Assembly (NCBI GenBank): GCA_964524645.1
Contig: CAZGEC010000001.1
Location: 179,994-243,993, forward strand
Reading direction: 5' to 3'
Length of the DNA: 64,000 bases
Source of the DNA: an uncultured Fibrobacteraceae bacterium
GTDB taxonomy: Bacteria > Krumholzibacteriota > Krumholzibacteriia > LZORAL124-64-63
Shown: in pieces, positions 1 to 64,000 of the stretch
Numbering within the stretch: position 1 is the first letter of the stretch
Layout: each line of letters starts with the position of its first letter
Position numbers and translations under genes: made by a program
Notes under the pieces: model-generated
The model's input: the letters and a program-made list of their open reading frames with translations, nothing else
Database searches by the model: none
Told to the model about the DNA's origin: nothing

Positions 1-94
1 TCTGTACCCCGGCCAGCTCGCCCAGCTCGCGCTCGATGGTCCGGCCGCAGTGGGCGCAGCTGATGGTCGGTATGACGACCTTGCGGGTTTCCAT
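1..94 (-). CDS. Heavy-metal-associated (HMA/CopZ-like) domain protein, N-terminal fragment running off the window start
   Basis: Reverse-strand ATG at 92-94 is preceded by GAGGAGGA. Translation is METRKVVIPTISCAHCGRTIERELGELAGVQ, an MxCxxC-type metal-binding motif. Only ~31 aa are visible. Confidence 0.4.
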   Translation of the reverse strand, partial: METRKVVIPTISCAHCGRTIERELGELAGVQ

Positions 95-273
95 GCCTGC
101 ATCCTCCTCGACAGGGCTCACTGCCATGATACGCGGACCGCATCCGATCGCCAGGGCGGCCGGGCCGGCGACCGCGGATTCGTCTATCTTGTCGGCGCTG
201 GCATCCGTCGGAGCGGCGCGTCATGTCCCACGCCGTGGAGATGCCGGCCGCAAACTCGCTCTGGAGGTAGGCC

Positions 274-477
274 ATGGGCAAGAACATGGGATCCGCAGAC
301 CGCATCATCAGGATCCTGCTGGCGCTCGTCGTGGGCGTGCTCGTCCTGACCCATCAGCTGACCGGGGTCGCCGCCATCGTGCTCGGCGTGCTGGCCGTGA
401 TCTTCCTGCTGACCAGCTTCGTGGGCTTCTGCCCGGCCTACAAGCCCTTCGGCATCTCGACCTGCAGAAAGGCCTAG
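274..477 (+). CDS. DUF2892 (YgaP-like) small inner-membrane protein
   Basis: 67 aa, two hydrophobic helices (ILLALVVGVLVL...IVLGVLAVIFLL) and a C-terminal FCPAYKPFG motif typical of DUF2892. RBS GGAGGTAGGCC lies upstream of the ATG. Confidence 0.6.
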   Translation: MGKNMGSADRIIRILLALVVGVLVLTHQLTGVAAIVLGVLAVIFLLTSFVGFCPAYKPFGISTCRKA

Positions 478-483
478 GCCGGC

Positions 484-966
484 TCAGGTCGCGCGCTTCT
501 GCTCGAAGAAGGACTGCAGCAGGCGGGTGCAATCGGCGGCGGAGACGCCGCCGATCACCTCGATGCGCTGGCGGTAGGGGTTGCCCTGAAAAAGGCGCGC
601 GGTGCTGACCACGGCACCGGCGCGCTGATCGCTGGCGCCGTACACGACGCTGCCGACGCGGGCCAGCAGGATGGCACCACAGCACATCGTGCAGGGCTCG
701 AGCGTGACGTAGAGGGTCGCGTCATCGAGACGCCAGTCGTCGATCGCGGAGGCGGCGGCGCCGAGGGCCAGGATCTCCGCGTGCGCGGTCGGATCCCGCA
801 GGGACTCGACCTGGTTGTGTCCCCGGCCCAGCAGTGCCCCGTCGCGCACGATCACCGCGCCCACCGGGACCTCGCCCGCGCCGGCGGCGAGTTCGGCTTC
901 CTTCAGGGCCTCGGCCATCCAGCGCTCGTGCGTGCGGAAGGAGGCCAGCAGCCGCTCGCTGCTCAC
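484..966 (-). CDS. tadA: tRNA adenosine(34) deaminase
   Basis: 160 aa with CDA-fold motifs HAE(I) and PCxMC (TLEPCTMCCGAI), typical of TadA. Confidence 0.9.
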   Translation of the reverse strand: MSSERLLASFRTHERWMAEALKEAELAAGAGEVPVGAVIVRDGALLGRGHNQVESLRDPTAHAEILALGAAASAIDDWRLDDATLYVTLEPCTMCCGAILLARVGSVVYGASDQRAGAVVSTARLFQGNPYRQRIEVIGGVSAADCTRLLQSFFEQKRAT

Positions 967-3200
967 TTGGCCTCGCCTTCCTCGGCGGCGACGTTGCCCA
1001 GCCGGTCGGCGACCTCCACGCGCACCCGCCAGGGCTCGGGTGGTTCCGGTTCGCCCGCGGGCGGGAAGGGAATCTGCCGGTCGAAGCTCTCCTGGCGGCT
1101 GTCGCAGATGCCGTCCACCGGATCCAGCCTCTCCTGCGTCCCGTCGGGCAGCTCGAGCCTGGCCTCGCTCAGCGGGCTGCTGGCGTCGCGCGCCTCGAAG
1201 CTCAGCCGCAGGCCGGTGGGGATGCGGACCACCTGGAACTTGCGAATCTCGGGCGGCGTCGAGTCCACCTGCAGTGGCTCGCTGAGCTCCGAGGTGCAGA
1301 GGGCCTCGCCGAGCGGATTGTCCGGAGCATCGCTGGCCGTCAGGCGCACCACGTAGAGCCCGTCGGGCACGGTGGCCGTGTCCCAGGTCTGCACCGTTTC
1401 CTGCGTTTTCTCGCCGACCGGACGCCAGGTCTGCTCGTCCAGCCGCTGGTAGGCGAGCTGGTAGTCCAGCCGGTCCCCGTTGGGATCGTCGGCGCGCCAG
1501 AGGAAGGTGCGCAGAGGCCGGGCCGGCGCGGCCTCAAACAGGCCGGCCTTGCGCTGCTGCCGGCTGCTCATGCTGTATTCCACGCGCAGCCCGCTGGGGA
1601 ACGTCTCCGTGATGTTGTCGTCATGGCTCATCAGGCCGCCCTGGGACATCGGGCCCTCGGGCTGCAGCTCGAAGCGCAGGATGCGCGGCGGCAGGTTGGG
1701 TGAAAAGCCGCTCACGGTGACGCTGGAAACGGCCGTCAGGCTGCGGTCGCCCATGAACGCGAGCCGCCACTGCAGGAAACGCGACGGCGGCAGATCCAGG
1801 GCGTGGTCGGTCTCGGTCCAGGCGTCGCTCCAGTCGCTCCAGGTGTCGTCCGGCACCTCCCGCGCGCCGCCGCGCACCGAGATGCGCACCCTCCCCTCGC
1901 TGCCCGGCGCCCCCTCCCAGCGCAGGCGACCCCAGCGCACGGGCTGGTTGCCGTCGATGGGCGGGGAGATCGCCAGCGACTCCGCGGCCGGCGCATCCAC
2001 CAGACGAACCACGCGACCGGGATGAGCCAGGCAGGCGACGACCGCCTCCCGTCCCTTCGCGCCGCGCTCGACCAGCAGGTCCAGCACGTCGCCCGCCTCC
2101 CAGGTGGCCAGCGTGCGACCGGTCGTACCTCCCTCCAGGGTCAGCAGCGCCGCCTGGCTTCGCTTGCGATCGACGACGCCGGCGCCGAGCCAGCCCCAGG
2201 TCTTGCTCCAGGCCACGGCCAGCAAGGTGTACGGGCTGCGCCAGGCCTCGGTGGTGAGGCCGTCGCGGCCGATGCGGTAGAGCGCCGTGGCGGCCGGGGC
2301 CTTCTCCTTGCCCTTGCCCTCGCCGCTCCGGTTGTCGCCGGGCACGGTGGCCAGCGGGATGCCCTCCACCATCTGCGCCTGGGCGTCGTCCTCGTCGCTC
2401 CCGCCGCCGTTGCCCGCCTGCCGCGAGATGGCCAGCGCGTACCAGACGTTCTCCGGACCCGCCGCCAGCTCGCGGACCTCTTCCTGCGCCGTCTCGTAGA
2501 TCAGACGCGGCTTGTCCGGCTCGCGTGGATCGAGACGGTAGATCAACCCCGGACCCTGGGTGCAGACGAGCAGCGTACCATCGCTGTCGACGGCCACGCT
2601 CAGGGCGTTGGCCGCGGGCATCACCGCCAGACGGGTGACGTCCTGCCGTCCGCCCACCCGGTAGACCGCGGCGGGCGAGCCCACCGCCAGGTACAGGGCT
2701 CCCTGTCCCGCAGCCGCCAGGTCCCAGATGTAGCCCTCGGGCAGGTCCGCCCAGATCTCGGCCTGGCCCTTGTCGTCCAGGCGATAGAGGAGCCCGTCCG
2801 GGCCGCCGCCCGCGAACAGCTCGCCCTGGCGATGCAGGACCGCGAAGATCTCCGGCTCGGGCACGGTGGCGAACACCTGCCCCCGGCCCTCGGCATCCAG
2901 GTGCCAGATCTGTCCGTCATGACCGCTCCCCAGGTAGAGGCCGCCCTTGCCGTCGGCCGCGGCCTTCCAGATGATCTCGGGTCCGTTCTCCAGCAGCATC
3001 GTCGAGGCCAGCCCCGGGCTCAGCCGCCCGTAGCGGTCGAGCGCCGCGCCCCTGAGGTCGAACTCCTGGAACGCGACCCCCTCCGGGTAATCCCAGTAGA
3101 CCGGCCCCGCCGCTCTGGCCGGACCGACCAGGACGACCGCCAGCAGACCGAGGACCGGCCACAGCCGTCCCCACTTCCTCAGGCTCGCCAATCGCATCAT
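963..3200 (-). CDS. Secreted beta-propeller protein with C-terminal Ig/FN3-like region (hypothetical)
   Basis: Long ORF 963..3332. The preferred start is the MM codons at 3200, giving a signal peptide MMRLASLRKWGRLWPVLGLLAVVLVGPARAAGP. That start overlaps the upstream gene's stop (ATGA). Repeated 'G..LY..' / 'DG..W' blade-like segments are present. The stop overlaps the tadA start by 4 nt. Confidence 0.6.
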   Translation of the reverse strand: MMRLASLRKWGRLWPVLGLLAVVLVGPARAAGPVYWDYPEGVAFQEFDLRGAALDRYGRLSPGLASTMLLENGPEIIWKAAADGKGGLYLGSGHDGQIWHLDAEGRGQVFATVPEPEIFAVLHRQGELFAGGGPDGLLYRLDDKGQAEIWADLPEGYIWDLAAAGQGALYLAVGSPAAVYRVGGRQDVTRLAVMPAANALSVAVDSDGTLLVCTQGPGLIYRLDPREPDKPRLIYETAQEEVRELAAGPENVWYALAISRQAGNGGGSDEDDAQAQMVEGIPLATVPGDNRSGEGKGKEKAPAATALYRIGRDGLTTEAWRSPYTLLAVAWSKTWGWLGAGVVDRKRSQAALLTLEGGTTGRTLATWEAGDVLDLLVERGAKGREAVVACLAHPGRVVRLVDAPAAESLAISPPIDGNQPVRWGRLRWEGAPGSEGRVRISVRGGAREVPDDTWSDWSDAWTETDHALDLPPSRFLQWRLAFMGDRSLTAVSSVTVSGFSPNLPPRILRFELQPEGPMSQGGLMSHDDNITETFPSGLRVEYSMSSRQQRKAGLFEAAPARPLRTFLWRADDPNGDRLDYQLAYQRLDEQTWRPVGEKTQETVQTWDTATVPDGLYVVRLTASDAPDNPLGEALCTSELSEPLQVDSTPPEIRKFQVVRIPTGLRLSFEARDASSPLSEARLELPDGTQERLDPVDGICDSRQESFDRQIPFPPAGEPEPPEPWRVRVEVADRLGNVAAEEGEAK

Positions 3201-5104
3201 GGGCGCGTCTCCTTGCGGCTGGGCTCCATGGGCTTCTGGATGATGAGATCGCGCACCACGTGGCCCTGGAGCACCAGCTCCGTGGGGATGCGCTCGCTCA
3301 GGACGATGCCGGCGGCCGTCGGCTCCACGCAACCGCTGCCGTCCCGGCGCAGCAGGGCGTCGACGCTGCCCGGCAGATCCGGGAGCTCGAGCCCGTTCAC
3401 CAGGACTCCCCGGGAGCGGGAGATCAGCGCGAGCACCAGGGTGGCCGCGTCGCGCGGCGCACGGATGAGATCCAGCGTGGCGGCCAGGCTGCGGTCCTGG
3501 AAGCGGGCGGCGGCACGCTCGGCCTCCAGGGCGAACATGTCCCGCCCGTTGGCCACCACCAGGCGGTACAGGCCGGGCGGCAGGTAGTCGGGCAGGGCCA
3601 GCTCGCGCGTCACGGTGCGCGCCGGGGCCCGGCGCGGCTGCAGCGTCACCTCCACGTTCAGGCTCTGCCCGGCACGAGCGGCCTCCGGCGCGCTCGCCGC
3701 GGCCACGACCGCGGTCTCCATGCTCCGTTGCACCGACAGGACGGCCTCGACCGACTCCAGCGCCAGCGGCTCGTGGCGGTTGGTCATCAGGATCTGCAGC
3801 GGCGCCATCAGATCCGGCGCCAGGCTCATGGCGCTGCCCGGACCCGCCACCGCGCCGTTCAGATCCACCGGGGCCAGCTGCTCGCCGCCCGGACCGCGCC
3901 AGTGCGTCCGCAGCCGGTAGCGGATGCTCTGCAGGCTCAGGTCGTCGCCCCGCACCAGCAGGGCGTTGTAGAGAGCCCAGAAGGAGAGCGCCGGGGTCAG
4001 GCGCGGATCACTGATGAGCTCGAAGCTGTAGTCATCGGTTCCCTCCGGGCGCTCCAGCTTGACGTGCAGGGGCGTCAGCTCGGGGCCCGCGCCGAGACGC
4101 CCGGAGAGGCCGGCGCGCAGATCGTGGTACACGCTCCCCACCACCGGGCCCATGGTCCCCAGCTTGAAGGAGATCTGGCGGCTGGGAAAGACCCCGAAGA
4201 TCTCGGCCCCGGCCAGGGGCAGGCTCACCGCTCCCTGCTGCATGAACGGGTGCCCCATCAGGTAGACCTGGTCGCCATCCACCCAGGTGGCGGTGCCGAT
4301 GGCGCCCATCTGGGCGTCGCCCAGCACCAGGGGGACGGCGCAGGCGGAGCCGGGCACCAGGGTCGACGGAGCCGCTCCCGAGCTCGCGGCCGCGCCGGCG
4401 GCGGCCCCGGCGAATCCTCCCAGCGGCGAGTAGACCAGGCCCGTCGGCAACAGCTGCCAGCCCGTGCCGTTCTCGCGGCCCCCGGTGACCGCCTGCAGCA
4501 GCGCGGCCCCCAGCTCGGCCGGCTCGGGCCACGCGCTCGTCAGGCCCCAGGCCGGATGCGCGTCGCGGCCCATGGCGGGGGCACTGCCCGGCAGGCCGAG
4601 AACGTCACCGACCAGCTCCAGGCCCCGACCCTCGGGATCCAGCAAGGTGCGTGGATCGGCTGGGAGACCGCCGGCTGCGAGTTCGGTGGCGGCCGCGGCG
4701 GGGGTGGTGGCCGGCAGGTCCAGGATCTCCTCCGCGGGTGTCAATCCCGCGATGGGGCTGAGAGCCCCCGCCCAGCCGAAGGCCACGGCCCCGGCCAGCT
4801 TGCCCTCCAGGAACACCGGACTGCCGCTCATCCCCTGCGGAATGGCCGTGACCTCGAGGCCGAGGCCGGAGAGCTCCACGAGAATGATGCTGCCGGCCGG
4901 CCTCACCTTCTGCTGCACCCCCAGCACGCGGACGGCGAAGGTGTCGACCCGGGTGCCGTGCAGGACGGTCAGACCGTATCCCTGCATGCCCGGGTGGATG
5001 TCCGACACGGGAAGGTAGGCGCGCTCGGCGGACGGGGCGGCGCCGGCGGCCGCCGCGATCAGCAGGATCAGGGCGCCCGCGCAGAGAGACAGGCGGAGGA
5101 TCAT
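3197..5104 (-). CDS. SpoIVB-like (peptidase S55) serine peptidase domain protein, secreted
   Basis: ORF 3197..5299. The likely start is M66 (MILRLSLCAGALILLIAAAAGAAPS signal peptide). The GMSGSPVF motif resembles the catalytic-Ser motif of SpoIVB/S55 peptidases. There is a long low-complexity Ala/Gly-rich C-terminal part. Confidence 0.5.
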   Translation of the reverse strand: MILRLSLCAGALILLIAAAAGAAPSAERAYLPVSDIHPGMQGYGLTVLHGTRVDTFAVRVLGVQQKVRPAGSIILVELSGLGLEVTAIPQGMSGSPVFLEGKLAGAVAFGWAGALSPIAGLTPAEEILDLPATTPAAAATELAAGGLPADPRTLLDPEGRGLELVGDVLGLPGSAPAMGRDAHPAWGLTSAWPEPAELGAALLQAVTGGRENGTGWQLLPTGLVYSPLGGFAGAAAGAAASSGAAPSTLVPGSACAVPLVLGDAQMGAIGTATWVDGDQVYLMGHPFMQQGAVSLPLAGAEIFGVFPSRQISFKLGTMGPVVGSVYHDLRAGLSGRLGAGPELTPLHVKLERPEGTDDYSFELISDPRLTPALSFWALYNALLVRGDDLSLQSIRYRLRTHWRGPGGEQLAPVDLNGAVAGPGSAMSLAPDLMAPLQILMTNRHEPLALESVEAVLSVQRSMETAVVAAASAPEAARAGQSLNVEVTLQPRRAPARTVTRELALPDYLPPGLYRLVVANGRDMFALEAERAAARFQDRSLAATLDLIRAPRDAATLVLALISRSRGVLVNGLELPDLPGSVDALLRRDGSGCVEPTAAGIVLSERIPTELVLQGHVVRDLIIQKPMEPSRKETRP

Positions 5105-5325
5105 GGAGCTCCGATCTGTGGCAAGAGCCGGGCAGCCGGCAAAATTTGCCGCTTTCCCAGCGGGATGGTAACGACGGAGCGCAGAGCCGGCAAGCCATGC
5201 GCCCGCACCGCAATTCCAGCAACATCCAGCAGCAAGTTCGGTTCCCGCGGGCCCCGCTTCCCCCTGCGGCTGCCCCGGGGCACAAGCGTGGGGGCCCACT
5301 CGCCGAGCGGGCCCCCTATGGAGAT

Positions 5326-5402
5326 TGGTACGCCCAGGAGGATTCGAACCCCCAACCTTCTGGTCCGTAGCCAGACGCTCTATCCAGTTGAGCTATGGGC
5401 GC
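5326..5402 (-). tRNA. tRNA-Arg (anticodon ACG)
   Basis: Reverse-strand sequence is GCGCCCATAGCTCAACTGGATAGAGCGTCTGGCTACGGACCAGAAGGTTGGGGGTTCGAATCCTCCTGGGCGTACCA. It folds as a cloverleaf with TPsiC GGTTCGAATCC, anticodon loop CTACGGA and an encoded CCA. Confidence 0.85.
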
Positions 5403-5417
5403 CCCCAACGGCTTGGC

Positions 5418-5507
<90 letters not shown>

Positions 5508-5520
5508 GACGTGTGCTCTC

Positions 5521-5607
5521 GTGGCGGAGGGCGGGGGACTCGAACCCCCAAGGGTTTTCACCCGGCGGTTTTCAAGACCGCTGCCTTACCAGTTAGGACT
5601 AGCCCTC
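5521..5607 (-). tRNA. tRNA-Ser (anticodon TGA)
   Basis: Reverse-strand sequence is GGAGGGCTAGTCCTAACTGGTAAGGCAGCGGTCTTGAAAACCGCCGGGTGAAAACCCTTGGGGGTTCGAGTCCCCCGCCCTCCGCCA. It has a long variable arm, anticodon loop CTTGAAA and an encoded CCA. Confidence 0.8.
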
Positions 5608-5708
5608 CGTCCGGATCGGCGCGTCCGCAAGGCCTTGGGCTCTCCGCACATCGGCCTGGCGGCAGGCCGCCGCCACCGGCGGGAGCCGGAGGCGGAATCG
5701 GCACGGTA

Positions 5709-8435
5709 CTATTTGCGCTTGATATTGTCAAGCAGCCCCTTGACGCCCTTCTTGAGCGCATCCTGCACCTTGTCCCCCGCCTGTTCCTCGACCCGGGCCT
5801 TGGCCTCGCTCAGGTCGAGCTGGACCTTGGGCTGGGTGGCCCGCCCGGTCAGATGCAGGGCGAGCTCGATGCGCCCATCCTCCCCCCGCAAAGCCTGGGC
5901 CAGGAACGTCATGTTCCCCAGGTCGGGCTGGAAGCCGGCCGGCAGCTTGACCCGCAGGGCCAGGTCGATGCTGCCGTCGAAGCCGAGCCAGCCGTCCCCC
6001 GTCCAGTCGGTGTCCGGCCCCTGCAGCTTGAGATCCTCCACGTGATAGCGACCGTCCCGCACCGCGAAGTGCTGCAGAAAGCTCCGGAACTTGATGGTCT
6101 TCAGGTCCTGACGGGTCCCCAGGTACGGGCTGATGTCCGCCAGGAGCTTGTCCGCCTGGATCTTCCCGTTCGTCGACAGCGCCTCGCCGTTCAGGGCCAG
6201 GGAATGCAGCACCACCGCCTTGTCCTGCATGTGACAGGAGCCGGCGGCATCCGCGGACACCGCACCCTCCCACAGTGGAGCCACGCTGGATACGTACGGC
6301 TGGAGGAGGGCCGAGGCCGGCACGTCCTGAGCTTTGGCCTGGAAGCTGAGCAGCCCGTAGGGATCCTGGACGTAGTCGATCTTGCCCTTCCCGCTGATCT
6401 GGCCGGTGCCGCGCCTGGCGGTGACCTCATCGAAGGCCAGGACCTTGCCGGCCAGCTGACCCTTCAGGTGCACGTCGTCGTAGCGCGCCTTCTGCATCGT
6501 CACCTGCCGGGCCCGCGCCTCGTAGACGACCTCCAGCTTCTCGGGGATCTTCTGTCCCGGGGGTACGGCCGGCGCCCGGGCCGGGGCCGCCGCCCAGGCG
6601 GCGCCCACGAAGGCCGCGAGCAGGCGATCGGGCAGGCGCGGAGGTGCCAGTGCGGCGGTCTTTTCCGGCGGCGTGAAGGTGGCAACCAGCTTGTCCACGT
6701 CCAGCCGCTGCACCTGCAGATCCAGCACGACCCGCGGCTGCGGGAACAGCCGGGGCAGGCGGACCGTGGCGTCGCCGGCGACCACCGCGTGCTCCAGGCC
6801 GCGGCAGCTCAGCGTGGCGGTGGCGAGATCGCTGGCGAAGGTCACGGTGCCCAGGTTCCAGGGAGCGCCGGGCACCTCGCCGGAGAGCACCACCTGCGTG
6901 GCCTCGCCCTTCAGGCTGACGCCCGGCAGGCGGCCGGCCTCGAGCCGCTGCTGCCAGACCTCCCGCGCCGTCAGGGGCGGCGGTTCCTTCACGTCCGCTT
7001 GCAGCGCGAAGCTGAGCCGACCGCTGGCCCGTGGCAGGGGCGCGGCCCCCGCGGCCGGCGGTGGCGAGAAGGCCAGAGCCAGGGTCTGCAACGAGGCGAG
7101 ATCACCTTGCCCCGTGAGGTTGGCCTGCAGCGGTCCGGTCACGCCGGGCAGCGGCATGCTCAGGGCGCCCTGGGCCTGCAACGCCCCCCCGCTGGCGCCC
7201 AGGTTCAGCTCGCTCACCCGGACCGTTCCCCGGTCGAGAGCCACGGCCGCCGCCAGCGTCAGTTCGCCCTGCTTCCCGGGCAGGGCCAGCCGCCCGTCGC
7301 TCACGCGGCCATCCAGACCCAGCCCGGCCAGCAGCGCCTGTGGCGGCGTCCCGGACGGCAGCGGCCAGGGCAAGGCGATGCGGCCCGCCAGCACCAGGCG
7401 ACCGCCGCGCAGCGGCTGCTCGTTCAGCCAGGCTTCGACCTGGCCGGAAGGCGGGGGCCCCAGCGTGAGCAGGTCGGGGACGATTTCGGCCAGGGCGACC
7501 GGGGTGAGCTGCCAGCTCCCCTGCAGCTGCGAGGCACCGCCGGCCGCGGAACCCAGCTGCAGGTCGGCGTTCAGCTCCAGGTGCTTCCAGGTCAGGGACC
7601 GCACCGCCAGCGCCAGAGCGCTCCCGCCGGGAGGCGCCGAGAGGGCGCCGGACAGCTGCAGGTCCTGCAGGGTCAGCGGACGCGGACCGAAGCCTTGCAG
7701 GGCCAGCTCGCCGAGCCTGGTCTGCAGATCCAGACGCGGCGCCTGCCCCGCCCCGCTCCCGGCGGCCGCACCGGCCCCGGCCCCCGACTGGAAGGCCGTC
7801 AGCCGCTGCAGCAGGCCATTCAGGTCATCGATGTGGACCTCCTGCTGCCAGCCCGCGAGGACGACCTGCTTCGAACTGCCCGCCTCGCGCCAGGTCAGGC
7901 TCCCGTCGCGGACCTCGAGACCGGCCACGGCCAGCTGCCAGGGCATGGCCACGGGCGCCGGTCCAGCCGCGGAATCGGCTTCGCCGCCCGCGAGGGGGGC
8001 GGATCCGGACGCGGCGGCCACGGGGGCCGGCGTCGGTCGGGTCACCACCTGGATCTGCGGGCGGACCAGGCGGATCGCACCCGTCTCGAGCCGCTTCTTC
8101 AGCAGGGGCCAGAGGGCCACGTCCACCTCGAGCCGGTCCAGACCGACATCGTAGGATTCCAGGCTGCTGGCGACGCCGGCGGCGCGCTGCAGGGCTTCGC
8201 CGGTGCCCTGGACGCGACCATCGCCGATGACCACGCGCAGCCGCGGGAAGAGCGCGACCGAGGCCTCTCCGAGCGTCACCTTGGCGCCGGTGGCCGCCGC
8301 GATGCGCTGGGCCACCAGTTCCCGGAGCCGATCCGCGGGGACCAGGCGCGGCACCAGGAGCACCGCCAGGATCACGAGCGCCACCAGGCCGCTCAACACC
8401 CGCACGCTCCGACGACGCATCAGCTTCGCGGCCAT
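5709..8435 (-). CDS. AsmA-family outer-membrane assembly protein
   Basis: ORF 5709..8711. Start chosen at MAAKLMRRRSVRVLSGLVALVILAVLLV (N-terminal TM anchor) with GGAGG 4-8 nt upstream. The protein is 900+ aa, Gly/Ala/Leu-rich and repetitive, with an AsmA-like C-terminal region. Confidence 0.7.
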   Translation of the reverse strand: MAAKLMRRRSVRVLSGLVALVILAVLLVPRLVPADRLRELVAQRIAAATGAKVTLGEASVALFPRLRVVIGDGRVQGTGEALQRAAGVASSLESYDVGLDRLEVDVALWPLLKKRLETGAIRLVRPQIQVVTRPTPAPVAAASGSAPLAGGEADSAAGPAPVAMPWQLAVAGLEVRDGSLTWREAGSSKQVVLAGWQQEVHIDDLNGLLQRLTAFQSGAGAGAAAGSGAGQAPRLDLQTRLGELALQGFGPRPLTLQDLQLSGALSAPPGGSALALAVRSLTWKHLELNADLQLGSAAGGASQLQGSWQLTPVALAEIVPDLLTLGPPPSGQVEAWLNEQPLRGGRLVLAGRIALPWPLPSGTPPQALLAGLGLDGRVSDGRLALPGKQGELTLAAAVALDRGTVRVSELNLGASGGALQAQGALSMPLPGVTGPLQANLTGQGDLASLQTLALAFSPPPAAGAAPLPRASGRLSFALQADVKEPPPLTAREVWQQRLEAGRLPGVSLKGEATQVVLSGEVPGAPWNLGTVTFASDLATATLSCRGLEHAVVAGDATVRLPRLFPQPRVVLDLQVQRLDVDKLVATFTPPEKTAALAPPRLPDRLLAAFVGAAWAAAPARAPAVPPGQKIPEKLEVVYEARARQVTMQKARYDDVHLKGQLAGKVLAFDEVTARRGTGQISGKGKIDYVQDPYGLLSFQAKAQDVPASALLQPYVSSVAPLWEGAVSADAAGSCHMQDKAVVLHSLALNGEALSTNGKIQADKLLADISPYLGTRQDLKTIKFRSFLQHFAVRDGRYHVEDLKLQGPDTDWTGDGWLGFDGSIDLALRVKLPAGFQPDLGNMTFLAQALRGEDGRIELALHLTGRATQPKVQLDLSEAKARVEEQAGDKVQDALKKGVKGLLDNIKRK

Positions 8436-8463
8436 GCTCGAACCTCCTGCCAGAACAGCCGCC

Positions 8464-9603
8464 TCACGCGGCGGTCTCGACGATGCGGGCCCCTCCGAGC
8501 ACCAGGTCGTCCCGGTAGAGCACCAGCGACTGGCCCGGAGCCACCCCGCTGGCCGGCCGGGCCAGCACCACGGACAGATCGCCATCCTGCCGGGACCAGG
8601 CCGCCACCGGTGTCCCGGCGTGCCGGTAACGGATGCGGGCCAGCCATGGACCTTCAACACCGATCGGCGGCCCGGTGCCCGGGAAATCCGCCACCGCCGC
8701 GGTGAAATCATCGCAGATCACCCGGCGCACGGCCAGCTCCCGCCGGGGTCCGACCACCAGGCGGTTGCGCTTCCGGTCGAGAGCGAGGACGTAGCGCGGC
8801 TCCGGCGCGGCGATCCCCAGGCCCCGGCGCTGGCCGACCGTGTAGTGGATCAGCCCGGCATGCTCGCCCAGGACCCTGCCCTCCCGATCCACGATCTCCC
8901 CCGGCCCGCCCCCGGCTTCCGCGGCGAAGAGAAAGGAGCGGTCACCTCCGGGCACGAAGCAGATCTCCTGGCTCTCCCGCCTCTCGGCCGTGGGCAGTTC
9001 CAGGGCGCGGGCGGCCTCGCGCACCTGCGCCTTGCAGTACCAGCCGAGGGGGAACAGGACCCGCGGCAGCAGCTCGCGCCCAAGCCGATACAAAAAATAA
9101 GCCTGGTCCTTCTCCGGGTCGAGGCCGCGGCGCAGGCAGACCTCCCCGGCCAGGCTCTCCGTGCGGGCGTAATGACCCGTGGCCACCAGCTCCAGACCCA
9201 GCTGATCGGCTCGTTGCACGAGCGCGGGGAAACGCACGAGGGCGTTGCAGGACAGGCACGGGTTCGGGGTGTGCCCGGCCGCGTACTCGGCCACGAAGGG
9301 ATCGATCACACGGGTCCGGAACGTCGCCGAGACATCGGCCACCCAGTGCCGCACGCCGAAGCGATCGGCGACGCGGCGGGCCTCCGCGACGGCTTCCCGC
9401 GAGCAGCAGGACTTCCCAGCGGAGTCGCCCTCTTCGCCGTAGCAGAAGTTCTTGAAGGTGACCGCGTGGACCTCGCAGCCCAGGTGGTCCAGCAGGGCCA
9501 GCGCGACGCTGCTGTCGACCCCTCCGCTCAGGGCGATCAGCACGCCCGTGCCCGGGCGCGCCGCCTCCCGCAGGGGTGCCGGTATGGGCAAGGGGAACGG
9601 CAT
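8464..9603 (-). CDS. mnmA: tRNA-specific 2-thiouridylase
   Basis: Start M60 of the track ORF (GGAGGGAGG RBS). It has the PP-loop SGGVDSSV and conserved Cys residues (CLSCN...), with full-length similarity to MnmA/TrmU. Confidence 0.9.
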   Translation of the reverse strand: MPFPLPIPAPLREAARPGTGVLIALSGGVDSSVALALLDHLGCEVHAVTFKNFCYGEEGDSAGKSCCSREAVAEARRVADRFGVRHWVADVSATFRTRVIDPFVAEYAAGHTPNPCLSCNALVRFPALVQRADQLGLELVATGHYARTESLAGEVCLRRGLDPEKDQAYFLYRLGRELLPRVLFPLGWYCKAQVREAARALELPTAERRESQEICFVPGGDRSFLFAAEAGGGPGEIVDREGRVLGEHAGLIHYTVGQRRGLGIAAPEPRYVLALDRKRNRLVVGPRRELAVRRVICDDFTAAVADFPGTGPPIGVEGPWLARIRYRHAGTPVAAWSRQDGDLSVVLARPASGVAPGQSLVLYRDDLVLGGARIVETAA

Positions 9604-9656
9604 GGTCCTCCCTCCAGCCGGCCCGGAGGGCGCAGGGTGCGGCGGGACGACCGGGG

Positions 9657-10469
9657 CTAGGATTCGTCGCCCAGGTTCTCGGGCACCTTGGCGTTCAGGA
9701 GGTCCTGGACGATCTTGATGTTCGCGCGCGAGCGCTCGCCGATGTCTCCCTTGGGATCGGCCTTGGCCGCGGCTTCCCATTCGGTGATGGCCTCGCGGTA
9801 TATCTTCTCCTCGGCGAACATGATGGCCAGATTGTAGTGCGCAAGGGCGCTCTTCGGGTTCACGTCGAGCACGTGCAGGAAACGCGCCATGGCCTTGTCG
9901 TGCAGGGGCTGGTTCCCCTCGCGCATCTTGAGATAGAGCGCACCCAGGTTGCAGTTGGCCTTCTCGTCGTCGGGATCGATGGCGAGCGCCTTGAGGTACA
10001 TCCCCTCCGCCGTCTTCTGGAAGTCCTGCCGCTGGCGCTGCTCCTGGAACCCGTTGCCCAGCTGGGCGGATCGATCGTCCCAGAGGGAACCGAGGTTGAC
10101 GTAGGCCTCGATCAGCGTGGAATCGCGCGCCACGGCCAGCTCGAAGTTGCTCTGGGCCGAATCGAGCAGGGCGTAGACGGGATCGGCATCCCAGCCTGCA
10201 GCCTGGGCCGTCTCGGTCGCCGCGCTGTAGAACAGGTTGCCCAGCCCGTAGTACGCAAAGGCCGAATGCAGGCCCGGTCCCTGGGTCAGCACGCGGAGGC
10301 TCTCCTCACGAACCGCGACGGGCAAGTCCTCGTAGCGGGACAGGAAACGCCCCGCCGCGCTCTGCTCGGTCTGGGTCATGCATCCCCAGACGCCGGCCGC
10401 CAGCAAGCCCGTCAACCAGAGCGCGATCGCAGCGCGCCGCTCCGACCATGTCCTCGTCTCGATCTTCAT
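9657..10469 (-). CDS. TPR-repeat protein with lipoprotein-type signal (CpoB/YbgF-like size)
   Basis: 270 aa. Start MKIETRTWSERRAAIALWLTGLLAAGVWGC with GGGAG upstream. It contains several TPR-like AxxYxxLG helices. It is the last gene of the TonB-ExbB-ExbD cluster. Confidence 0.65.
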   Translation of the reverse strand: MKIETRTWSERRAAIALWLTGLLAAGVWGCMTQTEQSAAGRFLSRYEDLPVAVREESLRVLTQGPGLHSAFAYYGLGNLFYSAATETAQAAGWDADPVYALLDSAQSNFELAVARDSTLIEAYVNLGSLWDDRSAQLGNGFQEQRQRQDFQKTAEGMYLKALAIDPDDEKANCNLGALYLKMREGNQPLHDKAMARFLHVLDVNPKSALAHYNLAIMFAEEKIYREAITEWEAAAKADPKGDIGERSRANIKIVQDLLNAKVPENLGDES

Positions 10470-10508
10470 GATGACTCCCGAGCACACCCTGCAGGGTGTG
10501 CGGATGCG

Positions 10509-11774
10509 TTACCACCACTTTTCCATGCCGGTCACCGACAGCGAGAGGCGCCAGACCCTGTCTTCGAGGCCGTTCTCGCCGAGATCACCGATCCAGCCGT
10601 GGGACAGCGCGACATCAAGACTACCGGCATTTCCATGGAAGGGAAAGCCCGTTCCCACGGCGACCCTCAACTCGCGAATGTCCGCGCCCCCCACCTTGTA
10701 GGCCCAGCGGTGCAGGCTCGCGCCGAGACGCAATGGCAGATTGCCCCACGGGTTCCGCCGCGCGGTGCCGCGCAGCCTTTCGACGCCGCAGGAAAGATGC
10801 CACTCGTCCACCATGTCCTGCTGCCAGTCCTCCCGGCCCCGGAATCGTGAGAAGGCGCTGAACTGGTAATCCGCCCCGCAACGCCAGCGTTCCCCGATCC
10901 GGTAATCGGCGCCGGCGGCCCAGGCATAGGGCCAGTCCAGGTGATAGCTGGATTCGGCCTTCCGGGCCACGTTCTCGATCTGCACCGTGCGCTTCACGTC
11001 CACCCCATGGCCCGGGGTGAAGGTGGCACCCAGCCGCAGCCGCGTGTGGGGCTGCAGCTGCAGAGCCAGCGTGCTGGAGGTTCCGCTGAACTCGTCCTCC
11101 TGGATGTGGCTGGGCACGAGGAAATCGGGGACGCCGTTGCTGTCGGCATCGAAGATGAAGAAGTCGTTCAGCACTTCCCGGATATTGCCCCGCACGAGGT
11201 TCAGCCCTGCCGCCAGCCCCAGCCGGGACCAGGGACGCCAGGAGAGGATCAGCGGGATGTCGAACTGCGTGCCCTGGCGCACGAACTCCCTGTCGTACGG
11301 CACGAGCTGGCCCTCGAGGAGGGTGCTGTACCGGCTCACGGTCGTGTACTGCGTGGCGCGGCGGGCCTGAAAACCCGTCGAGAAGACGAGCCGCCCTCCC
11401 TGCAGTGGAATGGCCGCGCGCACGTTGGGGGTGAAGGTGCGGCGCGTCCTGCGCTCGGTGTCGGCCGTCCTGCTGTCGCTGCTCTCGGCGTAGCCGCTCA
11501 GCAGGATGGTCAGGGCGTTCAGCTCTGCCAGGCCCGCCGGGTTCTTGAAGGCCGGGTTCAGCGTGTCGTGCTCGGCCAGCCCCCAGCCGCCCCGGCCCTC
11601 CATGCGCGCATCGGTGCTGCGCACGTCGGCGCCGATGTTGACCAGAGCGAAGGGGCTCTGCCCCCTGGCCGTCGCCGGCGCCAGCAAGTCGCACGCGGCC
11701 CCCATCACCGCGAGGGTCAGCCCCCCCAGGAGCAGGGCTGTCGTCGATCCTCCCCTGCCGCTCCGCCCCCTCAC
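10509..11774 (-). CDS. Outer-membrane beta-barrel protein, PorV/PorQ-like N-terminal motif
   Basis: 421 aa with a signal peptide and alternating beta-strand pattern ending in aromatic W. The N-terminal motif ARMEGRGGWGLAEHDTLNPAFKNPAGLAEL matches the motif in the 442-aa OMP at 41772..43100. Start overlaps the upstream gene by 4 nt. Confidence 0.6.
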   Translation of the reverse strand: MRGRSGRGGSTTALLLGGLTLAVMGAACDLLAPATARGQSPFALVNIGADVRSTDARMEGRGGWGLAEHDTLNPAFKNPAGLAELNALTILLSGYAESSDSRTADTERRTRRTFTPNVRAAIPLQGGRLVFSTGFQARRATQYTTVSRYSTLLEGQLVPYDREFVRQGTQFDIPLILSWRPWSRLGLAAGLNLVRGNIREVLNDFFIFDADSNGVPDFLVPSHIQEDEFSGTSSTLALQLQPHTRLRLGATFTPGHGVDVKRTVQIENVARKAESSYHLDWPYAWAAGADYRIGERWRCGADYQFSAFSRFRGREDWQQDMVDEWHLSCGVERLRGTARRNPWGNLPLRLGASLHRWAYKVGGADIRELRVAVGTGFPFHGNAGSLDVALSHGWIGDLGENGLEDRVWRLSLSVTGMEKWW

Positions 11775-13087
11775 GGCGCACCTCCGGTCAGGTCGTCGGC
11801 CCGCGTGTAGACGATCTTCAGGTAGGGCCGCAGGCTGTCGGCCGCCCCGGTGCCGTGGAAGACGTACCGCATCAGGTAGAAATCGGGATTGGGACCGAGA
11901 TCCTCGGAGGGAAAGAAGCTCTCCCCGGCCGTCAGGATCAGGCGGGCCGGTCCCGCGAAAGCCCCGTTGACGGCCCGCTGCGCCGTCGAGGTCACGTTGA
12001 ACTCCAGGCGGGTCTCGGTGACCGGGTCGATGTTGGTCCGCCCCGTCACGCGGTCGACGGCCGCCCGCAGCTGGCTCAGCGTCACGGTGTCTTCCGGCGC
12101 AGGGGCGAAATCCGGCCCGATCTCGGAGATCACGATGCTCTGGAGGGGACCGTAGCTCCGCGCCGTGTCGTTGACGACGCCCAGGACGGCGCGCTCGATG
12201 AAGACGGCGGGCGGCAGCAGATCCAGGTCGAAGGCCAGGTAGGGATAGCTGCGCAGGTAGGTGCGCAGCGTGAAGTTCTCGGTGAAGTCCTGCGGGATTG
12301 GATCCAGCCGCTGCAGGGTGCTCAGGTCGACGCTCGGCAGCAGCCGCGCGAAGGTATTGGGTGGATCGCGGAACTCCACGTTCAGCGCGGGACCGACCAG
12401 GGTCCCTTGAAGGTCCGGGTCGATCAGGCTCCCGGCGTAGGGGAAGCCCTTGCCCGCGAAGCCCAGCAGGCCGGGATCGTTCCCCGGCACGTCCGCCTCC
12501 TGCACCAGGATGCCCTGATGCGAGGCCGGATCCTCGTACCAGTTCACGAACTTCTGCTTATCCAAGTAGAAGAACAGGATGGCGTTGGCGTCCCGCTCAT
12601 CGAGAACCGGATTCAGCGGATTCGGATTGACGGTCGGCGGCGGACCCGGGAACTGGTCCGTCGTGAACGGCTCGGTCACTTCCAGGATCTCGTAGTACTT
12701 CGAGATTCTCGTGCTGTCGGCGGTGAGTTCATGCTGATAGAAGTCGACCAGGTAGAGAAACAGCCTGAAGGACTTGATGTTGGCGGTGTCGACGACGGCC
12801 TGGCTGAAGGTGTCGGCGAAGGTCGCGAAGTCGTACCGGGCCAGGATGGAGGATTCCTCCGTACCCTGACGCCCGAAGTAGAGGATCTGGTGGTCCGCAT
12901 AGGGCACGTTCGGTTCCGTCACGCGGACGTTGCCATGGCCCGCGAGCTGCTCCACGCGGACGGGCACCAGCAGGCTGTCGAAATGAGCCTGGGGCAGCTC
13001 CGCCCCCACGATGTTGGAATGCTCGCTGGTGCAACCTCCGGCCAGCACCCCCGCTCCGGCGAGCAGCCCGGCCAGCAGGATGGCCAT
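11771..13087 (-). CDS. Lipoprotein, hypothetical
   Basis: ORF 11771..13327. Start chosen at M81 (MAILLAGLLAGAGVLAGGC, lipobox LAGGC). No recognisable domains. Lies between exbD and the PorV-like OMP. Confidence 0.55.
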   Translation of the reverse strand: MAILLAGLLAGAGVLAGGCTSEHSNIVGAELPQAHFDSLLVPVRVEQLAGHGNVRVTEPNVPYADHQILYFGRQGTEESSILARYDFATFADTFSQAVVDTANIKSFRLFLYLVDFYQHELTADSTRISKYYEILEVTEPFTTDQFPGPPPTVNPNPLNPVLDERDANAILFFYLDKQKFVNWYEDPASHQGILVQEADVPGNDPGLLGFAGKGFPYAGSLIDPDLQGTLVGPALNVEFRDPPNTFARLLPSVDLSTLQRLDPIPQDFTENFTLRTYLRSYPYLAFDLDLLPPAVFIERAVLGVVNDTARSYGPLQSIVISEIGPDFAPAPEDTVTLSQLRAAVDRVTGRTNIDPVTETRLEFNVTSTAQRAVNGAFAGPARLILTAGESFFPSEDLGPNPDFYLMRYVFHGTGAADSLRPYLKIVYTRADDLTGGAP

Positions 13088-13223
13088 CCGCCGCCGGGAC
13101 CGTCTTGCTGTGCGTCTTGCCCGTATCCGCAAGCTCTCTCCCCTCCGCGCCGGCGCGCGGCCGGACGCATCGAGCGGGAATTCTAGGTCCGGGTCGGGAC
13201 GGGCGTCAAGCCGCGCCGGCGAC

Positions 13224-13640
13224 TCAGGGGGTTTCCGGACGTCGCGCCGAGAGGCTGACCCGCGTGTAACCGCTCTCCTTGACCAGATCGATGAGCCGCA
13301 CGACGTCCCCGTGGCTGGCGCTGGCATCGGCGCGCAGGATGATGCGGTCGTCGCCGCCGGCGGCCAGGAGCTGCCGCAGGGCGGGCTCGAGCCGGTCCAG
13401 GTTCAGGGGCTGGTCGTTGAGATAAACGTCGCCTTCCGCGGTCAGGTACAACACCGCCGTCGTGACAGGAGTTTCCACCGCCGATGCGGAACGCGGCAGC
13501 ACGAGGTTGATGGCCGGCTGGTCACGGAACTGCGAGGTCACCATGAAGAAGATGAGCATCAGGAACATCACGTCGATCAGCGAGGTGACGTTGATGATCA
13601 GGCGGCTGCCCTTGCGTGGCGGCAGGAAGTCCATGGTCAT
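13224..13640 (-). CDS. exbD: Biopolymer transport protein ExbD/TolR
   Basis: MTMDFLPPRKGSRLIINVTSLIDVMFLMLIFFMV is a typical ExbD N-terminal TM. Start overlaps the exbB stop (ATGA). Confidence 0.85.
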   Translation of the reverse strand: MTMDFLPPRKGSRLIINVTSLIDVMFLMLIFFMVTSQFRDQPAINLVLPRSASAVETPVTTAVLYLTAEGDVYLNDQPLNLDRLEPALRQLLAAGGDDRIILRADASASHGDVVRLIDLVKESGYTRVSLSARRPETP

Positions 13641-14305
13641 CCCGCCTTGATCTCGACGCCGCTGCGGGAACGCTCGGCCCTGCCTTCGATCTGCTTGCGC
13701 CGCAACGTGTCGAGCACCTTGGTCGCATAGCACTCCAGATCGAAGACGATCCGCTTGGCGCGGGATTCAAGCCAGTTGTGGGCCACCAGGGCCGGGATGC
13801 CGATGGCCAGGCCGAAGGCCGTCGTGTACATGGCCTCGGAGATTCCGCCCGACAGGCTCTCGGCGTCACCCAGGCCCTGCGCCGAGATGGACGTGAACAC
13901 CCGGATCATGCCCGTGACGGTACCGAGCAGCCCCAGCAGCGGCGCCACGGCCGCCACCGTTTCCAGGATCCCTAGGTGGCGGGTCAGGCGCACCGACTCC
14001 TGCCGCCCGGCCTCCTGCAGAGCGTCCCGGATGATCTCCCATTCGTCTCCGGCGTGGTCCAGTCCGGTGCGCACCAGGTTCGCGAAGGGTCCCGGCTTGC
14101 GGTCCAGGATGGCGTAGGCCACGGAGAAATCGCTGGCCCGCTCGAGGGTTTCCACGGCCTCGACGATCTCGGGGATCACGATCCGGTGATGGCGGAGGGC
14201 CAGCAGGCGCTCCAGGAAGAAGGCCAGCCCCACGCAGGAGCAGAGAAGAATGGGGTAAATCAGGGGCCCCGCGGCGCGGATGATCTCCCACATGTCTGCA
14301 AGCAC
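13637..14305 (-). CDS. exbB: MotA/TolQ/ExbB proton-channel protein
   Basis: 222 aa, 3 TM, with the conserved C-terminal region ...LGLLGTVTGMIRVF...EAMYTTAFGLAIGIPAL. GGAGGGAGG RBS upstream. Confidence 0.85.
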   Translation of the reverse strand: MLADMWEIIRAAGPLIYPILLCSCVGLAFFLERLLALRHHRIVIPEIVEAVETLERASDFSVAYAILDRKPGPFANLVRTGLDHAGDEWEIIRDALQEAGRQESVRLTRHLGILETVAAVAPLLGLLGTVTGMIRVFTSISAQGLGDAESLSGGISEAMYTTAFGLAIGIPALVAHNWLESRAKRIVFDLECYATKVLDTLRRKQIEGRAERSRSGVEIKAG

Positions 14306-14338
14306 CTCCCTCCGCGCGGCCTGCGCGGAGCGTTGCGG

Positions 14339-15415
14339 TCACCGATGACGCCGGGAGCGGTCGGACTCGGAACGGACCTGACGCATGAGCCTCTCGTAGG
14401 CAGGGTATTCCAGGGTGTAGTAGATCACAAGATTCTCTTCCGGGAAGTCCGCCGGCAGCGGCGCAAAGGGAGCGGCCGCCTTGATGGCCGCCACGCTGGC
14501 CTGGTGCAAGGACTCGTGGCCCACCGTGTTCTTGACTTCGAGCTTCTGCACGGTCCCGTCCCGGTTGATCACCACCAGCAGCGAGGTCTCCCCGCTCAAC
14601 AGGCCGAGGGCATAGTATGCGTAGGGAGGGATCCAGTGGCGCTGGATGTCCTGCCCGAACCTCTTCATCCAGGGAGCCCAGTTCCACTCGTAGGTGTTGA
14701 GGCTGAACTCCCCGGTGCGTATGATGTTGCCCTCGACGTCGCCCGCCGAGAGCTGATCGAACTCGAATCCCTTGTCGCCCTCCCCGCTCGCATCCTGCTT
14801 GAGGATGGAGGGTGCCGGTCCCCCAACCAGGGCAGGCAGGTCCTCGTTCTCCTGGCGGGCGTCGCCCTCGGTTTCGCTCGGGCGGGCTTCGGTCTCCTGG
14901 CGGCTGTCAGCGACCAGCTGGTCGCCCACGGAGCTGGCCTCGGCCCCCCGCTGCTCGGTCTGCTCGTCCTCGCCCTCGGCCGGCCGTGCGGGGGACTCCT
15001 GGCCCGCGCGCGTGGATGGCGGGCTGTAGACCACGCCGCCGCCGCCCAGGACTTCCTTGCTTATGTCGACCTGGTTGTATTTCGACGGCACATCGGCTGC
15101 CGGTGCGGCGTCGGCCTCGCCGCCCTCGACCTGGTCGGCGGCCCGGCTGTCATGCAGGGCCAGGAAATCGGCGCGCTCCGGCGGGGTCTCCGACGCCAGG
15201 CGGTCCGGCAGGTCCACGTAGGTCGTTGGCTGCTCGGGCTCCTGCGCCGCGACCGCATCGGGCACCACGAACAGCTCCAGCTCGCCGGGCTGAGCCCGGG
15301 CCACTCCGCTCGCGGATTCGCCGACCAACCGGGCGTTCCAGGTCAGCAGGATCACCAGCAGGTGAACCACCAGGGAAGCACCGAGCGCCCCATAAATGGT
15401 TCTGCGGTCCGTCAC
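14339..15415 (-). CDS. tonB: TonB-family energy transducer
   Basis: TonB_C domain at the C-terminus (...TGEFSLNTYEW...LLVVINRDGTVQKLEVKNTVGHESLHQASVAAIKAAAPFAPLP). Acidic/Pro-rich linker and an N-terminal TM. Start is uncertain: GTG at 15415 with GGGAG upstream is preferred over the track start at 15529. Confidence 0.7.
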   Translation of the reverse strand: MTDRRTIYGALGASLVVHLLVILLTWNARLVGESASGVARAQPGELELFVVPDAVAAQEPEQPTTYVDLPDRLASETPPERADFLALHDSRAADQVEGGEADAAPAADVPSKYNQVDISKEVLGGGGVVYSPPSTRAGQESPARPAEGEDEQTEQRGAEASSVGDQLVADSRQETEARPSETEGDARQENEDLPALVGGPAPSILKQDASGEGDKGFEFDQLSAGDVEGNIIRTGEFSLNTYEWNWAPWMKRFGQDIQRHWIPPYAYYALGLLSGETSLLVVINRDGTVQKLEVKNTVGHESLHQASVAAIKAAAPFAPLPADFPEENLVIYYTLEYPAYERLMRQVRSESDRSRRHR

Positions 15416-15603
15416 AAGCGTGCTCCCGGCGGGCCGGCATGGCTCCCGGTCCACCTGCGGGCCTTCCGGCGGAGGCCCCGGCTGCAATGTACCCTGTCCG
15501 GTACAGAATAGCAAAGCCGCGCCGAGCAACCACTTGACGTCGCCCCCGGCAAGCTCGATCCTGACGACGACGTGTCCGGCAGTCCCCCGGGGAGGCGAGC
15601 TTC

Positions 15604-16608
15604 GTGCTGTATTCCCAACGCATCACGGGCGGCGATCCTGCGCCTGATCAGATACGGGCCGCCCTCGCTGAACTGGCGGCGGCGCATCCGGATATCATCG
15701 AGTGCCAGGTGCCCTTGCGCGAGCTCACGACCTTTCGCATCGGCGGCCCCGCCCTCGGCCTCGTGCGCGTGCATACTCCGGACGAGGCCCTCAGGTTCCA
15801 GCTCCTGGCCCGGGAGCACGGCCTGCCGCTCGTCGCCCTGGGCGGTGGCAGCAACATCCTGGCGGACGACCGCGGTTTCTGCGGGCTCGTCCTGCGCCTC
15901 GAGCTGGACAGCTTCGCCGTGCGCGGCCATGCCGTCACGGCCGGTGCGGGACTGGCCTTCGATGCTCTCGTGGAGCGCAGCCTGGAAGCGGGGCTCGTGG
16001 GCCTGGAGTTCGCCTCCGGCATCCCCGGCACCGTCGGCGGCGCCGTGGTCGGAAACGCGGGCTGCCACGGCCACGAGATCGGCGAGTTCCTGCGCGAGGC
16101 CGTCGTGTTGCGGCCGGATGGCCGGATCGAGATGGTCACCCCGGCATCCCTGCAGCTGGCCTATCGCAGCTCCGCTCTCAAGTCCAGCGGCGATCTGCTG
16201 TTGGAGGCCACGCTCGAGCTGCGGTCCGGCGACGTCGGGGTTGCCCGGCAGGTCCGCCAGGAGCACCTCGCCCTGCGTCGCCGGAAGCATCCCTGGCGGG
16301 AACCGAGCGCGGGCAGCTACTTCCGCAACCTGCCCCCGGCCTCACCGGAGGGGCGGCGGCAGGCCGCCGGCGAGCTCCTCGACAGGGCCGGGGTCAAGGG
16401 GATGCGCGTGGGCGGGGCCGCGGTCTACGAGCGGCACGCCAACATCATCATCAACACGGGGGGTGCCACCTGCGCCGACGTGCTGGCCCTGGCGGCGCGC
16501 ATGAAGGCCGCGGTCCGCGAGCGGTTCGGTGTCGAGCTGCAGGAGGAGGTCCGCCACCTGCCCTGGCGCTCTGCCGGCGACCCGGATCGGCCGCCCTTCC
16601 TCACTTGA
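15604..16608 (+). CDS. murB: UDP-N-acetylenolpyruvoylglucosamine reductase
   Basis: GTG start with GGGGAGG upstream. FAD-binding and MurB C-terminal motifs are present (GGGSNIL, SGIPGTVGGAVVGNAG, SAGSYFRNLP). Confidence 0.9.
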   Translation: MLYSQRITGGDPAPDQIRAALAELAAAHPDIIECQVPLRELTTFRIGGPALGLVRVHTPDEALRFQLLAREHGLPLVALGGGSNILADDRGFCGLVLRLELDSFAVRGHAVTAGAGLAFDALVERSLEAGLVGLEFASGIPGTVGGAVVGNAGCHGHEIGEFLREAVVLRPDGRIEMVTPASLQLAYRSSALKSSGDLLLEATLELRSGDVGVARQVRQEHLALRRRKHPWREPSAGSYFRNLPPASPEGRRQAAGELLDRAGVKGMRVGGAAVYERHANIIINTGGATCADVLALAARMKAAVRERFGVELQEEVRHLPWRSAGDPDRPPFLT

Positions 16609-19489
16609 GGAGCGTCACCTTGCGGCTGGCTGTCCGGCCCTCTACCGTGACGCTCACCAGGTAGGTCCCGGCGGCCGCGACGCCGTCACGGGCCCGGCCA
16701 TCCCACTCCAGATCGTGGTCGCCTGCGGAATACCAGCGACGCCCCAGATCCGCCACCTTGCGTCCGGCCAGATCCCAGACCGCCGCTTCCACCCAGGCGG
16801 GTCGCTCCAGGGAGAGGCTCATCCGGACGCGGGGGTTGAAGGGATTGGGGCGGGGCTCGTCCAGGCGGAAGCCCCGTGAGGGCTCGACATCCGGCCCTGC
16901 GGAACACCCTCCCGCCAGGGAGGTCAGGGCCAGCACCCCCCCATCTCCGGCCCGCAGCCGGAAGGCGATGCGGCCGTCGGCGCCCGCGGCCAGCCGCGAC
17001 GACGCCACCGCGGAGGCCGGCAGCTCGAGGACGCCCGTCTCGCCTGCCGCGCGCCAGGCTCCGCTCACGGCGACGCCGTCCTGCACGAGAACGCTCCAGC
17101 CCCCGGCCGTTTCCCCTTCCAGCCACCAGCCGCGCCCGGGTGGCAGATCGCAGGTCACGCGTATCGCGCCGTCGACGCAGGCGGCTGCGAGCGGGGCCGG
17201 CACGCTCGGCACGGGATTGGGCTCGATGTTCAGCATGGTCAGGGCCAGCTCGAGGGTGCGGTCCAGCGTGATCATGTCCAGGGTTCCGTCGCGATCCAGA
17301 TCTGCCGTGAGGATACGAGAAGGTTCCAGCGCCGAGCTGAAGGGCACCAAGGGGGAGAGAAACCAGTTAGGACCGGTGATGATGAGCCCGACGCTGTGGT
17401 TCGCCGGGAAGGTGATCAGAACGTCCGCAACCCCGTTCACGTCGATGTCGGCCGTCGTGATCGTGCCGGGTTGCATGTCCAGAACGCGATCATCCACCCT
17501 CAGCTGCATGGTCCCATCGCCCAGGTTTTCCAGATAGGCGAGGGTTCCCTGCTGCTCCTTCTGCACGACCAGGTCCAGGTCGCCGTCGGAATCGAAGTCC
17601 CCCGTTGCCAGGCTGGTGGGCGCGTTGCCCAGATTGTAGAAGCGGACGAGTCCGAACTCGCGACCACCCAGGTTGGCCAGCGTGGTCAGCCGTCCGGTGC
17701 CGTTGCTGACGACGATCTCGGGCAGGCCGTCGTGGCTGAGGTCCATGGCCACGACGTCGGAAACGGCGTCCACCAGGGGCAGGGTCTCGACCTGGGCAAA
17801 CGTGCCGTCGCCGGCCCCGTAGGCCAGGGTGATGTCGTCCGAGCCCTCGTTACCCACCACCAGGTCCTCGATGCCGTCCAGGTCCATGTCGACGGCCTGC
17901 AGGGCAAAGGGCCCGTTACCGGTCGTGAACTCGCTCAGGGGGGTGTATCCCCCGCCGGGCAGCCGCCGCAGGACGCGCACCCGGCGGACGCTCGGTTGAA
18001 CCACGGCCAGATCGCGCAGGGTATCGCCGTCGGCCAGAATCATGGCCAGGGCGCGCGGCTCGGCCGTGAGCGGCACCGGCACCGCGTCGCGCGTGAGATG
18101 GCCGGTGCCGTCGGAGCGCAGGATCTCCACCGTCGGGCTCCCCAGGCAAGCCACCAGCAGGTCCTCGTCTCCGTCCAGGTCCTCGTCGTACGTCAGCCCC
18201 TCGATGGGATTCGGGGGCAGCAGGGTGGCCAGGTATGCCCGGTAGCTGGGACCGTCGTTGCCGAAGAGCAGGGCCACGCTGCGGGACGTGCCGTTGGCGA
18301 CCAGGAGATCCAGGTACTGGTCGCCGTTCAGGCGGCATGACGCGACATCCTCGGCGTGGCCCCCGGTGTAGAAGGTCTCCAGGAGGCTCCAGTCGCCGGC
18401 CTGCCACCGGAAGTAATCCAGCACGCCGCGCTCCCTGCTCCAGCACCAGATGCCCCGGGTGCCGCCGGACATCTCGGCGGCGATCAGACCGTCGGCCTGA
18501 AAGCCGGTTCCGAGCCGGCCGGCCTCGACCAGGCCACCGGCCTGGGGTTCGAACAGGCTCACGTAGGCCGAGTCCGCATAGGTGACCAGCAGCTCCGTCA
18601 CCAGATCGCCGTCTTCGTCGAAGGGCACGCAGCACAGGGGATTGCCGTCGCAAACCGTCTGTGCGGTCAGCGAGTAGCGCCCGCCCGCGTCCCGCCGGAA
18701 GATGGAGAGATCCTCGGAAAGGTAGCCGCTGTCGGACGTGACGACCTCCGGGATCTGATCACCGTCCAGGTCGATGGCCGCCAGCGAGCTGGGATGATCG
18801 CCGCTGTCCACCTCCTGGGTGACCTCCCAGCCTGCTTCCGTCGGCTCCAGGAGCAACCAGCGATCGAAACCGGGCAGGGTCACGGCCAGGGCGATCGCCC
18901 CGTCCTGACCCAGGGGAGCGGCGAGGATGGCGCCGGGATCCTCGTCGAACTCCACGTGGGCCACCATCTCGAAGACCTCTGCACCACCTCGATACCGCAA
19001 GAGCACGACTTGGTCCGGATTGGCCGTCGCCACACCGAGCAGCTCCGCGTGGGTGCCGGGATCGGTGAAGACCTCCAGATCCACGATCGAGCCGCTGATC
19101 TGGAAGAACTCCGTGGGCCGGAATAGGCCGCCCCCGACATGCTCCACCTTGGCGAGAACTCCATCGCTGCGTCCGGCGATCGCCTCCATGATGCCGTCGC
19201 CGTCCACGTCGAAACAGACGATGGAATTCACGGGCTGCTGCAGGAAGACATTGATCTGGCCCGGGAAGTAGAGCCCCACGGCGGCGGCCGCGGCCAGGGG
19301 CGTCAGGAGGAGGCCTCCCACGAGCAGCCGGCAGAACCCCGAGAGCGAGCGGCGCCGGACCGCCCCCCCCGGCGGTGAAGCCGCCCTGCTGCCCGGCCGA
19401 CGATCGCCCGGGGGAGCCTCGAGGGAGAAGGGATGCTGTTGCGCGGACATGGATCCGGTGGCCCTTCGCCGGGGTGGGATACTCGCCAT
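16601..19489 (-). CDS. FG-GAP/VCBS repeat beta-propeller protein with C-terminal FlgD-Ig/T9SS-type sorting domain
   Basis: At least 9 FG-GAP-like DxDGDG repeats (FDVDGDGIMEA, DLDGDQIPEV, DEDGDLVTEL, DFDSDGDLDLVV ...). The last ~83 aa (RPNPFNPRVRMSLSL...EWDGRARDGVAAAGTYLVSVTVEGRTASRKVTLLK) form the CTD. Start is uncertain (19489 or 19450). Confidence 0.75.
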   Translation of the reverse strand: MASIPPRRRATGSMSAQQHPFSLEAPPGDRRPGSRAASPPGGAVRRRSLSGFCRLLVGGLLLTPLAAAAAVGLYFPGQINVFLQQPVNSIVCFDVDGDGIMEAIAGRSDGVLAKVEHVGGGLFRPTEFFQISGSIVDLEVFTDPGTHAELLGVATANPDQVVLLRYRGGAEVFEMVAHVEFDEDPGAILAAPLGQDGAIALAVTLPGFDRWLLLEPTEAGWEVTQEVDSGDHPSSLAAIDLDGDQIPEVVTSDSGYLSEDLSIFRRDAGGRYSLTAQTVCDGNPLCCVPFDEDGDLVTELLVTYADSAYVSLFEPQAGGLVEAGRLGTGFQADGLIAAEMSGGTRGIWCWSRERGVLDYFRWQAGDWSLLETFYTGGHAEDVASCRLNGDQYLDLLVANGTSRSVALLFGNDGPSYRAYLATLLPPNPIEGLTYDEDLDGDEDLLVACLGSPTVEILRSDGTGHLTRDAVPVPLTAEPRALAMILADGDTLRDLAVVQPSVRRVRVLRRLPGGGYTPLSEFTTGNGPFALQAVDMDLDGIEDLVVGNEGSDDITLAYGAGDGTFAQVETLPLVDAVSDVVAMDLSHDGLPEIVVSNGTGRLTTLANLGGREFGLVRFYNLGNAPTSLATGDFDSDGDLDLVVQKEQQGTLAYLENLGDGTMQLRVDDRVLDMQPGTITTADIDVNGVADVLITFPANHSVGLIITGPNWFLSPLVPFSSALEPSRILTADLDRDGTLDMITLDRTLELALTMLNIEPNPVPSVPAPLAAACVDGAIRVTCDLPPGRGWWLEGETAGGWSVLVQDGVAVSGAWRAAGETGVLELPASAVASSRLAAGADGRIAFRLRAGDGGVLALTSLAGGCSAGPDVEPSRGFRLDEPRPNPFNPRVRMSLSLERPAWVEAAVWDLAGRKVADLGRRWYSAGDHDLEWDGRARDGVAAAGTYLVSVTVEGRTASRKVTLLK

Positions 19490-19724
19490 CAGAATACGGG
19501 TCCAGGGACCTACTCCTCAAGCATGCACCTTTATGGGTTGACACTGCATCACCTACGCCTGAAATTTAATGATGTTTCGGCCCCGCGCGCCGGGCTGGGG
19601 CGGCAACTGTCGCGACAGGTTCGCGCCGGCGCCCGGCCTCGTGGATTCTCGACCCCTTGCGGAAGCGGCGCCACTCCGACCTCCTCCCCACAACACGGGT
19701 GGCGGAGCCGACAGGAGCAACTCC

Positions 19725-20657
19725 ATGTCCAAGAAGTGCCTGTTCGCACCGGCCCTTTTTCTGCTCTGCATCCTGATCCTGGGTTCGACTGTCGCCTGGG
19801 CGCAGACCCAGGAACAGGAGAAGAAGGAGAAGGAGAAGACCTACAAGCTGCAGCATCCCAGCAGCACGCTGGTGAAGGAGAAGCAGGAGGCGGAGGAGAA
19901 GGCGGCCAAGGCTTACGTTCCCGGCATTTACGGCGGGGAACTCGGGTGCAGCCTGACCATGGGCTTCCTGAACCTGGACACCACCCTCCTGCAGGGGAAT
20001 CAGCTGGTTTACAAGTACACGGACGCCGACACCTACTGGGGAGACATCAAGCTCCAGGGCCAGTCGGCCTTCAATCCCATCGTGAGCCTGGACTACAATC
20101 TGAACTCCTGGCTGGCCATCGAGCCCCACTTCAGCATCAGCTTCTCCGAGTACAGCGCCACGATCACGAACCGGCACTCCCGCCCCAACGACAATCCCGA
20201 TGCACCCATCGTCGACGACCCGCCGCTGGAGGAATACGACGCCGAGCACCGGTCCGTCGTGACCTGGCATCTGGGTCTGAACGGGATCGTTTATCCCTTC
20301 AACCTCGACGGCAACGGGGAGGGGCGCCTGCAACCGTTCCTGCTGGGAGGCACACAGCGCTCCTACTTCGATCTGAACTCCAGCTACACCGGCGACACCT
20401 CGGCGAGCTGGACTTATCGCCTGGGGGGCGGCATTCGCTACATCGCCGACGACCTGATCAGCGTGCGTTTTCAGGTGACCATGGACACGACGACCATCCA
20501 CTTCTTACCCTCCCCACGCTGGCTGGAACTCAACGACGGCACGCTCCAGATCCCGGTCTTCAAGGTCGTCAACGGGCAGTACGTCCTCCTGGATAGCTTC
20601 GCCAAGCAGAAGCTCTCCAGCCTGACCTGGGGCCTCGGTTTCACCGCCAGCTTCTGA
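19725..20657 (+). CDS. Outer-membrane beta-barrel protein (hypothetical porin-like)
   Basis: Start M53 of the track ORF (MSKKCLFAPALFLLCILILGSTVAWAQ signal peptide, GGAG upstream). Lys/Glu-rich linker, then amphipathic beta-strands ending in C-terminal F (GLGFTASF). Confidence 0.6.
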   Translation: MSKKCLFAPALFLLCILILGSTVAWAQTQEQEKKEKEKTYKLQHPSSTLVKEKQEAEEKAAKAYVPGIYGGELGCSLTMGFLNLDTTLLQGNQLVYKYTDADTYWGDIKLQGQSAFNPIVSLDYNLNSWLAIEPHFSISFSEYSATITNRHSRPNDNPDAPIVDDPPLEEYDAEHRSVVTWHLGLNGIVYPFNLDGNGEGRLQPFLLGGTQRSYFDLNSSYTGDTSASWTYRLGGGIRYIADDLISVRFQVTMDTTTIHFLPSPRWLELNDGTLQIPVFKVVNGQYVLLDSFAKQKLSSLTWGLGFTASF

Positions 20658-20710
20658 GCAAGCGGTTCCGGCCGGCCCGTGACCGCCCGGCAGGGGCGGC
20701 CGCCCGGCTT

Positions 20711-22312
20711 TCAGGGACGGGGAACGATCTGGCGGTCTTCTCCGAACCCGGCCAGCGCTTCGAGCCGGTAGCCGAGAGCTTCTCCCAGGTGGGATCTACT
20801 GACCACGCACTGCTCCTCGAGGATCGCGATGGTCCGCGCCACGCGAGCGCAGCGCAGCGTCCCGCGCAGCGAGAGTCCCAGGGAGCGCCGGGCCTCCTCC
20901 AGGAAGGCCACGGCTTCGGCCTCCAGGCCCAGCTCGCGCAGCAGATCGCGGGGATCCGCCTCGCCTCCGGCGGCAACCGGATGCGCCTGCAGCCAGCGTC
21001 GCGAGCGGGTGGCCCGCTCGCAAAGCGGTCGCCAGACGTCACCCCCGGCCCGCGCCTTCGTCCCGGCTTCCCCGTCGCGACGGATCAGCAGGGATTCCCG
21101 CGGCTCGCACATCTCGACGAAGAGGTCGATGCGGTCCAGAAAGGGTCCCGAGAGACGCCCCCGGTACTGGGCCAGCGCCGCCGGGGTGCAGCGACAGGAG
21201 CGGCGGCGACTGCCCAGGAAGCCGCAGCGGCAGGGGTTCATGGCGGCCACGAGCTGGAAGGAGGCGGGAAAGGTGCGCGCGCCGCTCCCCCGTGCCACGA
21301 CGATCCGTCCCTCTTCCAGGGGCTCCCGCAGGACGTCCAGGACGGCCGGCGAGAACTCCCCCAGCTCGTCCAGGAAGAGCAGTCCCAGATGGGCCAGCGT
21401 CACTTCCCCCGGGCGCAAGGCGGCGCCGCCGCCGATCAGGCCCGCCCGGGTGATGGTGTGATGCGGGGCGCGGAAGGGAGGCCGCCTCAGCAGGTCGCCG
21501 CCGCGCAGGCCGCCGACCGCACTGTGGATGCGGCTGACCTCCAGCGACTCGGCGGCGGTCAGCGACGGGAGCAGGCCGGCCACGGCGCGAGCGAGACGGG
21601 TTTTCCCGGCCCCGGGAGGGCCCACCAGGAGCAGGTTGTGACGCCCGGCGGCGGCGATCAGAGCGGCGCGCTGCGCGGCCGGCTGTCCGAGCAGCCCCAG
21701 GAAGGCCGCCGCGCTCGCCGCGGTGCCGGGGAGGGAGGCCGGACGCGCCGGCGGTGAGGCCGGCGGCCCGCCGCCGGCGGTCCGGGGCATGATCCCGCGA
21801 CGCCACCAGGCCACCACCTGCGACAGGTTGTCGGCGCCGATCGCCTCCACGCTCTCCACCAGCCGGGCTTCCCAGGCCTGGCAGGCCGGGACCACCACCA
21901 GGCGCTCGCCGCGGCGTGCCGCATCCAAAACGATGGCCAGCAGCCCGCGCACGGGGCGCAGCTCGCCGAACAGGCTGAGCTCGCCGAGCAGCAGGGCTCG
22001 CTGCCGGACCGGCGGCACCGCGGCGGCGGCCTCGTCCTGGGCCGCGATCACCCCCAGGGCGATCGCCAGGTCGAAGGCGGCCCCTTCCTTGCGCACATCG
22101 GCCGGTGCCAGGTTGACGGTGATGCGGCCGAGGGGAAAGCCGAAGCCGCTGTTGCGGATGGCCGAGAGCACGCGCTCCCGGCTCTCGCGCACCGCAGCGC
22201 TGGGCAGGCCGACAATGTGGAAGGCGGGCAGACCGCGCCCGACGTCGACCTCCACCCCCACCGTGTAGCCCTCGATGCCGTCCACGGCGCCGCTGCGAAA
22301 CCTCGTGGGCAT
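20711..22312 (-). CDS. YifB/ComM-family Mg-chelatase-like AAA+ ATPase
   Basis: Start M51 of the track ORF (GGAGG upstream). N-terminal Lon-like/ChlI-type domain, Walker A GPPGAGKT and a C-terminal Mg-chelatase subunit-like region. Confidence 0.85.
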   Translation of the reverse strand: MPTRFRSGAVDGIEGYTVGVEVDVGRGLPAFHIVGLPSAAVRESRERVLSAIRNSGFGFPLGRITVNLAPADVRKEGAAFDLAIALGVIAAQDEAAAAVPPVRQRALLLGELSLFGELRPVRGLLAIVLDAARRGERLVVVPACQAWEARLVESVEAIGADNLSQVVAWWRRGIMPRTAGGGPPASPPARPASLPGTAASAAAFLGLLGQPAAQRAALIAAAGRHNLLLVGPPGAGKTRLARAVAGLLPSLTAAESLEVSRIHSAVGGLRGGDLLRRPPFRAPHHTITRAGLIGGGAALRPGEVTLAHLGLLFLDELGEFSPAVLDVLREPLEEGRIVVARGSGARTFPASFQLVAAMNPCRCGFLGSRRRSCRCTPAALAQYRGRLSGPFLDRIDLFVEMCEPRESLLIRRDGEAGTKARAGGDVWRPLCERATRSRRWLQAHPVAAGGEADPRDLLRELGLEAEAVAFLEEARRSLGLSLRGTLRCARVARTIAILEEQCVVSRSHLGEALGYRLEALAGFGEDRQIVPRP

Positions 22313-22599
22313 GCCCCTGCCTGCTCCTCCCGCCCGCTGGTCGCGCGGGCGGCTAGCAAGCGGCGAGCCGCAGGATGCCCCCGTTCCGTCTTCCCGGCGT
22401 TTGGCGCCCGGCAGCCGCAGAGCGGCGCCCCGCGGGGTCGCGGACACGCGGCCCCGGGTCACGCCGGTCCCCGGAGGTCGTCGCCGCCGGGGATGCCCGT
22501 CCTCGGAGGTTCACGGATAATGGCGGGAGGGACCGGCGCCGACACGACGAGGGGAGACTCCGCCGCGGAGTCCCCCCTCGCTCTATCCAGGCGCCGGGG

Positions 22600-23307
22600 C
22601 TAGTGGTACAGATCCTTGATCTTGCCCCAAGTCGAGTTCTCGCTGGCCGTCGGGTCGTTCGGCGGCGTCAGCTTGGTCTTGAAGCTGCGGTCGAAGCCGT
22701 CGGGCACCGGCGTGACCGGCGGATTCGGGTCGGAGATGTCCAGCCCGAGGAAGTTCCAGTCGTTCAAGAAGTACTCCGCCAGGCTGAGGTCGCCGACCCG
22801 CGTGCCTCCGATGAAGTCGCAGGTGCCGGCGCCGGAACCGGTGAACACACCAGGCGGCGTGATGCTGCCGTCCATGAGGTTCAGGGTCCAGCCGTCGTCC
22901 ACGCTCGCGAAGAGGATCAGCTCGCCATCCACGAAGGTGCTGACATCCCCGTAATCGGCGGCCGTACCGCCCGCGATGGGGTCGGAGTATATATGGACCA
23001 TTCCGCCGTTGAAGATGGAGCTCATGCGCGGGAACGGCGGCGGGGGGTAGCTGCTCTGCCCGCCGATGGTCATGCCCTCGACATGAACCGTGTACTGGTA
23101 ATTGTCCATGTCGACGGCGATCGGCGTCGGCACACCACCCACCGTGCTCAGAATCCCGTACACGTCCATGGTCGCGCCCAGCTGATCCGGCGCGGGCGTG
23201 TACGTGGCGTACCCGTTGAAGAGGAACTCGCTCCCCGCCAGCGCTTGCGCAGTCATGAGCAAGGCGATGAGCAACGCTGCAGGAGCCAGGACTTTCTTGA
23301 GCTTCAT
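22600..23307 (-). CDS. Secreted protein, paralogue A, ending in the conserved motif STWGKIKDLYH
   Basis: Signal peptide MKLKKVLAPAALLIALLMTAQALA with GGAGGA RBS. Paralogous to the next gene (DNYQYTVHVEG vs DDYQYTIVIS, VPDGFD vs VPDGYD, same C-terminal motif). Confidence 0.6.
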   Translation of the reverse strand: MKLKKVLAPAALLIALLMTAQALAGSEFLFNGYATYTPAPDQLGATMDVYGILSTVGGVPTPIAVDMDNYQYTVHVEGMTIGGQSSYPPPPFPRMSSIFNGGMVHIYSDPIAGGTAADYGDVSTFVDGELILFASVDDGWTLNLMDGSITPPGVFTGSGAGTCDFIGGTRVGDLSLAEYFLNDWNFLGLDISDPNPPVTPVPDGFDRSFKTKLTPPNDPTASENSTWGKIKDLYH

Positions 23308-23340
23308 GACGTGCATCCTCCTATCCATTGTTGCCCGGCA

Positions 23341-24030
23341 CTAGCGGTACAGGTTCTTGACCTGGCCCCAGGATCCCGGCTCGACGGGGATGGTCGGGTT
23401 GAAGGTCACGTGCCCGTCCATCTCGAGATCGTAGCCGTCAGGCACTTGCGCAGCCAGCGGATCGACCGTACCGGAGAAGATGTTCCCCAGCGGATCGAAC
23501 AGCTCGCCAATATCCGGATGGATGGTCCAGTTGATGTAGCCCTCGAAGCTGCCGACGTGCATCGCCGGGTAGTAGATCATGTAGAAGCTGCTGAAGACGC
23601 CGTGGAGGTAGATGGCCCCGTCGGCGAAGGTCAGCGGAGCGGTCGCGTTCGGCGGTTCGAGCCCGAAGTCGGGAGCCGTGTAAGCGAAGTCGTCGTACCG
23701 CTGGGCCACGATGTCCACCGCACCGCCGGTGTAGCTGATGTAGAACATCCCGCCGCCGAAGTCCGTTTCACCCATGGAAACGAGGTCGGAGATGACAATC
23801 GTGTACTGGTAGTCGTCCGGGCTCCAGACCAAGGGCTCGCTCATGCTCTCGATGAAGCCGACGCCCTCCAGCACGTCGCCGACATTGCTCGGAGGATACC
23901 CCACCACGCCGGGGGTGTTGTCCGACTCGTACATGAATCCCGTGAAGTCCAGGATCGTCTGCGGCTGCGCGAACGCGGAGACGGCCACGAGGCACAGCGC
24001 AAACGACCACAGCATGATGACTCGCTTCAT
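23341..24030 (-). CDS. Secreted protein, paralogue B, ending in the conserved motif GSWGQVKNLYR
   Basis: Signal peptide MKRVIMLWSFALCLVAVSAFAQP with GGGAGGG RBS. Tandem paralogue of 22600..23307. Confidence 0.6.
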   Translation of the reverse strand: MKRVIMLWSFALCLVAVSAFAQPQTILDFTGFMYESDNTPGVVGYPPSNVGDVLEGVGFIESMSEPLVWSPDDYQYTIVISDLVSMGETDFGGGMFYISYTGGAVDIVAQRYDDFAYTAPDFGLEPPNATAPLTFADGAIYLHGVFSSFYMIYYPAMHVGSFEGYINWTIHPDIGELFDPLGNIFSGTVDPLAAQVPDGYDLEMDGHVTFNPTIPVEPGSWGQVKNLYR

Positions 24031-24320
24031 CACACCCTCCCGAGTTATCCTGAATGCAAGCAACGCATGATTCGGAATGGACCTTGTATCATTTCCCAGA
24101 AACGTAATCAGTACCTCCTCCATGAGAGGTCACGGGCGAGTCGATAGCACCAAACCAGATCCGTTGAGGAAAGATGACGGACGATTTTTCCCCTCTTTAT
24201 GTCGCAGTATACCACATGCCCCTGCATGTTGCAATCGGGATTTGCGGTCTGGCTTGCACTCCGCCCGGCTTGTCGCGTGCGGAACGATCGAACCGCCGTG
24301 CGGGCTGCCCGGGGGACGTG

Positions 24321-24352
24321 CAAAAGACACGGAAGCCCCCTGAGGGGCTTCC
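24321..24352 (-). terminator. Rho-independent terminator downstream of the histone-fold gene
   Basis: Plus-strand GGAAGCCCC-CTGA-GGGGCTTCC gives a 9-bp GC stem. On the minus-strand transcript it is followed by GUGUCUUUUG. Confidence 0.5.
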
Positions 24353-24428
24353 GCACAATACCCTGTCACGGTCGTCGGCTCCCGCCAAGAGGGCCGGCGG
24401 CCGCCGGAAGCGGATGCGTCCGGGTTAT

Positions 24429-24599
24429 CTACAGATCCTGGGGGCGAACCGTCTTGCGGCCGTTGGCCAGGGCGCGCTGCTCGGCCTTGGCGATCAGCTC
24501 GCGGACCTTCCCATCCAGGGCACCGTAGAACTCGCCCGAAACGTTGCACTTCTTGACGGCTTCCTTCGTCTTGCTCTTGCTGATGATCATGTCGGCCAT
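24429..24599 (-). CDS. Bacterial histone-fold protein (DUF1931 / HBb-like)
   Basis: 56 aa, MADMIISKSKTKEAVKKCNVSGEFYGALDGKVRELIAKAEQRALANGRKTVRPQDL. The C-terminal ...AKAEQRAxANGRKTV..DL matches the histone alpha3 'GRKTI/V' signature of archaeal HMf and bacterial HBb proteins. GGAGGAG RBS 4 nt upstream. A terminator hairpin lies downstream. Confidence 0.7.
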   Translation of the reverse strand: MADMIISKSKTKEAVKKCNVSGEFYGALDGKVRELIAKAEQRALANGRKTVRPQDL

Positions 24600-24861
24600 G
24601 GCTCCTCCAACCGAAGAAGGGTCCAAACCACGAATGCGGGGCCCCATCGTCCCGAAGGCATCCCCCGCTGTCAACCCCCGAAATCGCTCCACGCAAGCTG
24701 TCCTCACGCCGGGAAAGCGCGTCCGGGCGCCCTGGCGCACCCCTTGTCGGGGCTGCGACACAATCGCCTCGACACGGAATGCTGTCAAGACTAGTTTTTG
24801 CGGGTACGGCACCGGCAGCACGCGCACGCCGGCCTTTTCCACTCCCATCAAGGAGGGCGGC

Positions 24862-26229
24862 ATGAGCCGCGACCGGGTCCTCGCCTACCTCGACGCGCAC
24901 CGCGATCGGCACGTGGAACAGCTCTGCGACTGGCTGCGCATCCCCAGCATCAGCGCCCTCACCGCGCGGAAGCGCGACATCGCCAGGGCCGCGGAGTTCG
25001 TGGCCGCCGAGCTGCGTGACCTCGGGCTCGCGGCCGAGTCGATCGACCTGGGCGGCAATCCCCTGATCTACGCCGAATCGGAGATCCGGCTCGACCGCCG
25101 GACGCTGCTCTTCTACGGCCACTACGACGTGCAGCCGGTGGACCCGCTCGACCTGTGGCAGAGTCCCCCCTTCGAGCCGAGGCTCGCGGACGGCGTCCTC
25201 TACGCCCGCGGCGCCAGCGACGACAAGGGGCAGGTCTACGCTCATCTGAAGGCCCTCGAGGCCTACGTGAAGCAGGGCCTGGAGCTGCCCGTCAACGTCA
25301 AGTTCATCATCGAGGGCGAGGAGGAGTGCGGCGGGCACAGCATCTACGAGTACACGGAGAAGAATCCCGAGAGGCTGGCCTGCGATGCCGTGATCATCAG
25401 CGACACCACCCTCTACAACGAGACCACCCCCGGCATCTGCTACAGCCTCAAGGGCATCGCTTTCATGGAGATCCGGGTGAGCGGTCCGGCGGCGGACCTG
25501 CACTCGGGCAGCTACGGCGGGGTGGTCCAGAACCCCGGCAACGCCATCTGCGAGATCGTGGCCGCCCTGAGGGACGCGGATGGTCGCTGCCGGATCCCCG
25601 GTTTCTACGACGACGTCCTGGAGCTGGACGACGCCGAGCGGGCCGCCTTCGCCTCGCTGGGCTACACCGACCAGATCCTGCGGCAGGAGACCGGCGCCCC
25701 GGCCCCCTTCGGCGAGAAGGGCTATACCACTCTCGAGCGTATGTGGGCCCGGCCCACCTGCGACGTCAACGGTCTGGTGAGCGGCTACGGCGGTGAGGGT
25801 GGAAAGACGATCATCCCCGCCACGGCCACGGCCAAGGTGAGCATGCGCCTGGTCCCCGACCAGGTTCCGGAGAAGATCGCCGCCGCCTTCAAGGCCTACG
25901 TCGAGCGGATCGCACCGCCGGGGGTCCGGATCGAGGTGCTCAACCTGCACAAGGCGAACCCGGTGCTGGTCCCCCGAGATTCGGAGATGATGCAGGCCGG
26001 GATGCGCGCCCTCGCGGCGGGCTTCGGGGCCCAACCTGTCTTCATCCGCGAGGGGGGCTCGATCCCCATCGTGGGCACCTTCCAGAGCTGCCTCCGCGCG
26101 CCGGTCCTGCTCCTGGGCTACGGTCTGAGCACCGACAACATCCACTCGCCGAACGAGAAGTTCCATCTGGCCAACTTCTGGAACGGCGCCCGCACGACCG
26201 CGATCCTCCTGGAGGAAGCGGCCAAGTAG
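24862..26229 (+). CDS. M20-family dipeptidase/peptidase (ArgE/DapE/CPG2 superfamily)
   Basis: Start M107 of the track ORF (AGGAGGG 4 nt upstream). Motifs HYDVQP, GASDDKG, EGEEECGG and the dimerisation domain are present. Confidence 0.85.
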   Translation: MSRDRVLAYLDAHRDRHVEQLCDWLRIPSISALTARKRDIARAAEFVAAELRDLGLAAESIDLGGNPLIYAESEIRLDRRTLLFYGHYDVQPVDPLDLWQSPPFEPRLADGVLYARGASDDKGQVYAHLKALEAYVKQGLELPVNVKFIIEGEEECGGHSIYEYTEKNPERLACDAVIISDTTLYNETTPGICYSLKGIAFMEIRVSGPAADLHSGSYGGVVQNPGNAICEIVAALRDADGRCRIPGFYDDVLELDDAERAAFASLGYTDQILRQETGAPAPFGEKGYTTLERMWARPTCDVNGLVSGYGGEGGKTIIPATATAKVSMRLVPDQVPEKIAAAFKAYVERIAPPGVRIEVLNLHKANPVLVPRDSEMMQAGMRALAAGFGAQPVFIREGGSIPIVGTFQSCLRAPVLLLGYGLSTDNIHSPNEKFHLANFWNGARTTAILLEEAAK

Positions 26230-26312
26230 ATCGAACAGGAGCGGGGCCCCGCTCGGCAGGGCCCCGCGTTGACATATCCCGTCGCAGCAGATAGCTTCTA
26301 CCCGCTTCCGGC

Positions 26313-26387
26313 GTCCCCATCGTCTAGTGGTCAGGACACCGCCCTTTCACGGCGGCAACACGGGTTCGACTCCCGTTGGGGACGCCA
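26313..26387 (+). tRNA. tRNA-Glu (anticodon TTC)
   Basis: GTCCCCATCGTCTAGTGGTCAGGACACCGCCCTTTCACGGCGGCAACACGGGTTCGACTCCCGTTGGGGACGCCA. Near-identical architecture to proteobacterial tRNA-Glu, with an encoded CCA. Confidence 0.85.
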
Positions 26388-26439
26388 CGCTGCACCGGCC
26401 TCGCCTGTCAGCCGGGCCCACCGGCCTTCACGAACGGCC

Positions 26440-26850
26440 TCACCTCCGGGCGGCCACATCCGGATCGGGGTGGAACATCCTCGGTGTGAGGGTGTGGTAC
26501 AGGATCACGACGACGACGGGAACCAGGACCAACGAGTAGTACCATTGCGGCGAGCTCCGGACGATCTCCAGCGTGCGGACCTCGTCGCGTCCGAAGCTCA
26601 GCCTCGCCCGGTTCACTCCGGACACGAGGATGGAGTCGGCCGGCGATTCGAGATAGCGGCCGAGGAAGACCCGGCCGTCCCGGAGGGTGATCCTCAACTT
26701 TTCGCCGGCGAGCAGCTGCGGGCCGCATCCTCCGATCTCCTGGCCATGGTCCGCCCCGTCGTCCCGCAGCGGGACGTCCAGGTAGCCAGCGCAGCCCGAC
26801 AAAAAACCGCACAGCGCCAGCAGCCCGACGAGCCTGTGTCGCGTCCTCAT
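26440..26850 (-). CDS. Small lipoprotein with C-terminal TM helix (hypothetical)
   Basis: MRTRHRLVGLLALCGFLSGCAG (lipobox LSGC) with GGAGG 7 nt upstream. Hydrophobic stretch near the C-terminus (YYSLVLVPVVVVILY). Confidence 0.5.
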   Translation of the reverse strand: MRTRHRLVGLLALCGFLSGCAGYLDVPLRDDGADHGQEIGGCGPQLLAGEKLRITLRDGRVFLGRYLESPADSILVSGVNRARLSFGRDEVRTLEIVRSSPQWYYSLVLVPVVVVILYHTLTPRMFHPDPDVAARR

Positions 26851-27345
26851 GGCATGCCTCCGAGACGGGGCGAGATACGGGCGGGGCGGCGCGTGCCGGA
26901 GTGGAAAGGACCTTCATTCTAGTCCCCGCCGTCCGCTCTGTCCATGGGCCATTGCGGCCGGTCGAGGTGAATCCCCTGCTCGCCTGGGGCGTGGCGGCTT
27001 GCCACAATGGGGCAGAAAGCCCCAGATCCTTATCTTGTAAGTTGTTAATTTACAATATATTACACGTGGCACGCTTTCTGCGAGAAGAGGAGCGGATGGA
27101 ACCAGAGGTCCGGGGCGTGAGGCCCCCGGGCAAGAGGAGTCCGGGCAGCAGGGAGTCGCGGTTATGAGGTCCGGTGAGCTCAGCAGGCGACCGGAGAGAA
27201 GCCGGGTTCCCGCTGCCCGCTTCCCCCAGACTCCTCCGCAAAATAACGAGGCGGGCGGCGGCGAGCACGAGGAGCGCCGCCGTCCCGCTCTTCATCATAG
27301 AGGTGGAGCGCTGGCGGGCCGGGCTGGCTCGAGGAGATGACTGTC

Positions 27346-27693
27346 ATGCAGAAGGTGCTGATCGTCGAGGACGAGCCCAACGTCCGACGCCTGTACGAGA
27401 TGGAACTGAAGCGCGAGGGTTTCCGTGTCGAGTCCGTGGCGAGTGGCGAGCAGTGCCTGGCCTGCCTGGATCAGACGGACCCCGACCTGGTCGTGCTGGA
27501 CGTCCTGATGCCGGGCATGGACGGCATCGAGACCCTCCAGCAGCTGCGAACACGCAAAAGGTCGGTGCGCGTCGTCCTGAATACGGCCTGTACCGCCTGT
27601 TCCAGCAACTACCTGGCGTGGGCTGCGGACGAGTTCCTGATCAAGTCGTCCGACACGAGCGAGCTGATCGAGACCGTCAAGCGCCTGGCCTGA
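27346..27693 (+). CDS. Single-domain response regulator (CheY-like receiver)
   Basis: MQKVLIVEDEPNVRRLYE...DLVVLDVLMPGMDG...VVLNTA. Conserved DD/D/T/K receiver residues and no output domain. Start at 27346 is preferred (GAGGAG 9 nt upstream). Confidence 0.8.
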   Translation: MQKVLIVEDEPNVRRLYEMELKREGFRVESVASGEQCLACLDQTDPDLVVLDVLMPGMDGIETLQQLRTRKRSVRVVLNTACTACSSNYLAWAADEFLIKSSDTSELIETVKRLA

Positions 27694-27740
27694 GCGATCC
27701 CTGATCTCGCCCAGCAAAGTGCACCGGGGGTGCCCCTTGG

Positions 27741-30182
27741 TCAATCGGGGGCTCCCGGTGTTCCCTTGCTTCCGGCGGGCTTGGTGAAGGCCTTGACCCG
27801 CTCGGCCAGCTCCCGCAAGCGCTCCTGCACCGCCCGGTTGACGGTGCCCTCGGGCCAGGTGCCGTCGGGCCGCCGTTCCCCGGCTTCTCGGCCGGTCAGA
27901 AGCGCGATGCCCTCGTCGATGGTCTCCACGGAATGGATGTGGAACTTCCCCTGCTTCGCCGCCTCCACGACGTCCTCGCGCAGCATCAGGTGCGGCACGT
28001 TGCTCCGGGGGATGAGCACGCCCTGCCGGCCGGTCAGCCCCCGCGCGCGACAGACGTCGAAGAAACCCTCGATCTTCTCGTTGACGCCACCGATGGCCTG
28101 AACCTGCCCGTGCTGGTTCACCGAGCCGGTGACGGCCAGATCCTGGCGGATCGGCAGGTCCGCCAGGCTGGACAGCAGGGCATACAGCTCGGTGGAGGAC
28201 GCGCTGTCGCCCTCGACCTCCTCGTATAGCTGCTCGAAGGTCAGGCTGGCCGACAGGGCCAGCGGATGCTCCTCCGCGTACTTGCCGCCCAGGTAGCCGG
28301 CCAGGATCAGGGCCCCCTTGTTGTGGATGGGCCCGCCCAGCTCGGTCTCGCGGTCGATGCTCACCACCCCGGCATGCCCGACATGGGTGCGCGCGGTCAC
28401 GCGGGACGGCTTGCCGAAGCTGTAATCGCCCAGGCCGAGCACGGCCAGGCCGTTGACCTGGCCGACGTGTTCCCCCTCGCAGGCGATGAGCAGGGTGCCC
28501 TCGGTGATCAGCTCCTGCAGCCGCTGCTCGATGCGGTTGCTGCGGTAGATCTTCTCCTCGACGGCCTGGGCGACGTCCGCATCCTGCACCAGGTCGTGAC
28601 CGTTCTTGCCGGCCCAGTAGCTGGCCTGGCGGATCAGATCGGCGATGTCCCCGAACTGCGTCGCCAGCTTGCGCTGGTGGGCCGCCATCCGTGCGCTGTG
28701 CTCGATCATCTTGCGCACGCCCGCGGCGTCGAAGTGCCGCAGGTCCTCCTCGCGGCAGATGGAGCCGATGAAGCGGGCGTACTGCTGCAGGGCCTCCTCG
28801 GAGCGATCCATCTGCAGGTCGAAGTCCGCCTTGACCTTGAACAGTTCGTGGAAATCGGGGTCGCGCTGGTAGAGCAGGTAGTAGACCATCGGATCGCCGA
28901 CCACGATGACCTTGATGTCCAGCGGGATCGGTTCGGGATCGAGCGTGCGGGTGGTGATGTAGCCGTAGGCCTCGCCCATGCTCTCGATCTTGATCTCCTT
29001 GTTCCGCAGGGCGCGCTTGAGGGCGTCCCAGGCCAGCGGGCGGGTCAGGATGTCGAAGGCGTTGACCATCAGGAAACCACCGTTGGCCCGGTGCAGGGCG
29101 CCGCACTTGATCATGTGAAAGTTGGTGACCAGGGTCCCGAAGCGTCCCATGTGCTCGATGCGCCCCACCAGGTTGGGGTGGGTGGGATTGGTCTCCTGCA
29201 CCACCGGTGCGCCGCGCATCTCCTGGCAGTCCACCAGCAGGTTGACCCTGTACTGCTCGAAGCTGGGCTCCTGGCCCGCCTGGAACATGGCCGACGCCAG
29301 CTGCTGCTTGTCCGAGAGCTGTTCCATCTCCTTCAGGCGCTTGAAGGCCGGCACGTTTTCCAGCAGATCGCGGCGGGCGTTGTCCAGGTACTCGCCGACG
29401 GCGGGTAGTTCCTCGTAGCGTTCCTTCAGGTCGTCGATGAGATGGTTGATAGCGAAGCCGATGACCTGCCGGTCCAGCGCCTCGGCGCGCTCCTTGCCTT
29501 CCTTCTGCAGCTGCTGCACCCGGCGCATGGTGTCGCGTAGCTCCCCCTGCATGTGCTCCTGGCGCCGTTCGATGTCCTTCTGCTCCTGCTCCGACAGGTC
29601 GCTCATCTGGTCCGGGGTGACGATGTCGCCGCCCTTGATGGGGGCGATGATCAAGCCCTGGGGCGTCTGGAGCAACCGCACGCCGGTTTCATCGGCCTTC
29701 TTCTCCAGCTCCTCGAACATCTCCCTGCGGCGGCGCTGCAGTTCGCTCTCGATGCGCTCCTGCTCCTGGGTGTACTGCTTGCCCTCGAAGGCCTGCGGCA
29801 CCTCCTTGCGCAGCTCCTCCACCAGACGGTTCATGTCGTCGCGGAAGCGGCGCCCCTGGCCGGCGGGCAGGCACAGGGCCCGCGGCTTGTCCGGATCCTC
29901 GAAGTTGTTGACGTAGAGCCAATCGTCGGGGACCGGCTGGTCGGCGGCCTTGCGCTCGAGGAACTTGCGGATGATGGAGGCCTTGCCGGTTCCCGCGGGA
30001 CCGAGGGCGAACATGTGATAGCCCGGGCTCTCCATGTCCATCCCGAACTCCACCGCTCGCATGGCTCGCGCCTGGCCGATCACGTCTTCCAGCGGGGCAA
30101 GGTCGGCGGTGCTGGCGAAATCGAAGCAATCGGGCGAACAGAGCAGTCTCATGCGCTCGGGGGATACTTCCTCGCTGGCCAT
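27741..30182 (-). CDS. Lon-like ATP-dependent protease (AAA+ ATPase fused to Lon S16 proteolytic domain; LonC/YcbZ-like)
   Basis: 813 aa. Walker A GPAGTGKAS near the N-terminus, a long coiled/alpha region, and a C-terminal Lon protease domain (...TGSVNQHGQVQAIGGVNEKIEGFFDVCRARGLTGRQGVLIP, catalytic Ser-Lys pattern). GGAGGAG RBS upstream. Confidence 0.8.
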   Translation of the reverse strand: MASEEVSPERMRLLCSPDCFDFASTADLAPLEDVIGQARAMRAVEFGMDMESPGYHMFALGPAGTGKASIIRKFLERKAADQPVPDDWLYVNNFEDPDKPRALCLPAGQGRRFRDDMNRLVEELRKEVPQAFEGKQYTQEQERIESELQRRRREMFEELEKKADETGVRLLQTPQGLIIAPIKGGDIVTPDQMSDLSEQEQKDIERRQEHMQGELRDTMRRVQQLQKEGKERAEALDRQVIGFAINHLIDDLKERYEELPAVGEYLDNARRDLLENVPAFKRLKEMEQLSDKQQLASAMFQAGQEPSFEQYRVNLLVDCQEMRGAPVVQETNPTHPNLVGRIEHMGRFGTLVTNFHMIKCGALHRANGGFLMVNAFDILTRPLAWDALKRALRNKEIKIESMGEAYGYITTRTLDPEPIPLDIKVIVVGDPMVYYLLYQRDPDFHELFKVKADFDLQMDRSEEALQQYARFIGSICREEDLRHFDAAGVRKMIEHSARMAAHQRKLATQFGDIADLIRQASYWAGKNGHDLVQDADVAQAVEEKIYRSNRIEQRLQELITEGTLLIACEGEHVGQVNGLAVLGLGDYSFGKPSRVTARTHVGHAGVVSIDRETELGGPIHNKGALILAGYLGGKYAEEHPLALSASLTFEQLYEEVEGDSASSTELYALLSSLADLPIRQDLAVTGSVNQHGQVQAIGGVNEKIEGFFDVCRARGLTGRQGVLIPRSNVPHLMLREDVVEAAKQGKFHIHSVETIDEGIALLTGREAGERRPDGTWPEGTVNRAVQERLRELAERVKAFTKPAGSKGTPGAPD

Positions 30183-30307
30183 GCTCTCCTCCTGGAATGC
30201 GGTGCGCGAGCCCGCGACCCTGCAGGTTCCGGCGACCGCGGCCCCGGTCGTCGTCAGGGGAGAACGTAAGCACAGCTGCCCCGGGTCGCATCCGGAACCG
30301 CGGATCT

Positions 30308-30670
30308 TCAGGCGGCCGGATCGGGGTCGGCCGGGGCCGCCCGCCGGGCTCGCCGACCGCGGAGAACGGACAGCACACCCAGCGTCAGCACGAGGCCGCC
30401 GGCCGCCGGGATCTTGTAGCCCACGGGCACGACCACGATGCAGAGGAGCACACCACCGGAGCGGGGTCGGAAGAGCGCATAGACGATCAGGATCCCGGCC
30501 AGGCAGATCAGCACACAGATGCCGGTGTTCTGGGCCAGATAAGCAGGGGGAACGTCCGGGTGAACGAGATTGGCGATTCCCAGGAGCAGCAGGAGCGCGG
30601 CGACCACGGCCCCCAGGACGATGGTCAGAACCGTCAGCAGATCAGGACGACGCAGGTACGGTAAGCGCAT
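30308..30670 (-). CDS. Small multi-pass membrane protein (hypothetical; partner of the XRE regulator)
   Basis: 120 aa with 3-4 hydrophobic helices. Immediately downstream of the XRE HTH gene on the same strand. Confidence 0.5.
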   Translation of the reverse strand: MRLPYLRRPDLLTVLTIVLGAVVAALLLLLGIANLVHPDVPPAYLAQNTGICVLICLAGILIVYALFRPRSGGVLLCIVVVPVGYKIPAAGGLVLTLGVLSVLRGRRARRAAPADPDPAA

Positions 30671-30779
30671 GTCGGACCTCCGGTATCATGATTCGTCCGA
30701 GCCCCGCCGGGGCCCGCATGTTCCCTGAAGGCGGAACTCTGTCCCTATGCGATATTTCATGGAGGGCCGGAGCGGGACT

Positions 30780-31010
30780 TCAGCCATCGTGCCCGCCTTC
30801 CTCGAGCTCGAAGAGACCCTCGACGGGAACTCCGAGCGTGCAGGACAGGCGCAGGGCCAGGCCGACGCTGGGGCTGTACTTCCCCTTCTCGATGGACAGG
30901 ATCGTCTGGCGGGTGACGCCCACCCGATCGGCCAGCTCCTGCTGGGTCATGCCATCCCCCAGCAGGCGGTACCGCCGCAGGTGACTGCGGATGTCATGGC
31001 GGGTTTTCAT
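30780..31010 (-). CDS. XRE-family (Cro/C1-type) helix-turn-helix transcriptional regulator
   Basis: 76 aa, LGDGMTQQELADRVGVTRQTILSIEKGKYSPSVGLALRLSCTLGVPVEGLFELEE is a canonical HTH_XRE. Confidence 0.8.
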   Translation of the reverse strand: MKTRHDIRSHLRRYRLLGDGMTQQELADRVGVTRQTILSIEKGKYSPSVGLALRLSCTLGVPVEGLFELEEGGHDG

Positions 31011-31405
31011 GGACCCAATGTACAGTTAGATATACATAATGTCAATCTTATTTTACACAGCCCGTGGCCCCGGCGAAGGCACGGAAGTGCAGGATCGCGC
31101 CGCTCCCCTGGAAACCCGAGGCTCGCCCGCAAAAGCCAAAGATGCAGGTCACGCCCTCGGCTCCCCGCTTCCTGCTCTCGGCTGCCAGCCAGGACAGGAC
31201 CTCGGGCGGGTAGGCCGGGGCTCCGGTCGCATCGCTGCAGGTATCCCCCCAGCGCGACCGCGGACAGAAGCTGGTAGTCGGTCCCCCGGGCCGTCACCAC
31301 CGCCCCGGCCGGGGCCGGCTCCCGCACCACCACCACCGTGCGCTCCTCCCGCAGTAGCGCCAGAGCCGTCATGAGCAGCAGGCAGAGCGAGATGAGCAGC
31401 CGCAT
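31007..31405 (-). CDS. Hypothetical small secreted protein (uncertain)
   Basis: ORF with signal-peptide-like N-terminus MRLLISLCLLLMTALALL. The rest is low-complexity and could be a non-coding spacer. Confidence 0.25.
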   Translation of the reverse strand: MRLLISLCLLLMTALALLREERTVVVVREPAPAGAVVTARGTDYQLLSAVALGGYLQRCDRSPGLPARGPVLAGSREQEAGSRGRDLHLWLLRASLGFPGERRDPALPCLRRGHGLCKIRLTLCISNCTLGP

Positions 31406-31442
31406 GGCGTCTTCTCCCGCTCCCGCACCTCCGCGCGGGAAG

Positions 31443-32561
31443 CTAGGCCACGTCGTCTCCGGCCGGCGGCAGCGCGGCGGCGCCGCCGTCCTTGCCGAAG
31501 GCCGTCAGACCGCCCAGAGCGCCCAGCCCCATGGTCTCGACGGCCGTCGACGGCACGATGATCATGGAGCCCTTCTGGCGCAGCCCCTCGTAGACCATGT
31601 TCATGGCTCGCAGGTGCAGAGCCACGGGATTGTCCCGGTAGTGAAGCGATGCCGTCGCGAACTTCTCGGCGATCTCGGTTTCGGCCGTGCCGAGGATGAT
31701 CCGGCTCTGGCGCTCGCGCTCGGCCTGGGCCTGGCGGGACATGGCGTCCTCGAGTCCCTTGGGGATTATGATGTCGCGGATCTCCACCGCCTGGGTCGTG
31801 ATCCCCCAGGCCGACATCTTCTCCTCCAGCACGGTCTGGATCTCGTGCCCCAGCCGCTCGCGCTCGGAGAGCAGCATCGCCAGGTTGTTCTTGCCGATGG
31901 CGTTCCGCAGCGCCGTCTGGGCAGAGAGCGTGACCGCTTCCTCGAACTGCTCCACCTCCAGCACGGCCTTCTGGGCATCCCACACCATCCAGAAGGCGAT
32001 CGCATCCACGTTCACGGGCACCGTATCCGCGGTCAGCGTGGTCTCGGCGCTGAAATCGGTGACCCGGATCCGCTGATCCACGAACTGCGCCACCTTGTCG
32101 ACGACGGGCAGGACCAAGAAGAGGCCGGATTTGCGGAGGCCGCGGAACCTGCCGAAGCGCAGCAGAACCGCCCGCTCCCACTGGTAGGCGATCTGAATCG
32201 CGGGGGCGATCAGCAACGCGATCAGAACGGTCGCCAGGAACACCTCGCTCTGCGGTCGCAGCTCCAGGTAGCCGATCAGGCAGGCGGCCGTCCCCAGGAT
32301 GACGACGGCCTCCCAGACCTGGCTCAGGCGAAAGAGCCAGGCGAGGAAGACCGCTGAACCCAGGAACAGCAGGACCGCCGCCAGGGAGAACGAGTGCTGG
32401 CTCAGGTGCACCACGAGGCCGCCCACGAAGATCCCCACCAGCAGCAACACGTTCAAGGGCGCGAACCTGAAGTCCGCCCGCAGGGTGGTGGCGAACTTCT
32501 CCAGGGAGATCTCTCGCAGGGCCTTGCCGAGGCCGGTTGCGGACTTTCCGGAACTCATCAC
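31443..32561 (-). CDS. SPFH/band-7 (stomatin/prohibitin-like) domain membrane protein
   Basis: 372 aa with two N-terminal TM helices then an SPFH domain (LRFGRFRGLRKSGLFLVLPVVDKV...TADTVPVNVDAIAFWMV) and a coiled-coil region. AAGGAGAG RBS. Confidence 0.8.
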   Translation of the reverse strand: MMSSGKSATGLGKALREISLEKFATTLRADFRFAPLNVLLLVGIFVGGLVVHLSQHSFSLAAVLLFLGSAVFLAWLFRLSQVWEAVVILGTAACLIGYLELRPQSEVFLATVLIALLIAPAIQIAYQWERAVLLRFGRFRGLRKSGLFLVLPVVDKVAQFVDQRIRVTDFSAETTLTADTVPVNVDAIAFWMVWDAQKAVLEVEQFEEAVTLSAQTALRNAIGKNNLAMLLSERERLGHEIQTVLEEKMSAWGITTQAVEIRDIIIPKGLEDAMSRQAQAERERQSRIILGTAETEIAEKFATASLHYRDNPVALHLRAMNMVYEGLRQKGSMIIVPSTAVETMGLGALGGLTAFGKDGGAAALPPAGDDVA

Positions 32562-32932
32562 GCACTCTCCTTTCGCTGCCGCAGCCCCTCCAGCACGTCA
32601 TCGAGGGAGAACCCGTAGGACGAGGCGCGGGCCAGCAGGTCGGTCAGGATCTGGTCCAGCATCCGCTGCCGCTCGATCCGGTCGATCGTGGGCGGCTGGT
32701 GGCTGAGGAAGGTGCCCGTCCCCTGCTGGGTCTCGAGCACGCCCTCGATCTCCAGCTCCCGGTAGGCACGGACGACCGTGTTGGGATTGACGGAGAGATC
32801 CACGGCGAGCTGGCGGACCGTCGGCAGCCGGTCGCCGGGATCCAGGTCGCCCCGGGCCATGGCGAACTTGATCTGCTCGATGATCTGCCGGTAGAAGGGC
32901 ACGCCGCTCTTCAGGTCGAGGCGTATCTCCAT
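32558..32932 (-). CDS. GntR-family transcriptional regulator, YtrA-like short subfamily
   Basis: 124 aa, winged HTH (GDRLPTVRQLAVDLSVNPNTVVRAYRELEIEGVLETQQGTGTFL) plus a short C-terminal dimerisation helix. 4-nt overlap with the SPFH gene. Confidence 0.85.
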   Translation of the reverse strand: MEIRLDLKSGVPFYRQIIEQIKFAMARGDLDPGDRLPTVRQLAVDLSVNPNTVVRAYRELEIEGVLETQQGTGTFLSHQPPTIDRIERQRMLDQILTDLLARASSYGFSLDDVLEGLRQRKESA

Positions 32933-32962
32933 GGTCCTTGTCCCTCGGTGATTTAATAATAT

Positions 32963-32986
32963 AGTGTACTATTACTATAGTACACT
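32963..32986. promoter_or_regulatory. Perfect inverted repeat AGTGTACTAT-tact-ATAGTACACT; putative GntR operator in an AT-rich promoter island
   Basis: 10-bp arms with a 4-bp spacer, 31 bp upstream of the GntR start codon. It contains the GT-N-AC core typical of GntR-family operators. The surrounding 60 bp are about 25 % GC in a 68 % GC genome. Confidence 0.55.
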
Positions 32987-33136
32987 GTTGCAATGGTTCT
33001 GTCAAGCCGTTTTTGCGGCCGGCGAAATCTCGCCGTGGGTCCAGAATGGCCGTCAGAGGCCGGCCAGGAAGGCCCAGGCCAGGGTGAGGCCCAGGATCTC
33101 AGGCGGCACGAGGGATAACCCTCGGGACTGGTGGTC

Positions 33137-33598
33137 TCAGTCCCGGGTTGCCCGCAGCCAGGCCAGCAGGCCACAGCCCCGGTCGTCCGGCTCCGGCGCG
33201 TAGATCCGCTTCCCGAGGTGCTCGGCCAGCTCAGCTTCGCGGCCGGCGGACTTGAAGTAGAAGGCCGCCATGTCGTCGGCATACCACCAGTCGCCGTCTC
33301 GCTCGATCTCCTCGGCCCGCCGGTCGGGATCCCGGACCAGGTCCACGTGTTCACGGAACCACGTCTCGTCCTGGAACGCGCCTTCGCAGAGTTTGAAGAC
33401 GGTTCCCCGGCCGTCCGGCGCCTGGCCCTGCTTCTCCAGCAGGCGCACGGTCTTGACGGCACCGCCGATGCAGACGAGGCGCGTGAACCCGCAGCGGCGG
33501 ATCGTGCGTTCGAGCGTGCCCTCGGCCAGCGCCGGTTTCACGCAGCCTGTCTCCGCACCCAGCACGGTGCCGTCGATGTCGAAGTAGAGGATCTTCAT
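33137..33598 (-). CDS. HAD-superfamily hydrolase-like small protein
   Basis: Start M35 of the track ORF. MKILYFDIDGTVLG contains the HAD motif I DxDGT. 153 aa. Start overlaps the upstream gene's stop (ATGA). Confidence 0.55.
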   Translation of the reverse strand: MKILYFDIDGTVLGAETGCVKPALAEGTLERTIRRCGFTRLVCIGGAVKTVRLLEKQGQAPDGRGTVFKLCEGAFQDETWFREHVDLVRDPDRRAEEIERDGDWWYADDMAAFYFKSAGREAELAEHLGKRIYAPEPDDRGCGLLAWLRATRD

Positions 33599-34059
33599 GG
33601 GCGGATCCCGGACCAGCGATAACGCTCCTTGAGCGCTCCCCAGGACCTCCGGGTGGTGGCCGTGACACCGGGTTTGAGGATCAGGGTCTCGGTGTTCCAT
33701 TCTGCCGACGGGCAGATGCCGAACTGGATCAGGATGGTGCCGTTCCGCTCCGGATCGACCAGGTTCCCCTCGATCGGGATCAGCATCTGCTCCCCCTCGG
33801 CGATGGTCGCGGTGCAGAAGCCGTCCATCATGATCTGGCCGATGTCGGTGTTGTCATGTCCATCGAGATTCTGGAAGGCGAACTGGGCATCGCCGGGACC
33901 GGCCGTGAAGAGCGCCGTGAAATCGAAGTGCCCGGTGGCGTCGCTCTGCACCTGGGCCGGAGCATCGAAGGTATGAGCCATGGCCGCGGTGGCTCCCAGG
34001 AGAATGGCCAGGATCAGGCCCGGCAGACCCGGGCGCAGGATGGATGGCCGACGAGACAT
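33595..34059 (-). CDS. Small secreted protein with C-terminal SWGALKERYR motif
   Basis: Signal peptide MSRRPSILRPGLPGLILAILLGATAAMA. The C-terminal ...TTRRSWGALKERYRWSGIRP resembles the C-termini of the tandem paralogues at 22600..24030. Confidence 0.55.
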   Translation of the reverse strand: MSRRPSILRPGLPGLILAILLGATAAMAHTFDAPAQVQSDATGHFDFTALFTAGPGDAQFAFQNLDGHDNTDIGQIMMDGFCTATIAEGEQMLIPIEGNLVDPERNGTILIQFGICPSAEWNTETLILKPGVTATTRRSWGALKERYRWSGIRP

Positions 34060-34415
34060 CGCGTCTCCCTCCCGTGTGCGGTCGGTCGAACCGGGGGCGG
34101 CTGATCGAACTCCAAGTCAAGTGTAGCCCGCAGCTGGAGACCAGGGCAAGGGTTCCTGTTCCGGCTTGCGCCCGGATGTTTCCACGGCGACTCCCCGGTC
34201 CTGTCATGCTCGGATCTAGCACGAGAGCGCCCACAAGAATCCCCGGGCCGGAGGCGATCATGAATGGGAGGCCGAAGGCGGAATTCTGCGGAGGGACAGC
34301 CCCGGTCGGCTCCACAGGATATCTGCAGGCCGGCTGCACGGCCGTCGAGGCTGCAAGCTGAAGGCAGGTGAAGTCCCTCTACCGGCGCTGCCGAAATCGT
34401 CGCCGCGCCCCGCTG

Positions 34416-34646
34416 TCAGCTCAGGTCCCGGAACTGCTGCCACAGGCGGCTGAACCGGCTGGCGTAGACCATCTCGAACAGCTCCAGGCGATCGGGCAGA
34501 TTTTCCGCGCACCAGCGGCGCAGGTTGCGGATCTCGATCTCGATGTCGATGTCCGGGTAGTCGGTGGCGACGATCAAGAAGGCGATGCGATCGGCCCGCC
34601 GCTGCAGCACGCGGGCCGGTTCTTCGACGAGGTCGAGTCGGGTCAT
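34416..34646 (-). CDS. Small acidic hypothetical protein (76 aa)
   Basis: MTRLDLVEEPARVLQRRADRIAFLIVATDYPDIDIEIEIRNLRRWCAENLPDRLELFEMVYASRFSRLWQQFRDLS, with GAGAGGA RBS 8 nt upstream. The remainder of the 487-aa track ORF is antisense to the neighbouring gene. Confidence 0.4.
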   Translation of the reverse strand: MTRLDLVEEPARVLQRRADRIAFLIVATDYPDIDIEIEIRNLRRWCAENLPDRLELFEMVYASRFSRLWQQFRDLS

Positions 34647-34852
34647 CTCGTTGTCCTCTCGCGTGGCCGCTGGCGGCCGGCATGCAGCTCCGCGGCCATG
34701 TCGTTCCACAGGACAGCATAACCCGTGCGCGGGGCCGGGGCCAGGGATATGCAGGAGGATGGCGAGAATCGGCAGCGCCGGTCGGTTCCCCACCGGCCGG
34801 CGCCACATCGTCCTGAAGATTGCTCCCGGCGGGAGTGGGCCTGCGCCGGCGC

Positions 34853-35851
34853 TCAGTCCGCGTGCTCGATGACGATCCGCACGGTCCCGTCCAGCTCCGC
34901 CCGCAGGTCGGGTTTCTGCTCGGCCGCCGTCTCCACCTGCTCGCGCGGCAGGATCATGTTGGTGGCCAGGCAGCTGGCCACCGCGTCGGCGCGCTGCTCG
35001 GCCAGCGGCAGCGACTCGGCCACCACGACCACGCGGACCGGCGAATAGGGATGGCACCGGATCTCGTCGGTGGCGCGGATCACCCAGTCGCGACCGCGGT
35101 CGGTCAGCTTGGCTTGTTCCCGATTGAACAGCTCGCCGCCGGCCAGCTCCAGGCGGCGGTCGCCGTCCTGGCGGTAGTCCAGCGCCGGCAGGCGGAAGCT
35201 GACGCCGGCGTAGTTGTAGCTGTTGGTCCCCTTGTCGGTGATGCCGAAGACGTAGCTGTAGGGATAACCGACCTGGAGCATATCGCCGCGGTCGCCCCGG
35301 CCGTCCCAGGCCAGGCTGGCGGGCGGGGTTCCGCCGCCGGTGAAGGTCTTGAAGGGCGCGCCGCGGTAATCGGTGATGGTCAGCTGCCAGGACTGGACCT
35401 GGTGGCCCTCGGGATCCTGGGGGAAGAAGGTGACCATCGGGGCACGCGACATCGACCGCAGCCAGCAGTGCGGCGGCTGGTCGCTGGCCAGCTTCTCCAG
35501 GTTGTTCAGGTGGGGCTTCAGACCGCTCACCGGGCTGATGCCAAGGGCCTCCTCGTCCATCGCCGTGAAGAAGGAGTCCACCAGGGCGGCATCCAGATCG
35601 AAGCTGAAGGACCCCTTCTGGATCTGCTGCCGCACCTTGTTCTCGGCCTCGACGGTGATCTCGGGCAGGGCGGCTCCGCCCTCTCCCGCCTGGGTGAACT
35701 CCTGACCATCGGCCGGGCCGCCCGCGGCCGTCTGGTCCGCGGTCTGCGCCGCGGTGGAGCCGGCCAGCAGGACCAGCAGCGCCAGGATGTTCAGCAGGCC
35801 CGCCGCCCGCAGCCGGGCGTCCTCGGTGATTGCATGGCTCGAACTGCGCAT
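34853..35851 (-). CDS. Secreted protein with degenerate OmpA/MotB-like peptidoglycan-binding C-terminal domain (Pal-like position)
   Basis: Start M21 of the track ORF (signal peptide MRSSSHAITEDARLRAAGLLNILALLVLLAGSTAAQ). C-terminal ...FNREQAKLTDRGRDWV...RVVVVAESLPLAEQRADAVASCLATNMILP...RIVIEHAD resembles OmpA_C. Lies directly downstream of tonB. Confidence 0.5.
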   Translation of the reverse strand: MRSSSHAITEDARLRAAGLLNILALLVLLAGSTAAQTADQTAAGGPADGQEFTQAGEGGAALPEITVEAENKVRQQIQKGSFSFDLDAALVDSFFTAMDEEALGISPVSGLKPHLNNLEKLASDQPPHCWLRSMSRAPMVTFFPQDPEGHQVQSWQLTITDYRGAPFKTFTGGGTPPASLAWDGRGDRGDMLQVGYPYSYVFGITDKGTNSYNYAGVSFRLPALDYRQDGDRRLELAGGELFNREQAKLTDRGRDWVIRATDEIRCHPYSPVRVVVVAESLPLAEQRADAVASCLATNMILPREQVETAAEQKPDLRAELDGTVRIVIEHAD

Positions 35852-35879
35852 GGTCGTTCCTCGCTCCCCCGGGCCGCAC

Positions 35880-37133
35880 TCAATGCAGCCGGAAGACGAT
35901 GGTGATGACACCCCACTGCTCCACCGCCGCCTGTTCGGCGCGCAGAGGGGCGAAGCGGAACTGCTTGAGAGCCTCCATGGCGGAGCGGTTCAGGTCGCGG
36001 TGCACCGAGCTCTGCTCGAAGTACATGTTGTCCTTGACCCGGCCGTCGGCCAGCACGGTGAAGTGCACTGCCACGACCCCCTCCCAGCCATGCCGGCGGG
36101 CCTCGTCGGGGTACACCGGCGTCACGCTGGAGAGGATCTTGCGGCCCTGGATCTGACCGGAGATGGTCATGCTCACGCCCTGGCCGGAGGCCGGCACCTC
36201 GGCCACGGACTGCGGGGCGCTCTCCTGCTTCTGCTCCTGCTGGACGATGGTCCGGGTGTCGACGACCTCGGCCAGCCGGCCGCGCCGCCCCGCCAGGGCG
36301 CCGCCACCGCCCCCGCTGCCCGTCCCGTAGTCGAGGATCGTCTTGCGGGCGGAGCTCTCGCTGCCGCCGCCGCCGCTCGGGCCTCCCACGTCCACGACGC
36401 CGGAGCCGCCGGAGTCGTGCGTCGTGCGGGTCGCGGGCGCGAGGCCCGCCACCACGGCGGGCGCCGTTCCCTGAGCCGCGCGCAGGGCACCCCCGCCCAG
36501 GTTGGCCGGCACATCGGCCACGGTTCCCCGCGACCCGCCGCTCGGCGCGGCCACGGGCTTGTCGGTGATGATGATCTTGCCGCTGCGGCTCTGCAGGCTG
36601 GCGCTGGCCGGCCGGAAGGCATCGGCGGCCGGCGCACCGGCGGCCGGCGTCAGCCTGGCCGTCGCGTCCGCGACCTGCTGGGCGCGCAGCTCCCGCTGGT
36701 CCAGGACGGGCTGGACCGCGGCCTGGAAGTCCTTGGCTTCCAGCTTGCTGCTCGCCTCGAGCATCTGCGGCTGGGCCTTGGGCGCTATCTGCGGCGCCGC
36801 CACGTCCATCACGGCCGGCTTGGACTCCGGCCGCGGCGGCTCCGGCGATTTCGACTTCGGCTTGATGGCCGAATCGGTGCTGATCCCCCGCCCCGGTTCT
36901 TCCGCCAGCTGCGGCCGGAGGGGCATCTGCTTGAGCTTCACCTTGGCGGCGACGTCCTCGCCATAGGTGGCCTCGATGTACGAGATCTCGGTCAGCTCTC
37001 CCACCTTGTCCAGCAAACCCGTCTGACGGCCCACCTGGTAGAGGAGCAGCAGGAAGAGCAGCGCATGGAGAGCCGTGCTGGCCACCAGGCTGCCCCGCGT
37101 GGGGCGGCTGCGGTCCACGGCGGTCCTGATCAT
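35880..37133 (-). CDS. tonB: TonB-family energy transducer (second copy)
   Basis: N-terminal TM (LVASTALHALLFLLLLY), Pro/Ala/Gly-rich linker and a TonB_C domain (ILSSVTPVYPDEARRHGWEGVVAVHFTVLADGRVKD...AMEALKQFRFAPL). Start overlaps the exbD stop (ATGA). Confidence 0.75.
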   Translation of the reverse strand: MIRTAVDRSRPTRGSLVASTALHALLFLLLLYQVGRQTGLLDKVGELTEISYIEATYGEDVAAKVKLKQMPLRPQLAEEPGRGISTDSAIKPKSKSPEPPRPESKPAVMDVAAPQIAPKAQPQMLEASSKLEAKDFQAAVQPVLDQRELRAQQVADATARLTPAAGAPAADAFRPASASLQSRSGKIIITDKPVAAPSGGSRGTVADVPANLGGGALRAAQGTAPAVVAGLAPATRTTHDSGGSGVVDVGGPSGGGGSESSARKTILDYGTGSGGGGGALAGRRGRLAEVVDTRTIVQQEQKQESAPQSVAEVPASGQGVSMTISGQIQGRKILSSVTPVYPDEARRHGWEGVVAVHFTVLADGRVKDNMYFEQSSVHRDLNRSAMEALKQFRFAPLRAEQAAVEQWGVITIVFRLH

Positions 37134-37543
37134 TGCTCCCCCCCTTCGTCCTTCTGCCGGGTCGCCAGGGCGATGCGCGGCGCCTGGGCCGCTTCCACCT
37201 TGGCGATCAGCTGCTCGACGTCCCCGTAGATCAGGGCCTTGTCGGCCTTCACCACCGCCACGCCGTCCGGAGCCGCCTCGAACAGCTCCTTCAGGAAGGG
37301 CTGCAGCTCCTCGGGCTCCACCTGGAAGTCCCCCACGAAGATCTCGTGGTCCAGGGTGTAGGTGATCTCGATGTTGTCCGCGTCGTCCACCTCGCTGGCC
37401 CGTGCCTCCGGCAGATCGACGCCCTGCTCGTTCTCGCTCAGGAAGGGAGCGATCAGCATGAGGGTCAGCACGACCACCAGCGAGACGTTGATGATCGGTG
37501 ACACGTCGATCGTGTTCTCGTAGTTGAAGCCGTGCGGGATCAT
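37130..37543 (-). CDS. exbD: ExbD/TolR biopolymer transport protein (copy 2 of 2 in this cluster)
   Basis: Start M32 of the track ORF. MIPHGFNYENTIDVSPIINVSLVVVLTLMLIAPF. Confidence 0.8.
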   Translation of the reverse strand: MIPHGFNYENTIDVSPIINVSLVVVLTLMLIAPFLSENEQGVDLPEARASEVDDADNIEITYTLDHEIFVGDFQVEPEELQPFLKELFEAAPDGVAVVKADKALIYGDVEQLIAKVEAAQAPRIALATRQKDEGGEQ

Positions 37544-37974
37544 GGCCGCCCTCCCAGCTCGTTCAGGAGGGCCAGGGCCCCGGCGCCGCTCGCCTTGGCG
37601 ATGTCCAGGACCGTGACCACCTGGCCATAGAGGCACTGATCGACCGGCACGATGACGACCGTCTTGTCGTCACGGGCCGCCAGCCGAGCCCGCAGCTTCC
37701 CCTCCAGCTCGGCCAGGGTCACCGTCTCGCCCGCCAGGACGATCCGATCCGGCTCCACGCGGATGGTCGTGATCTCGTCCTTGGCCTTGACGGTGGGCGT
37801 GATCACCTGCTCCTCGGAGCTGGCCTCGGCGGAGTTCACCTGGATGCCGTTCCACATGATGGCCGGCATGGTGATGAGGAAGACGACGATGAGCGTCGTC
37901 GTCACGTCCGCCAGCGGCGTGACGTTGGCCCGGGTGATCGCGGCGGTGAAGCGTCCTTGCTTACTGATGGACAT
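37540..37974 (-). CDS. exbD: ExbD/TolR biopolymer transport protein (copy 1 of 2)
   Basis: MSISKQGRFTAAITRANVTPLADVTTTLIVVFLITMP. GGAGAGG RBS. Stop overlaps the next exbD start. Confidence 0.8.
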   Translation of the reverse strand: MSISKQGRFTAAITRANVTPLADVTTTLIVVFLITMPAIMWNGIQVNSAEASSEEQVITPTVKAKDEITTIRVEPDRIVLAGETVTLAELEGKLRARLAARDDKTVVIVPVDQCLYGQVVTVLDIAKASGAGALALLNELGGRP

Positions 37975-37995
37975 GTTGCTACCTCGCCTCTCCGC

Positions 37996-38721
37996 CTACT
38001 TGAGGATGTCGGCCAGGACCGGCTCCAGATCCATGTTGGTCTTGGCCGGCTTGCGCGACGCCGGAGCCTTGGCGGCGGTCTCCTGCGCCGGCGCGACCTT
38101 GCGGAGCAGGTTGGCGCGCAGGATGAAGAACTCCTCGCGCGCGTCCTCCATGTCCACCACGCGGCAGCGAATCTGCCGCACGAAGGTGTTGAAGAACACC
38201 GTGGCGATCACCGCGACGATGATGCCGGCGGCCGTGGTCATGAGGGCCTCGGAAACGCCCATGGCCACCACGGAGCTGCCCCCGGAACCGGTGCGGGCGA
38301 TATCCGCGAAGGCGCGGATGATCCCGACCACCGTGCCGAAGAGGCCGAGCAGGGGCGCGATGTTGCTCATGGTCCCCAGCAGGCTGAGGTGGCGCTCCAT
38401 CTCCACCTGCTCCACCTCGATGGCGGTGTTGATGCGCTGCTGCAGGTCCTCGCGGCTGCGGTGCATGTTGGTCACGGCCTGGGCCATGACCCGGGCGACC
38501 GCCCCCTTGCCTTTCCGGCAGTACTCCAGCGCGCCCTTGGCATTGTTCGCGTTCACCAGCGGGCCCAGCTCCTTCATGAAGCGCCCGACGTTCTGGCGGG
38601 TGGCGCGGAAGTAGAAGGTCCGCTCGAGGGCGAAGCCGACCGTGATGATGGAGCAGACGAGCAGCACCACCATGGTCGGCGAGGCCAGGAACAGATCGAT
38701 GAGCGACAGTTCGCCAAACAT
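37996..38721 (-). CDS. exbB: MotA/TolQ/ExbB proton-channel protein (second copy)
   Basis: 241 aa, 3 TM, conserved ...APLLGLFGTVVGIIRAF...EALMTTAAGIIVAVIATVFFN. AGGAGAGG RBS. Confidence 0.85.
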   Translation of the reverse strand: MFGELSLIDLFLASPTMVVLLVCSIITVGFALERTFYFRATRQNVGRFMKELGPLVNANNAKGALEYCRKGKGAVARVMAQAVTNMHRSREDLQQRINTAIEVEQVEMERHLSLLGTMSNIAPLLGLFGTVVGIIRAFADIARTGSGGSSVVAMGVSEALMTTAAGIIVAVIATVFFNTFVRQIRCRVVDMEDAREEFFILRANLLRKVAPAQETAAKAPASRKPAKTNMDLEPVLADILK

Positions 38722-38751
38722 TTCCCTCTCCTTACTCTCCCGTTGTGCCGG

Positions 38752-41700
38752 CTAGCCGCCGGCGACCTCCATTTCCCTCAGGGCGGCGATCCGGCCTTGG
38801 GCCATCTCGGTCCATTCGGGTTTCCCGTGGGCATCGACGATCTTTTGGTAGGCGGTGATGGCCCCCGCCCAGTCCCCCCGCTTCTCCAGGATCTGGCCGA
38901 TCTGGGCCAGGCTGGCGATCCGGAAGGGATCGACGGCGGAACCGGCATCCGCCTTGCGGTAGCTGGCCAGGGCCTGCTCGAGGTCTCCGGCCTTCTCCCA
39001 GCACTCACCCTGGCGGAAGCGGATCTCCGCCGGGTTGGTCCCGTCCTGGGCCAGCGCCTTCTCGTAGGCGTCGACCGCATGGGGATAATCCCCGAGCTCC
39101 TCCTGATAAAGCGCACCGACCTGCTGCCAGAGGCCCTTGGCGTTCTCGTGGTTCGGGTACTGGGCCAGGAAGCGCTCGTAGCCGCCGACCGCGGCCGTCC
39201 AGTCCTCCAGCTCCTGGTAGCAGATGGCGGCGTTGTAGGCCGCCAGCGCCGCGTACTCCCCTTCCGGGAAGAGGTCCATCATCGCCTCGTAGGCGGCGGC
39301 GGACTCGGTGAAGCGCTCCAGCTTGAAGAGCACCGTGGCGGCGCGGAAGTGCGCCAGCTCCGCCAGGTCGTTCTCGGGATGGGTGGTCGTGAAGTTGCGG
39401 TACCCGGCCAGAGCCGGCTCCAGCTCCTCCTGCCGGTAGTAGCTCTCCGCCAGGTAGAACAGGGCGCCGGGACCGCTCTCGCTGTCCGGGTAGTCCAGGG
39501 TCACCTTCTCGAAGGCCTTGGCGGCCGTCGTGTAGTCGCCGGCCGCAAAGGCCTCCTGGCCCTTGTTCCAGTAGACGTCCGCGGCCAGGGCGCTGTCGGG
39601 ATGGCGATCCAGGTACTGCGTCATGTCCTTGCCGCTGCGGTAGTAGCAGGACTGGATCCCCAGCTCGGCGTCCTCGACGCGCTCGTCGTCCGGATAGGTC
39701 TCGGCGAAGGAGGAGAAGGCCGCGATCGCCGCCTCGTCCTCGCCCAGGTTGTATGCGCAGCTGGCGATGCCGAAGGCGGCATCGGCAACGTGCGCGCCCT
39801 GCGGGTAGCTGCTCTGCAAGCGCCGGTAGCTGGTCCGGGCCTCGGCGAAGCGCGCCAGTCCGAACTGGGTGTCGGCGATGCGATAGAGCGCTTCCGCGGC
39901 CTCGGCCGACTGGGGAAAGCGGGCCAGCAGGTCGGACCAGGTCTGCAAGGCCTGCTCGTAGTACTGGAGGCGGTAGTAGCATGCGCCGAGGTTCTGGAGC
40001 GCCGCCGGGGCCTCGGGGCTGTTCGGGTGCTTCTCCAGAAAGCCCGTGAACTGCTGCAGGGCCTCCTGGTAGTTGTGCTGGTTGAAGTGGATGCTGCCGA
40101 CCGCCAGAGCGTTGTTGCCCTCCTCGCTGTCCGCGTTGCCGAGCGCGAGCAGGAACTTCTGCTGCTCCGCCAGGGCCAGCTCGTAATCTCCGCACCGGCT
40201 GAGGCTGGCCACCAGCCCCTGCAAGGCGGGCGCGGCCACGTTGCTGCGCGGGTAGCCCGTCAGCACCAGCCGGTACATGTCACCGGCCTGCTGGTACAGG
40301 CCCTGGGCGTAGTAGGCCTCGCCGAGATAGTAGTAGGTCCGGGCCCGCCAGTAGCTCGGCGTGGGCAGCAGGCGGCTGGCGATGTAGTTGTAGTTGGTGA
40401 TCACGCGATCGAGCTGACCCTGTTCCGTGTAGGCCAGCGTCGAGAGGAAGAGAGCGCGCTCGGCGACGTCGGTGTTGACGTTCTTGTCCAGCACGTTCTG
40501 ATAGGCCATGACGGCCTCGTTGTACTCGCCGAGCTTGTAGTGGCTGAAGCCCTTCAGCACGTGCACGCGGGCGGCCAGGGGATCGCCGGGGAATCGCTTC
40601 AGGAACTCCTGGGCCATGAGGACGGCCTGGCCGTAGTTGCCCTCGGAGACGTAGGCATAGCAGATCTTGTGCAGGGCAGCGCTGGCCACGTGACTCTCGC
40701 CGAACCCGTGCACGACCTCGGTGTACGCGAAGATGGCCTCGGCGGTGCGCTCCAGCTGCATGTAGCAATCGCCGATCAGGTACTGGGCGTAGGCGCAGAC
40801 CATGTCGCCGGCGAAGCTCTTGCAGATCTCCTCCAGCTGACGGATGCTCTCGTCGAAACGCCCCTCGCTGTAGGTCACGCACGCCATCTTGTAGCGCGCG
40901 TTGGGCACGAACGGGCTCTCCGGGAAGTCGTCGATGAAGGAGCGGTAGCTGCGCACGGCCACGGCGTTCTGACCGCTGCGATAGAAGGCCTCGGCGATGC
41001 TGAAGGCGACGTCGTCCGCCAGGGGGCTGTCGGGATACTGCCGCAGCACCTGCTTGTAGCGCTGGATGGCGAGGATGTACTTGCCCGTGTCCTCGTAGCA
41101 GCGTCCCAGGTAGTAGAGCCCGCGGTCGCTCGGCACCTCCTCGAAGTAGGCCGTTGCGTCCTCGTAGCGCTGCTCCTGGTAGGCGAACAGGCCGAGGGCG
41201 AACTTGACCTGGGGCAGTTCCTTGTAGCCGGGGCGCGACTCCAGCAGCTCGCGATAGGCCGCGCGCAGCTTCAACCAGTTGCCCTGCACGATGTAGGTCA
41301 GGCCGCTCTCGTAGAGCGCCTCGGCCAGCAGGAAGGTGTCGTCGTACTTGTCCACCAGCCTGTCGTAGGAAGCGATCGCTGCGTCGAAATCACCCAGGTT
41401 GAAGTGGCACTCGCCCCGGCGCAGGAGCACGCTGGCCGCGAGGTAGTCGTCCCGCCCCTTGTACTTTTCCACGCGGTCGTACTCCTGCAGAGCCGCCTTG
41501 TAGTCGCCCACGGCGAAGTAGCACTCGCCCAGCATGTACTGAGCCCGGGCCGCGCGGTTGCTCTTGTGATAGGTCTGCACGAAGAGACGGTACTGCTGCA
41601 TGGCGGCCGATTTGTCCACGCCGGCGGCGTAGGCCGCACCGGCCGCTTGCCACAGAGCGTCCTCGGTGGGCACCTCGCTATCCTTGGCGAGGACCGGGCC

Positions 41701-41775
41701 GGTCCAGGTCAGGCTCAAGCCCAGCAGCAAGAGCAGGACTGCGGCGCCGCGGCGTCCGCTGGCTGCGGATCTCAT
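38752..41775 (-). CDS. Large TPR-repeat protein (about 20+ TPR units), secreted
   Basis: 1007 aa with a signal peptide (AAVLLLLLGLSLTWTGPVLA), then tandem 34-aa TPR units (A..Y.LG.CYF..G.Y..A...Y). 4-nt overlap with the upstream PorV-like gene. Confidence 0.8.
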   Translation of the reverse strand: MRSAASGRRGAAVLLLLLGLSLTWTGPVLAKDSEVPTEDALWQAAGAAYAAGVDKSAAMQQYRLFVQTYHKSNRAARAQYMLGECYFAVGDYKAALQEYDRVEKYKGRDDYLAASVLLRRGECHFNLGDFDAAIASYDRLVDKYDDTFLLAEALYESGLTYIVQGNWLKLRAAYRELLESRPGYKELPQVKFALGLFAYQEQRYEDATAYFEEVPSDRGLYYLGRCYEDTGKYILAIQRYKQVLRQYPDSPLADDVAFSIAEAFYRSGQNAVAVRSYRSFIDDFPESPFVPNARYKMACVTYSEGRFDESIRQLEEICKSFAGDMVCAYAQYLIGDCYMQLERTAEAIFAYTEVVHGFGESHVASAALHKICYAYVSEGNYGQAVLMAQEFLKRFPGDPLAARVHVLKGFSHYKLGEYNEAVMAYQNVLDKNVNTDVAERALFLSTLAYTEQGQLDRVITNYNYIASRLLPTPSYWRARTYYYLGEAYYAQGLYQQAGDMYRLVLTGYPRSNVAAPALQGLVASLSRCGDYELALAEQQKFLLALGNADSEEGNNALAVGSIHFNQHNYQEALQQFTGFLEKHPNSPEAPAALQNLGACYYRLQYYEQALQTWSDLLARFPQSAEAAEALYRIADTQFGLARFAEARTSYRRLQSSYPQGAHVADAAFGIASCAYNLGEDEAAIAAFSSFAETYPDDERVEDAELGIQSCYYRSGKDMTQYLDRHPDSALAADVYWNKGQEAFAAGDYTTAAKAFEKVTLDYPDSESGPGALFYLAESYYRQEELEPALAGYRNFTTTHPENDLAELAHFRAATVLFKLERFTESAAAYEAMMDLFPEGEYAALAAYNAAICYQELEDWTAAVGGYERFLAQYPNHENAKGLWQQVGALYQEELGDYPHAVDAYEKALAQDGTNPAEIRFRQGECWEKAGDLEQALASYRKADAGSAVDPFRIASLAQIGQILEKRGDWAGAITAYQKIVDAHGKPEWTEMAQGRIAALREMEVAGG

Positions 41776-43100
41776 CGCTGATCCCCCTCCGTAGAGTTGT
41801 CCGAACCGCCGTTGATCTCCACCCGGATGGGGACCCGGGTGCGGTCACGGAAGCCCAGCACCTCGACGCTGGTCTCGTAGTCCCATTCCTGGCCGAGGTC
41901 GTCCAGGATGATCACCTGGGCCGCATAGTCGCCGTCCGCCACCAGGCGGCCCTGGTCGTCGTCGCCGTTCCAGGCGATGCCCTCGGGCGGCTCGCCATTC
42001 CCCTGCAGGCGCCGCACGACGTTGCCGTCGCCGTCGCGGATCAGAAGCTGCCAGGATTCCACGTGGCCGCGGACGGCCGTGTCGATGGTGAAGTTCACCG
42101 AGCGCTCCGCGCCCGAGGGGCTGAACAGCTCGCGGTCGCGGTGCATCTTGACGCCGTACGGGACACCGAAACGGAAGGTGGCGCTCACGACGTTGGACGC
42201 TCCCAGCTCGTGGTCGATGAAGGCGTAGTCCAGCTGCCAGTTCTCCCAGCGCACGCCGAGGCCGGCGCTGAACTGCTCCTTGCCGGTGTCGTAGCCGCCG
42301 CGCACGCCGATGGCGCGCGTGGGCCAGACCTCGAGACCGGTGTGGAAGCTGGCGTCCATGTACTCGGTCTTGACCAGATCGGCCAGGGCCAGCAATCGGT
42401 TGTTGAAGAAGCGCAGGGCCAATCCTCCGCGCACGCTGCGCACCAGCTTCTCCGCGTCCTCCTCCAGCGTGATCTCCGGCGCCACCAGGTTCTGCACTGC
42501 CGCTCCCAGGCTGAGGTTGCGGTGCGGGCGCAGGTAGACGCCAACGTCGACGCCTGTGCCGCTGCCCTTGCTGCCGCCCACGTTCTGCGAGACCGACTTG
42601 AGGTTCAGTCCCCAGGCGAAACGGCCGCTGCCACGCGCGAAGCTGAGACAGAAGGCCCCCTCCCGCTCGCTGAAGGACTCGTCCAGATCCTCGAAGATCG
42701 TGGCGCGCTCGAACTCGCCGCTCGAGACCAGCGAGCCGCTCAGGGCGAAGGTCCCCCAGTGCTCGGTGGGCAACCCCAGCGCGAAGAAGGTGTAGCGAGT
42801 GTCCTCGAAGAGGATGGCCTCCATGCCCGTCAGCTCCATGGTGCGCAACTGGGACAGGCCCGCCGGATTCCAGTAAGCCGTGGCCACGTCGTCGGCCAGC
42901 CCCGCCACGGCGTTGCCCAGGCCCAGGCTGCGCGCGCTGGAGCCGTAGCGCAGGTAGCTGCCGGGGATGCCGGCGTCGTCGGCGGCCCTAACCGGTCCGG
43001 CTGCGAGCAAGAAGGCCAGGCCGCAGACCGGCAGGAGCGGGATCGCGCGGGGACGGCGGCCGCCGCGCGGGATGCGAGGTGCTGTGCGTCGTTGCCTCAT
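41772..43100 (-). CDS. PorV/PorQ- (or PorP/SprF-) like outer-membrane beta-barrel with extra C-terminal FlgD-Ig-like domain
   Basis: 442 aa with a signal peptide. The N-terminal motif ARSLGLGNAVAGLADDVATAYWNPAGLSQL matches the OMP at 10509..11774 and the T9SS shuttle-protein family signature. The C-terminal ~100 aa (GIAWNGDDDQGRLVADGDYAAQVIILD) resembles a FlgD-Ig fold. It lies immediately downstream of the giant CTD-bearing protein. Confidence 0.65.
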   Translation of the reverse strand: MRQRRTAPRIPRGGRRPRAIPLLPVCGLAFLLAAGPVRAADDAGIPGSYLRYGSSARSLGLGNAVAGLADDVATAYWNPAGLSQLRTMELTGMEAILFEDTRYTFFALGLPTEHWGTFALSGSLVSSGEFERATIFEDLDESFSEREGAFCLSFARGSGRFAWGLNLKSVSQNVGGSKGSGTGVDVGVYLRPHRNLSLGAAVQNLVAPEITLEEDAEKLVRSVRGGLALRFFNNRLLALADLVKTEYMDASFHTGLEVWPTRAIGVRGGYDTGKEQFSAGLGVRWENWQLDYAFIDHELGASNVVSATFRFGVPYGVKMHRDRELFSPSGAERSVNFTIDTAVRGHVESWQLLIRDGDGNVVRRLQGNGEPPEGIAWNGDDDQGRLVADGDYAAQVIILDDLGQEWDYETSVEVLGFRDRTRVPIRVEINGGSDNSTEGDQR

Positions 43101-43109
43101 GCTGTTCCC

Positions 43110-46100
43110 CTACTTGATCACGGCGATCTTGCGCCGCAGATCGATGCCGTTGCCATGGATCCGACAGATGTAGCCGCCGTTGGCCACGACCCTGTCATTG
43201 CCGTTGCGACCGTCCCAGACGAACTGCGTCAGCTCCCCGGCCTGCGCGTACTCCTGGTGGCTGTGGACCACGTCGCCGTACAGGTCGTAGATCGTCACCG
43301 TCACGGTGCCGCTCCGGGGAGCCCGGAAAAGGATCAGCGTGTTCTCGTGGCCGGCCCGGAACGGGTTGGGCCGGTTGGTGATGTCCCGATCCGTGTCCAG
43401 GTCCCTGCCGGTGTGCAGGGTCACGGTCCGCACCGATTCGGCAACGCCCGAGACCTCCTCCGCGTAGAAGCGCAGGCGGTGATCACCCGGCGTGTCCAGA
43501 CCGAGCTGCGCGAGGCTGAAGTCTCCGGTGTAGACCTGGCCGGGATACGGCGGATCCACCTGGTCCACGTCGAAGAAGATGGCCTGGATGCCCTGGGATT
43601 CCTCCGTCGTGGCGGTCAGACTGATCCGGGTGCTGGAGGTGACGTAGTAGCCATCGCCGAAGGGCGGGGCCTCCGGATCGAAGCGGACGACCGTCCGGGG
43701 CGGTCCGATGACATCGACGAGGAGCTGCACCGAGCTGACCAGGCTCGCCGCGGCCTCCAGCAGGATGTCCGTGCTGCCGTACTGGGTCACGGTGAGGCTC
43801 ACCATGGCCAGGCCGTCGCTGGCGGTCTGGGTGCTGTACGTGGTCTGGTGGGCGGCGCCCAGCACCCCGTCCCCCGCCAGGACCCTGAACTGGACGGGCT
43901 CCCCGATGATGGCGTTGCCCGAGGCATCCGTGGCCCGTGCCAGCGCGGTCACGATCTGACCGGGGCGCACGGGCGTGGCGAGACGCTGGCCCGGCAGGCG
44001 CTCCGCCCACAGCTCGAGACTGCTGACCGCGGCGGGCAGGACCGTGATCACGTCGCTGAAAGCCAGCTCACCGCTGTCGTCCGAGACCCGCAGGTAGATG
44101 GTCTCGGCGCGATCGTAGCTCTGGTGGTCGAAGGTCTTGACGCCCAGCGCGGTCGTCCCGACGGTATCGGCCAGCACTCCCATGGGCCGCAGGCTGAGAT
44201 CCGGTCGCGGCGAGTTGCCGCTGAGGGCCCGCAGCAGGAAGGTGCGGTCGTCGTTGGTCACCAGCTGTCCGGTCACGATGTCGACGCGCCGGACGCTCAT
44301 GGACCAGGACTCTCCCGCCACCACCGTGTCCGGCACGTCCACGGCGTAGCGCACGCCCACCGGCACCACGGTCAGGACCTCGCTGAAGGCCTCCCGGCCG
44401 CGGGCGTCGCTCACCCTGATGACGATCTGCTCGCTGGTGGCGTAGTACTGGCCGCCGATGATGGCCTCTCCCGCCACCAGAGTGGCGCCGCCGATGCCCA
44501 GCGCCGAGCTTGCCGGGGTGCGGTCGGGGTGCAGGGCCGTCATGGTGAAGGCGTTGCCGGCGTTGATCCGCTCCTCCGTCTCCGGATTCACCAGGCGGAT
44601 GGTGAGGGTGAAGGTGGCCGGCGGTCCCGCCACGACCTGGGGTGGTGTCGGCAGGATGATGCGGTACTCGGCCTCATTCACCGGGATGTCCACGCGTCCG
44701 GTGTTGACCGTGGGATGCTGGGGATCGGTGGCGAAGAGGGCCACCAGACCGGGATCGCCCAGCACGATCTCGATATCCCGGCTGCCGTTGATGAACGGCG
44801 CGTCCTGATCCACGGGATCGACGATGTCGAGGGCCCCGCCCGAGCTGGACAGGTGGATCGTTCCGCTGTTCAGCGAGTGCATCAGGTTGAAGTACTGATC
44901 CACGGCCCGCACGGTGACCGTGAACGGAACCTCGGCCTGCTGGGTCAGCACCTCGCCGATCTTGCCGGTGCCGGTGACGGCGCCGGGCTGGGGCGTCTCG
45001 CCCGGAGCCACGATCTGGATGCGCTTGAACCCGTCGGCCAACATGCGGCAGGTATTGCTGATGCCGACCACACCGACGGTATCGCTGACCTCGATGAAGA
45101 TGTCCTCGGCCTTGGTGTAGGCCTGAGCGATGTTGCGCAGTCCGCTCACCAGCAGCCCCTGACGGACCTCGAGCTGTCCGGTCCCGACCAGACCGGTGGT
45201 GGCGCTCATGACCTCGATGGCAAAGAGGCGATCCTGGGTGGTGACCCGTTCGCCGGTGTTGCTGTCGATCAGCTCGATCCGCAGGGGGAAGGTCGCCGGC
45301 GGACCGACCGTCGCACTGTCGGGGATGGTCACAGCGTAGTAGAGGCCACCTGTGTCCATGTGGATCACGCTGCTGATGGCCTCGCGTCCGAAGTCGTCGG
45401 TGACCCGGATGACGATGTCCTCGACGGTGCTGTAGCTCTCATGGTTGATCACGCTCACGCCGCCCACCAGCTGCGACTGGGTGATGCCCAAGGTGCCGTT
45501 AGCGGCGCCCTGGTTGGGCAGGAGCGGCGTCAGGGTGAAGCGGTTCATCGCCGTGGGCACGACGTTCCCTGTGACCGGATCGATGAGCTTCACCGTCACC
45601 TGGAAGCCGGGTACGGGACCGGTCGAGGCGGTCGCCGGCACCGTGATCTCGTAGATGAACGGCGGATCCACGGGAATGGGCACGGACTGGGAAGGCCGCG
45701 AGATGTCCGCCTCATCGAAGGCCGAGACGGTCACGATGCCCTCGTCCGTCAGGAAGCCGTTGAAGGTCCGCCGCCCGTTCACGAAAGGCACGTAGTTTTC
45801 CGCCGGGTTCCCCGGCAGCGAGAACGAGTTGTCGCTGGCGACCAGCCGCACCACGCCGGAGTTGGTGGTGTCGGCCAGGTTCCAGTACTGGTCCACGGCT
45901 CGCACCGTGATGGGGAACGGTTCGCCGGAGCGCTGCGAGACGGCCGTGCCGGACTTGCCGGTCGTGGCGTAGATCGGGATGCCGGCCTCGACAACCTCGC
46001 CCGGCGCCACGATCTGCAGCTTCTTGTAGCCGTCCGAGACCAGGCCGAAGATGGGACTGGAACCCGCAAGACCGGTGGAGTCCGTCACCGTGACGTAGAC

Positions 46101-49100
46101 GTTGCCGGCCCGGGTGTAGCTCTGCTGGAAGTTGATGGTGCCGCGGTCTAGACGCTGCGACGTGACACCGACCGCCCCGAGCGCCGTACCGGTGACGACG
46201 TCGCGCACGTCCACCGTGATCCGACGGTCGTCGTCGATGACGGTCTGGGTGTCCACGTCCCGCAGGCGCACGTTCACGGGGAAGGTGGCGGGCGGACCGA
46301 CCCGCGGTGTCGGGGTCGTCGTCACCGCAACCACATACTCCATGCCGTTGCTCTGCATCTGGATGGTCGAGCTGTAGCTGAGACGTCCTGAGGCGTCGCC
46401 GATCCGCAGGACAATATCCTCGACAGTGTCGTAGGCCTGGTTGTTGATGGTCACCGAGCCCGCATTGAGCTGCGCCTGGGTAACGAACGGCGCGCTGCTG
46501 GCCGGTTCGAGGTTGCTGAGCAGGGCCGAGATCGTAACCCAGTTGTTGGCGGCTGGCAGCGGCGCACCATTGCTGTCCACCAGAGCAATGGTCATCGAGA
46601 AGGTGCTGGGCGGCCCCACGAAGGCCGTGGGCGGGGTGGTGATCTGGTACATCGCCCCCTGTTCCACCTCGACCGTCACCGCCTGACCCACAATATCAGT
46701 GTGGTCCAGGGCCGAGGCCGCCAGGGTGACGAAGCCGGTGCTGGTCAGAAACAGCGGGAGGATGATCTCGCCGTTGACCAGCGATTGGTCGTTGTTGAGC
46801 GGATTCGTCGGCGTGATGGAGCCGTCGTCGCTGGCCAGGTGGATGTGCTCGCTGCTGTTGTCCACCAGGTTCCAGAATTGGTCCACCGAACGCACATGCA
46901 CGTCGAACTCGAGGCTGGCGGTCTGGGTCAGCGGCGCCCCTACCTTGCCGTCCGCCTCGGGTCCGCCGGGCAGCGGCGTCTCACCCGGCAGCAGGATCAT
47001 CAGGCGATCGACGGATCCCGGGGTCACCAGGATGGTGCTGGTATCCGTCTTGGCAGGCGCGATCAGGTCTCTGACGGACAGCTGCTGCGTCTGCGCCGCC
47101 TTGAAGTAGAGATCGAAGGTGCCCGTCCCGTTCGGATCCAGCTGCTGATCGTTGGCCGAGATCATCTGGAAGTAACTGCTGCTCCCGAAGTGAACCGTGG
47201 GCTGAGCCGCGATGGGGTTCCATTCGCTGTCGGTGGCGATGACCGTCGCCACCACGGGGTTTCCAGCCACCACCGGCAACGGCGTCCCCACTTTCCCGGG
47301 CGCGATGCCCGGTGTGTGGGTCTCGCCCGGCAGCAGAAGGACCAGGTCTTCGTAGGTCCCTGCGAAGACCGTAAATGCATTGCTGCTGTCCGTCTTGGCG
47401 AACAGGTCCTCCCGCACGAACAGGCGCACGTTCTGACCCGCCCTGGTGATCCGGATCGAACCGCGCCAGACGCCGTGGTAGGTGCCGGTTCCGAAGCCGT
47501 CGCCCAGGCTGACCCGGACGGGCGTGAGCACGTTGGTGCCGTGGTTGACGTACAGCGAGACGCTGTCGGCGTAGTCCGCGATGTGGTTGTTGAAGATGTC
47601 GCGCGCCACGATGGTCACGTTCGGCAGGGAGGAGCCGGCCTGGTGGTCGGGGATCGGCGCGAGCACGTCGCCCGGGGTCGGGTTCGTGCGGTTGTTGATG
47701 CCGATGTCGAAGTGGTCGATGGCGCCGGCCTTCAGGGGAATCGTCGTGTAGGCGAACACGGCACTGCCGTTGTCGTCGACGCGGATCGTCTGCTGGTTGG
47801 GATCGGCCAGGGTGATCAGGGTCACCGAGAAATCGGTGGTGTTGTCGGCCAGCTGCTGCGGATTGGCCGGCAGGACGGCGGCTGCGTCGCTGCTGCTGAA
47901 GTCGACGCTCAGGGGCAGCCGCGGGTCCACGTCGGTGATGGGATTCCAGTAGGAGTCCGTGGCATACACCCGCACCTGGAACGGTACGCCGGCGTCCTGG
48001 GTGCTGGGATCGCCGATCTTGCCGTCGTCCTCGATGCTGTCGAAGATGCCAGGCTCCAGCTGCTCGCCCGGCGCCGCCACCACCATGCGCGCGAAGGGGG
48101 CGGGCGAAACGTACACCGCGCTCGAGTTGTTGGGGTTCACGCCGCTGGCGTCGGCCGTCAGGGTCTGGTTCAAGTAGGTGCGGAAGATCACCCGCACGTC
48201 CACGGGATTGTTGAGGCTGATCAGGTTGGTGGGGTAGTCCGGCAGCTCGAAGTAGCCGGTGCCGCAGCTGATGGTGACGTTGCGCTGCCCCGAGACGATG
48301 TTGCCGTAGCGGTCCACGGGACGGACGGTCACCGGGTCGACGATCTGGCCGGCCACGACGCTGTTGGGCACCCCCATGTTGCCGCTGAAGTTCGGATCGT
48401 TGAGCCCCGGGACCCAGGTCTCGCCGGGGAAGGTCAGGAGGATGCGGTTGAGGGGGCCCGAGTTGACCTGGAAGTGGCCGGAAACGCCCACGACGTCGGC
48501 GTTGCTGTCCACGATGACCCGGGCGCTGAAGGCGCGCTTGGTCACCTGCACGAGGGCATCCAGCTGGCCGTTGACGAAGGTGGCGTTGTTGGTGATGAGG
48601 TAATCCTCGGACTCGTCCGACGTGCCCAGCCGGGCCCGCAGGGTCACCTGGCCGTTGTAGGGGAAGGGGTTGTTGTTGCTGTCCTGCGCGCGCACGCGGA
48701 GCTGGAAGGGAATGGTGGTCACCTGGACGTCGAGGGTGTCCCAGACGGAGTAGTCGAAGACGAAGTGATCGAGACCTTCCGGGTTGACGATGACGTTGCT
48801 CTCGTTGCTGGAGCTGATGGGCCCGGAGGCCGAGACCGTGACCCGGCGCAGGCCGGACTGGATGAGCGTGACGGCCTCGTCCAGCTCGGCGTTGCTGGCC
48901 ATGGCGCCGCCCGCCGGCAGCGAGACGCCCGGGCTGGGATCGTCGCTGCTCCAGCTCAGGGTCGGATAGGGCCCGGATTCCACCGGGTTCCAGTGCTGGT
49001 CGGTGGCGTACACGTCCACGCCGTTGAAGCTGTTGCCGGAGATCTGGGGCTGGGGCACGCCGGTCTTACCGGGGCTGACGCCGGGGTTCAGGCTCTCGCC

Positions 49101-49871
49101 CGGCAGCAGCAGCACCACGGTGGCCAGCGGACCGGGCCGCAGGGGCGAGACGACCACGGAGCCGGTCGCCGGTCCAGCCTGGCCGGGATAGGTAATGGTG
49201 TTCCTGGCCGTCAGGGTGTTCTCGCGCGTCACCGGATTCGTGCCCCAGAAGATCACGGGCAGAGTGGCCTGGCCCATGGCGAAGGAGGTGCCGGGCACGG
49301 TCACGGTGGGTCCGCCGGAGAAATCACCGACGAGGGCGTCGAGGATCACGTCGTCGCCGAAGTTGGCCACGGTCTGGCTCTGGTAGTCCGTGGCCACCAG
49401 CGTGACGTTCACCGCCTGGTCCACGAACTTGTCGCCGGCCGGAACGGTCAACAGGAAATGATCCACGGGATTGTAGCAGTCGATGAGGACCTCGGCATGC
49501 GGCACCGAGGCGTCGTCGGCGTCGCGGACCCGCAACCGCACCGGCTGTCCCGCGGCCAGGAACGTGATGCCGTCGAACTGCCGCTCGCCGTTGTGCAGGT
49601 AGTCGTGCGGCGGCAGATTCGCCGGCACGTCGGGCGAGTATAGCTCGGCATTGATGAAGTCCGCCGTCAGGTCCGTCGTGCCATCCGCATTGACCGCGCG
49701 CACCCTCGCGCTGAAGGCGACCTGAACCGTGACCGCCGGCCGCCCGGCCACGATGTGCGGGTTGACCACCGTGATTTCCAGATGGTCGAAGGCCAGCGCG
49801 GTCGCCGGCAGGCAGCCGATCAGCGCGAGAAAACAGGCGATTCTGAAGATGAGATTCAAATGTCGCAGCAT
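43110..49871 (-). CDS. Giant (about 2250 aa) cell-surface multi-repeat protein with C-terminal FlgD-Ig/T9SS-type sorting domain (adhesin-like)
   Basis: ORF 43110..49985. Start chosen at MLRHLNLIFRIACFLALIGCLPATALA. There are at least 7 copies of a ~100-aa 'LLPGE..PG...GK.G.P..Q.AG.PF.V.V.A.D..WN' module and at least 6 copies of a second Ig-like ~100-aa module. The terminal 87 aa (RPNPFRAGHENTLILF...FVWDGRNGNDRVVANGGYICRIHGNGIDLRRKIAVIK) form the CTD. Confidence 0.8.
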   Translation of the reverse strand: MLRHLNLIFRIACFLALIGCLPATALAFDHLEITVVNPHIVAGRPAVTVQVAFSARVRAVNADGTTDLTADFINAELYSPDVPANLPPHDYLHNGERQFDGITFLAAGQPVRLRVRDADDASVPHAEVLIDCYNPVDHFLLTVPAGDKFVDQAVNVTLVATDYQSQTVANFGDDVILDALVGDFSGGPTVTVPGTSFAMGQATLPVIFWGTNPVTRENTLTARNTITYPGQAGPATGSVVVSPLRPGPLATVVLLLPGESLNPGVSPGKTGVPQPQISGNSFNGVDVYATDQHWNPVESGPYPTLSWSSDDPSPGVSLPAGGAMASNAELDEAVTLIQSGLRRVTVSASGPISSSNESNVIVNPEGLDHFVFDYSVWDTLDVQVTTIPFQLRVRAQDSNNNPFPYNGQVTLRARLGTSDESEDYLITNNATFVNGQLDALVQVTKRAFSARVIVDSNADVVGVSGHFQVNSGPLNRILLTFPGETWVPGLNDPNFSGNMGVPNSVVAGQIVDPVTVRPVDRYGNIVSGQRNVTISCGTGYFELPDYPTNLISLNNPVDVRVIFRTYLNQTLTADASGVNPNNSSAVYVSPAPFARMVVAAPGEQLEPGIFDSIEDDGKIGDPSTQDAGVPFQVRVYATDSYWNPITDVDPRLPLSVDFSSSDAAAVLPANPQQLADNTTDFSVTLITLADPNQQTIRVDDNGSAVFAYTTIPLKAGAIDHFDIGINNRTNPTPGDVLAPIPDHQAGSSLPNVTIVARDIFNNHIADYADSVSLYVNHGTNVLTPVRVSLGDGFGTGTYHGVWRGSIRITRAGQNVRLFVREDLFAKTDSSNAFTVFAGTYEDLVLLLPGETHTPGIAPGKVGTPLPVVAGNPVVATVIATDSEWNPIAAQPTVHFGSSSYFQMISANDQQLDPNGTGTFDLYFKAAQTQQLSVRDLIAPAKTDTSTILVTPGSVDRLMILLPGETPLPGGPEADGKVGAPLTQTASLEFDVHVRSVDQFWNLVDNSSEHIHLASDDGSITPTNPLNNDQSLVNGEIILPLFLTSTGFVTLAASALDHTDIVGQAVTVEVEQGAMYQITTPPTAFVGPPSTFSMTIALVDSNGAPLPAANNWVTISALLSNLEPASSAPFVTQAQLNAGSVTINNQAYDTVEDIVLRIGDASGRLSYSSTIQMQSNGMEYVVAVTTTPTPRVGPPATFPVNVRLRDVDTQTVIDDDRRITVDVRDVVTGTALGAVGVTSQRLDRGTINFQQSYTRAGNVYVTVTDSTGLAGSSPIFGLVSDGYKKLQIVAPGEVVEAGIPIYATTGKSGTAVSQRSGEPFPITVRAVDQYWNLADTTNSGVVRLVASDNSFSLPGNPAENYVPFVNGRRTFNGFLTDEGIVTVSAFDEADISRPSQSVPIPVDPPFIYEITVPATASTGPVPGFQVTVKLIDPVTGNVVPTAMNRFTLTPLLPNQGAANGTLGITQSQLVGGVSVINHESYSTVEDIVIRVTDDFGREAISSVIHMDTGGLYYAVTIPDSATVGPPATFPLRIELIDSNTGERVTTQDRLFAIEVMSATTGLVGTGQLEVRQGLLVSGLRNIAQAYTKAEDIFIEVSDTVGVVGISNTCRMLADGFKRIQIVAPGETPQPGAVTGTGKIGEVLTQQAEVPFTVTVRAVDQYFNLMHSLNSGTIHLSSSGGALDIVDPVDQDAPFINGSRDIEIVLGDPGLVALFATDPQHPTVNTGRVDIPVNEAEYRIILPTPPQVVAGPPATFTLTIRLVNPETEERINAGNAFTMTALHPDRTPASSALGIGGATLVAGEAIIGGQYYATSEQIVIRVSDARGREAFSEVLTVVPVGVRYAVDVPDTVVAGESWSMSVRRVDIVTGQLVTNDDRTFLLRALSGNSPRPDLSLRPMGVLADTVGTTALGVKTFDHQSYDRAETIYLRVSDDSGELAFSDVITVLPAAVSSLELWAERLPGQRLATPVRPGQIVTALARATDASGNAIIGEPVQFRVLAGDGVLGAAHQTTYSTQTASDGLAMVSLTVTQYGSTDILLEAAASLVSSVQLLVDVIGPPRTVVRFDPEAPPFGDGYYVTSSTRISLTATTEESQGIQAIFFDVDQVDPPYPGQVYTGDFSLAQLGLDTPGDHRLRFYAEEVSGVAESVRTVTLHTGRDLDTDRDITNRPNPFRAGHENTLILFRAPRSGTVTVTIYDLYGDVVHSHQEYAQAGELTQFVWDGRNGNDRVVANGGYICRIHGNGIDLRRKIAVIK
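44015..49118 (-). repeat. Intragenic tandem-domain repeat region of the giant surface protein (coordinates approximate)
   Basis: Protein-level periodicity of ~100-110 aa across residues ~290-1990: two alternating module types, diverged at DNA level. Confidence 0.5.
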
Positions 49872-50202
49872 GGGTACCCGCGCCTCGTCGTGGTGATTTG
49901 CACCCTTCTCCGGGGCGGCTTCGCAATATGCGACGTCGGCTGGCTCGCCCGGAGGACTTTCCGTGGTTCGGAAGGCGGGCCGCAAGGCGCATGCCAGGGG
50001 GTGGTGCGGTCGGTGATTTCCAGTGAGGGGGCGGAATACCCGGTCGTGGGGCAGCGAGATGCGAGCGCCTCAGGTATCCTGCCACGCTCGTTCCCGGCCA
50101 CCGGATGAGCAGGGCGAAGACCGGCGGCCACCGGAGGCGGGCAGCCAGCCATCCCGTTTTCGTGATCGATTATGACAAGAACATTCAATATTTAGAACTT
50201 GG

Positions 50203-50232
50203 TTGATCATTATCTGCTCATCGTGGTAAGAT
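50203..50232 (+). promoter_or_regulatory. Putative sigma70-like promoter in AT-rich island upstream of the cytochrome gene
   Basis: TTGATC - 18 nt - TAAGAT within a ~90-bp AT-rich island (50160-50245), 100 bp upstream of the ATG at 50339. Speculative. Confidence 0.3.
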
Positions 50233-50338
50233 CTGCCCACTGGACACCCGCTCGTGCGACCCGCCGCGGTTGTGGCACGCCGGTTATTCGGGCCCTCCGG
50301 GACGAGCCGCGGCGCATCAGCTCTTCCGGAGGTGACAA

Positions 50339-52999
50339 ATGCAATTCAGGACATTCTGCATCCTGCTGATGAGCTGCCTGCTGTTAGCTCTCGCAGCGGC
50401 CACGGCGCAGGCGCGCCCGCCCATACGCCGCGCCTTCTTCAACGTCTATCCTTCGGCCGAGGGCACCCGCCTGGACGACCTGCCCAGCAACGCCGGGCAC
50501 TGCGGGGTCTGCCACTTCGACTTCGACGGTGGCGGCACGCGCAATCCCTACGGGCTGACGGTGCAGGTGGCCCTGAGCAGCGGGAACTACGGCACGGACG
50601 AGGAGGCCATCCTCTCCCTCGACGGCCAGGACGCGGACGCGGACGGCTTCAGCAACGGCGTGGAGATCACCGATACCATCGACTTCACCAACACCCCCAC
50701 CTTTCCCGGCTTGACGAGCGGCAACGTGTCGAACGTGTTGAACGTGGATCCCGCGGACCTGACGGGCCATCTCACGCCCAGCGGCAGCCTCGACACGACA
50801 CCACCTACGGTCCTCGTTACCGCGCCCGACGGCGGCGAGATCTACCCGGCCAATACCCTGCAGAACGTCAGCTGGACCGCCAGCGACGCCAGCGGGATCT
50901 CCCACGTGGATCTCTACCTCTCCGACGACGGGGGCCTGAACTTCAAGCCCGTGGCCAAGGGCCTGGCGGATACGGGCACTTACAGCTGGTTCGTTCCCAA
51001 CCGACCCGGCTCCCAGAGCCTGCTGCAGGTCGTGGCGTGGGATAACGCCGGCAACGACGGGAGCGACGTCAGCAACGGCAGCTTCGACATCGAGCCCGTG
51101 AGCGGGGGGACCGTGCCGACGACCTTGCGGGACTTCGACCTGCCGGGCAGCCAGCCCCTCGAGGCGGGGATCCTGGACGATCCCGGTGTCACCTGCGTCA
51201 CCTGCCACGGGAATTACAGCACGGCCGTGGAGCCCTGGTACAACTGGCGCGGCAGCATGATGGCGAACGCCCTGCGCGATCCCCTGTACCTGGCCACGCT
51301 GGCCGTGGCGGAGCAGGACGCGCCGTCGGTGGGCGATCTCTGCCTGCGCTGCCACACTCCGGGCGGCTGGCTCGAGGGGCGCTCGCCGGACACCAGCGCC
51401 GGCCTGATGAACGCCAAGGACCGGCACAGCGTGCAGTGCGACTTCTGCCACCGCCAGGTCGATCCGCACTACGTCGAGGGCGTCAGCCCGGCCGCCGACC
51501 TGGCGATCCTGGACGCGTTGGCCGCTCTGCCACTCGCCACCGCCAACGGACAGTACGTCACCGACCCGGCACCTGTGCGGCGCGGCCCCTACGCGGACGC
51601 CCAGGCCGATCACCAGTTCCTGGAATCACCGTTTCACCGGGAAGGGGACATCTGCGGCACCTGCCACGACGTGAGCAATCCCGTGTTCGTGCAGGGCGCC
51701 TCGCCCTCCGTCTACGAGGTGCAGGCGCTCGACAGCCCCCACCCCGACGGCGACCTGCGCAACATGTTCCCGATCGAGCGCACTTTCAGCGAGTGGTCGG
51801 CCAGCACTTACGCCGCGACCGGGGTCTACGCGCCCCAGTTCGCCGGCAACAAGCCCGACGGCATCGTCTCCACCTGCCAGGACTGCCACATGCCCGACGT
51901 GTCGGGCAAGGGCGCGGACGGGGGGCCCAACCGCTCGGACCTGCCGCTGCACGACCTGACCGGGGGGAATCACTTCGTGCCCGATATTCTGCCCTCGTTC
52001 TACGCGTCCGAAGTGGATCCGACCCAGCTGGCCGCCGGGAAGAGCCGCGCCATCAGCATGCTGACCCGGGCAGCGACCCTGGAGCTGACGAGCAGCCCGG
52101 TGCAGGGTCAGCCGGCGGTCACCGTCCGGGTGATCAACGAGACGGGTCACAAGCTGCCCTCCGGCTATCCCGAGGGACGTCGCATCTGGCTGAACGTCAA
52201 GGCCTACGACGCTGCCACCAGCCTGGTCTACGAATCGGGTGCCTACGATCCCGGCACGGGGGAGCTGACCCACGACGAGGACGCCAAGATCTACCACGTC
52301 GAGCCCGGCATCTCGTCGCGCCTGGCGACGGCCCTGGGCGTGCCCGCCGGACCCTCCTTCCACTTCGCCCTGAACGACTCGACCTATCTGGACAACCGAA
52401 TTCCGCCCCGGGGCTACACCAATGCCGGCTTCGCGGCCGTGCAGGCTGCGCCGGCGGGCTACGCTTACGCCGACGGCCAGTACTGGGACGACACGGTCTA
52501 CGTCCTGCCGATCGAGGCCCGTTCGGTGGAGGTCACCCTGTACTACCAGTCCACGTCCAAGGAGTACGTGGAGTTCCTGCGCGATGAGAACGTGACCAAC
52601 ACCCTGGGTCAGGAGCTGCACGACGCCTGGGTGGCCCAAGGCCGGGCGGCCCCGGTGGTCATGGCCACGGCCAGCCTCGGTCTGGATCTCAGCGATGTGC
52701 GGGCGGGAGGTATCCCGCAGGCGGTGAACCGCCTGGGTGCGGCCGTGCCGAATCCTTTCAACCCGCAGACCAGGATCGAGTACGAGCTGGCGGCCACCGG
52801 CCCGACCAGCCTGCGAATCTTCGATGCGACCGGAAGGCTGGTGCGAACGCTGGCGGAGGGCCTGCGGCCGGCCGGCACGCATGTGGCGATCTGGGACGGC
52901 CGTAACGACGCGGGCAGGGTCCTCGCCTCCGGCGTCTACTTCTGCCGGCTCGAGGCGCCTGGATTCTTGACCACCCGCAAGCTGATGTTGCTCAAGTGA
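50339..52999 (+). CDS. Secreted multihaem c-type cytochrome (6 CxxCH) with C-terminal FlgD-Ig/T9SS-type sorting domain
   Basis: Signal peptide MQFRTFCILLMSCLLLALAAATAQA with GGAGG 7 nt upstream. Haem motifs CGVCH, CVTCH, CLRCH, CDFCH, CGTCH, CQDCH. The last 83 aa (VPNPFNPQTRIEYELAATGPTSLRIFDATGRLVRTL...IWDGRNDAGRVLASGVYFCRLEAPGFLTTRKLMLLK) form the CTD. Confidence 0.8.
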   Translation: MQFRTFCILLMSCLLLALAAATAQARPPIRRAFFNVYPSAEGTRLDDLPSNAGHCGVCHFDFDGGGTRNPYGLTVQVALSSGNYGTDEEAILSLDGQDADADGFSNGVEITDTIDFTNTPTFPGLTSGNVSNVLNVDPADLTGHLTPSGSLDTTPPTVLVTAPDGGEIYPANTLQNVSWTASDASGISHVDLYLSDDGGLNFKPVAKGLADTGTYSWFVPNRPGSQSLLQVVAWDNAGNDGSDVSNGSFDIEPVSGGTVPTTLRDFDLPGSQPLEAGILDDPGVTCVTCHGNYSTAVEPWYNWRGSMMANALRDPLYLATLAVAEQDAPSVGDLCLRCHTPGGWLEGRSPDTSAGLMNAKDRHSVQCDFCHRQVDPHYVEGVSPAADLAILDALAALPLATANGQYVTDPAPVRRGPYADAQADHQFLESPFHREGDICGTCHDVSNPVFVQGASPSVYEVQALDSPHPDGDLRNMFPIERTFSEWSASTYAATGVYAPQFAGNKPDGIVSTCQDCHMPDVSGKGADGGPNRSDLPLHDLTGGNHFVPDILPSFYASEVDPTQLAAGKSRAISMLTRAATLELTSSPVQGQPAVTVRVINETGHKLPSGYPEGRRIWLNVKAYDAATSLVYESGAYDPGTGELTHDEDAKIYHVEPGISSRLATALGVPAGPSFHFALNDSTYLDNRIPPRGYTNAGFAAVQAAPAGYAYADGQYWDDTVYVLPIEARSVEVTLYYQSTSKEYVEFLRDENVTNTLGQELHDAWVAQGRAAPVVMATASLGLDLSDVRAGGIPQAVNRLGAAVPNPFNPQTRIEYELAATGPTSLRIFDATGRLVRTLAEGLRPAGTHVAIWDGRNDAGRVLASGVYFCRLEAPGFLTTRKLMLLK

Positions 53000-53003
53000 C
53001 AGC

Positions 53004-53027
53004 GTCGCCGGGAGGCCTTCCGGCGAC
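53004..53027 (+). terminator. Putative terminator hairpin after the cytochrome gene
   Basis: GTCGCCGG-gaggcctt-CCGGCGAC gives an 8-bp GC stem 5 nt after the stop. There is no U-tract, so this is weak. Confidence 0.3.
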
Positions 53028-53133
53028 CGAACGCACAGCTGACGAGGATCCGGTGGGGAGGCAGGCCCTGCGGTCCCGGGCTCCTGACGCCCATGACTGC
53101 GGGGCCTGCCGCGTCGCGGCGCCGGGCCGCCGC

Positions 53134-53466
53134 TCAGGCGGTCGGCAGGTCGTCGATCTTGGCGGCCAGGATGAAGTCGCTCTCGGTCAGGCCGTCGATC
53201 TTGTGCGTCCAGATCTCGATGCGGACCCGGCCCCAGCTCAGGTACAGATCAGGATGGTGATTCTCCGTCTCGGCCAGCTCCCCCACCCGGTCGACGAAGG
53301 CCAGGGCCTGCCGGAAATCGGGGAAGCTGAAGCTGCGGCTCAGATGGTGATCGTTCACCACCTCCCAGTCCGGGACCTCGGGATGTAGCTCGGCGATCTG
53401 CGGCGCCGACAGGGGCGGAACGCCCCCCCGGCAGGGGATGCAGGACTTGCGCGCCAGCTGGTTCAT
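53134..53466 (-). CDS. phhB: Pterin-4a-carbinolamine dehydratase
   Basis: 110 aa. CIPCRGGVPPL...W.......L.R.F.F.DF..A..F...V...AE...HHPDL...W..V.I.L.TH is the PCD/DCoH signature. Confidence 0.85.
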   Translation of the reverse strand: MNQLARKSCIPCRGGVPPLSAPQIAELHPEVPDWEVVNDHHLSRSFSFPDFRQALAFVDRVGELAETENHHPDLYLSWGRVRIEIWTHKIDGLTESDFILAAKIDDLPTA

Positions 53467-53807
53467 GAGGGCATCCTCCTCGCGTCATGTCCAGGATCCG
53501 CAGCGGCCGCGGTGGGCCGGCTCCCGCTGCAGATTGCAATGGCCTGTTCGTCTTCGTGTGCCGGCCGGATGAATCGATCGTGACCGGCGGCCGCCGAGCG
53601 GCTGCCGGACCTCGCATGGGCCGGACCGCAAAGAATAGAGGCGATCGGCAGCCTCGGCAAGCCGCACGGAGCGAAGGCGTAGCGCCGGCGGATCGATAAA
53701 GTCGGCAGCCCCGCGACTTGCACGATGTGCTATATTGGAGGGTGATCCGCCCGCCTGGACCGGCCGGGCGAGCGGGAGACGCCGGACGAGAAGTGATCGG
53801 AAGGGAC

Positions 53808-54923
53808 ATGGACGAGCACACACAGCCAGAGGCCGCAGGGTCTTCCGAGAACCAGGAAGAGGATTTCGCCCAGCTGCTGGAGCAGAGCGGCGAGACGGCC
53901 GAGCTGAGCCCGGGCGCACCGGTGACCGGGGTCATCATACAGATCGGGGAGAACGATGCCTTCGTGGACTGCGGAGGACGCAGCGAGCTGCCCATCGCCA
54001 CGGCGGAGCTGCAGGACGAGAACGGCAAGCTGCTGTACCAGGTGGGCGACCAGCTGACCGCGCACGTCCAGGCGGTCGGCGAGGAGCTACGCCTGACCCT
54101 CTCCCTGGATCTGCGGGACGGCGACCTGACCGCCCTGCTGAAGGCCCAGGAGGACGGCACGCCGGTCACCGGAACGGTCCGCGAGATCAACAAGGGCGGG
54201 CTCAGCGTGGACCTGGCCGGCCGGCGCGCCTTCTGCCCCTACTCGCAGATCGAGCTGCGCCGTGTGGACAACGCCGAGCAGTACGTCGGACGCAGCCTGA
54301 GCTTCCGCATCCTGGAGATGAGCGAGGACGGCCGGAACATCGTGATCTCCCGTCGCGCGCTGCTTCAGGAGGAACGCGACCAGATCGCCCAGGAAACGCG
54401 ATCCAGCCTGGCCGTGGGCGACGTGCGCGAGGGCGTGGTGACCCGCCTGGCTCCCTTCGGCGCCTTCGTGGACATCGGCGGCATCGAGGGGCTGGTCCAC
54501 ATCTCCCAGATCTCCTACGCCCGCATCGACGATCCCGCGTCCATCTTGCAGGTGGGACAGATCGTCAAGGTCAAGGTGCTCGAGATCCAGAACCTGGGCG
54601 GCGGACGCCGCGAGCGGATCAGCCTCTCCATGAAGGCGCTGGCCGATGATCCCTGGCCGGCCACGGCACGCGCGCTCAAGGTGGGGGAAGAAGTTCTGGG
54701 CCAGGTCGTGCGCCTGACCGACTTCGGCGCCTTCGTCGAGTTGCAGCCGGGCGTTCAGGGTTTGATCCACATCTCGGAGCTCGCCCCGCACCGCATCCAC
54801 CATCCCGACGAGATCGTCCAGCCGGGTCAGGAGGTCCGGGTGCGCATTCTGGACGTGGACACCGCGCGCCGTCGCATCTCTCTCTCCCTCAAGGACACCG
54901 TCCAGGGCGACGCGGAGGATTGA
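53808..54923 (+). CDS. S1 RNA-binding domain protein (four S1-like domains)
   Basis: Start M31 of the track ORF. Repeated G..V.G.V......G.FV.....GL.H.S..... S1 motifs (GTVREINKGGLSVDL, GVVTRLAPFGAFVDIGGIEGLVHISQIS, GQVVRLTDFGAFVELQPGVQGLIHISEL). Acidic N-terminus. Confidence 0.75.
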   Translation: MDEHTQPEAAGSSENQEEDFAQLLEQSGETAELSPGAPVTGVIIQIGENDAFVDCGGRSELPIATAELQDENGKLLYQVGDQLTAHVQAVGEELRLTLSLDLRDGDLTALLKAQEDGTPVTGTVREINKGGLSVDLAGRRAFCPYSQIELRRVDNAEQYVGRSLSFRILEMSEDGRNIVISRRALLQEERDQIAQETRSSLAVGDVREGVVTRLAPFGAFVDIGGIEGLVHISQISYARIDDPASILQVGQIVKVKVLEIQNLGGGRRERISLSMKALADDPWPATARALKVGEEVLGQVVRLTDFGAFVELQPGVQGLIHISELAPHRIHHPDEIVQPGQEVRVRILDVDTARRRISLSLKDTVQGDAED

Positions 54924-54953
54924 GCCGGCCGGCCACCGCGGGCGTCGGCGATC

Positions 54954-56156
54954 TCAGCCTGCGGCCTCGCGCCGCAAGTCGGTGACCACGGCCACGATGC
55001 GTTCGGCGGCGAAATCGACTTCCTCCTGCGTCGTGAAACGACCGAGGCTGACGCGCAGGCTGGCCCGCGCGAGCTCCTCCGGCAAGCCCAGGGCCGTCAG
55101 GATCGGCGAGGGTTCCGTCGCGCTGCTGGAGCAGGCCGAACTCGAGCTGACGGCCAGCACCGTGAGCGCGCCGAGCAGGCGGTGGGCCCGCACCCCCGCG
55201 AAGCTGAAATTCAGATATCCCGGGAGCCGCCGCCGCGGGCAACCGTTCAGGTGCACCCCCTCCAGGGCGCCGGTGACGGCCGCCAGCAGGCGGTCCCGCA
55301 GCCGGGCGAGACGCACCCCCTCCGCCGCCATTTCCTGCCGGGCCAGGCGGCAGGCCTCGCCCAGGGCGACGATGCCGGGCACGTTGAGCGTCCCCGCTCT
55401 CAGTCCCCGCTCCTGGCCTCCCCCTTCCTGCAGCGGAGACAGGGCAACCCGGGGATCCCGGCGCCGGACGTAGAGAGCCCCCACTCCCTTGGGCGCGTAG
55501 ATCTTGTGCCCCGAGAGTGAGAGCAGGTCGATCCCGTCGGCCGCGACGTCCAGCGGCACCTTGCCGGCCGCCTGCGCCGCGTCCGCATGGAAGAGCACAC
55601 CCCGCTCCTTGCAGAGCCGGCCGATCTCCCGGACGGGCTGGAGGGTCCCCAGCTCGTTCTGGGCCGCGAGGACCGAGACCAGGACCGTTTGCGGGGTGAG
55701 CGCGGCGGTGAGCGCCGCCGGTTCCAGCACGCCGTCCGGGCCTACCGGGACGCGCGTTACGCGCCAGCCTTCGCGCTCCAACCGCGCCGCGGGCGCGGCC
55801 ACCGACGCATGCTCCACGTTGCTGATGACCATGCGGCGTCCCTTCCCGGCGTAACGCTCCGCCACGCCCCGCAGGGCCAGGTTGTTGGACTCGGTGGCGC
55901 CAGAGGTGAAGACGATCTCGCGGGCCGTCGCGCCGATCAGCCCGGCCACCTCCTCGCGCGCCTCCTCCACCAGACGGGCGGCGGCCCAGCCGTAGGCGTG
56001 CGTGTTGCTGGCCGGATTGCCGAAGTGCGTGCGCAGCACCTCGACGAGCCTGGCCAGCACCCGCTCGTCGACGGGAGTGGTGGCGGCGTGATCGAGATAG
56101 ACAGGGGTTTGCAGTGTTCCGCTCCTGGACAGGGTCTCGCGCGCCGGGATGCGCAT
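54954..56156 (-). CDS. Cysteine desulfurase (NifS/IscS-like, class V aminotransferase)
   Basis: Start M262 of the 661-aa track ORF; the upstream part is antisense to the SDR gene. Motifs YLDHAATTP, TSGATESNN, PLP-Lys region SLSGHKIYAPKGVGALYVRR and catalytic-Cys loop. Confidence 0.85.
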   Translation of the reverse strand: MRIPARETLSRSGTLQTPVYLDHAATTPVDERVLARLVEVLRTHFGNPASNTHAYGWAAARLVEEAREEVAGLIGATAREIVFTSGATESNNLALRGVAERYAGKGRRMVISNVEHASVAAPAARLEREGWRVTRVPVGPDGVLEPAALTAALTPQTVLVSVLAAQNELGTLQPVREIGRLCKERGVLFHADAAQAAGKVPLDVAADGIDLLSLSGHKIYAPKGVGALYVRRRDPRVALSPLQEGGGQERGLRAGTLNVPGIVALGEACRLARQEMAAEGVRLARLRDRLLAAVTGALEGVHLNGCPRRRLPGYLNFSFAGVRAHRLLGALTVLAVSSSSACSSSATEPSPILTALGLPEELARASLRVSLGRFTTQEEVDFAAERIVAVVTDLRREAAG

Positions 56157-56279
56157 TCGCGCACAATCTAGCACGGATCGGCCCGCCGGCCGCGACGTTC
56201 GTGGCGGCATCGCCGCCGCTGCGGTATCCATGTGGGCGGTGCAACGTGCAGGTGGTCGTACTGGAAGGAGGACTGCAGC

Positions 56280-56879
56280 ATGCGCGTCGTCCTGATCGGT
56301 GCCTCCGGCACCATCGGCAGCGCGGTCGGGAAGCTCCTGGCCGAGCGACACGAGATCGTCGCGGTGGGGCGCAAGAGCGGCGACATCCACGCCGACATCA
56401 CCGTACCGGCCTCCCTGCGCGAGATGTACGAGCGGGTCGGTTCCTGTGACGCCGTGGTGGTGGCCGCGGGCGAGGCCCGCTTCGGCGAGATGAAGGATCT
56501 GGACGAGGAGGGCTACCTGTTCTGCCTGACACACAAGCTGCTCGGCCAGGTCAACGTGGTCCGGCTCGGGCTCGACGCGGTCCAGCGCGGCGGCTCGTTC
56601 ACGCTGACCAGCGGGGTGCTGGCCAGCGAGCCCACGCGCGGCAGCACAGGGATCAGCCTGGTCAACGCGGCCCTCGAGGGCTTCACGCGGGCGGCCATGC
56701 TGGAACTCGAGGGACGGCGCATCAACGTGGTCAGCCCGCCCTGGGTGAGCGAGACTCTGCAGGCGCTGGGGCGGGATTCGGCCCGGGGCCTGCCGGCCGC
56801 CACGGTGGCGCGCGCCTACCGCGAGTCCGTCGAGGGCAAGCGCAATGGCGAGGCGATCGACGCACGGAAGTTCGCCTGA
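56280..56879 (+). CDS. Short atypical SDR / NAD(P)-binding Rossmann-fold oxidoreductase
   Basis: Start M17 of the track ORF with GGAAGGAGGA RBS. MRVVLIGASGTIGSAVGKLL is a glycine-rich dinucleotide-binding motif. ~199 aa. Confidence 0.7.
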   Translation: MRVVLIGASGTIGSAVGKLLAERHEIVAVGRKSGDIHADITVPASLREMYERVGSCDAVVVAAGEARFGEMKDLDEEGYLFCLTHKLLGQVNVVRLGLDAVQRGGSFTLTSGVLASEPTRGSTGISLVNAALEGFTRAAMLELEGRRINVVSPPWVSETLQALGRDSARGLPAATVARAYRESVEGKRNGEAIDARKFA

Positions 56880-56913
56880 GCGGACGCGTGCCGAGGTCGC
56901 AGCCGCCGGATGG

Positions 56914-58305
56914 TCAGCGGCGGGATTCCAGGAAGGCAATGATGGCGTCGAGCTCTCCGGGAGCCAGGATCGCCCCGTAGGCCGGCATGTTGTAGCCGCC
57001 GTTGAGGATGCGGATCACCAACTCGTCCTTGGTGAGCAGGGCGCCGATGTGGCTGAGGTCCGGCCCTCGCCGGCCGCCCTGGCCCGAGATGCGGTGGCAG
57101 AAGATGCAGGCGCGGTCGTGGAAGAGCACCGCTCCCTGCTGCACCGTGCCATTGCTCGACGCGACGACCGACGCCGGCAAGGGCTTGGCGTCGAAGTGCG
57201 GCGACCAGTCGGCGTGCACGCCCGAGACGGTCAAGGCCCCCCAGATGGTCACCCCCGCCACAACCGTGCCGACGGCCCACGGCCGCCGCCGCACGGCGCG
57301 TTCGCCGGCCGGGGCCAGCAACGGCACCAGGAGCAGGATCGCCCCCAGCAGCAGCGGGCCCAGGATGATGACGTAGCTCTCCAGCCCGTGCGGCATCAGG
57401 GCCAGCAGCGCGAAGTAGAACAGGAAATACCAGTCCGGCCGCGGCTCGGCTTGGACGATCGTCGGGTCGGCCGGCCGCGACAGCTCCGGCGCGCCGACCA
57501 GCCAGGCCAGCAGCACGATGACGCCCACGACCAGCATGCCAAACACGGCATCGCGCCAGATAGCGTCGGGCCAGAAGGGCACACCCCGCTCCCCCAGCAT
57601 GCGGTGATACCAGCCGCGATACACCGTCGGGTCCACCGGCCGGCCTGCGCGGGGCGGCTCGGAAACCCCGTTGCGTAGCACCAGGTGGAGATGCAGGCCC
57701 AGCAGCGCCAGCAGCAGGCCCGGCAGGACGAACACGTGCAGGCTGAAGAAGCGGCTCAGCGTGTCGCTCCCCAGCGTCGGACCGCCCAGCAGCAACCGAC
57801 CCATCCAGGTGCCGATGAAGGGTGTCCGGCCCGCCTGCTCCGCGCCCACGACCACCGTCCAGATGGCGTTCTGATCGAAGCGCAGCAGCTGGCCGGTGAA
57901 ACCCATGCCGAGCGTGAAGAGCAGCAGGAAGCTGCCGGACAGCCAGCTCACCTCGCGCGGGAACTTGAAGGACCCGGTCAGAAAGACGCGGATCATGTGC
58001 AGGACGGCCAGGCCGACCATCGCTGAGGCGCCGAAGAAGTGCATTCCGCGCAGCAGGTGCCCCACCGGCGCACCGTCGTCGATGAAGCGCAGGCTCTCGT
58101 AGGCCTCGTTGGTGCCGGGAACGTAGAGGGCGGCCAGGGCGGCCCCGGTCACGATCTGCACCAGGAACGCCGTCAGTGTCGCGCTGCCGAAGACGTAGAG
58201 CCAGGTCGCCTCGGGCGGAACGGGGTGCTTCAGGAGCGGTCCCAGCTGGCCGGCCAGGCCGGTACGGTCCTCGAACCAGCGTCCGATGGCGCGCAAGGAA
58301 AACAT
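56914..58305 (-). CDS. Cytochrome b (bc complex) fused to C-terminal monohaem cytochrome c domain
   Basis: Start M14 of the track ORF (GGAGAGGA RBS). Cytochrome b N-terminal (haem-ligand His in GAS..VGLAVLHMIRVF and LHVFVLPGLLLALLGLHLHLV) plus subunit-IV-like helices. The C-terminal domain carries CIFCH and ...GGYNMPAYG. Confidence 0.8.
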   Translation of the reverse strand: MFSLRAIGRWFEDRTGLAGQLGPLLKHPVPPEATWLYVFGSATLTAFLVQIVTGAALAALYVPGTNEAYESLRFIDDGAPVGHLLRGMHFFGASAMVGLAVLHMIRVFLTGSFKFPREVSWLSGSFLLLFTLGMGFTGQLLRFDQNAIWTVVVGAEQAGRTPFIGTWMGRLLLGGPTLGSDTLSRFFSLHVFVLPGLLLALLGLHLHLVLRNGVSEPPRAGRPVDPTVYRGWYHRMLGERGVPFWPDAIWRDAVFGMLVVGVIVLLAWLVGAPELSRPADPTIVQAEPRPDWYFLFYFALLALMPHGLESYVIILGPLLLGAILLLVPLLAPAGERAVRRRPWAVGTVVAGVTIWGALTVSGVHADWSPHFDAKPLPASVVASSNGTVQQGAVLFHDRACIFCHRISGQGGRRGPDLSHIGALLTKDELVIRILNGGYNMPAYGAILAPGELDAIIAFLESRR

Positions 58306-58366
58306 GCCGTCCTCTCCTGTCCGCCGCCGGCGGCTGCGGCGCACCGGGCCGCCGCGGCCGGAGGGC

Positions 58367-58957
58367 TTACATGATGGGCAACGGCGCGGTCCTGATCTCG
58401 ACCTGCCCCTTCTTGACCCGCACCTGGTAGCGGATCAGCGGGTGCGGCGGCGGACCGCCGGCCACCTTGCCGTCCGCATAGTAGACCCCGCCGTGGCAGG
58501 GACACATGAACAGCTGCGCGCTCGCCTCCCACCGCACCGGGCAGCCGAGGTGCGTGCAGTCCAGGGCGAAGGCCGTGAACTCGTCCTGGCCGTCCCGCCG
58601 CAGCCAGGCGCCGCTCTTGCCGATGGGTCCGGCCCAGGAGCGGGCGTCCGCATCCCGGAAGCTGATCTCCACCGTCTCGCCCACGCTGAACTTGTCCACC
58701 GGTCCGACGGCGCGCCACACGTGGCGCGGACGGCGGAAGACCGGAGCCAGGACGAACGTCACCACCGGCGCGGCGACGACCAGGCTCACCAGCCCGCCGA
58801 GGCCGACGCACAGGCGGGAAAGAAAACGGCGGCGATCCAGCTCGGCCGCCGAGCCCGGACCCGGATCCGGTTCACCCACTCCGCCCGCTCCGCCGCCAGC
58901 CTCCCCCGCGGCCGCCGCGAGGTGCCGGCAGCGGCAGTCCTCATTCGCTCTCGTCAT
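58367..58957 (-). CDS. Rieske [2Fe-2S] subunit of cytochrome bc complex, Tat signal
   Basis: Twin-arginine motif RRRFLSRL. Rieske boxes CTHLGC and CPCHGG. Confidence 0.85.
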   Translation of the reverse strand: MTRANEDCRCRHLAAAAGEAGGGAGGVGEPDPGPGSAAELDRRRFLSRLCVGLGGLVSLVVAAPVVTFVLAPVFRRPRHVWRAVGPVDKFSVGETVEISFRDADARSWAGPIGKSGAWLRRDGQDEFTAFALDCTHLGCPVRWEASAQLFMCPCHGGVYYADGKVAGGPPPHPLIRYQVRVKKGQVEIRTAPLPIM

Positions 58958-59201
58958 GGCGCACGTCTCCGAGCCAGCCGGCGGCCGCCAGCAGGACGGC
59001 CGCCGATCCCACCACGATCAGCCAGACGGAGGTCAGCACGCCCCACAGGCCGAAGCAGATCCCCGCGGCCAGCACCGAGGGCCAGTAGGTCGGCCGGGGC
59101 ACCACCCCCGGCCGTGGCGGACGCCATTCCACCGGCAACCCTTCGCGCTCCGAACCGTCCGGCGGGGAACCGCTGCGTCCGGTCGTCTGGTCAGCCGTCA
59201 T
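58941..59201 (-). CDS. Small two-TM membrane protein (hypothetical; possibly oxidase/bc accessory subunit)
   Basis: 86 aa, hydrophobic core SVLAAGICFGLWGVLTSVWLIVVGSAAVLLAAAGWL. Embedded in the respiratory operon. Confidence 0.4.
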   Translation of the reverse strand: MTADQTTGRSGSPPDGSEREGLPVEWRPPRPGVVPRPTYWPSVLAAGICFGLWGVLTSVWLIVVGSAAVLLAAAGWLGDVRHDESE

Positions 59202-59223
59202 CGTCGACTCCTTCGCTCCGCGT

Positions 59224-60033
59224 TCACGGGGTTCCCTCCCGGCCCGACTCGCGGTACCAGCGCCAGTACGCCGCCAGGAGAGCCCACAGGAAGAAGATCA
59301 TGCCGACCACCCACATGACCAGCCCGCCCAGCTGCTGATCCGCCGCGGGATCCAGATCCCAGTCCCGGCGCAGGAACGCCAGCACGGTCGAATGGCCGAT
59401 CGGTCGATCGTACAGGGGATAAAGGCCCGGTGAAGTGAAGGTCAGCACGGCCCCGAGCACCGAATTCGCCGTTCCGGCCAGAAACAGGTAGATCAGGGCC
59501 GTCGGGGCCCGCAGCCGATGCTCCGGAAGCGGCGAGAGGATCGGCCACCAGAAGATCGTGGCCGTCACCAGGAAGCTCAGATGCTGGCAGATGTGCACCT
59601 TCTCGTGCGCCAGCGCGAGATTGTAGAGCACGGGCAGATGCCAAGCGTAGAGGGTGATCACGGCGATCAACCAGGCCAGCACCGGCCGGCCCAGCACCCG
59701 TTCCACCGCCGCGGCGGGCCGCCAGGCCAGCAGCTCTCGGGCCGCGCGTCCAGTCAGTCCCAGCAGCAGCAGCGGCGGTACCGCGACCAGCAGCAGCATG
59801 TGCTCGAGCATGTGGGCGCTGAACAGATAATCGTCGCCCAGGACGTCCAGGGGGCCGACCAGCGTCAGCATCAGCACGAGGACGCCGGCCGAGTAAAGCA
59901 GCAGCTTCGCCGGCCGCAGCGGCCGTACCAGCGCGATGTAGAGCGCCTCCAGCAGCCCACAGCCGATCGGGATGGACGGAGACCATTCCCAGGACGAGCG
60001 CAAGAGCTCTCCGGTCGTCACAGGAACGCCCAC
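59224..60033 (-). CDS. Caa3-type cytochrome oxidase assembly factor CtaG-like membrane protein
   Basis: 269 aa, 6-7 TM, conserved His residues (SAHMLEHMLLL, HICQHLSFL). Positioned directly after ctaE as in Bacillus ctaCDEFG. Assignment is tentative. Confidence 0.45.
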   Translation of the reverse strand: MGVPVTTGELLRSSWEWSPSIPIGCGLLEALYIALVRPLRPAKLLLYSAGVLVLMLTLVGPLDVLGDDYLFSAHMLEHMLLLVAVPPLLLLGLTGRAARELLAWRPAAAVERVLGRPVLAWLIAVITLYAWHLPVLYNLALAHEKVHICQHLSFLVTATIFWWPILSPLPEHRLRAPTALIYLFLAGTANSVLGAVLTFTSPGLYPLYDRPIGHSTVLAFLRRDWDLDPAADQQLGGLVMWVVGMIFFLWALLAAYWRWYRESGREGTP

Positions 60034-60575
60034 AGGTACACGACGGAAAAGATCACGACCCAGACTCCGTCGACGAAGTGCCAGTAGATGGAGACCGCCT
60101 CCATCTGACCCGGCCGCGGATCGTCCCGACCGCCGGCCAGGCTCAGGCCGAGCATGATGGCGATCAGGACCAGCCCCCCCAGGACGTGCAGCCCGTGGAA
60201 GCCGGTCAGGGTGAAGAAGGTGGTGCCGAACAGGTCCCGGCTGATGGTCACGTCCTTCCTGATCAGCGAGGCGTACTCCAGGCCCTGGCCGGTCAGGAAG
60301 GCCGCCCCCAGCAAGAAGCTGCCCGCCAGTCCGCCGACCAGCTGGCGCGGCGCGCCCCGCCGGAAGCCACGGATGGCCAGGGCCATGGTGGCGCTGCTGC
60401 TGAACAGGAACACCGAGAAGATGCCGGTCTTGAGCAGGTCCAGGCTGTTGGCCGCCGTCGGACCGTTTCCCTGCTGCCGGTGATAAGTCACGTAGGCCAG
60501 CACGAGCAGCAGGAAGAAGACCCCCTCCGACAGGATGAACAGGAGCATGGCCATGCGGGTCTTGTCGCCTCTCAC
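60018..60575 (-). CDS. ctaE: Cytochrome c oxidase subunit III (short form)
   Basis: The conserved part starts at MAMLLFILSEGVFFLLLVLAYVTYH and ends ...EAVSIYWHFVDGVWVVIFSVVYLWAFL. The preferred start is GTG at 60575 (GGAGG 7 nt upstream, GTGA overlap with the ctaD stop); ATG at 60554 is the alternative. The N-terminal part of the track ORF is out-of-frame overlap with ctaD. Confidence 0.75.
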   Translation of the reverse strand: MRGDKTRMAMLLFILSEGVFFLLLVLAYVTYHRQQGNGPTAANSLDLLKTGIFSVFLFSSSATMALAIRGFRRGAPRQLVGGLAGSFLLGAAFLTGQGLEYASLIRKDVTISRDLFGTTFFTLTGFHGLHVLGGLVLIAIMLGLSLAGGRDDPRPGQMEAVSIYWHFVDGVWVVIFSVVYLWAFL

Positions 60576-62266
60576 GTCGCCGCCTCCGTCGCTGGCTTCA
60601 TCGCCGCCCTGCCCTTCCGCGCCCAGTCCGGATCCTCCGGGTGTTCCAGGTCCCACAGCGGCCGCCGGCCGCGCACCGGCGGTACCAGGTCGAAGTTCTC
60701 CGGCGGCGGGGGCGAGCTGACGGCCCACTCCAGCGTCCAGCCGCCCCAGGGATTGGCCGTGGCTGCCCGGCCCCGGCGCAGGCTCCAGACCAGGTTGAAG
60801 AAGAAGAGCAAGATCGAGCTGACCAGCACGTACGCCCCCAGCGAGGCGATCAGGTTCAGCGTGGCGTAGTACGGCAGCGGCAGGTAGGTGAACACCCGCC
60901 GCGGCATCCCCAGCAGCCCCAGAAAGTGCATGCCGAAGAAGGTGGTGTTGAAGCCGACCACCGCCAGCCAGAAGTGGAACTTGCCGATCCGCTCGGAGAG
61001 GTGGCGGCCCGTCATCTTGGGGAACCAGTAGTAGAAGGCCGCGAAGATGGAGAAAACGGTCCCGCCGAAGAGCACGTAATGCAGGTGAGCGACCACGAAG
61101 TAACTGTCGGTCACCTGCCAGTCGATGGGCACGGCGGCGAAGGCCACCCCGCTCAGCCCCCCGATGGTGAACTGGATCAGGAAGGCCGTGGCGAACAGCA
61201 TGCTGGTGGTGAAGCGGATCGATCCACCCCACATGGTGGCGATCCAGTTGAAGATCTTCACGCCGGTGGGAACCGCGATGAGCATGCTGGCCCCGGCGAA
61301 CACGTAGAAGACCGGAAAGCCCAGGCCCGTCGCGAACATGTGGTGGATCCAGACCCCGAAGCTCAGGAAGCCGATCGCCAGGGTGGAGGCGGCCAGGAAG
61401 CCGTAGCCGTAGATGATCTTGCGCGAGAAGACCGGAATCACCTCGCTGATGATCCCGAAGCCGGGCAGGATCAGGATGTAGACCTCCGGGTGCCCGAAGA
61501 TCCAGAAGTAGTTCTGCCAGAGCAGGGCCGAGCCCCCCGCCTGTGGCTCGAAGAAGAGGGCGTTGAGCTGGCGGTCGGCCAGCAGCATGACCAGGGCGGT
61601 GTTCAGGGCCGGCAGCGCCAGGACGATCAGGACGCCGTTGATCAGCACCATCCAGACGAACAGCGGCAGGCGCCGGATGCTCATGCCCGGCACCCGCAGC
61701 TTCATGATGGTCACGATGAGGTTGAGGCCGGCCAGGACCGTGCCGATGCCATTGGCCAGCAAGGCCAGGGCCCAGTAGTCCATGCCGGTGTTGAACGAGT
61801 AGGCCTTCTCGGTCAGCGGCGCGTAGGCGAACCAGCCGGCCGCCGGCGAGCCGCCGGCCAGGAAGCTGAAGTAGAGCATCAGGCCGCTGAAGAAGAACAG
61901 CCAGAATCCCAGCGCGTTGAGCCGCGGAAAGGCCATGTCCCGGGCCCCGATCATCAACGGTACCAGGTACATGGACAGGCCGATGAGCAGCGGCATGGCC
62001 ACCAGGAAGATCATGGTGGTGCCGTGCATGGTGAACAGCTCGTTGTAGGTGTTGGGGGACAGCCAGTGGTTCTCCGGCCTGATCAGCTGGGTCCGCATCA
62101 GGAGCGCGAGCAGCGCCCCCGCCAGGAAGAACATCAGGCTGGTTGCGATGTACATCAGCCCGATCTGCTTGTGGTCGACCGAACTGACCCAGCTGAGGAT
62201 GCCCTTGTACTCCGGGATGCTGAAGACGGTCCGCGCGCGCTCGCGGAGCGCCGTCGCGTCGCTCAT
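60572..62266 (-). CDS. ctaD: Cytochrome c oxidase subunit I
   Basis: Start at MSDATALRERARTVFS (residue 203 of the track ORF). ATGA overlap with the ctaC stop. Classic haem-copper oxidase motifs (WFFGHPEVY, HHMF, HYVL..G). Confidence 0.9.
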   Translation of the reverse strand: MSDATALRERARTVFSIPEYKGILSWVSSVDHKQIGLMYIATSLMFFLAGALLALLMRTQLIRPENHWLSPNTYNELFTMHGTTMIFLVAMPLLIGLSMYLVPLMIGARDMAFPRLNALGFWLFFFSGLMLYFSFLAGGSPAAGWFAYAPLTEKAYSFNTGMDYWALALLANGIGTVLAGLNLIVTIMKLRVPGMSIRRLPLFVWMVLINGVLIVLALPALNTALVMLLADRQLNALFFEPQAGGSALLWQNYFWIFGHPEVYILILPGFGIISEVIPVFSRKIIYGYGFLAASTLAIGFLSFGVWIHHMFATGLGFPVFYVFAGASMLIAVPTGVKIFNWIATMWGGSIRFTTSMLFATAFLIQFTIGGLSGVAFAAVPIDWQVTDSYFVVAHLHYVLFGGTVFSIFAAFYYWFPKMTGRHLSERIGKFHFWLAVVGFNTTFFGMHFLGLLGMPRRVFTYLPLPYYATLNLIASLGAYVLVSSILLFFFNLVWSLRRGRAATANPWGGWTLEWAVSSPPPPENFDLVPPVRGRRPLWDLEHPEDPDWARKGRAAMKPATEAAT

Positions 62267-63192
62267 TTCAGACCCTCCAGGTAGGCGGCGATCTGGGCCG
62301 ACTGCTGCCGGCTGAGATCCAGGTCGGGCATGTGGCAGTCCGGCTTGATAGCCTGGGCGTTCTCGACCCAGCGCGTCAGATTCTCCAGGTTGTTGACCAG
62401 GATGCCGGCGCCGATGGTCTCGCGGCTGCCCACGTGCGTCAGGTTGGGGCCGATGGTTGCCGTGGAGAAGCCCTCGATGGTGTGGCAGTTCACGCACGTG
62501 TGCGAGAGGTAGAGCCCGGCGCCCTCGCCCGCGGCCGCGGTCGTCGGCGGTGCCGGCGGCTGCAGCTGGTGCTGGATCCAGGCCGCGAAGTCGGCGGGAC
62601 TCTCGGCGATGACCCGGATGCGCATCCAGGCGTGCTCGGGGCCGCAGAACTCGTCGCAGGTCCCGAGGTAGGTGCCCGGCCTGTCGATCTTCGTCCAGAG
62701 ATGCGTGATGTGGTTGGGGAAGACGTCGATCTTGCGGCCGAGCTGCGGCACCCACCAGTCGTGCACGACGTCCGCCGAGTGAAAGCGCAGCAGCAGGGTC
62801 TTGCCCACCGGCAGGTGGAACTCGTTGGCCGTCACCGCACCCGAGGGATGATAGTGCCCCTCCCACCACCACTGATGGGCGATCACCTCGAGGTCGGGCT
62901 GGCGATCGTGAACCGGCGGGGAGATGATCCTCATCGCGTGCACCGTCACCCCGAACAGCACCGTGACGATCAGCAAGGGCACCACCGTCCAGATGATCTC
63001 CAGACGGGTATCCCCCTCCATCTGGCGCGGCATCCCGTCGCCCTGGCGGTGCCGGAAGCGGACGATGTTGGTGACGACGAAGCCGGTGACCACCAGGAAG
63101 ATGAACCCGGCGATCCCGAGCATGAACCAGAAGAGGTTCAGGACCTCCTGTGCCTGCGGCGATTCAGGGCTGAGTACGGACGGAAGATTCAT
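62263..63192 (-). CDS. ctaC: Cytochrome c oxidase subunit II with fused cytochrome c domain (caa3-type)
   Basis: Two N-terminal TM helices. CuA site H...CDEFCGPEHAWM. C-terminal c-type haem motif CVNCH. Confidence 0.85.
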   Translation of the reverse strand: MNLPSVLSPESPQAQEVLNLFWFMLGIAGFIFLVVTGFVVTNIVRFRHRQGDGMPRQMEGDTRLEIIWTVVPLLIVTVLFGVTVHAMRIISPPVHDRQPDLEVIAHQWWWEGHYHPSGAVTANEFHLPVGKTLLLRFHSADVVHDWWVPQLGRKIDVFPNHITHLWTKIDRPGTYLGTCDEFCGPEHAWMRIRVIAESPADFAAWIQHQLQPPAPPTTAAAGEGAGLYLSHTCVNCHTIEGFSTATIGPNLTHVGSRETIGAGILVNNLENLTRWVENAQAIKPDCHMPDLDLSRQQSAQIAAYLEGLK

Positions 63193-63423
63193 GAGCCTCC
63201 GATTCCGTCTCGGAGCCGGGGCGGAACCCGACCGGTCTCGGCGCTCCGGTCGCGGCCGCAGCCTGGCGGCCCACTGGTCACCGAATTTTCACATGATAGA
63301 TACATTCCACACGGCCGCACCCTCAACCCGGTCACGGTCCGGCCGGCGGCGTCCAGAGTCCCATCCTATCCTGTAGTCCGTACAACGGCACGTGAGATTT
63401 TCGCCGATTTCAGCGGAGGGACC

Positions 63424-64000
63424 ATGAACGAGGATGCACGCGTCACCAGCCCGATCCACGCCTTTCTGCCCTTCGAGGTCGAGGGCTTCGCCTCGCTGGC
63501 CGAGCTGGCCCTGGACCTGCGCTGGTCCTTCGACCATCGCGCCGACGAGATCTGGCGCCGGCTCGACCCCGGACTCTGGGAGCTCACCCACAACCCGTGG
63601 GTGGTCCTGCAGACGATCGCCCGCGACAGGCTCGCGGCTGCGCTGGCGGACCGGACGTTCCGGAGCACGGTCGAGGATCTCGCGCGGACCAGGCGACAAA
63701 AGGCTGAGGAGCCCTCGTGGTTCCAGCGGAGCCACGCCGCGTCTCCGCTCGGCTGCGTCGCCTACTTCAGCATGGAGTTCATGCTGAGCGAGGCCCTCCC
63801 CAACTACTCGGGCGGGCTCGGCAATGTGGCGGGGGACCAGCTCAAGGCCGCCAGCGACCTGGGCGTGCCGGTGATCGGCGTGGGGCTCCTCTACCAGCAG
63901 GGTTACTTCCGGCAGATGATCGACCGGGAAGGCGGGCAGCAGGCCCTCTATCCCTACAACGATCCGGGCCAGCTGCCGATCGCGCCGCTGCGCGAGCCGA
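63424..64000 (+). CDS. glgP: Alpha-glucan (glycogen/maltodextrin) phosphorylase, GT35, N-terminal fragment running off the window end
   Basis: ATG at 63424 with GGAGGG 3 nt upstream. Conserved FSMEFMLSEALPNYSGGLGNVAGDQLKAASDLGVPVIGVGLLYQQGYFRQ region of alpha-glucan phosphorylases. The ORF is open to the end of the window. Confidence 0.8.
   Translation, partial: MNEDARVTSPIHAFLPFEVEGFASLAELALDLRWSFDHRADEIWRRLDPGLWELTHNPWVVLQTIARDRLAAALADRTFRSTVEDLARTRRQKAEEPSWFQRSHAASPLGCVAYFSMEFMLSEALPNYSGGLGNVAGDQLKAASDLGVPVIGVGLLYQQGYFRQMIDREGGQQALYPYNDPGQLPIAPLREP

Follow-up and report, generated by a model that had tools for sequence, protein, structure and literature searches.

A short C-terminal tail shared by unrelated exported proteins of Eisenbacteria and FCB-type relatives, a candidate sorting or recognition tag

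The window considered here, a stretch of 64,000 nucleotides from an uncultured Fibrobacteraceae bacterium (GC content of about 68%), contains three genes whose products end in the same type of short tail. Gene A (22600..23307, minus strand) encodes a secreted protein of 235 amino acids, identical to P0001 and modelled by AF2 as a small beta-barrel/sandwich. Gene B (23341..24030, minus strand), located 33 bp upstream of A in the same orientation, encodes a distant paralogue of 229 amino acids. Gene C (33595..34059, minus strand) encodes a secreted protein of 154 amino acids with the same tail and unrelated to A and B by sequence comparison. The three ORFs had been claimed in a sequence-only reading of the window, and all proved real at these coordinates and on this strand. 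N-terminal signal peptides can be read directly from the three sequences. That of A, MKLKKVLAPAALLIALLMTAQALA (23236..23307, minus strand), corresponds to an AF2 helix spanning residues 7-23 ahead of the beta core, and the AxA rule predicts its cleavage before a Gly. That of B, MKRVIMLWSFALCLVAVSAFA (23968..24030, minus strand; AF2 helix 2-15), would be cleaved before a Gln, and that of C, MSRRPSILRPGLPGLILAILLGATAAMA (33976..34059, minus strand), before a His.

At the other extremity, A ends with ENSTWGKIKDLYH, B with EPGSWGQVKNLYR and C with RRSWGALKERYRWSGIRP, each immediately followed by a stop codon. In A, the linker and the core of the tail, PPNDPTASENS-TWGKIKDLYH, span 22603..22665 (minus strand; stop codon TAG at 22600-22602; pLDDT of about 55). 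In B, the corresponding PTIPVEPG-SWGQVKNLYR spans 23344..23397 (minus strand; stop codon TAG at 23341-23343; pLDDT below 50). In C, the core SWGALKERYR (33616..33645, minus strand) is followed by a six-residue extension, WSGIRP (33598..33615, minus strand), where a TGG codon occupies the stop position of the homologue P0028 and the ORF continues to a TGA overlapping the ATG of the next gene. P0028, the only homologue of C found, is 72% identical to it and ends exactly at the core, as ESWGTLKERYR. Because P0028 stops right after SWGTLKERYR, the WSGIRP extension of C looks like the result of a stop-to-TGG change. A search for WG..K..[YFW] in all six reading frames of these 64 kb finds exactly three occurrences, all at the C-termini of A, B and C, which share the form [ST]WGx[IVL]Kxx[Y][RH]. 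A stricter degenerate DNA motif including the stop codon matched B and C, with 0.00 matches expected from 100 shuffles.

A and B had been described as clear paralogues. Their paralogy holds, with overlapping profile families, but the relationship is only a distant one (22% identity, E=1e-5). C, described as otherwise unrelated to A and B, showed no relationship with either in sequence comparison. None of the three proteins gave a Pfam or NCBIfam match at E<=1. The same reading had noted the absence of a transmembrane segment, and indeed none is found after the motif in A, B or C. Finally, the Pro/Thr-rich linker reported ahead of the motif is present; it is, however, more than a linker, since it belongs to a conserved motif, P-[TV]-P-[VT]-E.

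The tail is retained in the homologues of the three proteins. In family A, 26 of 26 database homologues end in [ST]WGx[IV]KxL[YF]x, W227 and K231 of A being invariant, and in family B the tail is kept at the extreme end of 34 of 34 homologues. A profile search of 1.84 billion representatives gave an A/B superfamily of 336 members, and the tail is kept in 120 of the best 150 of these; among these 150, most proteins without the tail are fragments or have a K-to-R or W-to-F change. In one member, P0153 (761 aa), a T9SS C-terminal domain (CTD) takes the place of the tail behind an A-like domain. Short extensions beyond the motif, as in C of the window, are observed in 28 of the 120 tailed A/B-family representatives. 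That extensions are tolerated in some members weakens the idea of a strict need for a free -YR-COOH end, unless these copies are decaying. The B-then-A arrangement is a conserved two-gene unit, also found in other MAGs with different neighbours; in another MAG that carries the pair, the neighbourhood is unrelated to that of the window. Tandem pairs also occur in L011, L015, L038 and L088.

Alignment of the tails gives a consensus of about 17 residues, (C)-P-[TV]-P-[VT]-E-x-x-[ST]-W-G-x-[IVL]-K-x-L-[YF]-R-COOH, and the tails of the window can be summarised as P-T/V-P-V/T-E-x-x-S/T-W-G-x-I/V/L-K-x-L-Y-R. Positions that were not forced by the search pattern (-17 to -11, -4 and -3) are conserved as well. 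Moreover, the set derived by homology from A and B gives the same logo, P-[TV]-P-[VT]-E-x-[ST]-[TS]-W-G-x-[VIL]-K-x-L-[YF]-R-COOH. From one family to another, W, G, K, Y and R hardly vary. Of 91 unbiased tails, 77 end in Arg and none in an aromatic residue. A Lys is conserved at -5, replaced by Arg in 6 of 91 A/B-family members. Lysine chemistry of the Lpp-like or isopeptide type was rejected on this ground, the Lys being non-terminal and replaceable by Arg. A Cys is found 9-11 residues upstream of the Trp in 48 of 92 tails, and total Cys counts are mostly even (29 vs 19). As this Cys occurs in only about half of the tails and the counts are mostly even, it more likely forms a disulfide that staples the domain end than serves as a lipidation or cleavage site, a role that was considered and rejected. 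At the DNA level, GGN uses all four bases and no conservation is seen after the stop codon. Since synonymous positions vary and nothing is conserved 3' of the stop, selection acts on the peptide rather than on the DNA.

In the AF2 models, the tail lies outside the folded part of the proteins. The model of A (mean pLDDT 86.9) has a beta core at residues 28-214 and, behind a low-confidence linker, a helical tail outside the fold. That of B (pLDDT 80.3) has a confident small beta-barrel/sandwich core, and its tail, past a low-confidence linker, is strand-like. In both cases the tail comprises 10-20 residues and forms no domain. A tail that is modelled with low confidence, inconsistently and outside the fold behaves as a short linear motif rather than as a structural strand. 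Its sequence contains no hydrophobic stretch of 16 residues or more, only 9-10 residues being available after the spacer.

The occurrence of the tail beyond the window was studied with the DNA pattern WSSTGGGGNNNNVTSAAGNNNNNNTAYCGSTRR, corresponding to [ST]WGx[IVLM]KxxYR followed by a stop codon, in one genome per species for 185,579 species. At least 127 matches were found in at least 119 loci; because the codons of the pattern are GC-rich, the taxonomic breadth and the counts per genome are lower bounds. Among the matches listed, the stop codon directly follows the motif in 126 of 127, and most of them close long ORFs. Among the 1106 coding-like ORFs of the loci and the window, 121 occurrences of the motif are terminal and two are internal, where amino-acid composition predicts 0.09 matches overall and about 0.002 terminal ones. 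The C-terminal enrichment on which the sequence-only reading depended is therefore clear.

After removal of the tail, BLAST groups 111 proteins from the matches listed into 78 clusters. A Pfam domain is present in only about 15 of 92 tail proteins, and the domains found are varied: right-handed beta-helix/NosD, pectate lyase, CBM, lamin-tail domain (LTD), InhA-like MAM, FG-GAP, PD40 propeller, plastocyanin/cupredoxin and ThuA. NCBIfam models add choice-of-anchor V, Y and J, TolB-like, halocyanin and ExeM-like; the choice-of-anchor V members were not among the ten tail proteins chosen for one NCBIfam scan. These domains are of kinds typical of surface or extracellular proteins. A signal-peptide-like N-terminus, as scored by a heuristic and not by a trained predictor, is present in 97 of 107 complete tail ORFs (about 91%) vs 190 of 589 control ORFs. 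With 78 cargo clusters, diverse or absent Pfam domains and a tail located outside the fold in A and B, the motif is not the last conserved strand of a single domain family, and the earlier proposal of a short extreme-C-terminal motif borne by otherwise different cargos is supported by the sequences, as would be expected of a tag.

The distribution of the tail is narrow. Of the 119 loci listed, 40 are labelled Candidatus Eisenbacteria and 59 belong to unclassified 'bacterium' MAGs. Among the loci listed, 12 bear other FCB-type labels (Krumholzibacteria, Latescibacteria, Gemmatimonadota, 'Fibrobacteraceae' and Effluviviaceae) and six, for the most part short contigs, come from bins assigned to other phyla. 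Proteins of at least three loci from such other-phylum bins (L026, L040 and L065) cluster with proteins from Eisenbacteria-labelled genomes or unclassified MAGs, and several of the contigs concerned are probably mis-binned. Two further loci listed look like chance occurrences, one being a 62-aa ORF in Humidesulfovibrio and the other a TGG case in Nocardia. Nearly all the matches listed are thus restricted to Eisenbacteria and FCB-type relatives. A Candidatus Eisenbacteria genome probably encodes tens to more than 100 tailed proteins.

The same tail closes more than 100 unrelated exported proteins, and for this reason it looks like an undescribed sorting or docking tag. The reading that we favour, and consider probable from the sequences, is that A, B and C each bear a copy of a sorting or recognition tag, a short linear C-terminal motif specific to the lineage and carried by Sec-exported proteins. 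It can be proposed that the N-terminal signal peptide, as read from the sequences, carries the protein across the inner membrane. The tag, which the AF2 models show as unstructured and tethered by a flexible linker, would then be read, together with the free carboxyl end, by a putative trans-acting receptor or enzyme of the envelope. This factor would set the final location of the protein, which would either be exported across the outer membrane or become attached there or at the cell surface. More speculatively, the conserved P-x-P-x-E might serve as a processing site. The tag would thereby act as a second and much smaller C-terminal address label, in the architectural slot otherwise held by the T9SS CTD.

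This last point derives from the T9SS components found in the same genomes. The window itself contains a PorV/PorQ-family gene (41772-43100; NF033709, 2e-34), a gene (50339-52999) for a protein that matches the type A sorting-domain model TIGR04183 with a score of 28.4 for a cut-off of 23, and two genes (16601-19489 and 43110-49985) for proteins with CTD-like ends. The match at 50339-52999 served as positive control in the HMM test of the tails. Proteins with a T9SS CTD are common in the loci listed, where 47 ORFs belong to a CTD-linked cluster and a stricter regular expression retrieves 35 ORFs in 29 loci. Some tail and CTD proteins have their last cargo domain in common, this domain being followed either by the tail of about 15 residues or by a CTD of about 100 residues. 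In the 1106 ORFs, no protein carries both. As the same cargo domains carry a T9SS CTD elsewhere, the tag sits in the place of a sorting signal. CTD genes represent 16 of 154 neighbours of tail genes vs a background of 7.5%, which is not clearly above expectation, and the CTD gene is on the same strand as the adjoining tail gene in 14 of these 16 cases. A mechanism in which tailed proteins would piggy-back on a CTD-bearing carrier was rejected, this adjacency being unconvincing.

It could accordingly be asked whether the tail is a miniature T9SS signal, read by a PorV-family shuttle or by the SprA translocon and forming a third class of CTD beside types A and B. The T9SS parts and cargo of the organism speak for this, as do the confinement of the tail, among the matches listed, to T9SS-bearing lineages of FCB type, its mutually exclusive interchange with a CTD of about 90 residues on homologous cargo, and the same-strand arrangement of neighbouring CTD genes. 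Both types of end also finish with two hydrophobic residues and a basic one bearing the carboxyl group. This resemblance, limited to three residues, is nevertheless weak, and in sequence the tail resembles neither TIGR04183 nor PF18962. The signals described for T9SS fold into Ig-like domains of 70-100 residues, and we know of no precedent for an unstructured 17-residue peptide acting as one. Since, in addition, CTD genes do not lie beside tail genes significantly more often than expected, this explanation appears rather unlikely, even though it carries the most weight among the alternatives to a separately read tag.

Next in weight, the tail might need no receptor and act as an amphipathic cationic-aromatic helix, anchored in the plane of a membrane leaflet or of LPS, for which the C-terminal amphipathic anchors of the PBP5 type provide a precedent. 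If helical, the tail would place W(-9), I/V(-6), L(-3) and Y(-2) on one hydrophobic face, with K(-5) and R(-1) beside it, an arrangement that would equally suit docking into a groove. The AF2 helix of A and the tolerance of a K-to-R replacement agree with an anchor of this sort, but the tail of B is modelled as strand-like at low confidence, and nine residues are very few. Moreover, anchors conserve a pattern, whereas in the tails the identity of the residues, including P-x-P-x-E, is conserved over more than 78 families, and an anchor has no need for a strict extreme-C-terminal position. An anchor is therefore improbable. From the sequences, the high information content of the tail fits better with recognition by a specific protein than with a generic physicochemical anchor, in keeping with the tag that we favour.

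The genes surrounding the tail genes were searched for a candidate partner. The sequence-only reading had hoped for a co-occurring sortase or protease, an expectation that was not borne out: in 907 kb around the tail genes, no receptor, sortase or protease was identified and no gene family is recurrently adjacent. When the 1106 ORFs of these 907 kb were clustered, the only recurrent families near tail genes were the T9SS-CTD proteins and housekeeping ones, namely ABC ATPase, Ser/Thr kinase, cysteine desulfurase, PglZ regulator, M16/M20 peptidases and glycosyltransferase. Exosortase, sortase, rhombosortase and myxosortase are absent from the recurrent neighbours in the 8-kb blocks and the 64-kb window. 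These results also bear on a third possibility, in which the tail would be a docking peptide, similar to a dockerin or to a PDZ or TPR ligand, that assembles its carriers on one scaffold or surface layer instead of routing them. A C-terminal peptide that is free, flexible and strongly conserved, and that is attached to enzymes and binding modules of many kinds, would be expected in that case too, as it is for a sorting tag, and the window does encode large TPR proteins (e.g. at 38752-41775). However, no scaffold with repeated receptor modules was found in the 907 kb. Docking, which on the present data is not separable from sorting, thus seems hardly more than a slim prospect.

Finally, chance, descent from one domain family or a translated DNA repeat can be dismissed, for although A and B are paralogues and could have inherited their common tail, C is unrelated to them, the 78 cargo clusters and the composition-based expectation leave no room for a single family or for coincidence, the tail lies outside the fold, and no DNA conservation exceeds what the codons require.

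If the tails are indeed a sorting or recognition tag, there is a substantial chance that the machinery behind it is new. A more specific proposal, which we hold only tentatively, is that Eisenbacteria and their FCB neighbours possess a new envelope pathway in which a dedicated putative receptor or processing enzyme reads the tag of about 17 residues on some 100 proteins per cell. Such a pathway would be a bacterial counterpart of addressing by PTS1 or KDEL and would represent a new class beside the sortase-type and T9SS signals. LPXTG, PEP-CTERM, GlyGly-CTERM and the T9SS CTD each led to a dedicated envelope machine and are now used as handles for annotation. Eisenbacteria are an uncultured phylum, common in soils, groundwater and wastewater (they abound, for instance, in wastewater plants in Denmark), and the tag would likewise serve as a handle to annotate the surface proteome of the whole phylum. 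It would mark many 'hypothetical' proteins as one functional cohort and offer a precise bait in the search for the receptor, by co-folding or by phylogenetic profiling, the method by which exosortase was connected with PEP-CTERM, and it is specific enough to be used as a taxonomic marker. Having neither a transmembrane helix nor a domain of its own, the tag would also be smaller than any envelope address label known so far from diderm bacteria, and it could find use as a portable tag when its machinery has been identified.

It remains to compare the tail with described C-terminal signals. The sequence-only reading had found no match to PEP-CTERM, GlyGly-CTERM, LPXTG, the terminal Phe of beta-barrels or the T9SS CTD, a statement confirmed by HMM and regular-expression searches, AF2 models and the sequence logo. 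Pfam and NCBIfam, including their curated models of C-terminal sorting signals, gave no match to the tail at E<=1 in A, B, C and 92 tail proteins. Ends of the PEP-CTERM, LPXTG or GlyGly-like type, or combining a transmembrane segment and basic residues, were found by regular expression in none of the 1106 ORFs, and a literature search retrieved no paper that mentions the tail.

Among known systems, the type A CTD of the T9SS (TIGR04183 / PF18962 Por_Secre_tail) gives Sec-exported proteins of the FCB group an address at their C-terminus, as the proposed tag would. The two are found in the same genomes, on the same kinds of cargo, which are partly homologous, and exclude each other; both end in a hydrophobic-hydrophobic-basic sequence ([LV][LV][RK] for the CTD, L-Y-R for the tail). 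The CTD is, however, a folded Ig-like domain of 70-100 residues, whereas the tag is an unstructured peptide of about 17 residues with another motif and without HMM similarity, the Por_Secre_tail models matching none of the 92 tail proteins. PEP-CTERM with exosortase, LPXTG with sortase, GlyGly-CTERM with rhombosortase and MYXO-CTERM resemble the tag in being short, lineage-specific and C-terminal on many unrelated secreted proteins. The cargo of CTERM-type signals also includes 'choice-of-anchor' domains, and a Pro/acid signature, P-x-P-x-E in the tag, precedes an element with a basic end. CTERM-type signals nevertheless consist of a transmembrane helix and a basic cluster, whereas the nine residues that follow the spacer in the tag cannot span a membrane. 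The beta-signal of outer-membrane beta-barrels differs in that it ends the last strand with an aromatic residue, usually Phe, whereas the tag ends in most cases with Arg and lies beyond a flexible linker, away from the fold.

Two further systems offer partial analogies. The eukaryotic PTS1 (-SKL) and KDEL signals are comparable in their way of working, as very short extreme-C-terminal motifs read by a receptor independently of the fold; they belong to another domain of life and another compartment and differ in sequence, so that no homologous receptor is implied. The cargo-loading peptides of encapsulins and BMCs are, like the tag, short conserved terminal peptides joined by a flexible linker to diverse cargo. 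Their cargo is cytoplasmic and without signal peptide, whereas about 91% of the tag cargo has signal peptides; as the latter is exported, the tag does not belong to the encapsulin type. As one short motif that ends, at the extreme C-terminus, many unrelated proteins with signal peptides in a single lineage, the tail falls in the operational class of 'protein-sorting C-terminal tag'.

Seven tandem paralogous ORFs occupy positions 1645-6975 (plus strand) of L062, one of the loci retrieved by the DNA motif search, and every one of them ends in a variant of the C-terminal tag, ...WG.[IVL]K[GCL][LI][FY][RS]. In this array, Phe is favored over Tyr within the tag, and the tag is combined with lipoprotein signals; a lipoprotein-like signal (...LVSGC) opens both of the two ORFs looked at.

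Among the tails of loci L001-L119, a Cys is found 9-11 residues upstream of the Trp in 48 of 92 tags (logo positions -20 to -18, counted back from the C-terminus), where it immediately precedes the P-[VT]-P-[VT]-E stretch. These Cys-bearing tails often have a second Cys further upstream, at a distance of a few to tens of residues. The residue is not universal among tags, and the secreted proteins A, B, and C are devoid of it. It is likely that this Cys forms a disulfide staple; a role in processing is also possible.

At the end of gene C (window 33595-33615, minus strand), a TGG codon occupies the stop position of P0028, the sole homologue found, and adds the residues WSGIRP beyond the tag. 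The C ORF closes with a TGA that overlaps the ATG start codon of the next gene downstream (33137-33598). The product of that gene has a motif recognizable as HAD-phosphatase-like (MKILYFDIDGT...) and gave no match in a Pfam search. The extension of C corresponds either to a decaying tag, to a tolerated extension or to a sequencing error.

Six tag-bearing contigs, mostly of 2-7 kb (L026, L040, L065, L078, L092, and L111), belong to bins labeled Limnocylindria, Polyangiaceae, Verrucomicrobiia, Anaerolineaceae, and Acidobacteriota. Of the proteins that they carry, at least three (from L026, L040, and L065) cluster with proteins from contigs labeled Eisenbacteria or from unclassified MAGs. Mis-binning is likely, and the tag could be used as a contamination marker.

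The window also contains a LonC/LonB-like AAA+ protease of 813 aa (27741-30182, minus strand) and a protein resembling the BamG-family model (10509-11774, minus strand; E 7e-31, score under the curated cut-off), neither having an evident connection to the tag. An envelope gene cluster spans 35880-49985 on the minus strand. It comprises a TonB-family gene (35880-37133), three small ORFs (37130-38721) whose position suggests ExbD/ExbD/ExbB, a 1007-aa multi-TPR protein with YbgF, BamD and PorW-like repeats (38752-41775), a PorV/PorQ-family outer-membrane protein (41772-43100) and a 2291-aa protein with a C-terminal T9SS-type CTD (43110-49985). On the plus strand, an 886-aa protein (50339-52999) matches TIGR04183, the model of the T9SS type A sorting domain, above cut-off. 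It also resembles models of multihaem c-type cytochromes (ExtKL-like, GEGP dihaem, NrfH-like), weakly and with scores below cut-off, and could be a cytochrome that the T9SS delivers to the extracellular space.

In P0153 (761 aa), residues 1-208 form an N-terminal domain of the A family, which is joined to additional sequence. Its C-terminus is a T9SS CTD (...GIYFARLKAGQSVYTKRLVLIR) and the tag is absent. P0153 represents a natural exchange of putative address labels on the same cargo, a T9SS CTD standing in place of the tag.

What the first reader, a model, noticed from the sequence alone, without database searches (positions are those of the whole stretch)
24429..24599. Bacterial histone-fold protein (DUF1931/HBb-like singlet histone) with its own strong RBS and terminator
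The 56-aa product aligns convincingly with archaeal HMf histones and the recently characterised bacterial histones. This includes the diagnostic 'RxxANGRKTV..DL' alpha3/loop-2 signature, and the Lys-rich N-terminal segment ISKSKTKEAVKK parallels Bdellovibrio HBb.

Bacterial histones are rare and only recently shown to be major nucleoid proteins in a few lineages. A GGAGGAG RBS and a tight GC hairpin terminator suggest high, monocistronic expression.
Basis: partly seen in the sequence, partly recalled or inferred. Interest (0 to 1): 0.6.

Follow-up and report, generated by a model that had tools for sequence, protein, structure and literature searches.

The report
Small bacterial histone, face-to-face type
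This 56-residue gene really does encode a histone-fold DNA-packaging protein. It belongs to a family already described in bacteria and archaea, so it is a sound but not new kind of finding, seen here in a little-studied bacterial lineage.

Summary
The ORF at 24429-24599 (minus strand) is a real, conserved gene of 56 aa (6.2 kDa, pI 9.7). About 226 close homologues are almost all exactly 56 aa, and 503 GTDB species genomes encode a relative, many of them Krumholzibacteriota MAGs.

The AlphaFold2 model (pLDDT 90) matches solved alpha3-truncated prokaryotic histones at TM about 0.9: HTkC, HBb and HLp.

"HBb-like/DUF1931" is imprecise.
- The protein carries the full face-to-face (FtF) signature R42-x3-N46-x-R48-x-T50-x4-D55. 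R42 and N46 are the tetramer contacts that HBb-type "bacterial dimer" histones lack.
- It ends one residue after D55.
- A family profile scores the two FtF structures above HBb.
- It is 50-55% identical over its full length to haloarchaeal FtF histones.
- It is below threshold for Pfam DUF1931 and CBFD_NFYB_HMF.

The most likely function is an abundant, sequence-nonspecific nucleoid protein that forms a tetramer and wraps roughly 60 bp, as HLp does. This is inferred, not shown.

The gene is a monocistronic unit with a conserved Shine-Dalgarno site and a conserved intrinsic terminator. It also has a histone-specific promoter-like block (TTGACA-17 bp-GATTGT) conserved in 66 of 79 related loci.

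Verdict: new member of a known kind, moderate interest.

The parts
24429..24599 (-). Histone gene: 56 codons plus TAG stop. Predicted alpha1 is residues 8-14, alpha2 22-45, and a truncated alpha3 53-55.
   Evidence: Translation. 226 homologues, nearly all 56 aa. AF2 model pLDDT 90. Foldseek top hits are HTkC, HBb and HLp at TM about 0.9. Single copy in the window.
24602..24608 (-). Shine-Dalgarno site GGAGGAG, 2 nt upstream of the ATG.
   Evidence: Sequence. GGAGGA/GGGAGGA lies 5-7 nt before the same start in nearly all of 80 related loci.
24646..24674 (-). Proximal promoter-like site: TTGACA (24669-24674), 17-bp spacer, GACGAT (24646-24651), about 75 nt upstream of the ATG. Inferred, not tested.
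   Evidence: The same architecture, TTGAC[AG]-N16-18-nAnnnT at -74 to -108, occurs in 22 of 74 sequences including the closest relative L007. It is not reported by the consensus scanner, which needs at least 4 of 6 matches in the -10 hexamer.
24760..24800 (-). Distal promoter-like block. A-rich stretch CAAAAACTAGTC (24789-24800), TTGACA (24783-24788), exactly 17-bp spacer, GATTGT (24760-24765). It contains the conserved 16-mer TGTCGAGGCGATTGTG (24759-24774). It implies a 5' UTR of roughly 150 nt. Inferred, not tested.
   Evidence: The 16-mer (<=2 mismatches) is in 66 of 79 related loci, always 60-260 nt upstream of the histone, in the same orientation, and nowhere else in 788 kb. It is unique in the window. 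The spacer is 17 bp in 67 of 67 cases. The -35 is TTGACA in 49 and TTGACG in 18. The -10 is GATTGT in 57. Upstream A+T is 48% against 35% overall. Alignment.
24318..24355 (-). Intrinsic terminator: 12-bp G+C-rich stem (counting 2 G-U pairs), 4-nt loop (24328-24355), then UCUUUUG.
   Evidence: RNA fold. Hairpin-plus-T-tail scan: window and 64 of 71 related loci, with stems of different sequence at a similar distance from the stop. A separate promoter-like site for the next gene lies downstream at 24206-24234.

Best explanation

Proposed mechanism
1. Two chains form the classical histone-fold handshake dimer through the long alpha2 helix.
2. Two dimers associate face to face into a closed, torus-shaped tetramer. 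The contacts are R42, N46 and R48 at the end of alpha2 and in loop 2, plus the C-terminal carboxylate of L56.
3. The R48-D55 clamp shapes loop 2.
4. DNA is bound without sequence preference through the alpha1 serine/lysine ladder (K8, S9, K10, K12, K16), the L1-L2 bridge (V20-G22 with K49/T50) and the positive rim of the tetramer.
5. By analogy with HLp of Leptospira, about 60 bp wraps around the tetramer.

The gene is its own transcription unit: one or two sigma-70-type promoters, a strong Shine-Dalgarno site and an intrinsic terminator. This fits an abundant nucleoid-associated protein that is inherited vertically in a Krumholzibacteriota-like lineage.

Shown here: the gene is real and conserved, the predicted fold, the signature residues, and the conserved expression signals.

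Inferred: tetramer formation, DNA wrapping, abundance, and the nucleoid role.
For: Fold
- AF2 pLDDT 90 with helices at 8-14, 22-45 and 53-55.
- The best nine PDB matches are all alpha3-truncated histones: HTkC TM 0.91 at 43-45% identity, HLp TM 0.90 at 38%, HBb TM 0.86-0.90 at 32-34%.

Sequence
- phmmer gives HTkC E 6.6e-8.
- The family profile gives HTkC 67.5 bits, HLp 57.3, HBb 49.9, HMfA 18.
- 82 haloarchaeal plasmid records hold full-length matches; the ten listed are 52-55% identical. They include H. volcanii pHV4, whose 55-aa product has K11, R41, N45, R47, T49 and D54 at the same numbers as the FtF archetype D4GZE0.
- 50% identity to P0204, which has the same numbering.

Signature
- R42, N46, R48, T50 and D55 are invariant in 35 close relatives.
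- They are present in 147-152 of 153 domains from representatives that share <=50% identity. 114 of 137 domains that reach the profile end finish exactly one residue after the Asp.
- PMC11390915 states that R48 and N52 of the FtF profile make the dimer-dimer contacts and that bacterial dimers lack them.
- PMC12701072 shows the equivalent HLp residues R49, N53 and R55 in the crystal tetramer interface, and that HLp wraps about 60 bp.
- HLp DNA-contact positions map to K8, S9, K10, K12, K16, V20, G22, K49 and T50 here (alignment read).
- pI 9.7, net charge +4.5.

Expression unit and inheritance
- Conserved SD, terminator and promoter block.
- Synteny with the divergent M20 peptidase in 64 of 80 loci and a downstream YifB/ComM-like ATPase in 62 of 80.
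- No phage match. Housekeeping neighbourhood.
Against: - No oligomer model could be made. The tetramer therefore rests on signature residues and homology.
- By a single-sequence search HBb (21.9 bits) scores slightly above HLp (18.3 bits).
- The protein keeps the RKT lysine. The source paper describes this as typical of bacterial dimers and nucleosomal histones and as not strongly conserved in the FtF profile.
- HTkC, a crystallographic FtF tetramer, has Glu rather than Asn at the N46 position, so that residue is not strictly required.
- No expression, proteome or DNA-binding data exist for this lineage.
- Whether HU or other nucleoid proteins coexist in the genome is unknown. None was found in the window or flanks, which says little.
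Confidence: 0.7

Rival explanations
1. One reading: an HBb-type "bacterial dimer" histone. It stays a dimer and bends DNA, or coats it end-on, rather than forming a tetramer that wraps DNA.
For: - Same fold and length class as HBb, TM 0.86-0.90.
- Full-length alignment to HBb with a shared MAE..SK.K start and the GRKTV..D motif.
- The RKT lysine is described as a bacterial-dimer feature.
- In the single-sequence search HBb scores a little above HLp.
Against: - HBb has Ser and Asp where this family has the near-invariant R42 and N46. The source paper uses exactly that absence to separate dimers from FtF histones.
- The profile ranks both FtF structures above HBb.
- Identity to HBb is only 32-34%, against 43-55% to archaeal FtF histones.
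- This family ends one residue after the clamp Asp. The 64-residue HBb chain continues for several residues past the aligned region, which ends at residue 59.
Confidence: 0.2
2. A histone-fold protein that does not organise DNA. Examples would be the DUF1931 pseudodimers (Aq_328, Thermus), which lack DNA-binding residues, or a subunit of a protein complex.
For: NCBI names relatives "DUF1931 domain-containing protein". The best Pfam match, although below threshold, is DUF1931. Hocher et al. note that non-DNA roles of histone folds are possible.
Against: - It is a singlet, not a doublet, and is below the DUF1931 gathering score.
- It retains the RKT/RD-clamp and the alpha1 lysines at the positions that contact DNA in HLp.
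- It is basic, pI 9.7.
- Its nearest solved relatives HBb and HLp have DNA-bound structures in the PDB, and HTkC is reported to compact DNA (paper title).
Confidence: 0.07
3. A chance ORF in G+C-rich DNA, or the C-terminal part of the longer 144-aa ORF that starts at 24863.
For: The window is 68% G+C and full of long spurious ORFs on all frames. The ORF listing reports the 144-aa reading.
Against: - Hundreds of homologues of exactly 56 aa with a conserved MAD/MAE start.
- Unconserved upstream extensions.
- A conserved SD directly before the internal ATG.
- A conserved non-coding promoter block inside the supposed extension.
- A confident fold.
Confidence: 0.01

Closest known systems
Haloarchaeal FtF histones (H. 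volcanii D4GZE0/HVO_0196 and its plasmid paralogues, e.g. pHV4 WP_004043415.1)
   Same: Collinear over the full length, 55 against 56 aa, 50-55% identity. Same short L1 loop (xNVSxxFY). Same R-x3-N-x-R-x-T-x4-D-L-COOH ending. No tail.
   Different: The haloarchaeal proteins are acidic, and those matched here sit on megaplasmids. The window protein is basic (pI 9.7), chromosomal, bacterial, has Cys at position 18, and has K8, K10 and K16 in alpha1.
HTkC, FtF histone of Thermococcus kodakarensis (PDB 9F2C)
   Same: Best solved-structure match by sequence (E 6.6e-8; profile 67.5 bits) and by fold (TM 0.91, rmsd 1.0 A, 43-45% identity). It has a truncated alpha3 and is a crystallographic torus-shaped tetramer.
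   Different: HTkC has a 4-residue longer L1 loop and Glu at the N46 position. It coexists with nucleosomal histones in an archaeon.
HLp, tetrameric bacterial FtF histone of Leptospira perolatii (PDB 9QT0-9QT2)
   Same: R49/N53/R55 in HLp correspond to R42/N46/R48 here. Both share TVRPxD, the alpha1 S-K motif and the fold (TM 0.90). HLp is the experimental model for wrapping about 60 bp.
   Different: HLp has a short N-terminal extension and a 2-residue longer L1, RTT instead of RKT, and 38% identity. The gene neighbourhoods differ: SMC/MAP/DUF350 in Leptospira against M20 peptidase and YifB/ComM here.
HBb/Bd0055, bacterial dimer histone of Bdellovibrio bacteriovorus (PDB 8FVX, 8CMP, 9EZZ)
   Same: Same alpha3-truncated fold (TM 0.86-0.90), GRKTV..D motif and Lys-rich alpha1. 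An abundant nucleoid protein.
   Different: HBb lacks the R and N tetramer contacts (Ser and Asp instead), has a C-terminal extension past the aligned region, a 3-residue longer L1, and 32-34% identity. It is a dimer that bends DNA.
DUF1931 pseudodimeric histones (Aquifex Aq_328, PDB 1R4V; Thermus, PDB 1WWI) and Pfam PF09123
   Same: Histone fold. It is the database label given to relatives of the window protein.
   Different: Those are doublets lacking DNA-binding signature residues. The window protein is a singlet, keeps those residues, and scores below the Pfam cut-off.
Archaeal nucleosomal histones HMfA/HMfB
   Same: The RxTxxxxD (RD clamp) motif in loop 2 and the overall fold.
   Different: Only a marginal sequence match (E 0.024-0.3, residues 24-56) and TM 0.46-0.49. 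HMf has a 10-residue alpha3 and a longer alpha2, and tetramerises on DNA into continuous helices (hypernucleosomes).

Membership tests
Histone-fold superfamily | Helix-loop-long helix-loop-helix fold that matches solved histones. | tested here: met
   AF2 model pLDDT 90, helices at 8-14, 22-45 and 53-55. Below the top nine matches (all alpha3-truncated histones), nearly all of the listed PDB matches are histone-fold proteins.
alpha3-truncated prokaryotic histones (Schwab et al. 2024) | alpha3 of only 3-4 residues, and alpha2 4-5 residues shorter than in nucleosomal histones. | tested here: met
   The model has a 3-residue alpha3 (53-55) and a 24-residue alpha2. The protein ends at residue 56. 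Definition quoted.
alpha3-truncated prokaryotic histones (Schwab et al. 2024) | RxTxxxxD motif (RD clamp plus loop-2 Thr). | tested here: met
   R48, T50 and D55 are invariant in A1 and present in 149-152 of 153 representative domains.
Face-to-face (FtF) histones | Confidently predicted or observed torus-shaped homotetramer. This is the feature that defines the class. | not testable with these tools
   The structure tool predicts single natural chains only.
Face-to-face (FtF) histones | Conserved dimer-dimer contact residues R48 and N52 of the FtF profile (R41/N45 in D4GZE0; R49/N53 in HLp). | tested here: met
   R42 and N46 sit at the same spacing from R48/T50/D55. They are invariant in close relatives and present in 147 and 148 of 153 representative domains. 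Definitions.
Face-to-face (FtF) histones | Closer in sequence to FtF exemplars than to other histone classes. | tested here: met
   Profile scores: HTkC 67.5, HLp 57.3, HBb 49.9 bits. 50-55% identity to haloarchaeal FtF histones. Caveat: in the single-sequence search HLp (18.3 bits) scores below HBb (21.9 bits).
Bacterial dimer histones (HBb/Bd0055 type) | Absence of the FtF contact residues R48 and N52. The class is defined by sequence clustering with HBb. | tested here: not met
   The window protein has both residues, whereas HBb has Ser and Asp. Identity to HBb is 32-34%. No CLANS-type clustering against the published set was done.
Bacterial dimer histones (HBb/Bd0055 type) | RKTxxxD motif and alpha1 lysines. 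| tested here: met
   R48-K49-T50...D55, with K8, K10 and K12. These are also present in HTkC, so they do not discriminate.
Pfam DUF1931 (PF09123) | Score at or above the gathering threshold; pseudodimeric doublet architecture. | tested here: not met
   17.2 bits against 21.8, matching profile positions 23-53 of 138 only. The protein is a singlet.
Pfam CBFD_NFYB_HMF (PF00808) | Score at or above the gathering threshold. | tested here: not met
   14.4 bits against 21.4.
Archaeal nucleosomal (HMf-type) histones | Full-length alpha3 (about 10 residues) and a longer alpha2. | tested here: not met
   alpha3 is 3 residues. HMfA matches only residues 24-56 at E 0.024 and TM 0.46-0.49.
Major nucleoid-associated protein (functional class) | High cellular abundance and nucleoid localisation. 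| not testable with these tools
   Only indirect evidence: a conserved strong SD, promoter-like blocks and a terminator.

The most novel reading that the evidence does not exclude
An FtF-type histone, vertically inherited with fixed synteny and its own highly conserved promoter, is the principal chromatin protein of the whole candidate phylum Krumholzibacteriota and neighbouring uncultured lineages. That would make it a third bacterial lineage, after Bdellovibrionota and Leptospirales, with histone-based nucleoids. Its closest characterised relatives are archaeal (haloarchaeal and Thermococcus FtF histones), which points to an old archaea-bacteria transfer. The conserved spacer of the promoter would be an operator that tunes histone dosage.
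Probability: 0.3. Interest if true: 0.6.

Novelty: new member of a known kind. Interest (0 to 1): 0.38.

Why it matters
Histones occur in under 2% of bacterial genomes (Hocher et al. 2023). Only two bacterial histones in the PDB search used here have solved structures, HBb and HLp, and only HLp is of the wrapping, tetrameric kind.

This gene adds a well-conserved, tail-less, minimal (56 aa) FtF-type histone. It is found in hundreds of uncultured species, with stable synteny and a dedicated conserved promoter. No paper in the searched library mentions histones together with this phylum. Pfam-threshold surveys would miss it.

It would be a compact candidate for biochemical study of tetramer wrapping, and for asking how archaeal-type chromatin proteins spread and persist in bacteria.

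It does not change the current picture. The family, fold and likely mechanism are already described.

Tried and rejected
- **Tetramer model.** I built an alignment of four linker-joined copies to force a tetramer out of the single-chain AF2 tool.
- **5' hairpin.** A conserved hairpin at the 5' end of the leader looked plausible by eye. Its folding energy is no better than shuffles (mean z -0.53) and no better than a control window further downstream (z -0.74). Dropped.
- **Known RNA in the leader.** Rfam finds only four tRNAs in the window and nothing in the leader.
- **Mobile element or phage histone.** No phage match. The plasmid matches are all haloarchaeal replicons, not bacterial. The neighbours are housekeeping genes.
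- **Redox or disulfide role for the invariant Cys18.** In the wider family this position is L, M, F, Y or I in most members, so it is probably a hydrophobic core position. Not pursued.
- **HU in the same genome.** This is uninformative for the whole genome.
- **Prior listing in the literature.**
  - Schwab 2024 supplements have no hit for Krumholzibacteriota, Latescibacterota, Eisenbacteria or Gemmatimonadota.
  - Hocher 2023 Supplementary Table 1 contains two or three Planctomycetes MAG proteins of this subfamily (CNVSGDFY) but none with the CNVSGEFY form. That file was truncated when stored.
- **Longer 144-aa ORF and overlapping antisense ORFs.** Rejected as G+C-rich artefacts.

Full report
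**1. What is in the sequence**

On the minus strand, 24599 to 24429 encodes MADMIISKSKTKEAVKKCNVSGEFYGALDGKVRELIAKAEQRALANGRKTVRPQDL. That is 56 aa plus a TAG stop, 6.2 kDa, pI 9.7, net charge about +4.5.

GGAGGAG lies 2 nt upstream of the ATG, at 24602-24608.

About 75 nt after the stop there is a 12-bp G+C-rich hairpin at 24328-24355, followed by UCUUUUG. The built-in terminator scanner missed it, probably because G-U pairs extend the stem into the T-run (my reading).

The window is 68% G+C and carries many long spurious ORFs, among them a 144-aa reading of this frame from 24863.

**2. Is it a real gene?**

Yes.
- A search of 5.8 billion proteins returned 226 homologues with E <= 1e-3. The 120 listed score E 2e-25 to 4e-19 at 77-95% identity, and almost all are exactly 56 aa. 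NCBI names them [quoted passage not shown] and JGI names them "histone H3/H4".
- In the few longer gene calls the N-terminal extensions are unrelated to each other. Conservation begins at MAD/MAE.
- A profile search of 1.84 billion cluster representatives found 868 clusters at E <= 1e-3 and 142 at E <= 1e-10.
- A scan of one genome per GTDB species confirmed 503 encoding stretches. Of the best 80, 28 are labelled Krumholzibacteriota/-ia, 16 are "uncultured Fibrobacteraceae" TPA bins, 25 are unnamed bacteria, and 11 are Planctomycetota, Gemmatimonadota, Latescibacterota, Eisenbacteria, Acidobacteriota, Methylomirabilis or Verrucomicrobiota bins.
- The identical protein is on 19 metagenome contigs.
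- There is one copy in the window and one in each related locus.

**3. Fold**

AlphaFold2 with a 43-sequence alignment gives mean pLDDT 90.2. Helices are at 8-14 (alpha1), 22-45 (alpha2) and 53-55, a three-residue alpha3.

Foldseek against the PDB puts nine alpha3-truncated prokaryotic histone chains first:

| Structure | TM | rmsd | Identity |
|---|---|---|---|
| HTkC (9F2C) | 0.91 | 1.0 A | 43-45% |
| HBb (9EZZ, 8FVX, 9F0E, 8CMP) | 0.86-0.90 | about 1 A | 32-34% |
| HLp (9QT0, 9QT1) | 0.90-0.91 | about 1 A | 38% |

Eukaryotic and archaeal histone folds follow at TM 0.45-0.63.

Sequence alone already finds these structures: HTkC E 6.6e-8, HBb E 0.002, HLp E 0.024.

Pfam is below threshold for every histone model: DUF1931 17.2 bits against 21.8, and CBFD_NFYB_HMF 14.4 against 21.4. 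Surveys that rely on Pfam gathering cut-offs would therefore miss this protein.

**4. Which kind of prokaryotic histone?**

Schwab et al. [quoted passage not shown]
- FtF histones are defined by a torus-shaped tetramer.
- Their most conserved residues are profile positions R48, N52, R54, T56 and D61, which are R41, N45, R47, T49 and D54 in H. volcanii D4GZE0.
- R and N make the dimer-dimer contacts. [quoted passage not shown]
- Bacterial dimers lack R48 and N52.
- Hu et al. (PMC12701072) see the same residues (R49, N53, R55) in the crystal tetramer interface of HLp, and show that HLp wraps about 60 bp.

The window protein has R42, N46, R48, T50 and D55 at identical spacing, and it ends at L56, one residue after the Asp.
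- These residues are invariant in 35 close relatives.
- Among 153 domains from representatives sharing <=50% identity, R42 occurs in 147, N46 in 148, R48 in 152, T50 in 150 and D55 in 149. In 114 of 137 domains that reach the profile end, the chain stops exactly there. Most of the rest are first halves of tandem doublets.
- HBb has Ser and Asp at the R and N positions, and its 64-residue chain continues past the aligned region, which ends at residue 59.

Other lines of evidence agree.
- A family profile scores HTkC 67.5 bits, HLp 57.3 and HBb 49.9.
- tblastn against plasmids finds 82 haloarchaeal replicons with full-length matches; the ten listed are 52-55% identical. One is H. volcanii pHV4, whose 55-aa product MTDLIVKSAVKDALEGSNVSADFYEALDAEVEELLEDAARRTEANDRKTVQPRDL carries K11, R41, N45, R47, T49 and D54 at the published numbers. 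Schwab et al. state that halobacterial plasmids carry extra FtF histones.

I therefore file the protein as FtF-type rather than HBb-like.

Three caveats remain.
- The tetramer itself could not be modelled.
- The RKT lysine is described as more typical of dimers and nucleosomal histones.
- HTkC has Glu at the Asn position.

**5. Likely mechanism**

Mapping the HLp DNA contacts listed onto the alignment gives:

| HLp element | HLp residues | Window residues |
|---|---|---|
| Paired ends of helices | A13, S14, K15 | K8, S9, K10 |
| alpha1 | K17, K21 | K12, K16 |
| L1 | T27, G29 | V20, G22 |
| L2 | T56, T57 | K49, T50 |

The S-K motif that Hocher et al. call diagnostic of bacterial singlets is present twice (SKSK).

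The most probable function is therefore as follows. Handshake dimers pair face to face into a tetramer. The tetramer has a positive rim that binds DNA without sequence preference and wraps roughly 60 bp, acting as a nucleoid-associated protein.

Shown: the gene, conservation, predicted fold, residues and expression signals. Inferred: tetramer, wrapping, abundance.

**6. The expression unit and its surroundings**

Shine-Dalgarno site and terminator. A GGAGGA-type site precedes the same start in nearly all related loci. An intrinsic terminator follows in 64 of 71 loci, with stems that differ in sequence.

Distal promoter-like block. The 262-bp intergenic region up to the divergent M20/M25/M40 peptidase gene (24862-26229, +) holds a strikingly conserved block: A-rich stretch, TTGACA (24783-24788), 17 bp, GATTGT (24760-24765).
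- Its 16-mer TGTCGAGGCGATTGTG occurs with <=2 mismatches in 66 of 79 related loci. It is always 60-260 nt upstream of the histone in the same orientation, and nowhere else in 788 kb of flanks or in the window.
- The spacer is exactly 17 bp in 67 of 67 cases.
- This non-coding block is better conserved than the flanking proteins (M20 64-77% identity, YifB/ComM 49-63%).
- It reads as a sigma-70-type promoter giving a 5' UTR of about 150 nt. Why half of the spacer is conserved is unexplained.

Proximal promoter-like site. A second TTGACA-17-GACGAT lies at 24646-24674 and is shared with 21 other loci.

Neighbours.
- Downstream, the histone is usually followed directly by a YifB/ComM-type Mg-chelatase-like AAA+ ATPase (20711-22462 here; 62 of 80 loci).
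- In the window and 12 relatives, two Pfam-less secreted-looking paralogues are inserted between them.
- The wider window holds MurB, ExbB/TonB, AsmA, an S1-domain protein, a cysteine-desulfurase-like gene, a LonC-like protease and tRNAs. This is an ordinary chromosomal setting.
- No phage relatives were found.

**7. Comparison with the literature and novelty**

The family is known.
- Hocher et al. 2023 list subfamily members from Planctomycetes MAGs in their Supplementary Table 1, for example MSDLIISKSRTKAAATSCNVSGDFYGALDHYVRRAIAQAESRAAANGRKTLRPADL.
- Schwab et al. 2024 describe the class. Hu et al. 2025 give the mechanism for a bacterial member.

What appears to be new:
- The lineage. No paper in the searched library pairs Krumholzibacteriota with histones. 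There is no mention in the Schwab supplements, and no CNVSGEFY sequence in the truncated Hocher table.
- Evidence for persistent vertical inheritance with fixed synteny.
- The dedicated conserved promoter.
- The observation that the nearest characterised relatives are archaeal FtF histones rather than HLp or HBb.

This is a new member of a known kind.

**8. Verdict**

- Observation: confirmed.
- Interpretation: partly supported. It is a histone, but FtF-type, not HBb/DUF1931.
- Interest: moderate (0.38).
- Confidence that it is an alpha3-truncated histone-fold protein: above 0.95.
- Confidence that it works as an FtF tetramer wrapping DNA as a nucleoid protein: about 0.7.

Noticed in passing
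window 24759-24800 (minus strand); related loci L007-L086, 60-260 nt upstream of the histone start: A histone-specific non-coding block: A-rich stretch, TTGACA, exactly 17 bp, GATTGT, including the 16-mer TGTCGAGGCGATTGTG. It is conserved in 66 of 79 loci and found nowhere else in 788 kb. It is better conserved than the neighbouring proteins. The conservation of the spacer half is unexplained; it may be an operator.
   Followed up: yes
window 23341-24123 (-) and 22600-23328 (-): Two paralogous Pfam-less genes (260 and 242 aa) with signal-peptide-like N-termini. Both end in W-G-x-[VI]-K-x-L-Y-[RH] immediately before the stop. They are inserted between the histone and the YifB/ComM-like gene in the window and in only 12 of 80 relatives. 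The C-terminal motif occurs nowhere else in the window.
   Followed up: partly
window 20711-22462 (-); related loci: A YifB/ComM-type Mg-chelatase-like AAA+ ATPase lies downstream of the histone in 62 of 80 loci, directly adjacent in many. This could be a functional link (ComM acts on DNA) or plain phylogenetic inertia. It was not resolved.
   Followed up: partly
proteins P0131, P0145, P0166, P0176, P0189, P0250 (representative search): Natural tandem doublets (118-126 aa) of the same FtF-like domain. Some have Cys/His-containing linkers (DVPHYYCCG, DVPHCFSCKG). They may be covalent pseudodimers with a metal- or redox-sensitive linker.
   Followed up: no
proteins P0125, P0128; Hocher 2023 Supplementary Table 1: Close relatives carry Lys/Ala-rich N-terminal tails (MAPKKKTKKKATRKAANKK...) fused to the same core; the Planctomycetes MAG sequences are in the Hocher table. 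The window protein has no tail.
   Followed up: no
window 26313-26387 (+); 5326-5608 (-): tRNA-Glu(UUC) lies directly after the M20 peptidase gene. A tRNA-Arg(ACG), tRNA-Ser(GCU), tRNA-Ser(UGA) cluster lies elsewhere in the window.
   Followed up: no
window 43113-50069 (-): A very large ORF (2319 aa stop to stop, GC3 0.90) that was not examined. Several other large proteins in the window end in FlgD_ig-like domains (16604-19516, 41775-43109, 50336-52996).
   Followed up: no
window 27741-30182 (-): A LonC-like (catalytically atypical Lon) AAA+ protease with LonB-like AAA and LonC helical domains, next to a stand-alone response regulator (27337-27693, +).
   Followed up: no

Follow-up and report, generated by a model that had tools for sequence, protein, structure and literature searches.

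The window, which is the whole 64,000-nt stretch of DNA analysed, contains eight close-packed minus-strand genes at positions 34853-49871. In order, they encode a giant Ig-repeat protein, a PorV-like barrel, a TPR protein, ExbB, two ExbD proteins (ExbD1 and ExbD2), a TonB-family protein and a last protein that combines an Ig domain with an OmpA/MotB fold (Table 1). This gene string had been claimed in an earlier, sequence-only reading and is confirmed here: all ORFs were found at their coordinates, third-position GC backs the reading frames including that of the last gene, and the junctions are tight. The start of the giant gene, previously placed at TTG 49985, is most likely ATG 49871, as indicated by the signal peptide and by orthologues of 2247 and 2254 aa. 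The source names of close homologues identify the host lineage as Krumholzibacteriota. The earlier Bacteroidota framing was wrong, and the module also occurs in metagenome-assembled genomes (MAGs) labelled Elusimicrobia, Goldbacteria and Firestonebacteria.

Table 1. Features of the eight-gene locus, with junctions listed between neighbouring genes.
Feature	Position in window	Strand	Length or residues	Profile score or remark
Giant secreted Ig-repeat protein	43110..49871	-	2253 aa	ORF from ATG 49871
C-terminal domain (CTD) of giant protein	43113..43382	-	~90 aa	kept in all module loci
Junction giant/PorV-like			9-nt gap	
PorV/FadL-family outer-membrane barrel	41772..43100	-	442 aa	PorV_fam NF033709
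FlgD-Ig-like C-terminal domain of barrel protein	41859..42152	-	aa 317-414	PF13860 30.8 bits (cut-off 27)
Junction PorV-like/TPR			4-nt overlap	
TPR protein	38752..41775	-	1007 aa	secreted, all TPR; TPR_6 262.6 bits
Junction TPR/ExbB			30-nt gap	
ExbB/TolQ-family proton-channel subunit	37996..38721	-	241 aa	PF01618 104.5 bits
Junction ExbB/ExbD1			21-nt gap	
ExbD1	37540..37974	-	144 aa	PF02472 66.3 bits
Junction ExbD1/ExbD2			4-nt overlap	
ExbD2	37130..37543	-	137 aa	from ATG 37543; PF02472 65.9 bits
Junction ExbD2/TonB			4-nt overlap	
TonB/TolA-family transducer	35880..37133	-	417 aa	TonB_C PF03544 58.7 bits, TIGR01352 62.5 bits
TonB_C domain	35886-36119	-	aa 339-416	
Junction TonB/last gene			28-nt gap	
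Last protein, secreted, adaptor-like	34853..35851	-	332 aa	signal peptide
TonB-box-like motif of last protein	35639..35674	-	aa 60-71	AALPEITVEAEN
FlgD-Ig-like domain of last protein	35141-35434	-	aa ~140-237	
OmpA/MotB-fold domain of last protein	34868-35140	-	aa ~238-328	

Domain composition of the encoded proteins

The giant protein has a signal peptide (MLRHLNL...ATALA/FDH), many Ig-like repeats and a C-terminal sorting-type domain (CTD). A Big_1-like domain at aa 1974-2048 is sub-threshold (27.0 bits vs cut-off 34.9). The CTD follows the pattern NPF..G..T.I........V.V.IYDL.G..V.....WDG.N..G..V.NGGY.......RKI.V.K. and matches the CTDs of PorU and M6i models. Of its previous assignment as a T9SS-type-A/FlgD-Ig domain, the FlgD-Ig half stands (Pfam FlgD_ig, 29.1-29.2 bits vs cut-off 27), whereas the TIGR04183 cut-off was missed (18.2 vs 23), as it was in the Elusimicrobia orthologue (22.5 vs 23). 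Two further CTD proteins are encoded in the window, at 50339-52999 and 16601-19489, neither of them with an adjoining barrel.

The suspected kinship of the 442-aa outer-membrane protein to the PorV family holds in the profile check (NCBIfam PorV_fam NF033709, 119.6 bits vs cut-off 90). The equivalog or family cut-offs of PorV, PorQ and PorP were missed (28.8 vs 250, 61.9 vs 220 and 17 vs 90.55, respectively). The protein has a signal peptide and 14 beta-strands at aa 89-310 (nt ~42171-42836), and its N-terminal helical segment (aa ~45-88) may serve as a plug. The FlgD-Ig-like domain forms a 7-strand sandwich in the structure model and is probably periplasmic, because a 14-strand barrel has both ends on the periplasmic side. 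In hhalign comparisons it matched the Ig domain of the last protein (99% probability, E 5e-18) and the giant protein's CTD (93.6% probability, E 2e-7); Ig domains are thus common to three module proteins.

The TPR protein contains YbgF/CpoB- and BamD-type repeats and was matched by the tol_pal_ybgF model in 11 stretches. ExbB remained under both equivalog cut-offs (TolQ 108.8 vs 221; ExbB 90.8 vs 206.2). ExbD1 and ExbD2 form two separate orthologous lines across loci. In alignments, the transmembrane Asp of ExbD1 (..TPLADV..) is retained in all six loci compared, while the corresponding position of ExbD2 is Asn in the window and the other two Krumholzibacteriota loci, Gly in Calditrichaeota and Asp in Goldbacteria and Elusimicrobia. 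The TonB_C domain reported earlier was recovered with the PF03544 profile. Ahead of it come a transmembrane helix at the N-terminus, whose SxxxH motif is present in five of six loci, and an Ala/Gly/Ser/Pro-rich linker of ~290 aa.

The N-region of the last protein is conserved, although predicted to be disordered. About 25 residues past the predicted signal-peptide cleavage site lies a motif of ~9 residues that was judged TonB-box-like by eye, for its likeness to TonB boxes of the DTLVVTA and ETVIVEG types. Among 32 homologues, L62, P63, E64, V67, E68, A69 and N71 never vary, and counterparts in other phyla read ALPEMVVEAEN, GQEIVVKGQ, VLDDVVVQAQ, NLEDMEVTGQ and KLEDITITGE. The motif is kept in six lineages, whereas the rest of the disordered N-region is divergent. 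The last protein contains no lipobox. Peptidoglycan anchoring is doubtful because the Asp/Arg with which OmpA-like domains bind peptidoglycan are not kept from phylum to phylum.

Recurrence of the gene order

Conserved synteny in relatives, which the sequence-only reading had left to be checked, was found well beyond the phylum. The identical eight-gene order occurs in Krumholzibacteriota (L001, L002), Goldbacteria-type loci (L003, L092), Calditrichaeota (L004) and Elusimicrobia (L005). These taxon labels come from MAG records, except for L092, which has no label and was counted as Goldbacteria-type by its shared flanks with L003. A Firestonebacteria locus (L006) has a rearranged subset without TPR and ExbB nearby. 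Two loci labelled Fibrobacteraceae share 60-63% identity with the window protein and appear to belong to Krumholzibacteriota.

Across phyla, the closest match of each window protein is the one at the corresponding position, with 22-37% identity. Locus GC spans 0.32 to 0.70, so the shared order does not stem from recent transfer. Flanks are unrelated among loci sharing the order. TPR orthologues by position are 1000-1024 aa long in L001-L005 and L092. The giant protein, earlier taken for a cargo, is not an ordinary one: it is conserved in length (2247, 2253 and 2254 aa) and, within the phylum, is 66-67% identical over 2243 aa to those of L001 and L002, the level of the machinery genes; its aa 1284-2253 align with the entire 1058-aa Elusimicrobia protein. 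Since the same eight-gene order is found in distant phyla, the giant protein is a fixed component and not arbitrary cargo. Surface adhesins are not usually conserved to this degree, which would also suit a protein with a periplasmic or structural role.

In other phyla, statistics bear out the general rule that a dedicated PorV-family barrel follows a CTD protein. In 80 loci of the PorV family, taken from many phyla, 54 ORFs end in this CTD: 31 of them sit immediately upstream of the barrel gene in the same orientation, 6 immediately downstream, and 17 in other places. Pairs of CTD protein and barrel also occur without Ton genes (L007, L008, L089-L091).

A candidate envelope machine and its alternatives

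Because its order recurs in distant, mostly uncultured phyla, the module looks like an undescribed cell-envelope machine and not a chance neighbourhood; our search found no published description of the eight-gene module. Our tentative proposal, with a probability of about 0.45, is a single trans-envelope machine, made up of the eight gene products and powered by the proton-motive force, that serves the barrel and the giant protein. ExbB and an ExbD1/ExbD2 heterodimer would form an inner-membrane Ton/Tol-type stator, in which ExbD1 would supply the invariant protonatable Asp, and this stator would energise the long TonB-family protein. The C-terminal domain of the latter may take up, via beta-strand pairing, the TonB-box-like motif located in the last protein's disordered N-terminus. 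The last protein would sit under the outer membrane, its Ig domain pairing with the barrel's homologous periplasmic Ig domain, and the TPR protein would scaffold the periplasmic assembly. The barrel would be the dedicated outer-membrane partner of the giant protein encoded just upstream and would recognise its CTD, comparable to PorV and PorP/SprF-type barrels with T9SS cargo. Motor work would bring the giant protein through the outer membrane or onto it, hold it there or pull it; the machine's action would accordingly be export, anchoring, or mechanical actuation and force transmission. That a Ton motor energises export through the barrel, as proposed earlier, is pure inference, and a role as protein conduit is not obvious for a FadL-type barrel with an internal plug. 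Overall, the earlier interpretation is partly supported.

The module resembles Ton systems in that MotA_ExbB, ExbD and TonB_C all exceed Pfam cut-offs, the TonB transmembrane SxxxH is present, and the presumed TonB partner has a short strand-like motif by its mature N-terminus. Unlike in Ton systems, this partner is a soluble Ig + OmpA-fold protein and not a 22-strand receptor with a plug domain, the two ExbD proteins differ, one lacking the Asp in some lineages, and TonB is about 420 aa long. The earlier statement that no TonB-dependent receptor is nearby agrees with our searches: none occurs among the annotated window ORFs, which are part of all ORFs in the window, or, for the related loci, in precomputed Pfam tables of the genes up to about 10 kb away.

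A less likely explanation, though the best of the alternatives, is a Tol-Pal-like system for envelope integrity or cell division, with the barrel and giant protein as outer-membrane or periplasmic tethers without a secretion role. ExbB/ExbD would then act as TolQR, the TonB-family protein as TolA and the TPR protein as a CpoB-like factor, while the last protein would merge the N-terminal TolA-box role of TolB with the OmpA-like domain role of Pal. The best NCBIfam models are indeed tolQ for ExbB (108.8 bits) and tolR for both ExbD proteins (43.6 and 56.2), yet the Tol equivalog cut-offs (221 and 127.3) were all missed widely. The stator, the TolA-sized, periplasm-spanning transducer with its long low-complexity linker, the ybgF matches and the last protein's fold and disordered, TolB-like N-terminal strand also point this way, and a role in structural housekeeping would suit the highly conserved giant protein. 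In contrast to Tol-Pal, every locus lacks a TolB beta-propeller, the last protein has neither Pal lipobox nor conserved peptidoglycan-binding residues, TonB_C replaces the TolA C-terminal domain, and the TPR protein is 4x the length of CpoB. A separate TolA-like/TolQ-like/TolR-like set lies at 13227-15529, about 20 kb away, which argues against this module being the sole Tol-type system of the cell. The constant presence of the added CTD protein and PorV-family barrel, pairs of which stand alone elsewhere, would remain unexplained.

It is unlikely, more so than a Tol-Pal-like role, that the module is an actuator of surface motility or adhesion. In such a machine, comparable to Myxococcus Agl-Glt or to the GldLM-driven SprB of Flavobacterium, the barrel would hold the giant Ig-repeat protein as a fibre, which a Ton-type motor would move or tension. 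The single ExbB with two differing ExbD proteins and the giant repeat protein with its dedicated barrel (cf. SprB with SprF) would fit. The parts parallel the Agl-Glt/Nfs core, where one TolQ-like protein, two TolR-like proteins, a TonB-like transducer, large TPR proteins and outer-membrane barrels are encoded in one conserved cluster (Luciano et al. 2011, PMC3169522); the authors regard this core as an ancestral complex whose function, also outside Myxococcales, is not known (PMC3169522). However, the Glt family models were missed (GltE 30 bits vs 225; AgmX/PglI tail 18.5 vs 40), the TonB-family protein has no FHA domain, there is one TPR protein instead of three, and the PorV-family barrel and CTD protein are absent from the Glt core. 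A motility phenotype is known for none of these uncultured lineages, and the genome paper on Caldithrix abyssi reports genes for flagella and type IV pili, but none for Bacteroidetes-type gliding (PMC5317091).

A cluster with the same part types is FSU_2396-2404 of Fibrobacter succinogenes S85, which encodes OmpA, two TPR proteins, ExbB, two ExbD proteins, TonB and a membrane protein and is more abundant on cellulose (PMC6851124, PMC4619616). Its proteins are plentiful in the envelope, and the two papers cite Arntzen et al. for their occurrence together in a multiprotein complex. Compared by published description only, the sizes (TPR 84 and 147 kDa, OmpA 56 kDa) fit the Glt-core type better, and neither a PorV-like nor a giant CTD gene has been reported there, in contrast to our module.

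Given the synteny, one reading is strongly disfavoured and the least probable: that the giant protein is ordinary T9SS cargo, served by a PorV/PorP-type shuttle of its own, and that the Ton system beside it is an unrelated one for nutrient uptake through receptors encoded elsewhere. This reading has the CTD and PorV_fam assignments in its favour, but against it stand the eight-gene order across phyla including non-FCB ones at 22-37% identity and with unrelated flanks, the translationally coupled junctions, the Ig domain that the barrel shares with the product of the Ton half's last gene, and the lack of a TonB-dependent receptor in any module locus. The nearest T9SS cases are PorV cargo, or type-B CTD cargo with PorP/SprF-type barrels, in Bacteroidota (SprA-PorV structure 6h3i). 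Compared with these, the module has ExbB/ExbD/TonB as energiser instead of PorL/PorM, its barrel carries the extra periplasmic Ig domain, the locus contains no SprA, PorK/N or PorU, and the module extends outside the FCB phyla, where a review reports T9SS genes to be absent (PMC11285876). Krumholzibacteriota themselves belong to the FCB group and a T9SS may occur there (PMC11285876); the two CTD proteins without an adjoining barrel in the window also suit ordinary T9SS cargo, as they imply that a general sorting route must exist.

Gene string in the window and its counterparts in other phyla

The module occupies the minus strand as a single string of eight genes in a window of ~68% GC. Third-position GC backed the reading frame of every gene, including the last, which is overlapped by a longer spurious ORF. 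Taken in order, neighbouring genes are 9 nt apart, overlap by 4 nt, lie 30 and then 21 nt apart, overlap by 4 nt at two junctions and are 28 nt apart at the last, and GGAGG-like sites lie ahead of most of the genes. The giant gene most plausibly starts at the ATG at 49871, which yields a protein of 2253 aa with a signal peptide, since this length matches those of orthologues (2247 and 2254 aa). With small corrections, the ORF, frame and family-profile evidence bore out the gene string described in the sequence-only reading. Close homologues carry source names of Candidatus Krumholzibacteriota, which puts the organism in that phylum. NCBI names the barrel a 'PorV/PorQ family protein' and the other module proteins 'hypothetical'. 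In promoter and terminator scans, shuffled sequence did as well as the real sequence. A short AT-rich stretch (…GATAATGATCAACCAAGTTCTAAATATTGAATGTTCTTGTCATAATCGATC…), conspicuous in a genome of 68% GC, lies in the 467 nt that separate the giant gene from the divergent cytochrome gene and is likely the shared promoter region of the two; a sigma-70 scan found no match in it. Three small genes downstream of the operon have no counterparts at the other loci and were not assigned to the module.

Module loci were found via barrel homologues on long contigs; all related loci come from metagenome-assembled genomes (MAGs), and their taxon labels are given as deposited. The eight genes recur in identical order, between unrelated flanks, in two further Krumholzibacteriota genomes (L001 and L002), a Goldbacteria MAG (L003), an unlabelled locus of the same type (L092), a Calditrichaeota MAG (L004) and an Elusimicrobia MAG (L005). 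The gene neighbourhood, whose conservation had been proposed as a check, is therefore kept across phyla. The locus of a Firestonebacteria MAG (L006) encodes an ExbD, the giant protein, the barrel, an ExbD, TonB and the last protein, with neither TPR nor ExbB within it. In BLASTP comparisons, each window protein matched its positional counterpart. Most of the eight are 59-71% identical within the phylum, TonB and the truncated L002 ExbD2 less so, and identity between phyla is 22-37%. The two ExbD proteins fell into separate orthologous lines. The retained gene order, the positional orthology at 22-37% identity and the range of locus GC, from 0.32 to 0.70, argue that the module is an old functional unit that has been conserved. 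L009 and L011, both labelled Fibrobacteraceae, were considered as an extra phylum and left uncounted. Their barrels are 60-63% identical to that of the window at 66-69% GC, and they are probably Krumholzibacteriota-like, with a doubtful label. No cultured carrier was present among the protein clusters looked up, and a full-text literature search found no published description of the module.

Component proteins and the CTD-barrel cassette

The ExbB, two-ExbD and TonB set of the sequence-only reading passed all Pfam cut-offs: ExbB matched PF01618 (104.5 bits), the two ExbD proteins PF02472 (66.3 and 65.9 bits) and the TonB-family protein PF03544, TonB_C (58.7 bits). ExbB missed the TolQ equivalog cut-off (108.8 vs 221) as well as the ExbB equivalog model, and the two ExbD proteins missed the TolR equivalog cut-off (43.6 and 56.2 vs 127.3). 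The 1007-aa protein consists of TPR over its full length. ExbD/TolR proteins normally depend on a transmembrane Asp. In the six loci compared (the window and L001-L005), it is invariant in ExbD1 and lost from ExbD2 in four. At the ExbD2 position, the three Krumholzibacteriota loci have Asn and Calditrichaeota has Gly, while two phyla retain Asp. Considering that the Asp is always kept in ExbD1 and variable in ExbD2, this suggests a heteromeric stator axle in which ExbD1 alone is required to carry the proton. The TonB-family protein has an Ala/Gly/Ser/Pro-rich linker of ~290 aa and, in five of six loci (window, L001, L003, L004 and L006), an SxxxH transmembrane motif.

The 442-aa barrel protein scored 119.6 bits against the PorV/PorQ family model NF033709 (cut-off 90), and its Elusimicrobia orthologue 119.7 bits. 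Its earlier description as PorV/PorQ/PorP-like thus holds at the level of the family, but not for the models of PorV (NF033710, 28.8 vs 250), PorQ (NF033711, 61.9 vs 220) or PorP/SprF (TIGR03519, 17.0 vs 90.55). A FlgD_ig domain lies at aa 334-396. The AlphaFold model (48 sequences, pLDDT 82.6) has an N-terminal helical segment, 14 beta-strands and a seven-strand Ig domain, a predicted architecture that agrees with the 14-strand FadL-like fold of the PorV/PorQ family. Because the number of barrel strands is even, the C-terminal Ig domain would be periplasmic. In hhalign comparisons, this domain shows clear homology to the Ig domain of the last protein (99%, E 5e-18) and a more distant relationship to the CTD of the giant protein (93.6%, E 2e-7).

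The giant protein had been described as a cargo with a T9SS-type-A/FlgD-Ig sorting domain. The FlgD_ig part of this assignment stood (29.1 vs 27), whereas the type A sorting domain TIGR04183 fell below its cut-off (18.2 vs 23), and the CTD of the Elusimicrobia orthologue came just short of it (22.5 vs 23). A Big_1-like domain matched at sub-threshold level, and a PDB sequence search with the giant protein gave no significant match. Within the phylum, the protein shows 66% BLASTP identity over 2243 aa at near-identical length, and is conserved to the same degree as the machinery. The entire 1058-aa Elusimicrobia protein aligns with its C-terminal half, and the domain in the last ~90 residues is recognisable in every lineage. 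Considering this conservation and the retention of the CTD, the giant protein is a part of the system itself and no passing cargo. We also considered its mature N-terminus, the strand-like FDHLEITVVNP, as a TonB box and rejected it, as this position is occupied in other phyla by the first strand of an Ig repeat.

The N-terminal region of the last protein is conserved yet predicted disordered. It contains the motif AALPEITVEAEN, nearly invariant in 32 Krumholzibacteriota sequences, with counterparts in other phyla (GQEIVVKGQ, VLDDVVVQAQ, NLEDMEVTGQ and KLEDITITGE). The form [DE]-[IMV]-x-[VI]-x-[AG] is found near the mature N-terminus in six lineages; it lies 10-30 residues past the signal peptide in four of five lineages and ~75 residues further in in the Elusimicrobia orthologue. 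TonB boxes include DTLVVTA in BtuB and ETVIVEG in FhuE. We take the motif to resemble these boxes and the TolA-binding N-terminus of TolB, and regard it as a putative TonB box and partner of TonB_C. Although the OmpA-like fold is present, peptidoglycan binding is doubtful, since the last protein does not keep the canonical Asp/Arg residues of such domains from phylum to phylum. A PDB sequence search with the last-protein profile gave no significant match.

An exhaustive search of representative sequences returned 11,149 barrel relatives at E <= 0.001. Among the best 150 of these, many are 410-450 aa long, matched over most of their length and combine the barrel with an Ig domain. Named family members come from Firestonebacteria, Desantisbacteria, FCPU426, Elusimicrobiota, Calditrichaeota and Goldbacteria. 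In a simpler context, a CTD protein is followed by the barrel, twice in succession at one locus (L008). At three other loci (L007, L089 and L091), which contain no Ton genes, a ~560-600-aa Big_1/Invasin_D3-CTD protein precedes the barrel, a ~190-aa HAMP protein, a ~530-550-aa protein with a weak OmpA match and a very large protein; L090 is a partial version that ends right after the barrel. A genome scan with the generic motif YWNPAGL gave at least 80 PorV-family loci, mostly generic ones and so no census of the module. When ORFs of the 80 listed loci were annotated with HMMs built from the module, 54 ended in the giant protein's CTD. More than half of these (31/54) lay directly upstream of a barrel gene on the same strand, while 6/54 lay directly downstream and 17/54 elsewhere. 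The 31 upstream cases indicate that the CTD protein plus PorV-family barrel pair forms a cassette of wide occurrence. Only one barrel subfamily has the Ton half in addition. The two-gene cassette, present in many phyla, is a candidate surface-display system open to test.

Functional readings of the module

The best-supported reading, a genetic one, is that the eight module proteins work together. A proton-driven Ton/Tol-type motor would grip the last protein through its TonB-family arm, and the last protein would couple to the PorV-type barrel via the paired Ig domains. The giant CTD protein would have the barrel as its dedicated partner in the outer membrane, and the TPR protein would be a periplasmic scaffold, while the work of the motor could be export, anchoring or pulling on the giant protein. 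We give a chance of roughly one in five to the proposal that the module is a self-contained TonB-powered pathway for export and/or anchoring of proteins with FlgD-Ig-type CTDs via a PorV-family barrel. Such a pathway would be independent of the canonical T9SS (SprA, PorKLMN), would occur in several phyla including the non-FCB Elusimicrobia, Goldbacteria and Firestonebacteria, and would be a relative or forerunner of type IX secretion on a Ton/Tol motor.

The T9SS uses a stator, a TPR protein, an OmpA-fold protein, PorV and a CTD, and the module has all these kinds of parts. The partners of PorV proper are the SprA/Sov translocon and the PorU/PorZ attachment complex; no SprA/Sov or PorU/PorZ genes were present in the window or within ~10 kb around each module locus. 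A partial C25-like gene beside L001 scored 26 bits against PorU (cut-off 420). T9SS genes are reported to be missing outside the FCB phyla (PMC11285876). MAGs labelled Elusimicrobia, Goldbacteria and Firestonebacteria nevertheless carry the module, including its PorV-family barrel and a CTD that scores just below the type-A threshold. For Caldithrix abyssi, the genome paper reports no Bacteroidetes-type gliding machinery (PMC5317091). With the Ton system, the module shares the ExbB, ExbD and TonB_C domains, the ExbD1 Asp and the TonB SxxxH motif, but its loci lack the 22-strand TonB-dependent receptor. Annotated window ORFs and module-locus gene tables contained no Plug or TonB_dep_Rec match, in agreement with the sequence-only reading, which had noted no such receptor nearby.

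It is possible that the module is instead a Tol-Pal-like system. However, neither a TolB beta-propeller nor a Pal lipoprotein with lipobox and OmpA_C domain was found in the module, and this explanation must account for the obligatory barrel and CTD protein. Furthermore, a second TolA-like, TolQ-like and TolR-like set lies in the same window (13227-15529). A gliding-type machine is an analogous reading: the module parallels the Agl-Glt 'core complex', described as a conserved complex of unknown function (Luciano et al. 2011, PMC3169522), but the Glt family models were missed (GltE, 30 bits vs 225; AgmX/PglI tail, 18.5 vs 40), and the TonB-like protein gave no FHA match. In Fibrobacter succinogenes S85, FSU_2396-2404 comprise similar types of parts and are more abundant on cellulose, and their products were found in a multiprotein complex (PMC6851124, PMC4619616). 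We regard this cluster as a tentative lead; its reported protein sizes match the module poorly and are closer to the Glt-core type. Given the synteny, a T9SS cargo that by chance neighbours a nutrient Ton system is effectively excluded.

Known jobs of Ton/Tol-type stators are nutrient import, envelope maintenance and myxobacterial gliding. In the module, and across several phyla, such a stator is hard-wired to a protein bearing a T9SS-like sorting domain and to a PorV-type barrel. A functional coupling would be a new job for TonB-family transducers and would link Ton/Tol to type IX secretion mechanistically, perhaps also evolutionarily. It would also help to account for the handling of CTD proteins in phyla from which T9SS is reported to be missing (PMC11285876), and would give a role to hundreds of 'hypothetical' proteins of uncultured lineages.

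Other genes of the window

The second Tol/Ton-like gene set may be the organism's Tol-Pal or BAM-associated cluster. Its members are listed below with the other features.

Positions of the module and of other features in the window
Feature	Position	Strand	Remark
Module gene string	34853-49871	-	eight genes
Giant protein CTD	43113-43382	-	~90 aa
Last protein	34853-35851	-	332 aa, secreted
Small downstream genes	34416-34742, 33595-34059, 33137-33700		not module
AT-rich stretch	~50090-50160		likely shared promoter region
Second Tol/Ton-like set	9657-15529	-
TolA/TonB-like protein	14339-15529	-	second set
TolQ/ExbB-like protein	13637-14305	-	second set
Single ExbD/TolR-like ORF	13227-13766	-	second set
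518-aa protein	within 9657-15529	-	second set; no family
BamG-family FadL/PorV-fold barrel	10509-11774	-	second set; 107.7 bits, under cut-off 250
276-aa TPR protein	9657-10487	-	second set
Multihaem cytochrome	50339-52999	+	886 aa
FG-GAP repeat protein	16601-19489	-	962 aa
Open frame	963-4007	-	~1014 aa
AsmA-family protein	5709-8711	-	~1000 aa
LonB/LonC-like AAA protease	27741-30641	-
Cytochrome c oxidase subunit I	60572-63163	-	CtaD model at aa 325-828

The multihaem cytochrome, divergent from the giant gene, has a Big_7 domain and a FlgD-Ig-type C-terminal domain (44.4 bits), together with a cytochrome c554-like match and a sub-threshold MtrC/MtrF-like match (28.9 vs 30). The FG-GAP repeat protein, with a near-threshold C-terminal FlgD_ig (25.7 vs 27), is a candidate for carrying the same kind of sorting signal. 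Since neither gene has an adjacent barrel gene (of the PorV family in the case of the cytochrome), a general route for CTD proteins must exist.

The ~1014-aa open frame has coding-like GC3 and zero Pfam or NCBIfam matches. The AsmA-family and LonB/LonC-like genes, with envelope and quality-control roles, lie close to the module but show no evident link with it. Cytochrome c oxidase subunit I carries a ~320-aa N-terminal extension in frame. This extension may represent either a fusion or an upstream gene that the ORF call has run into.
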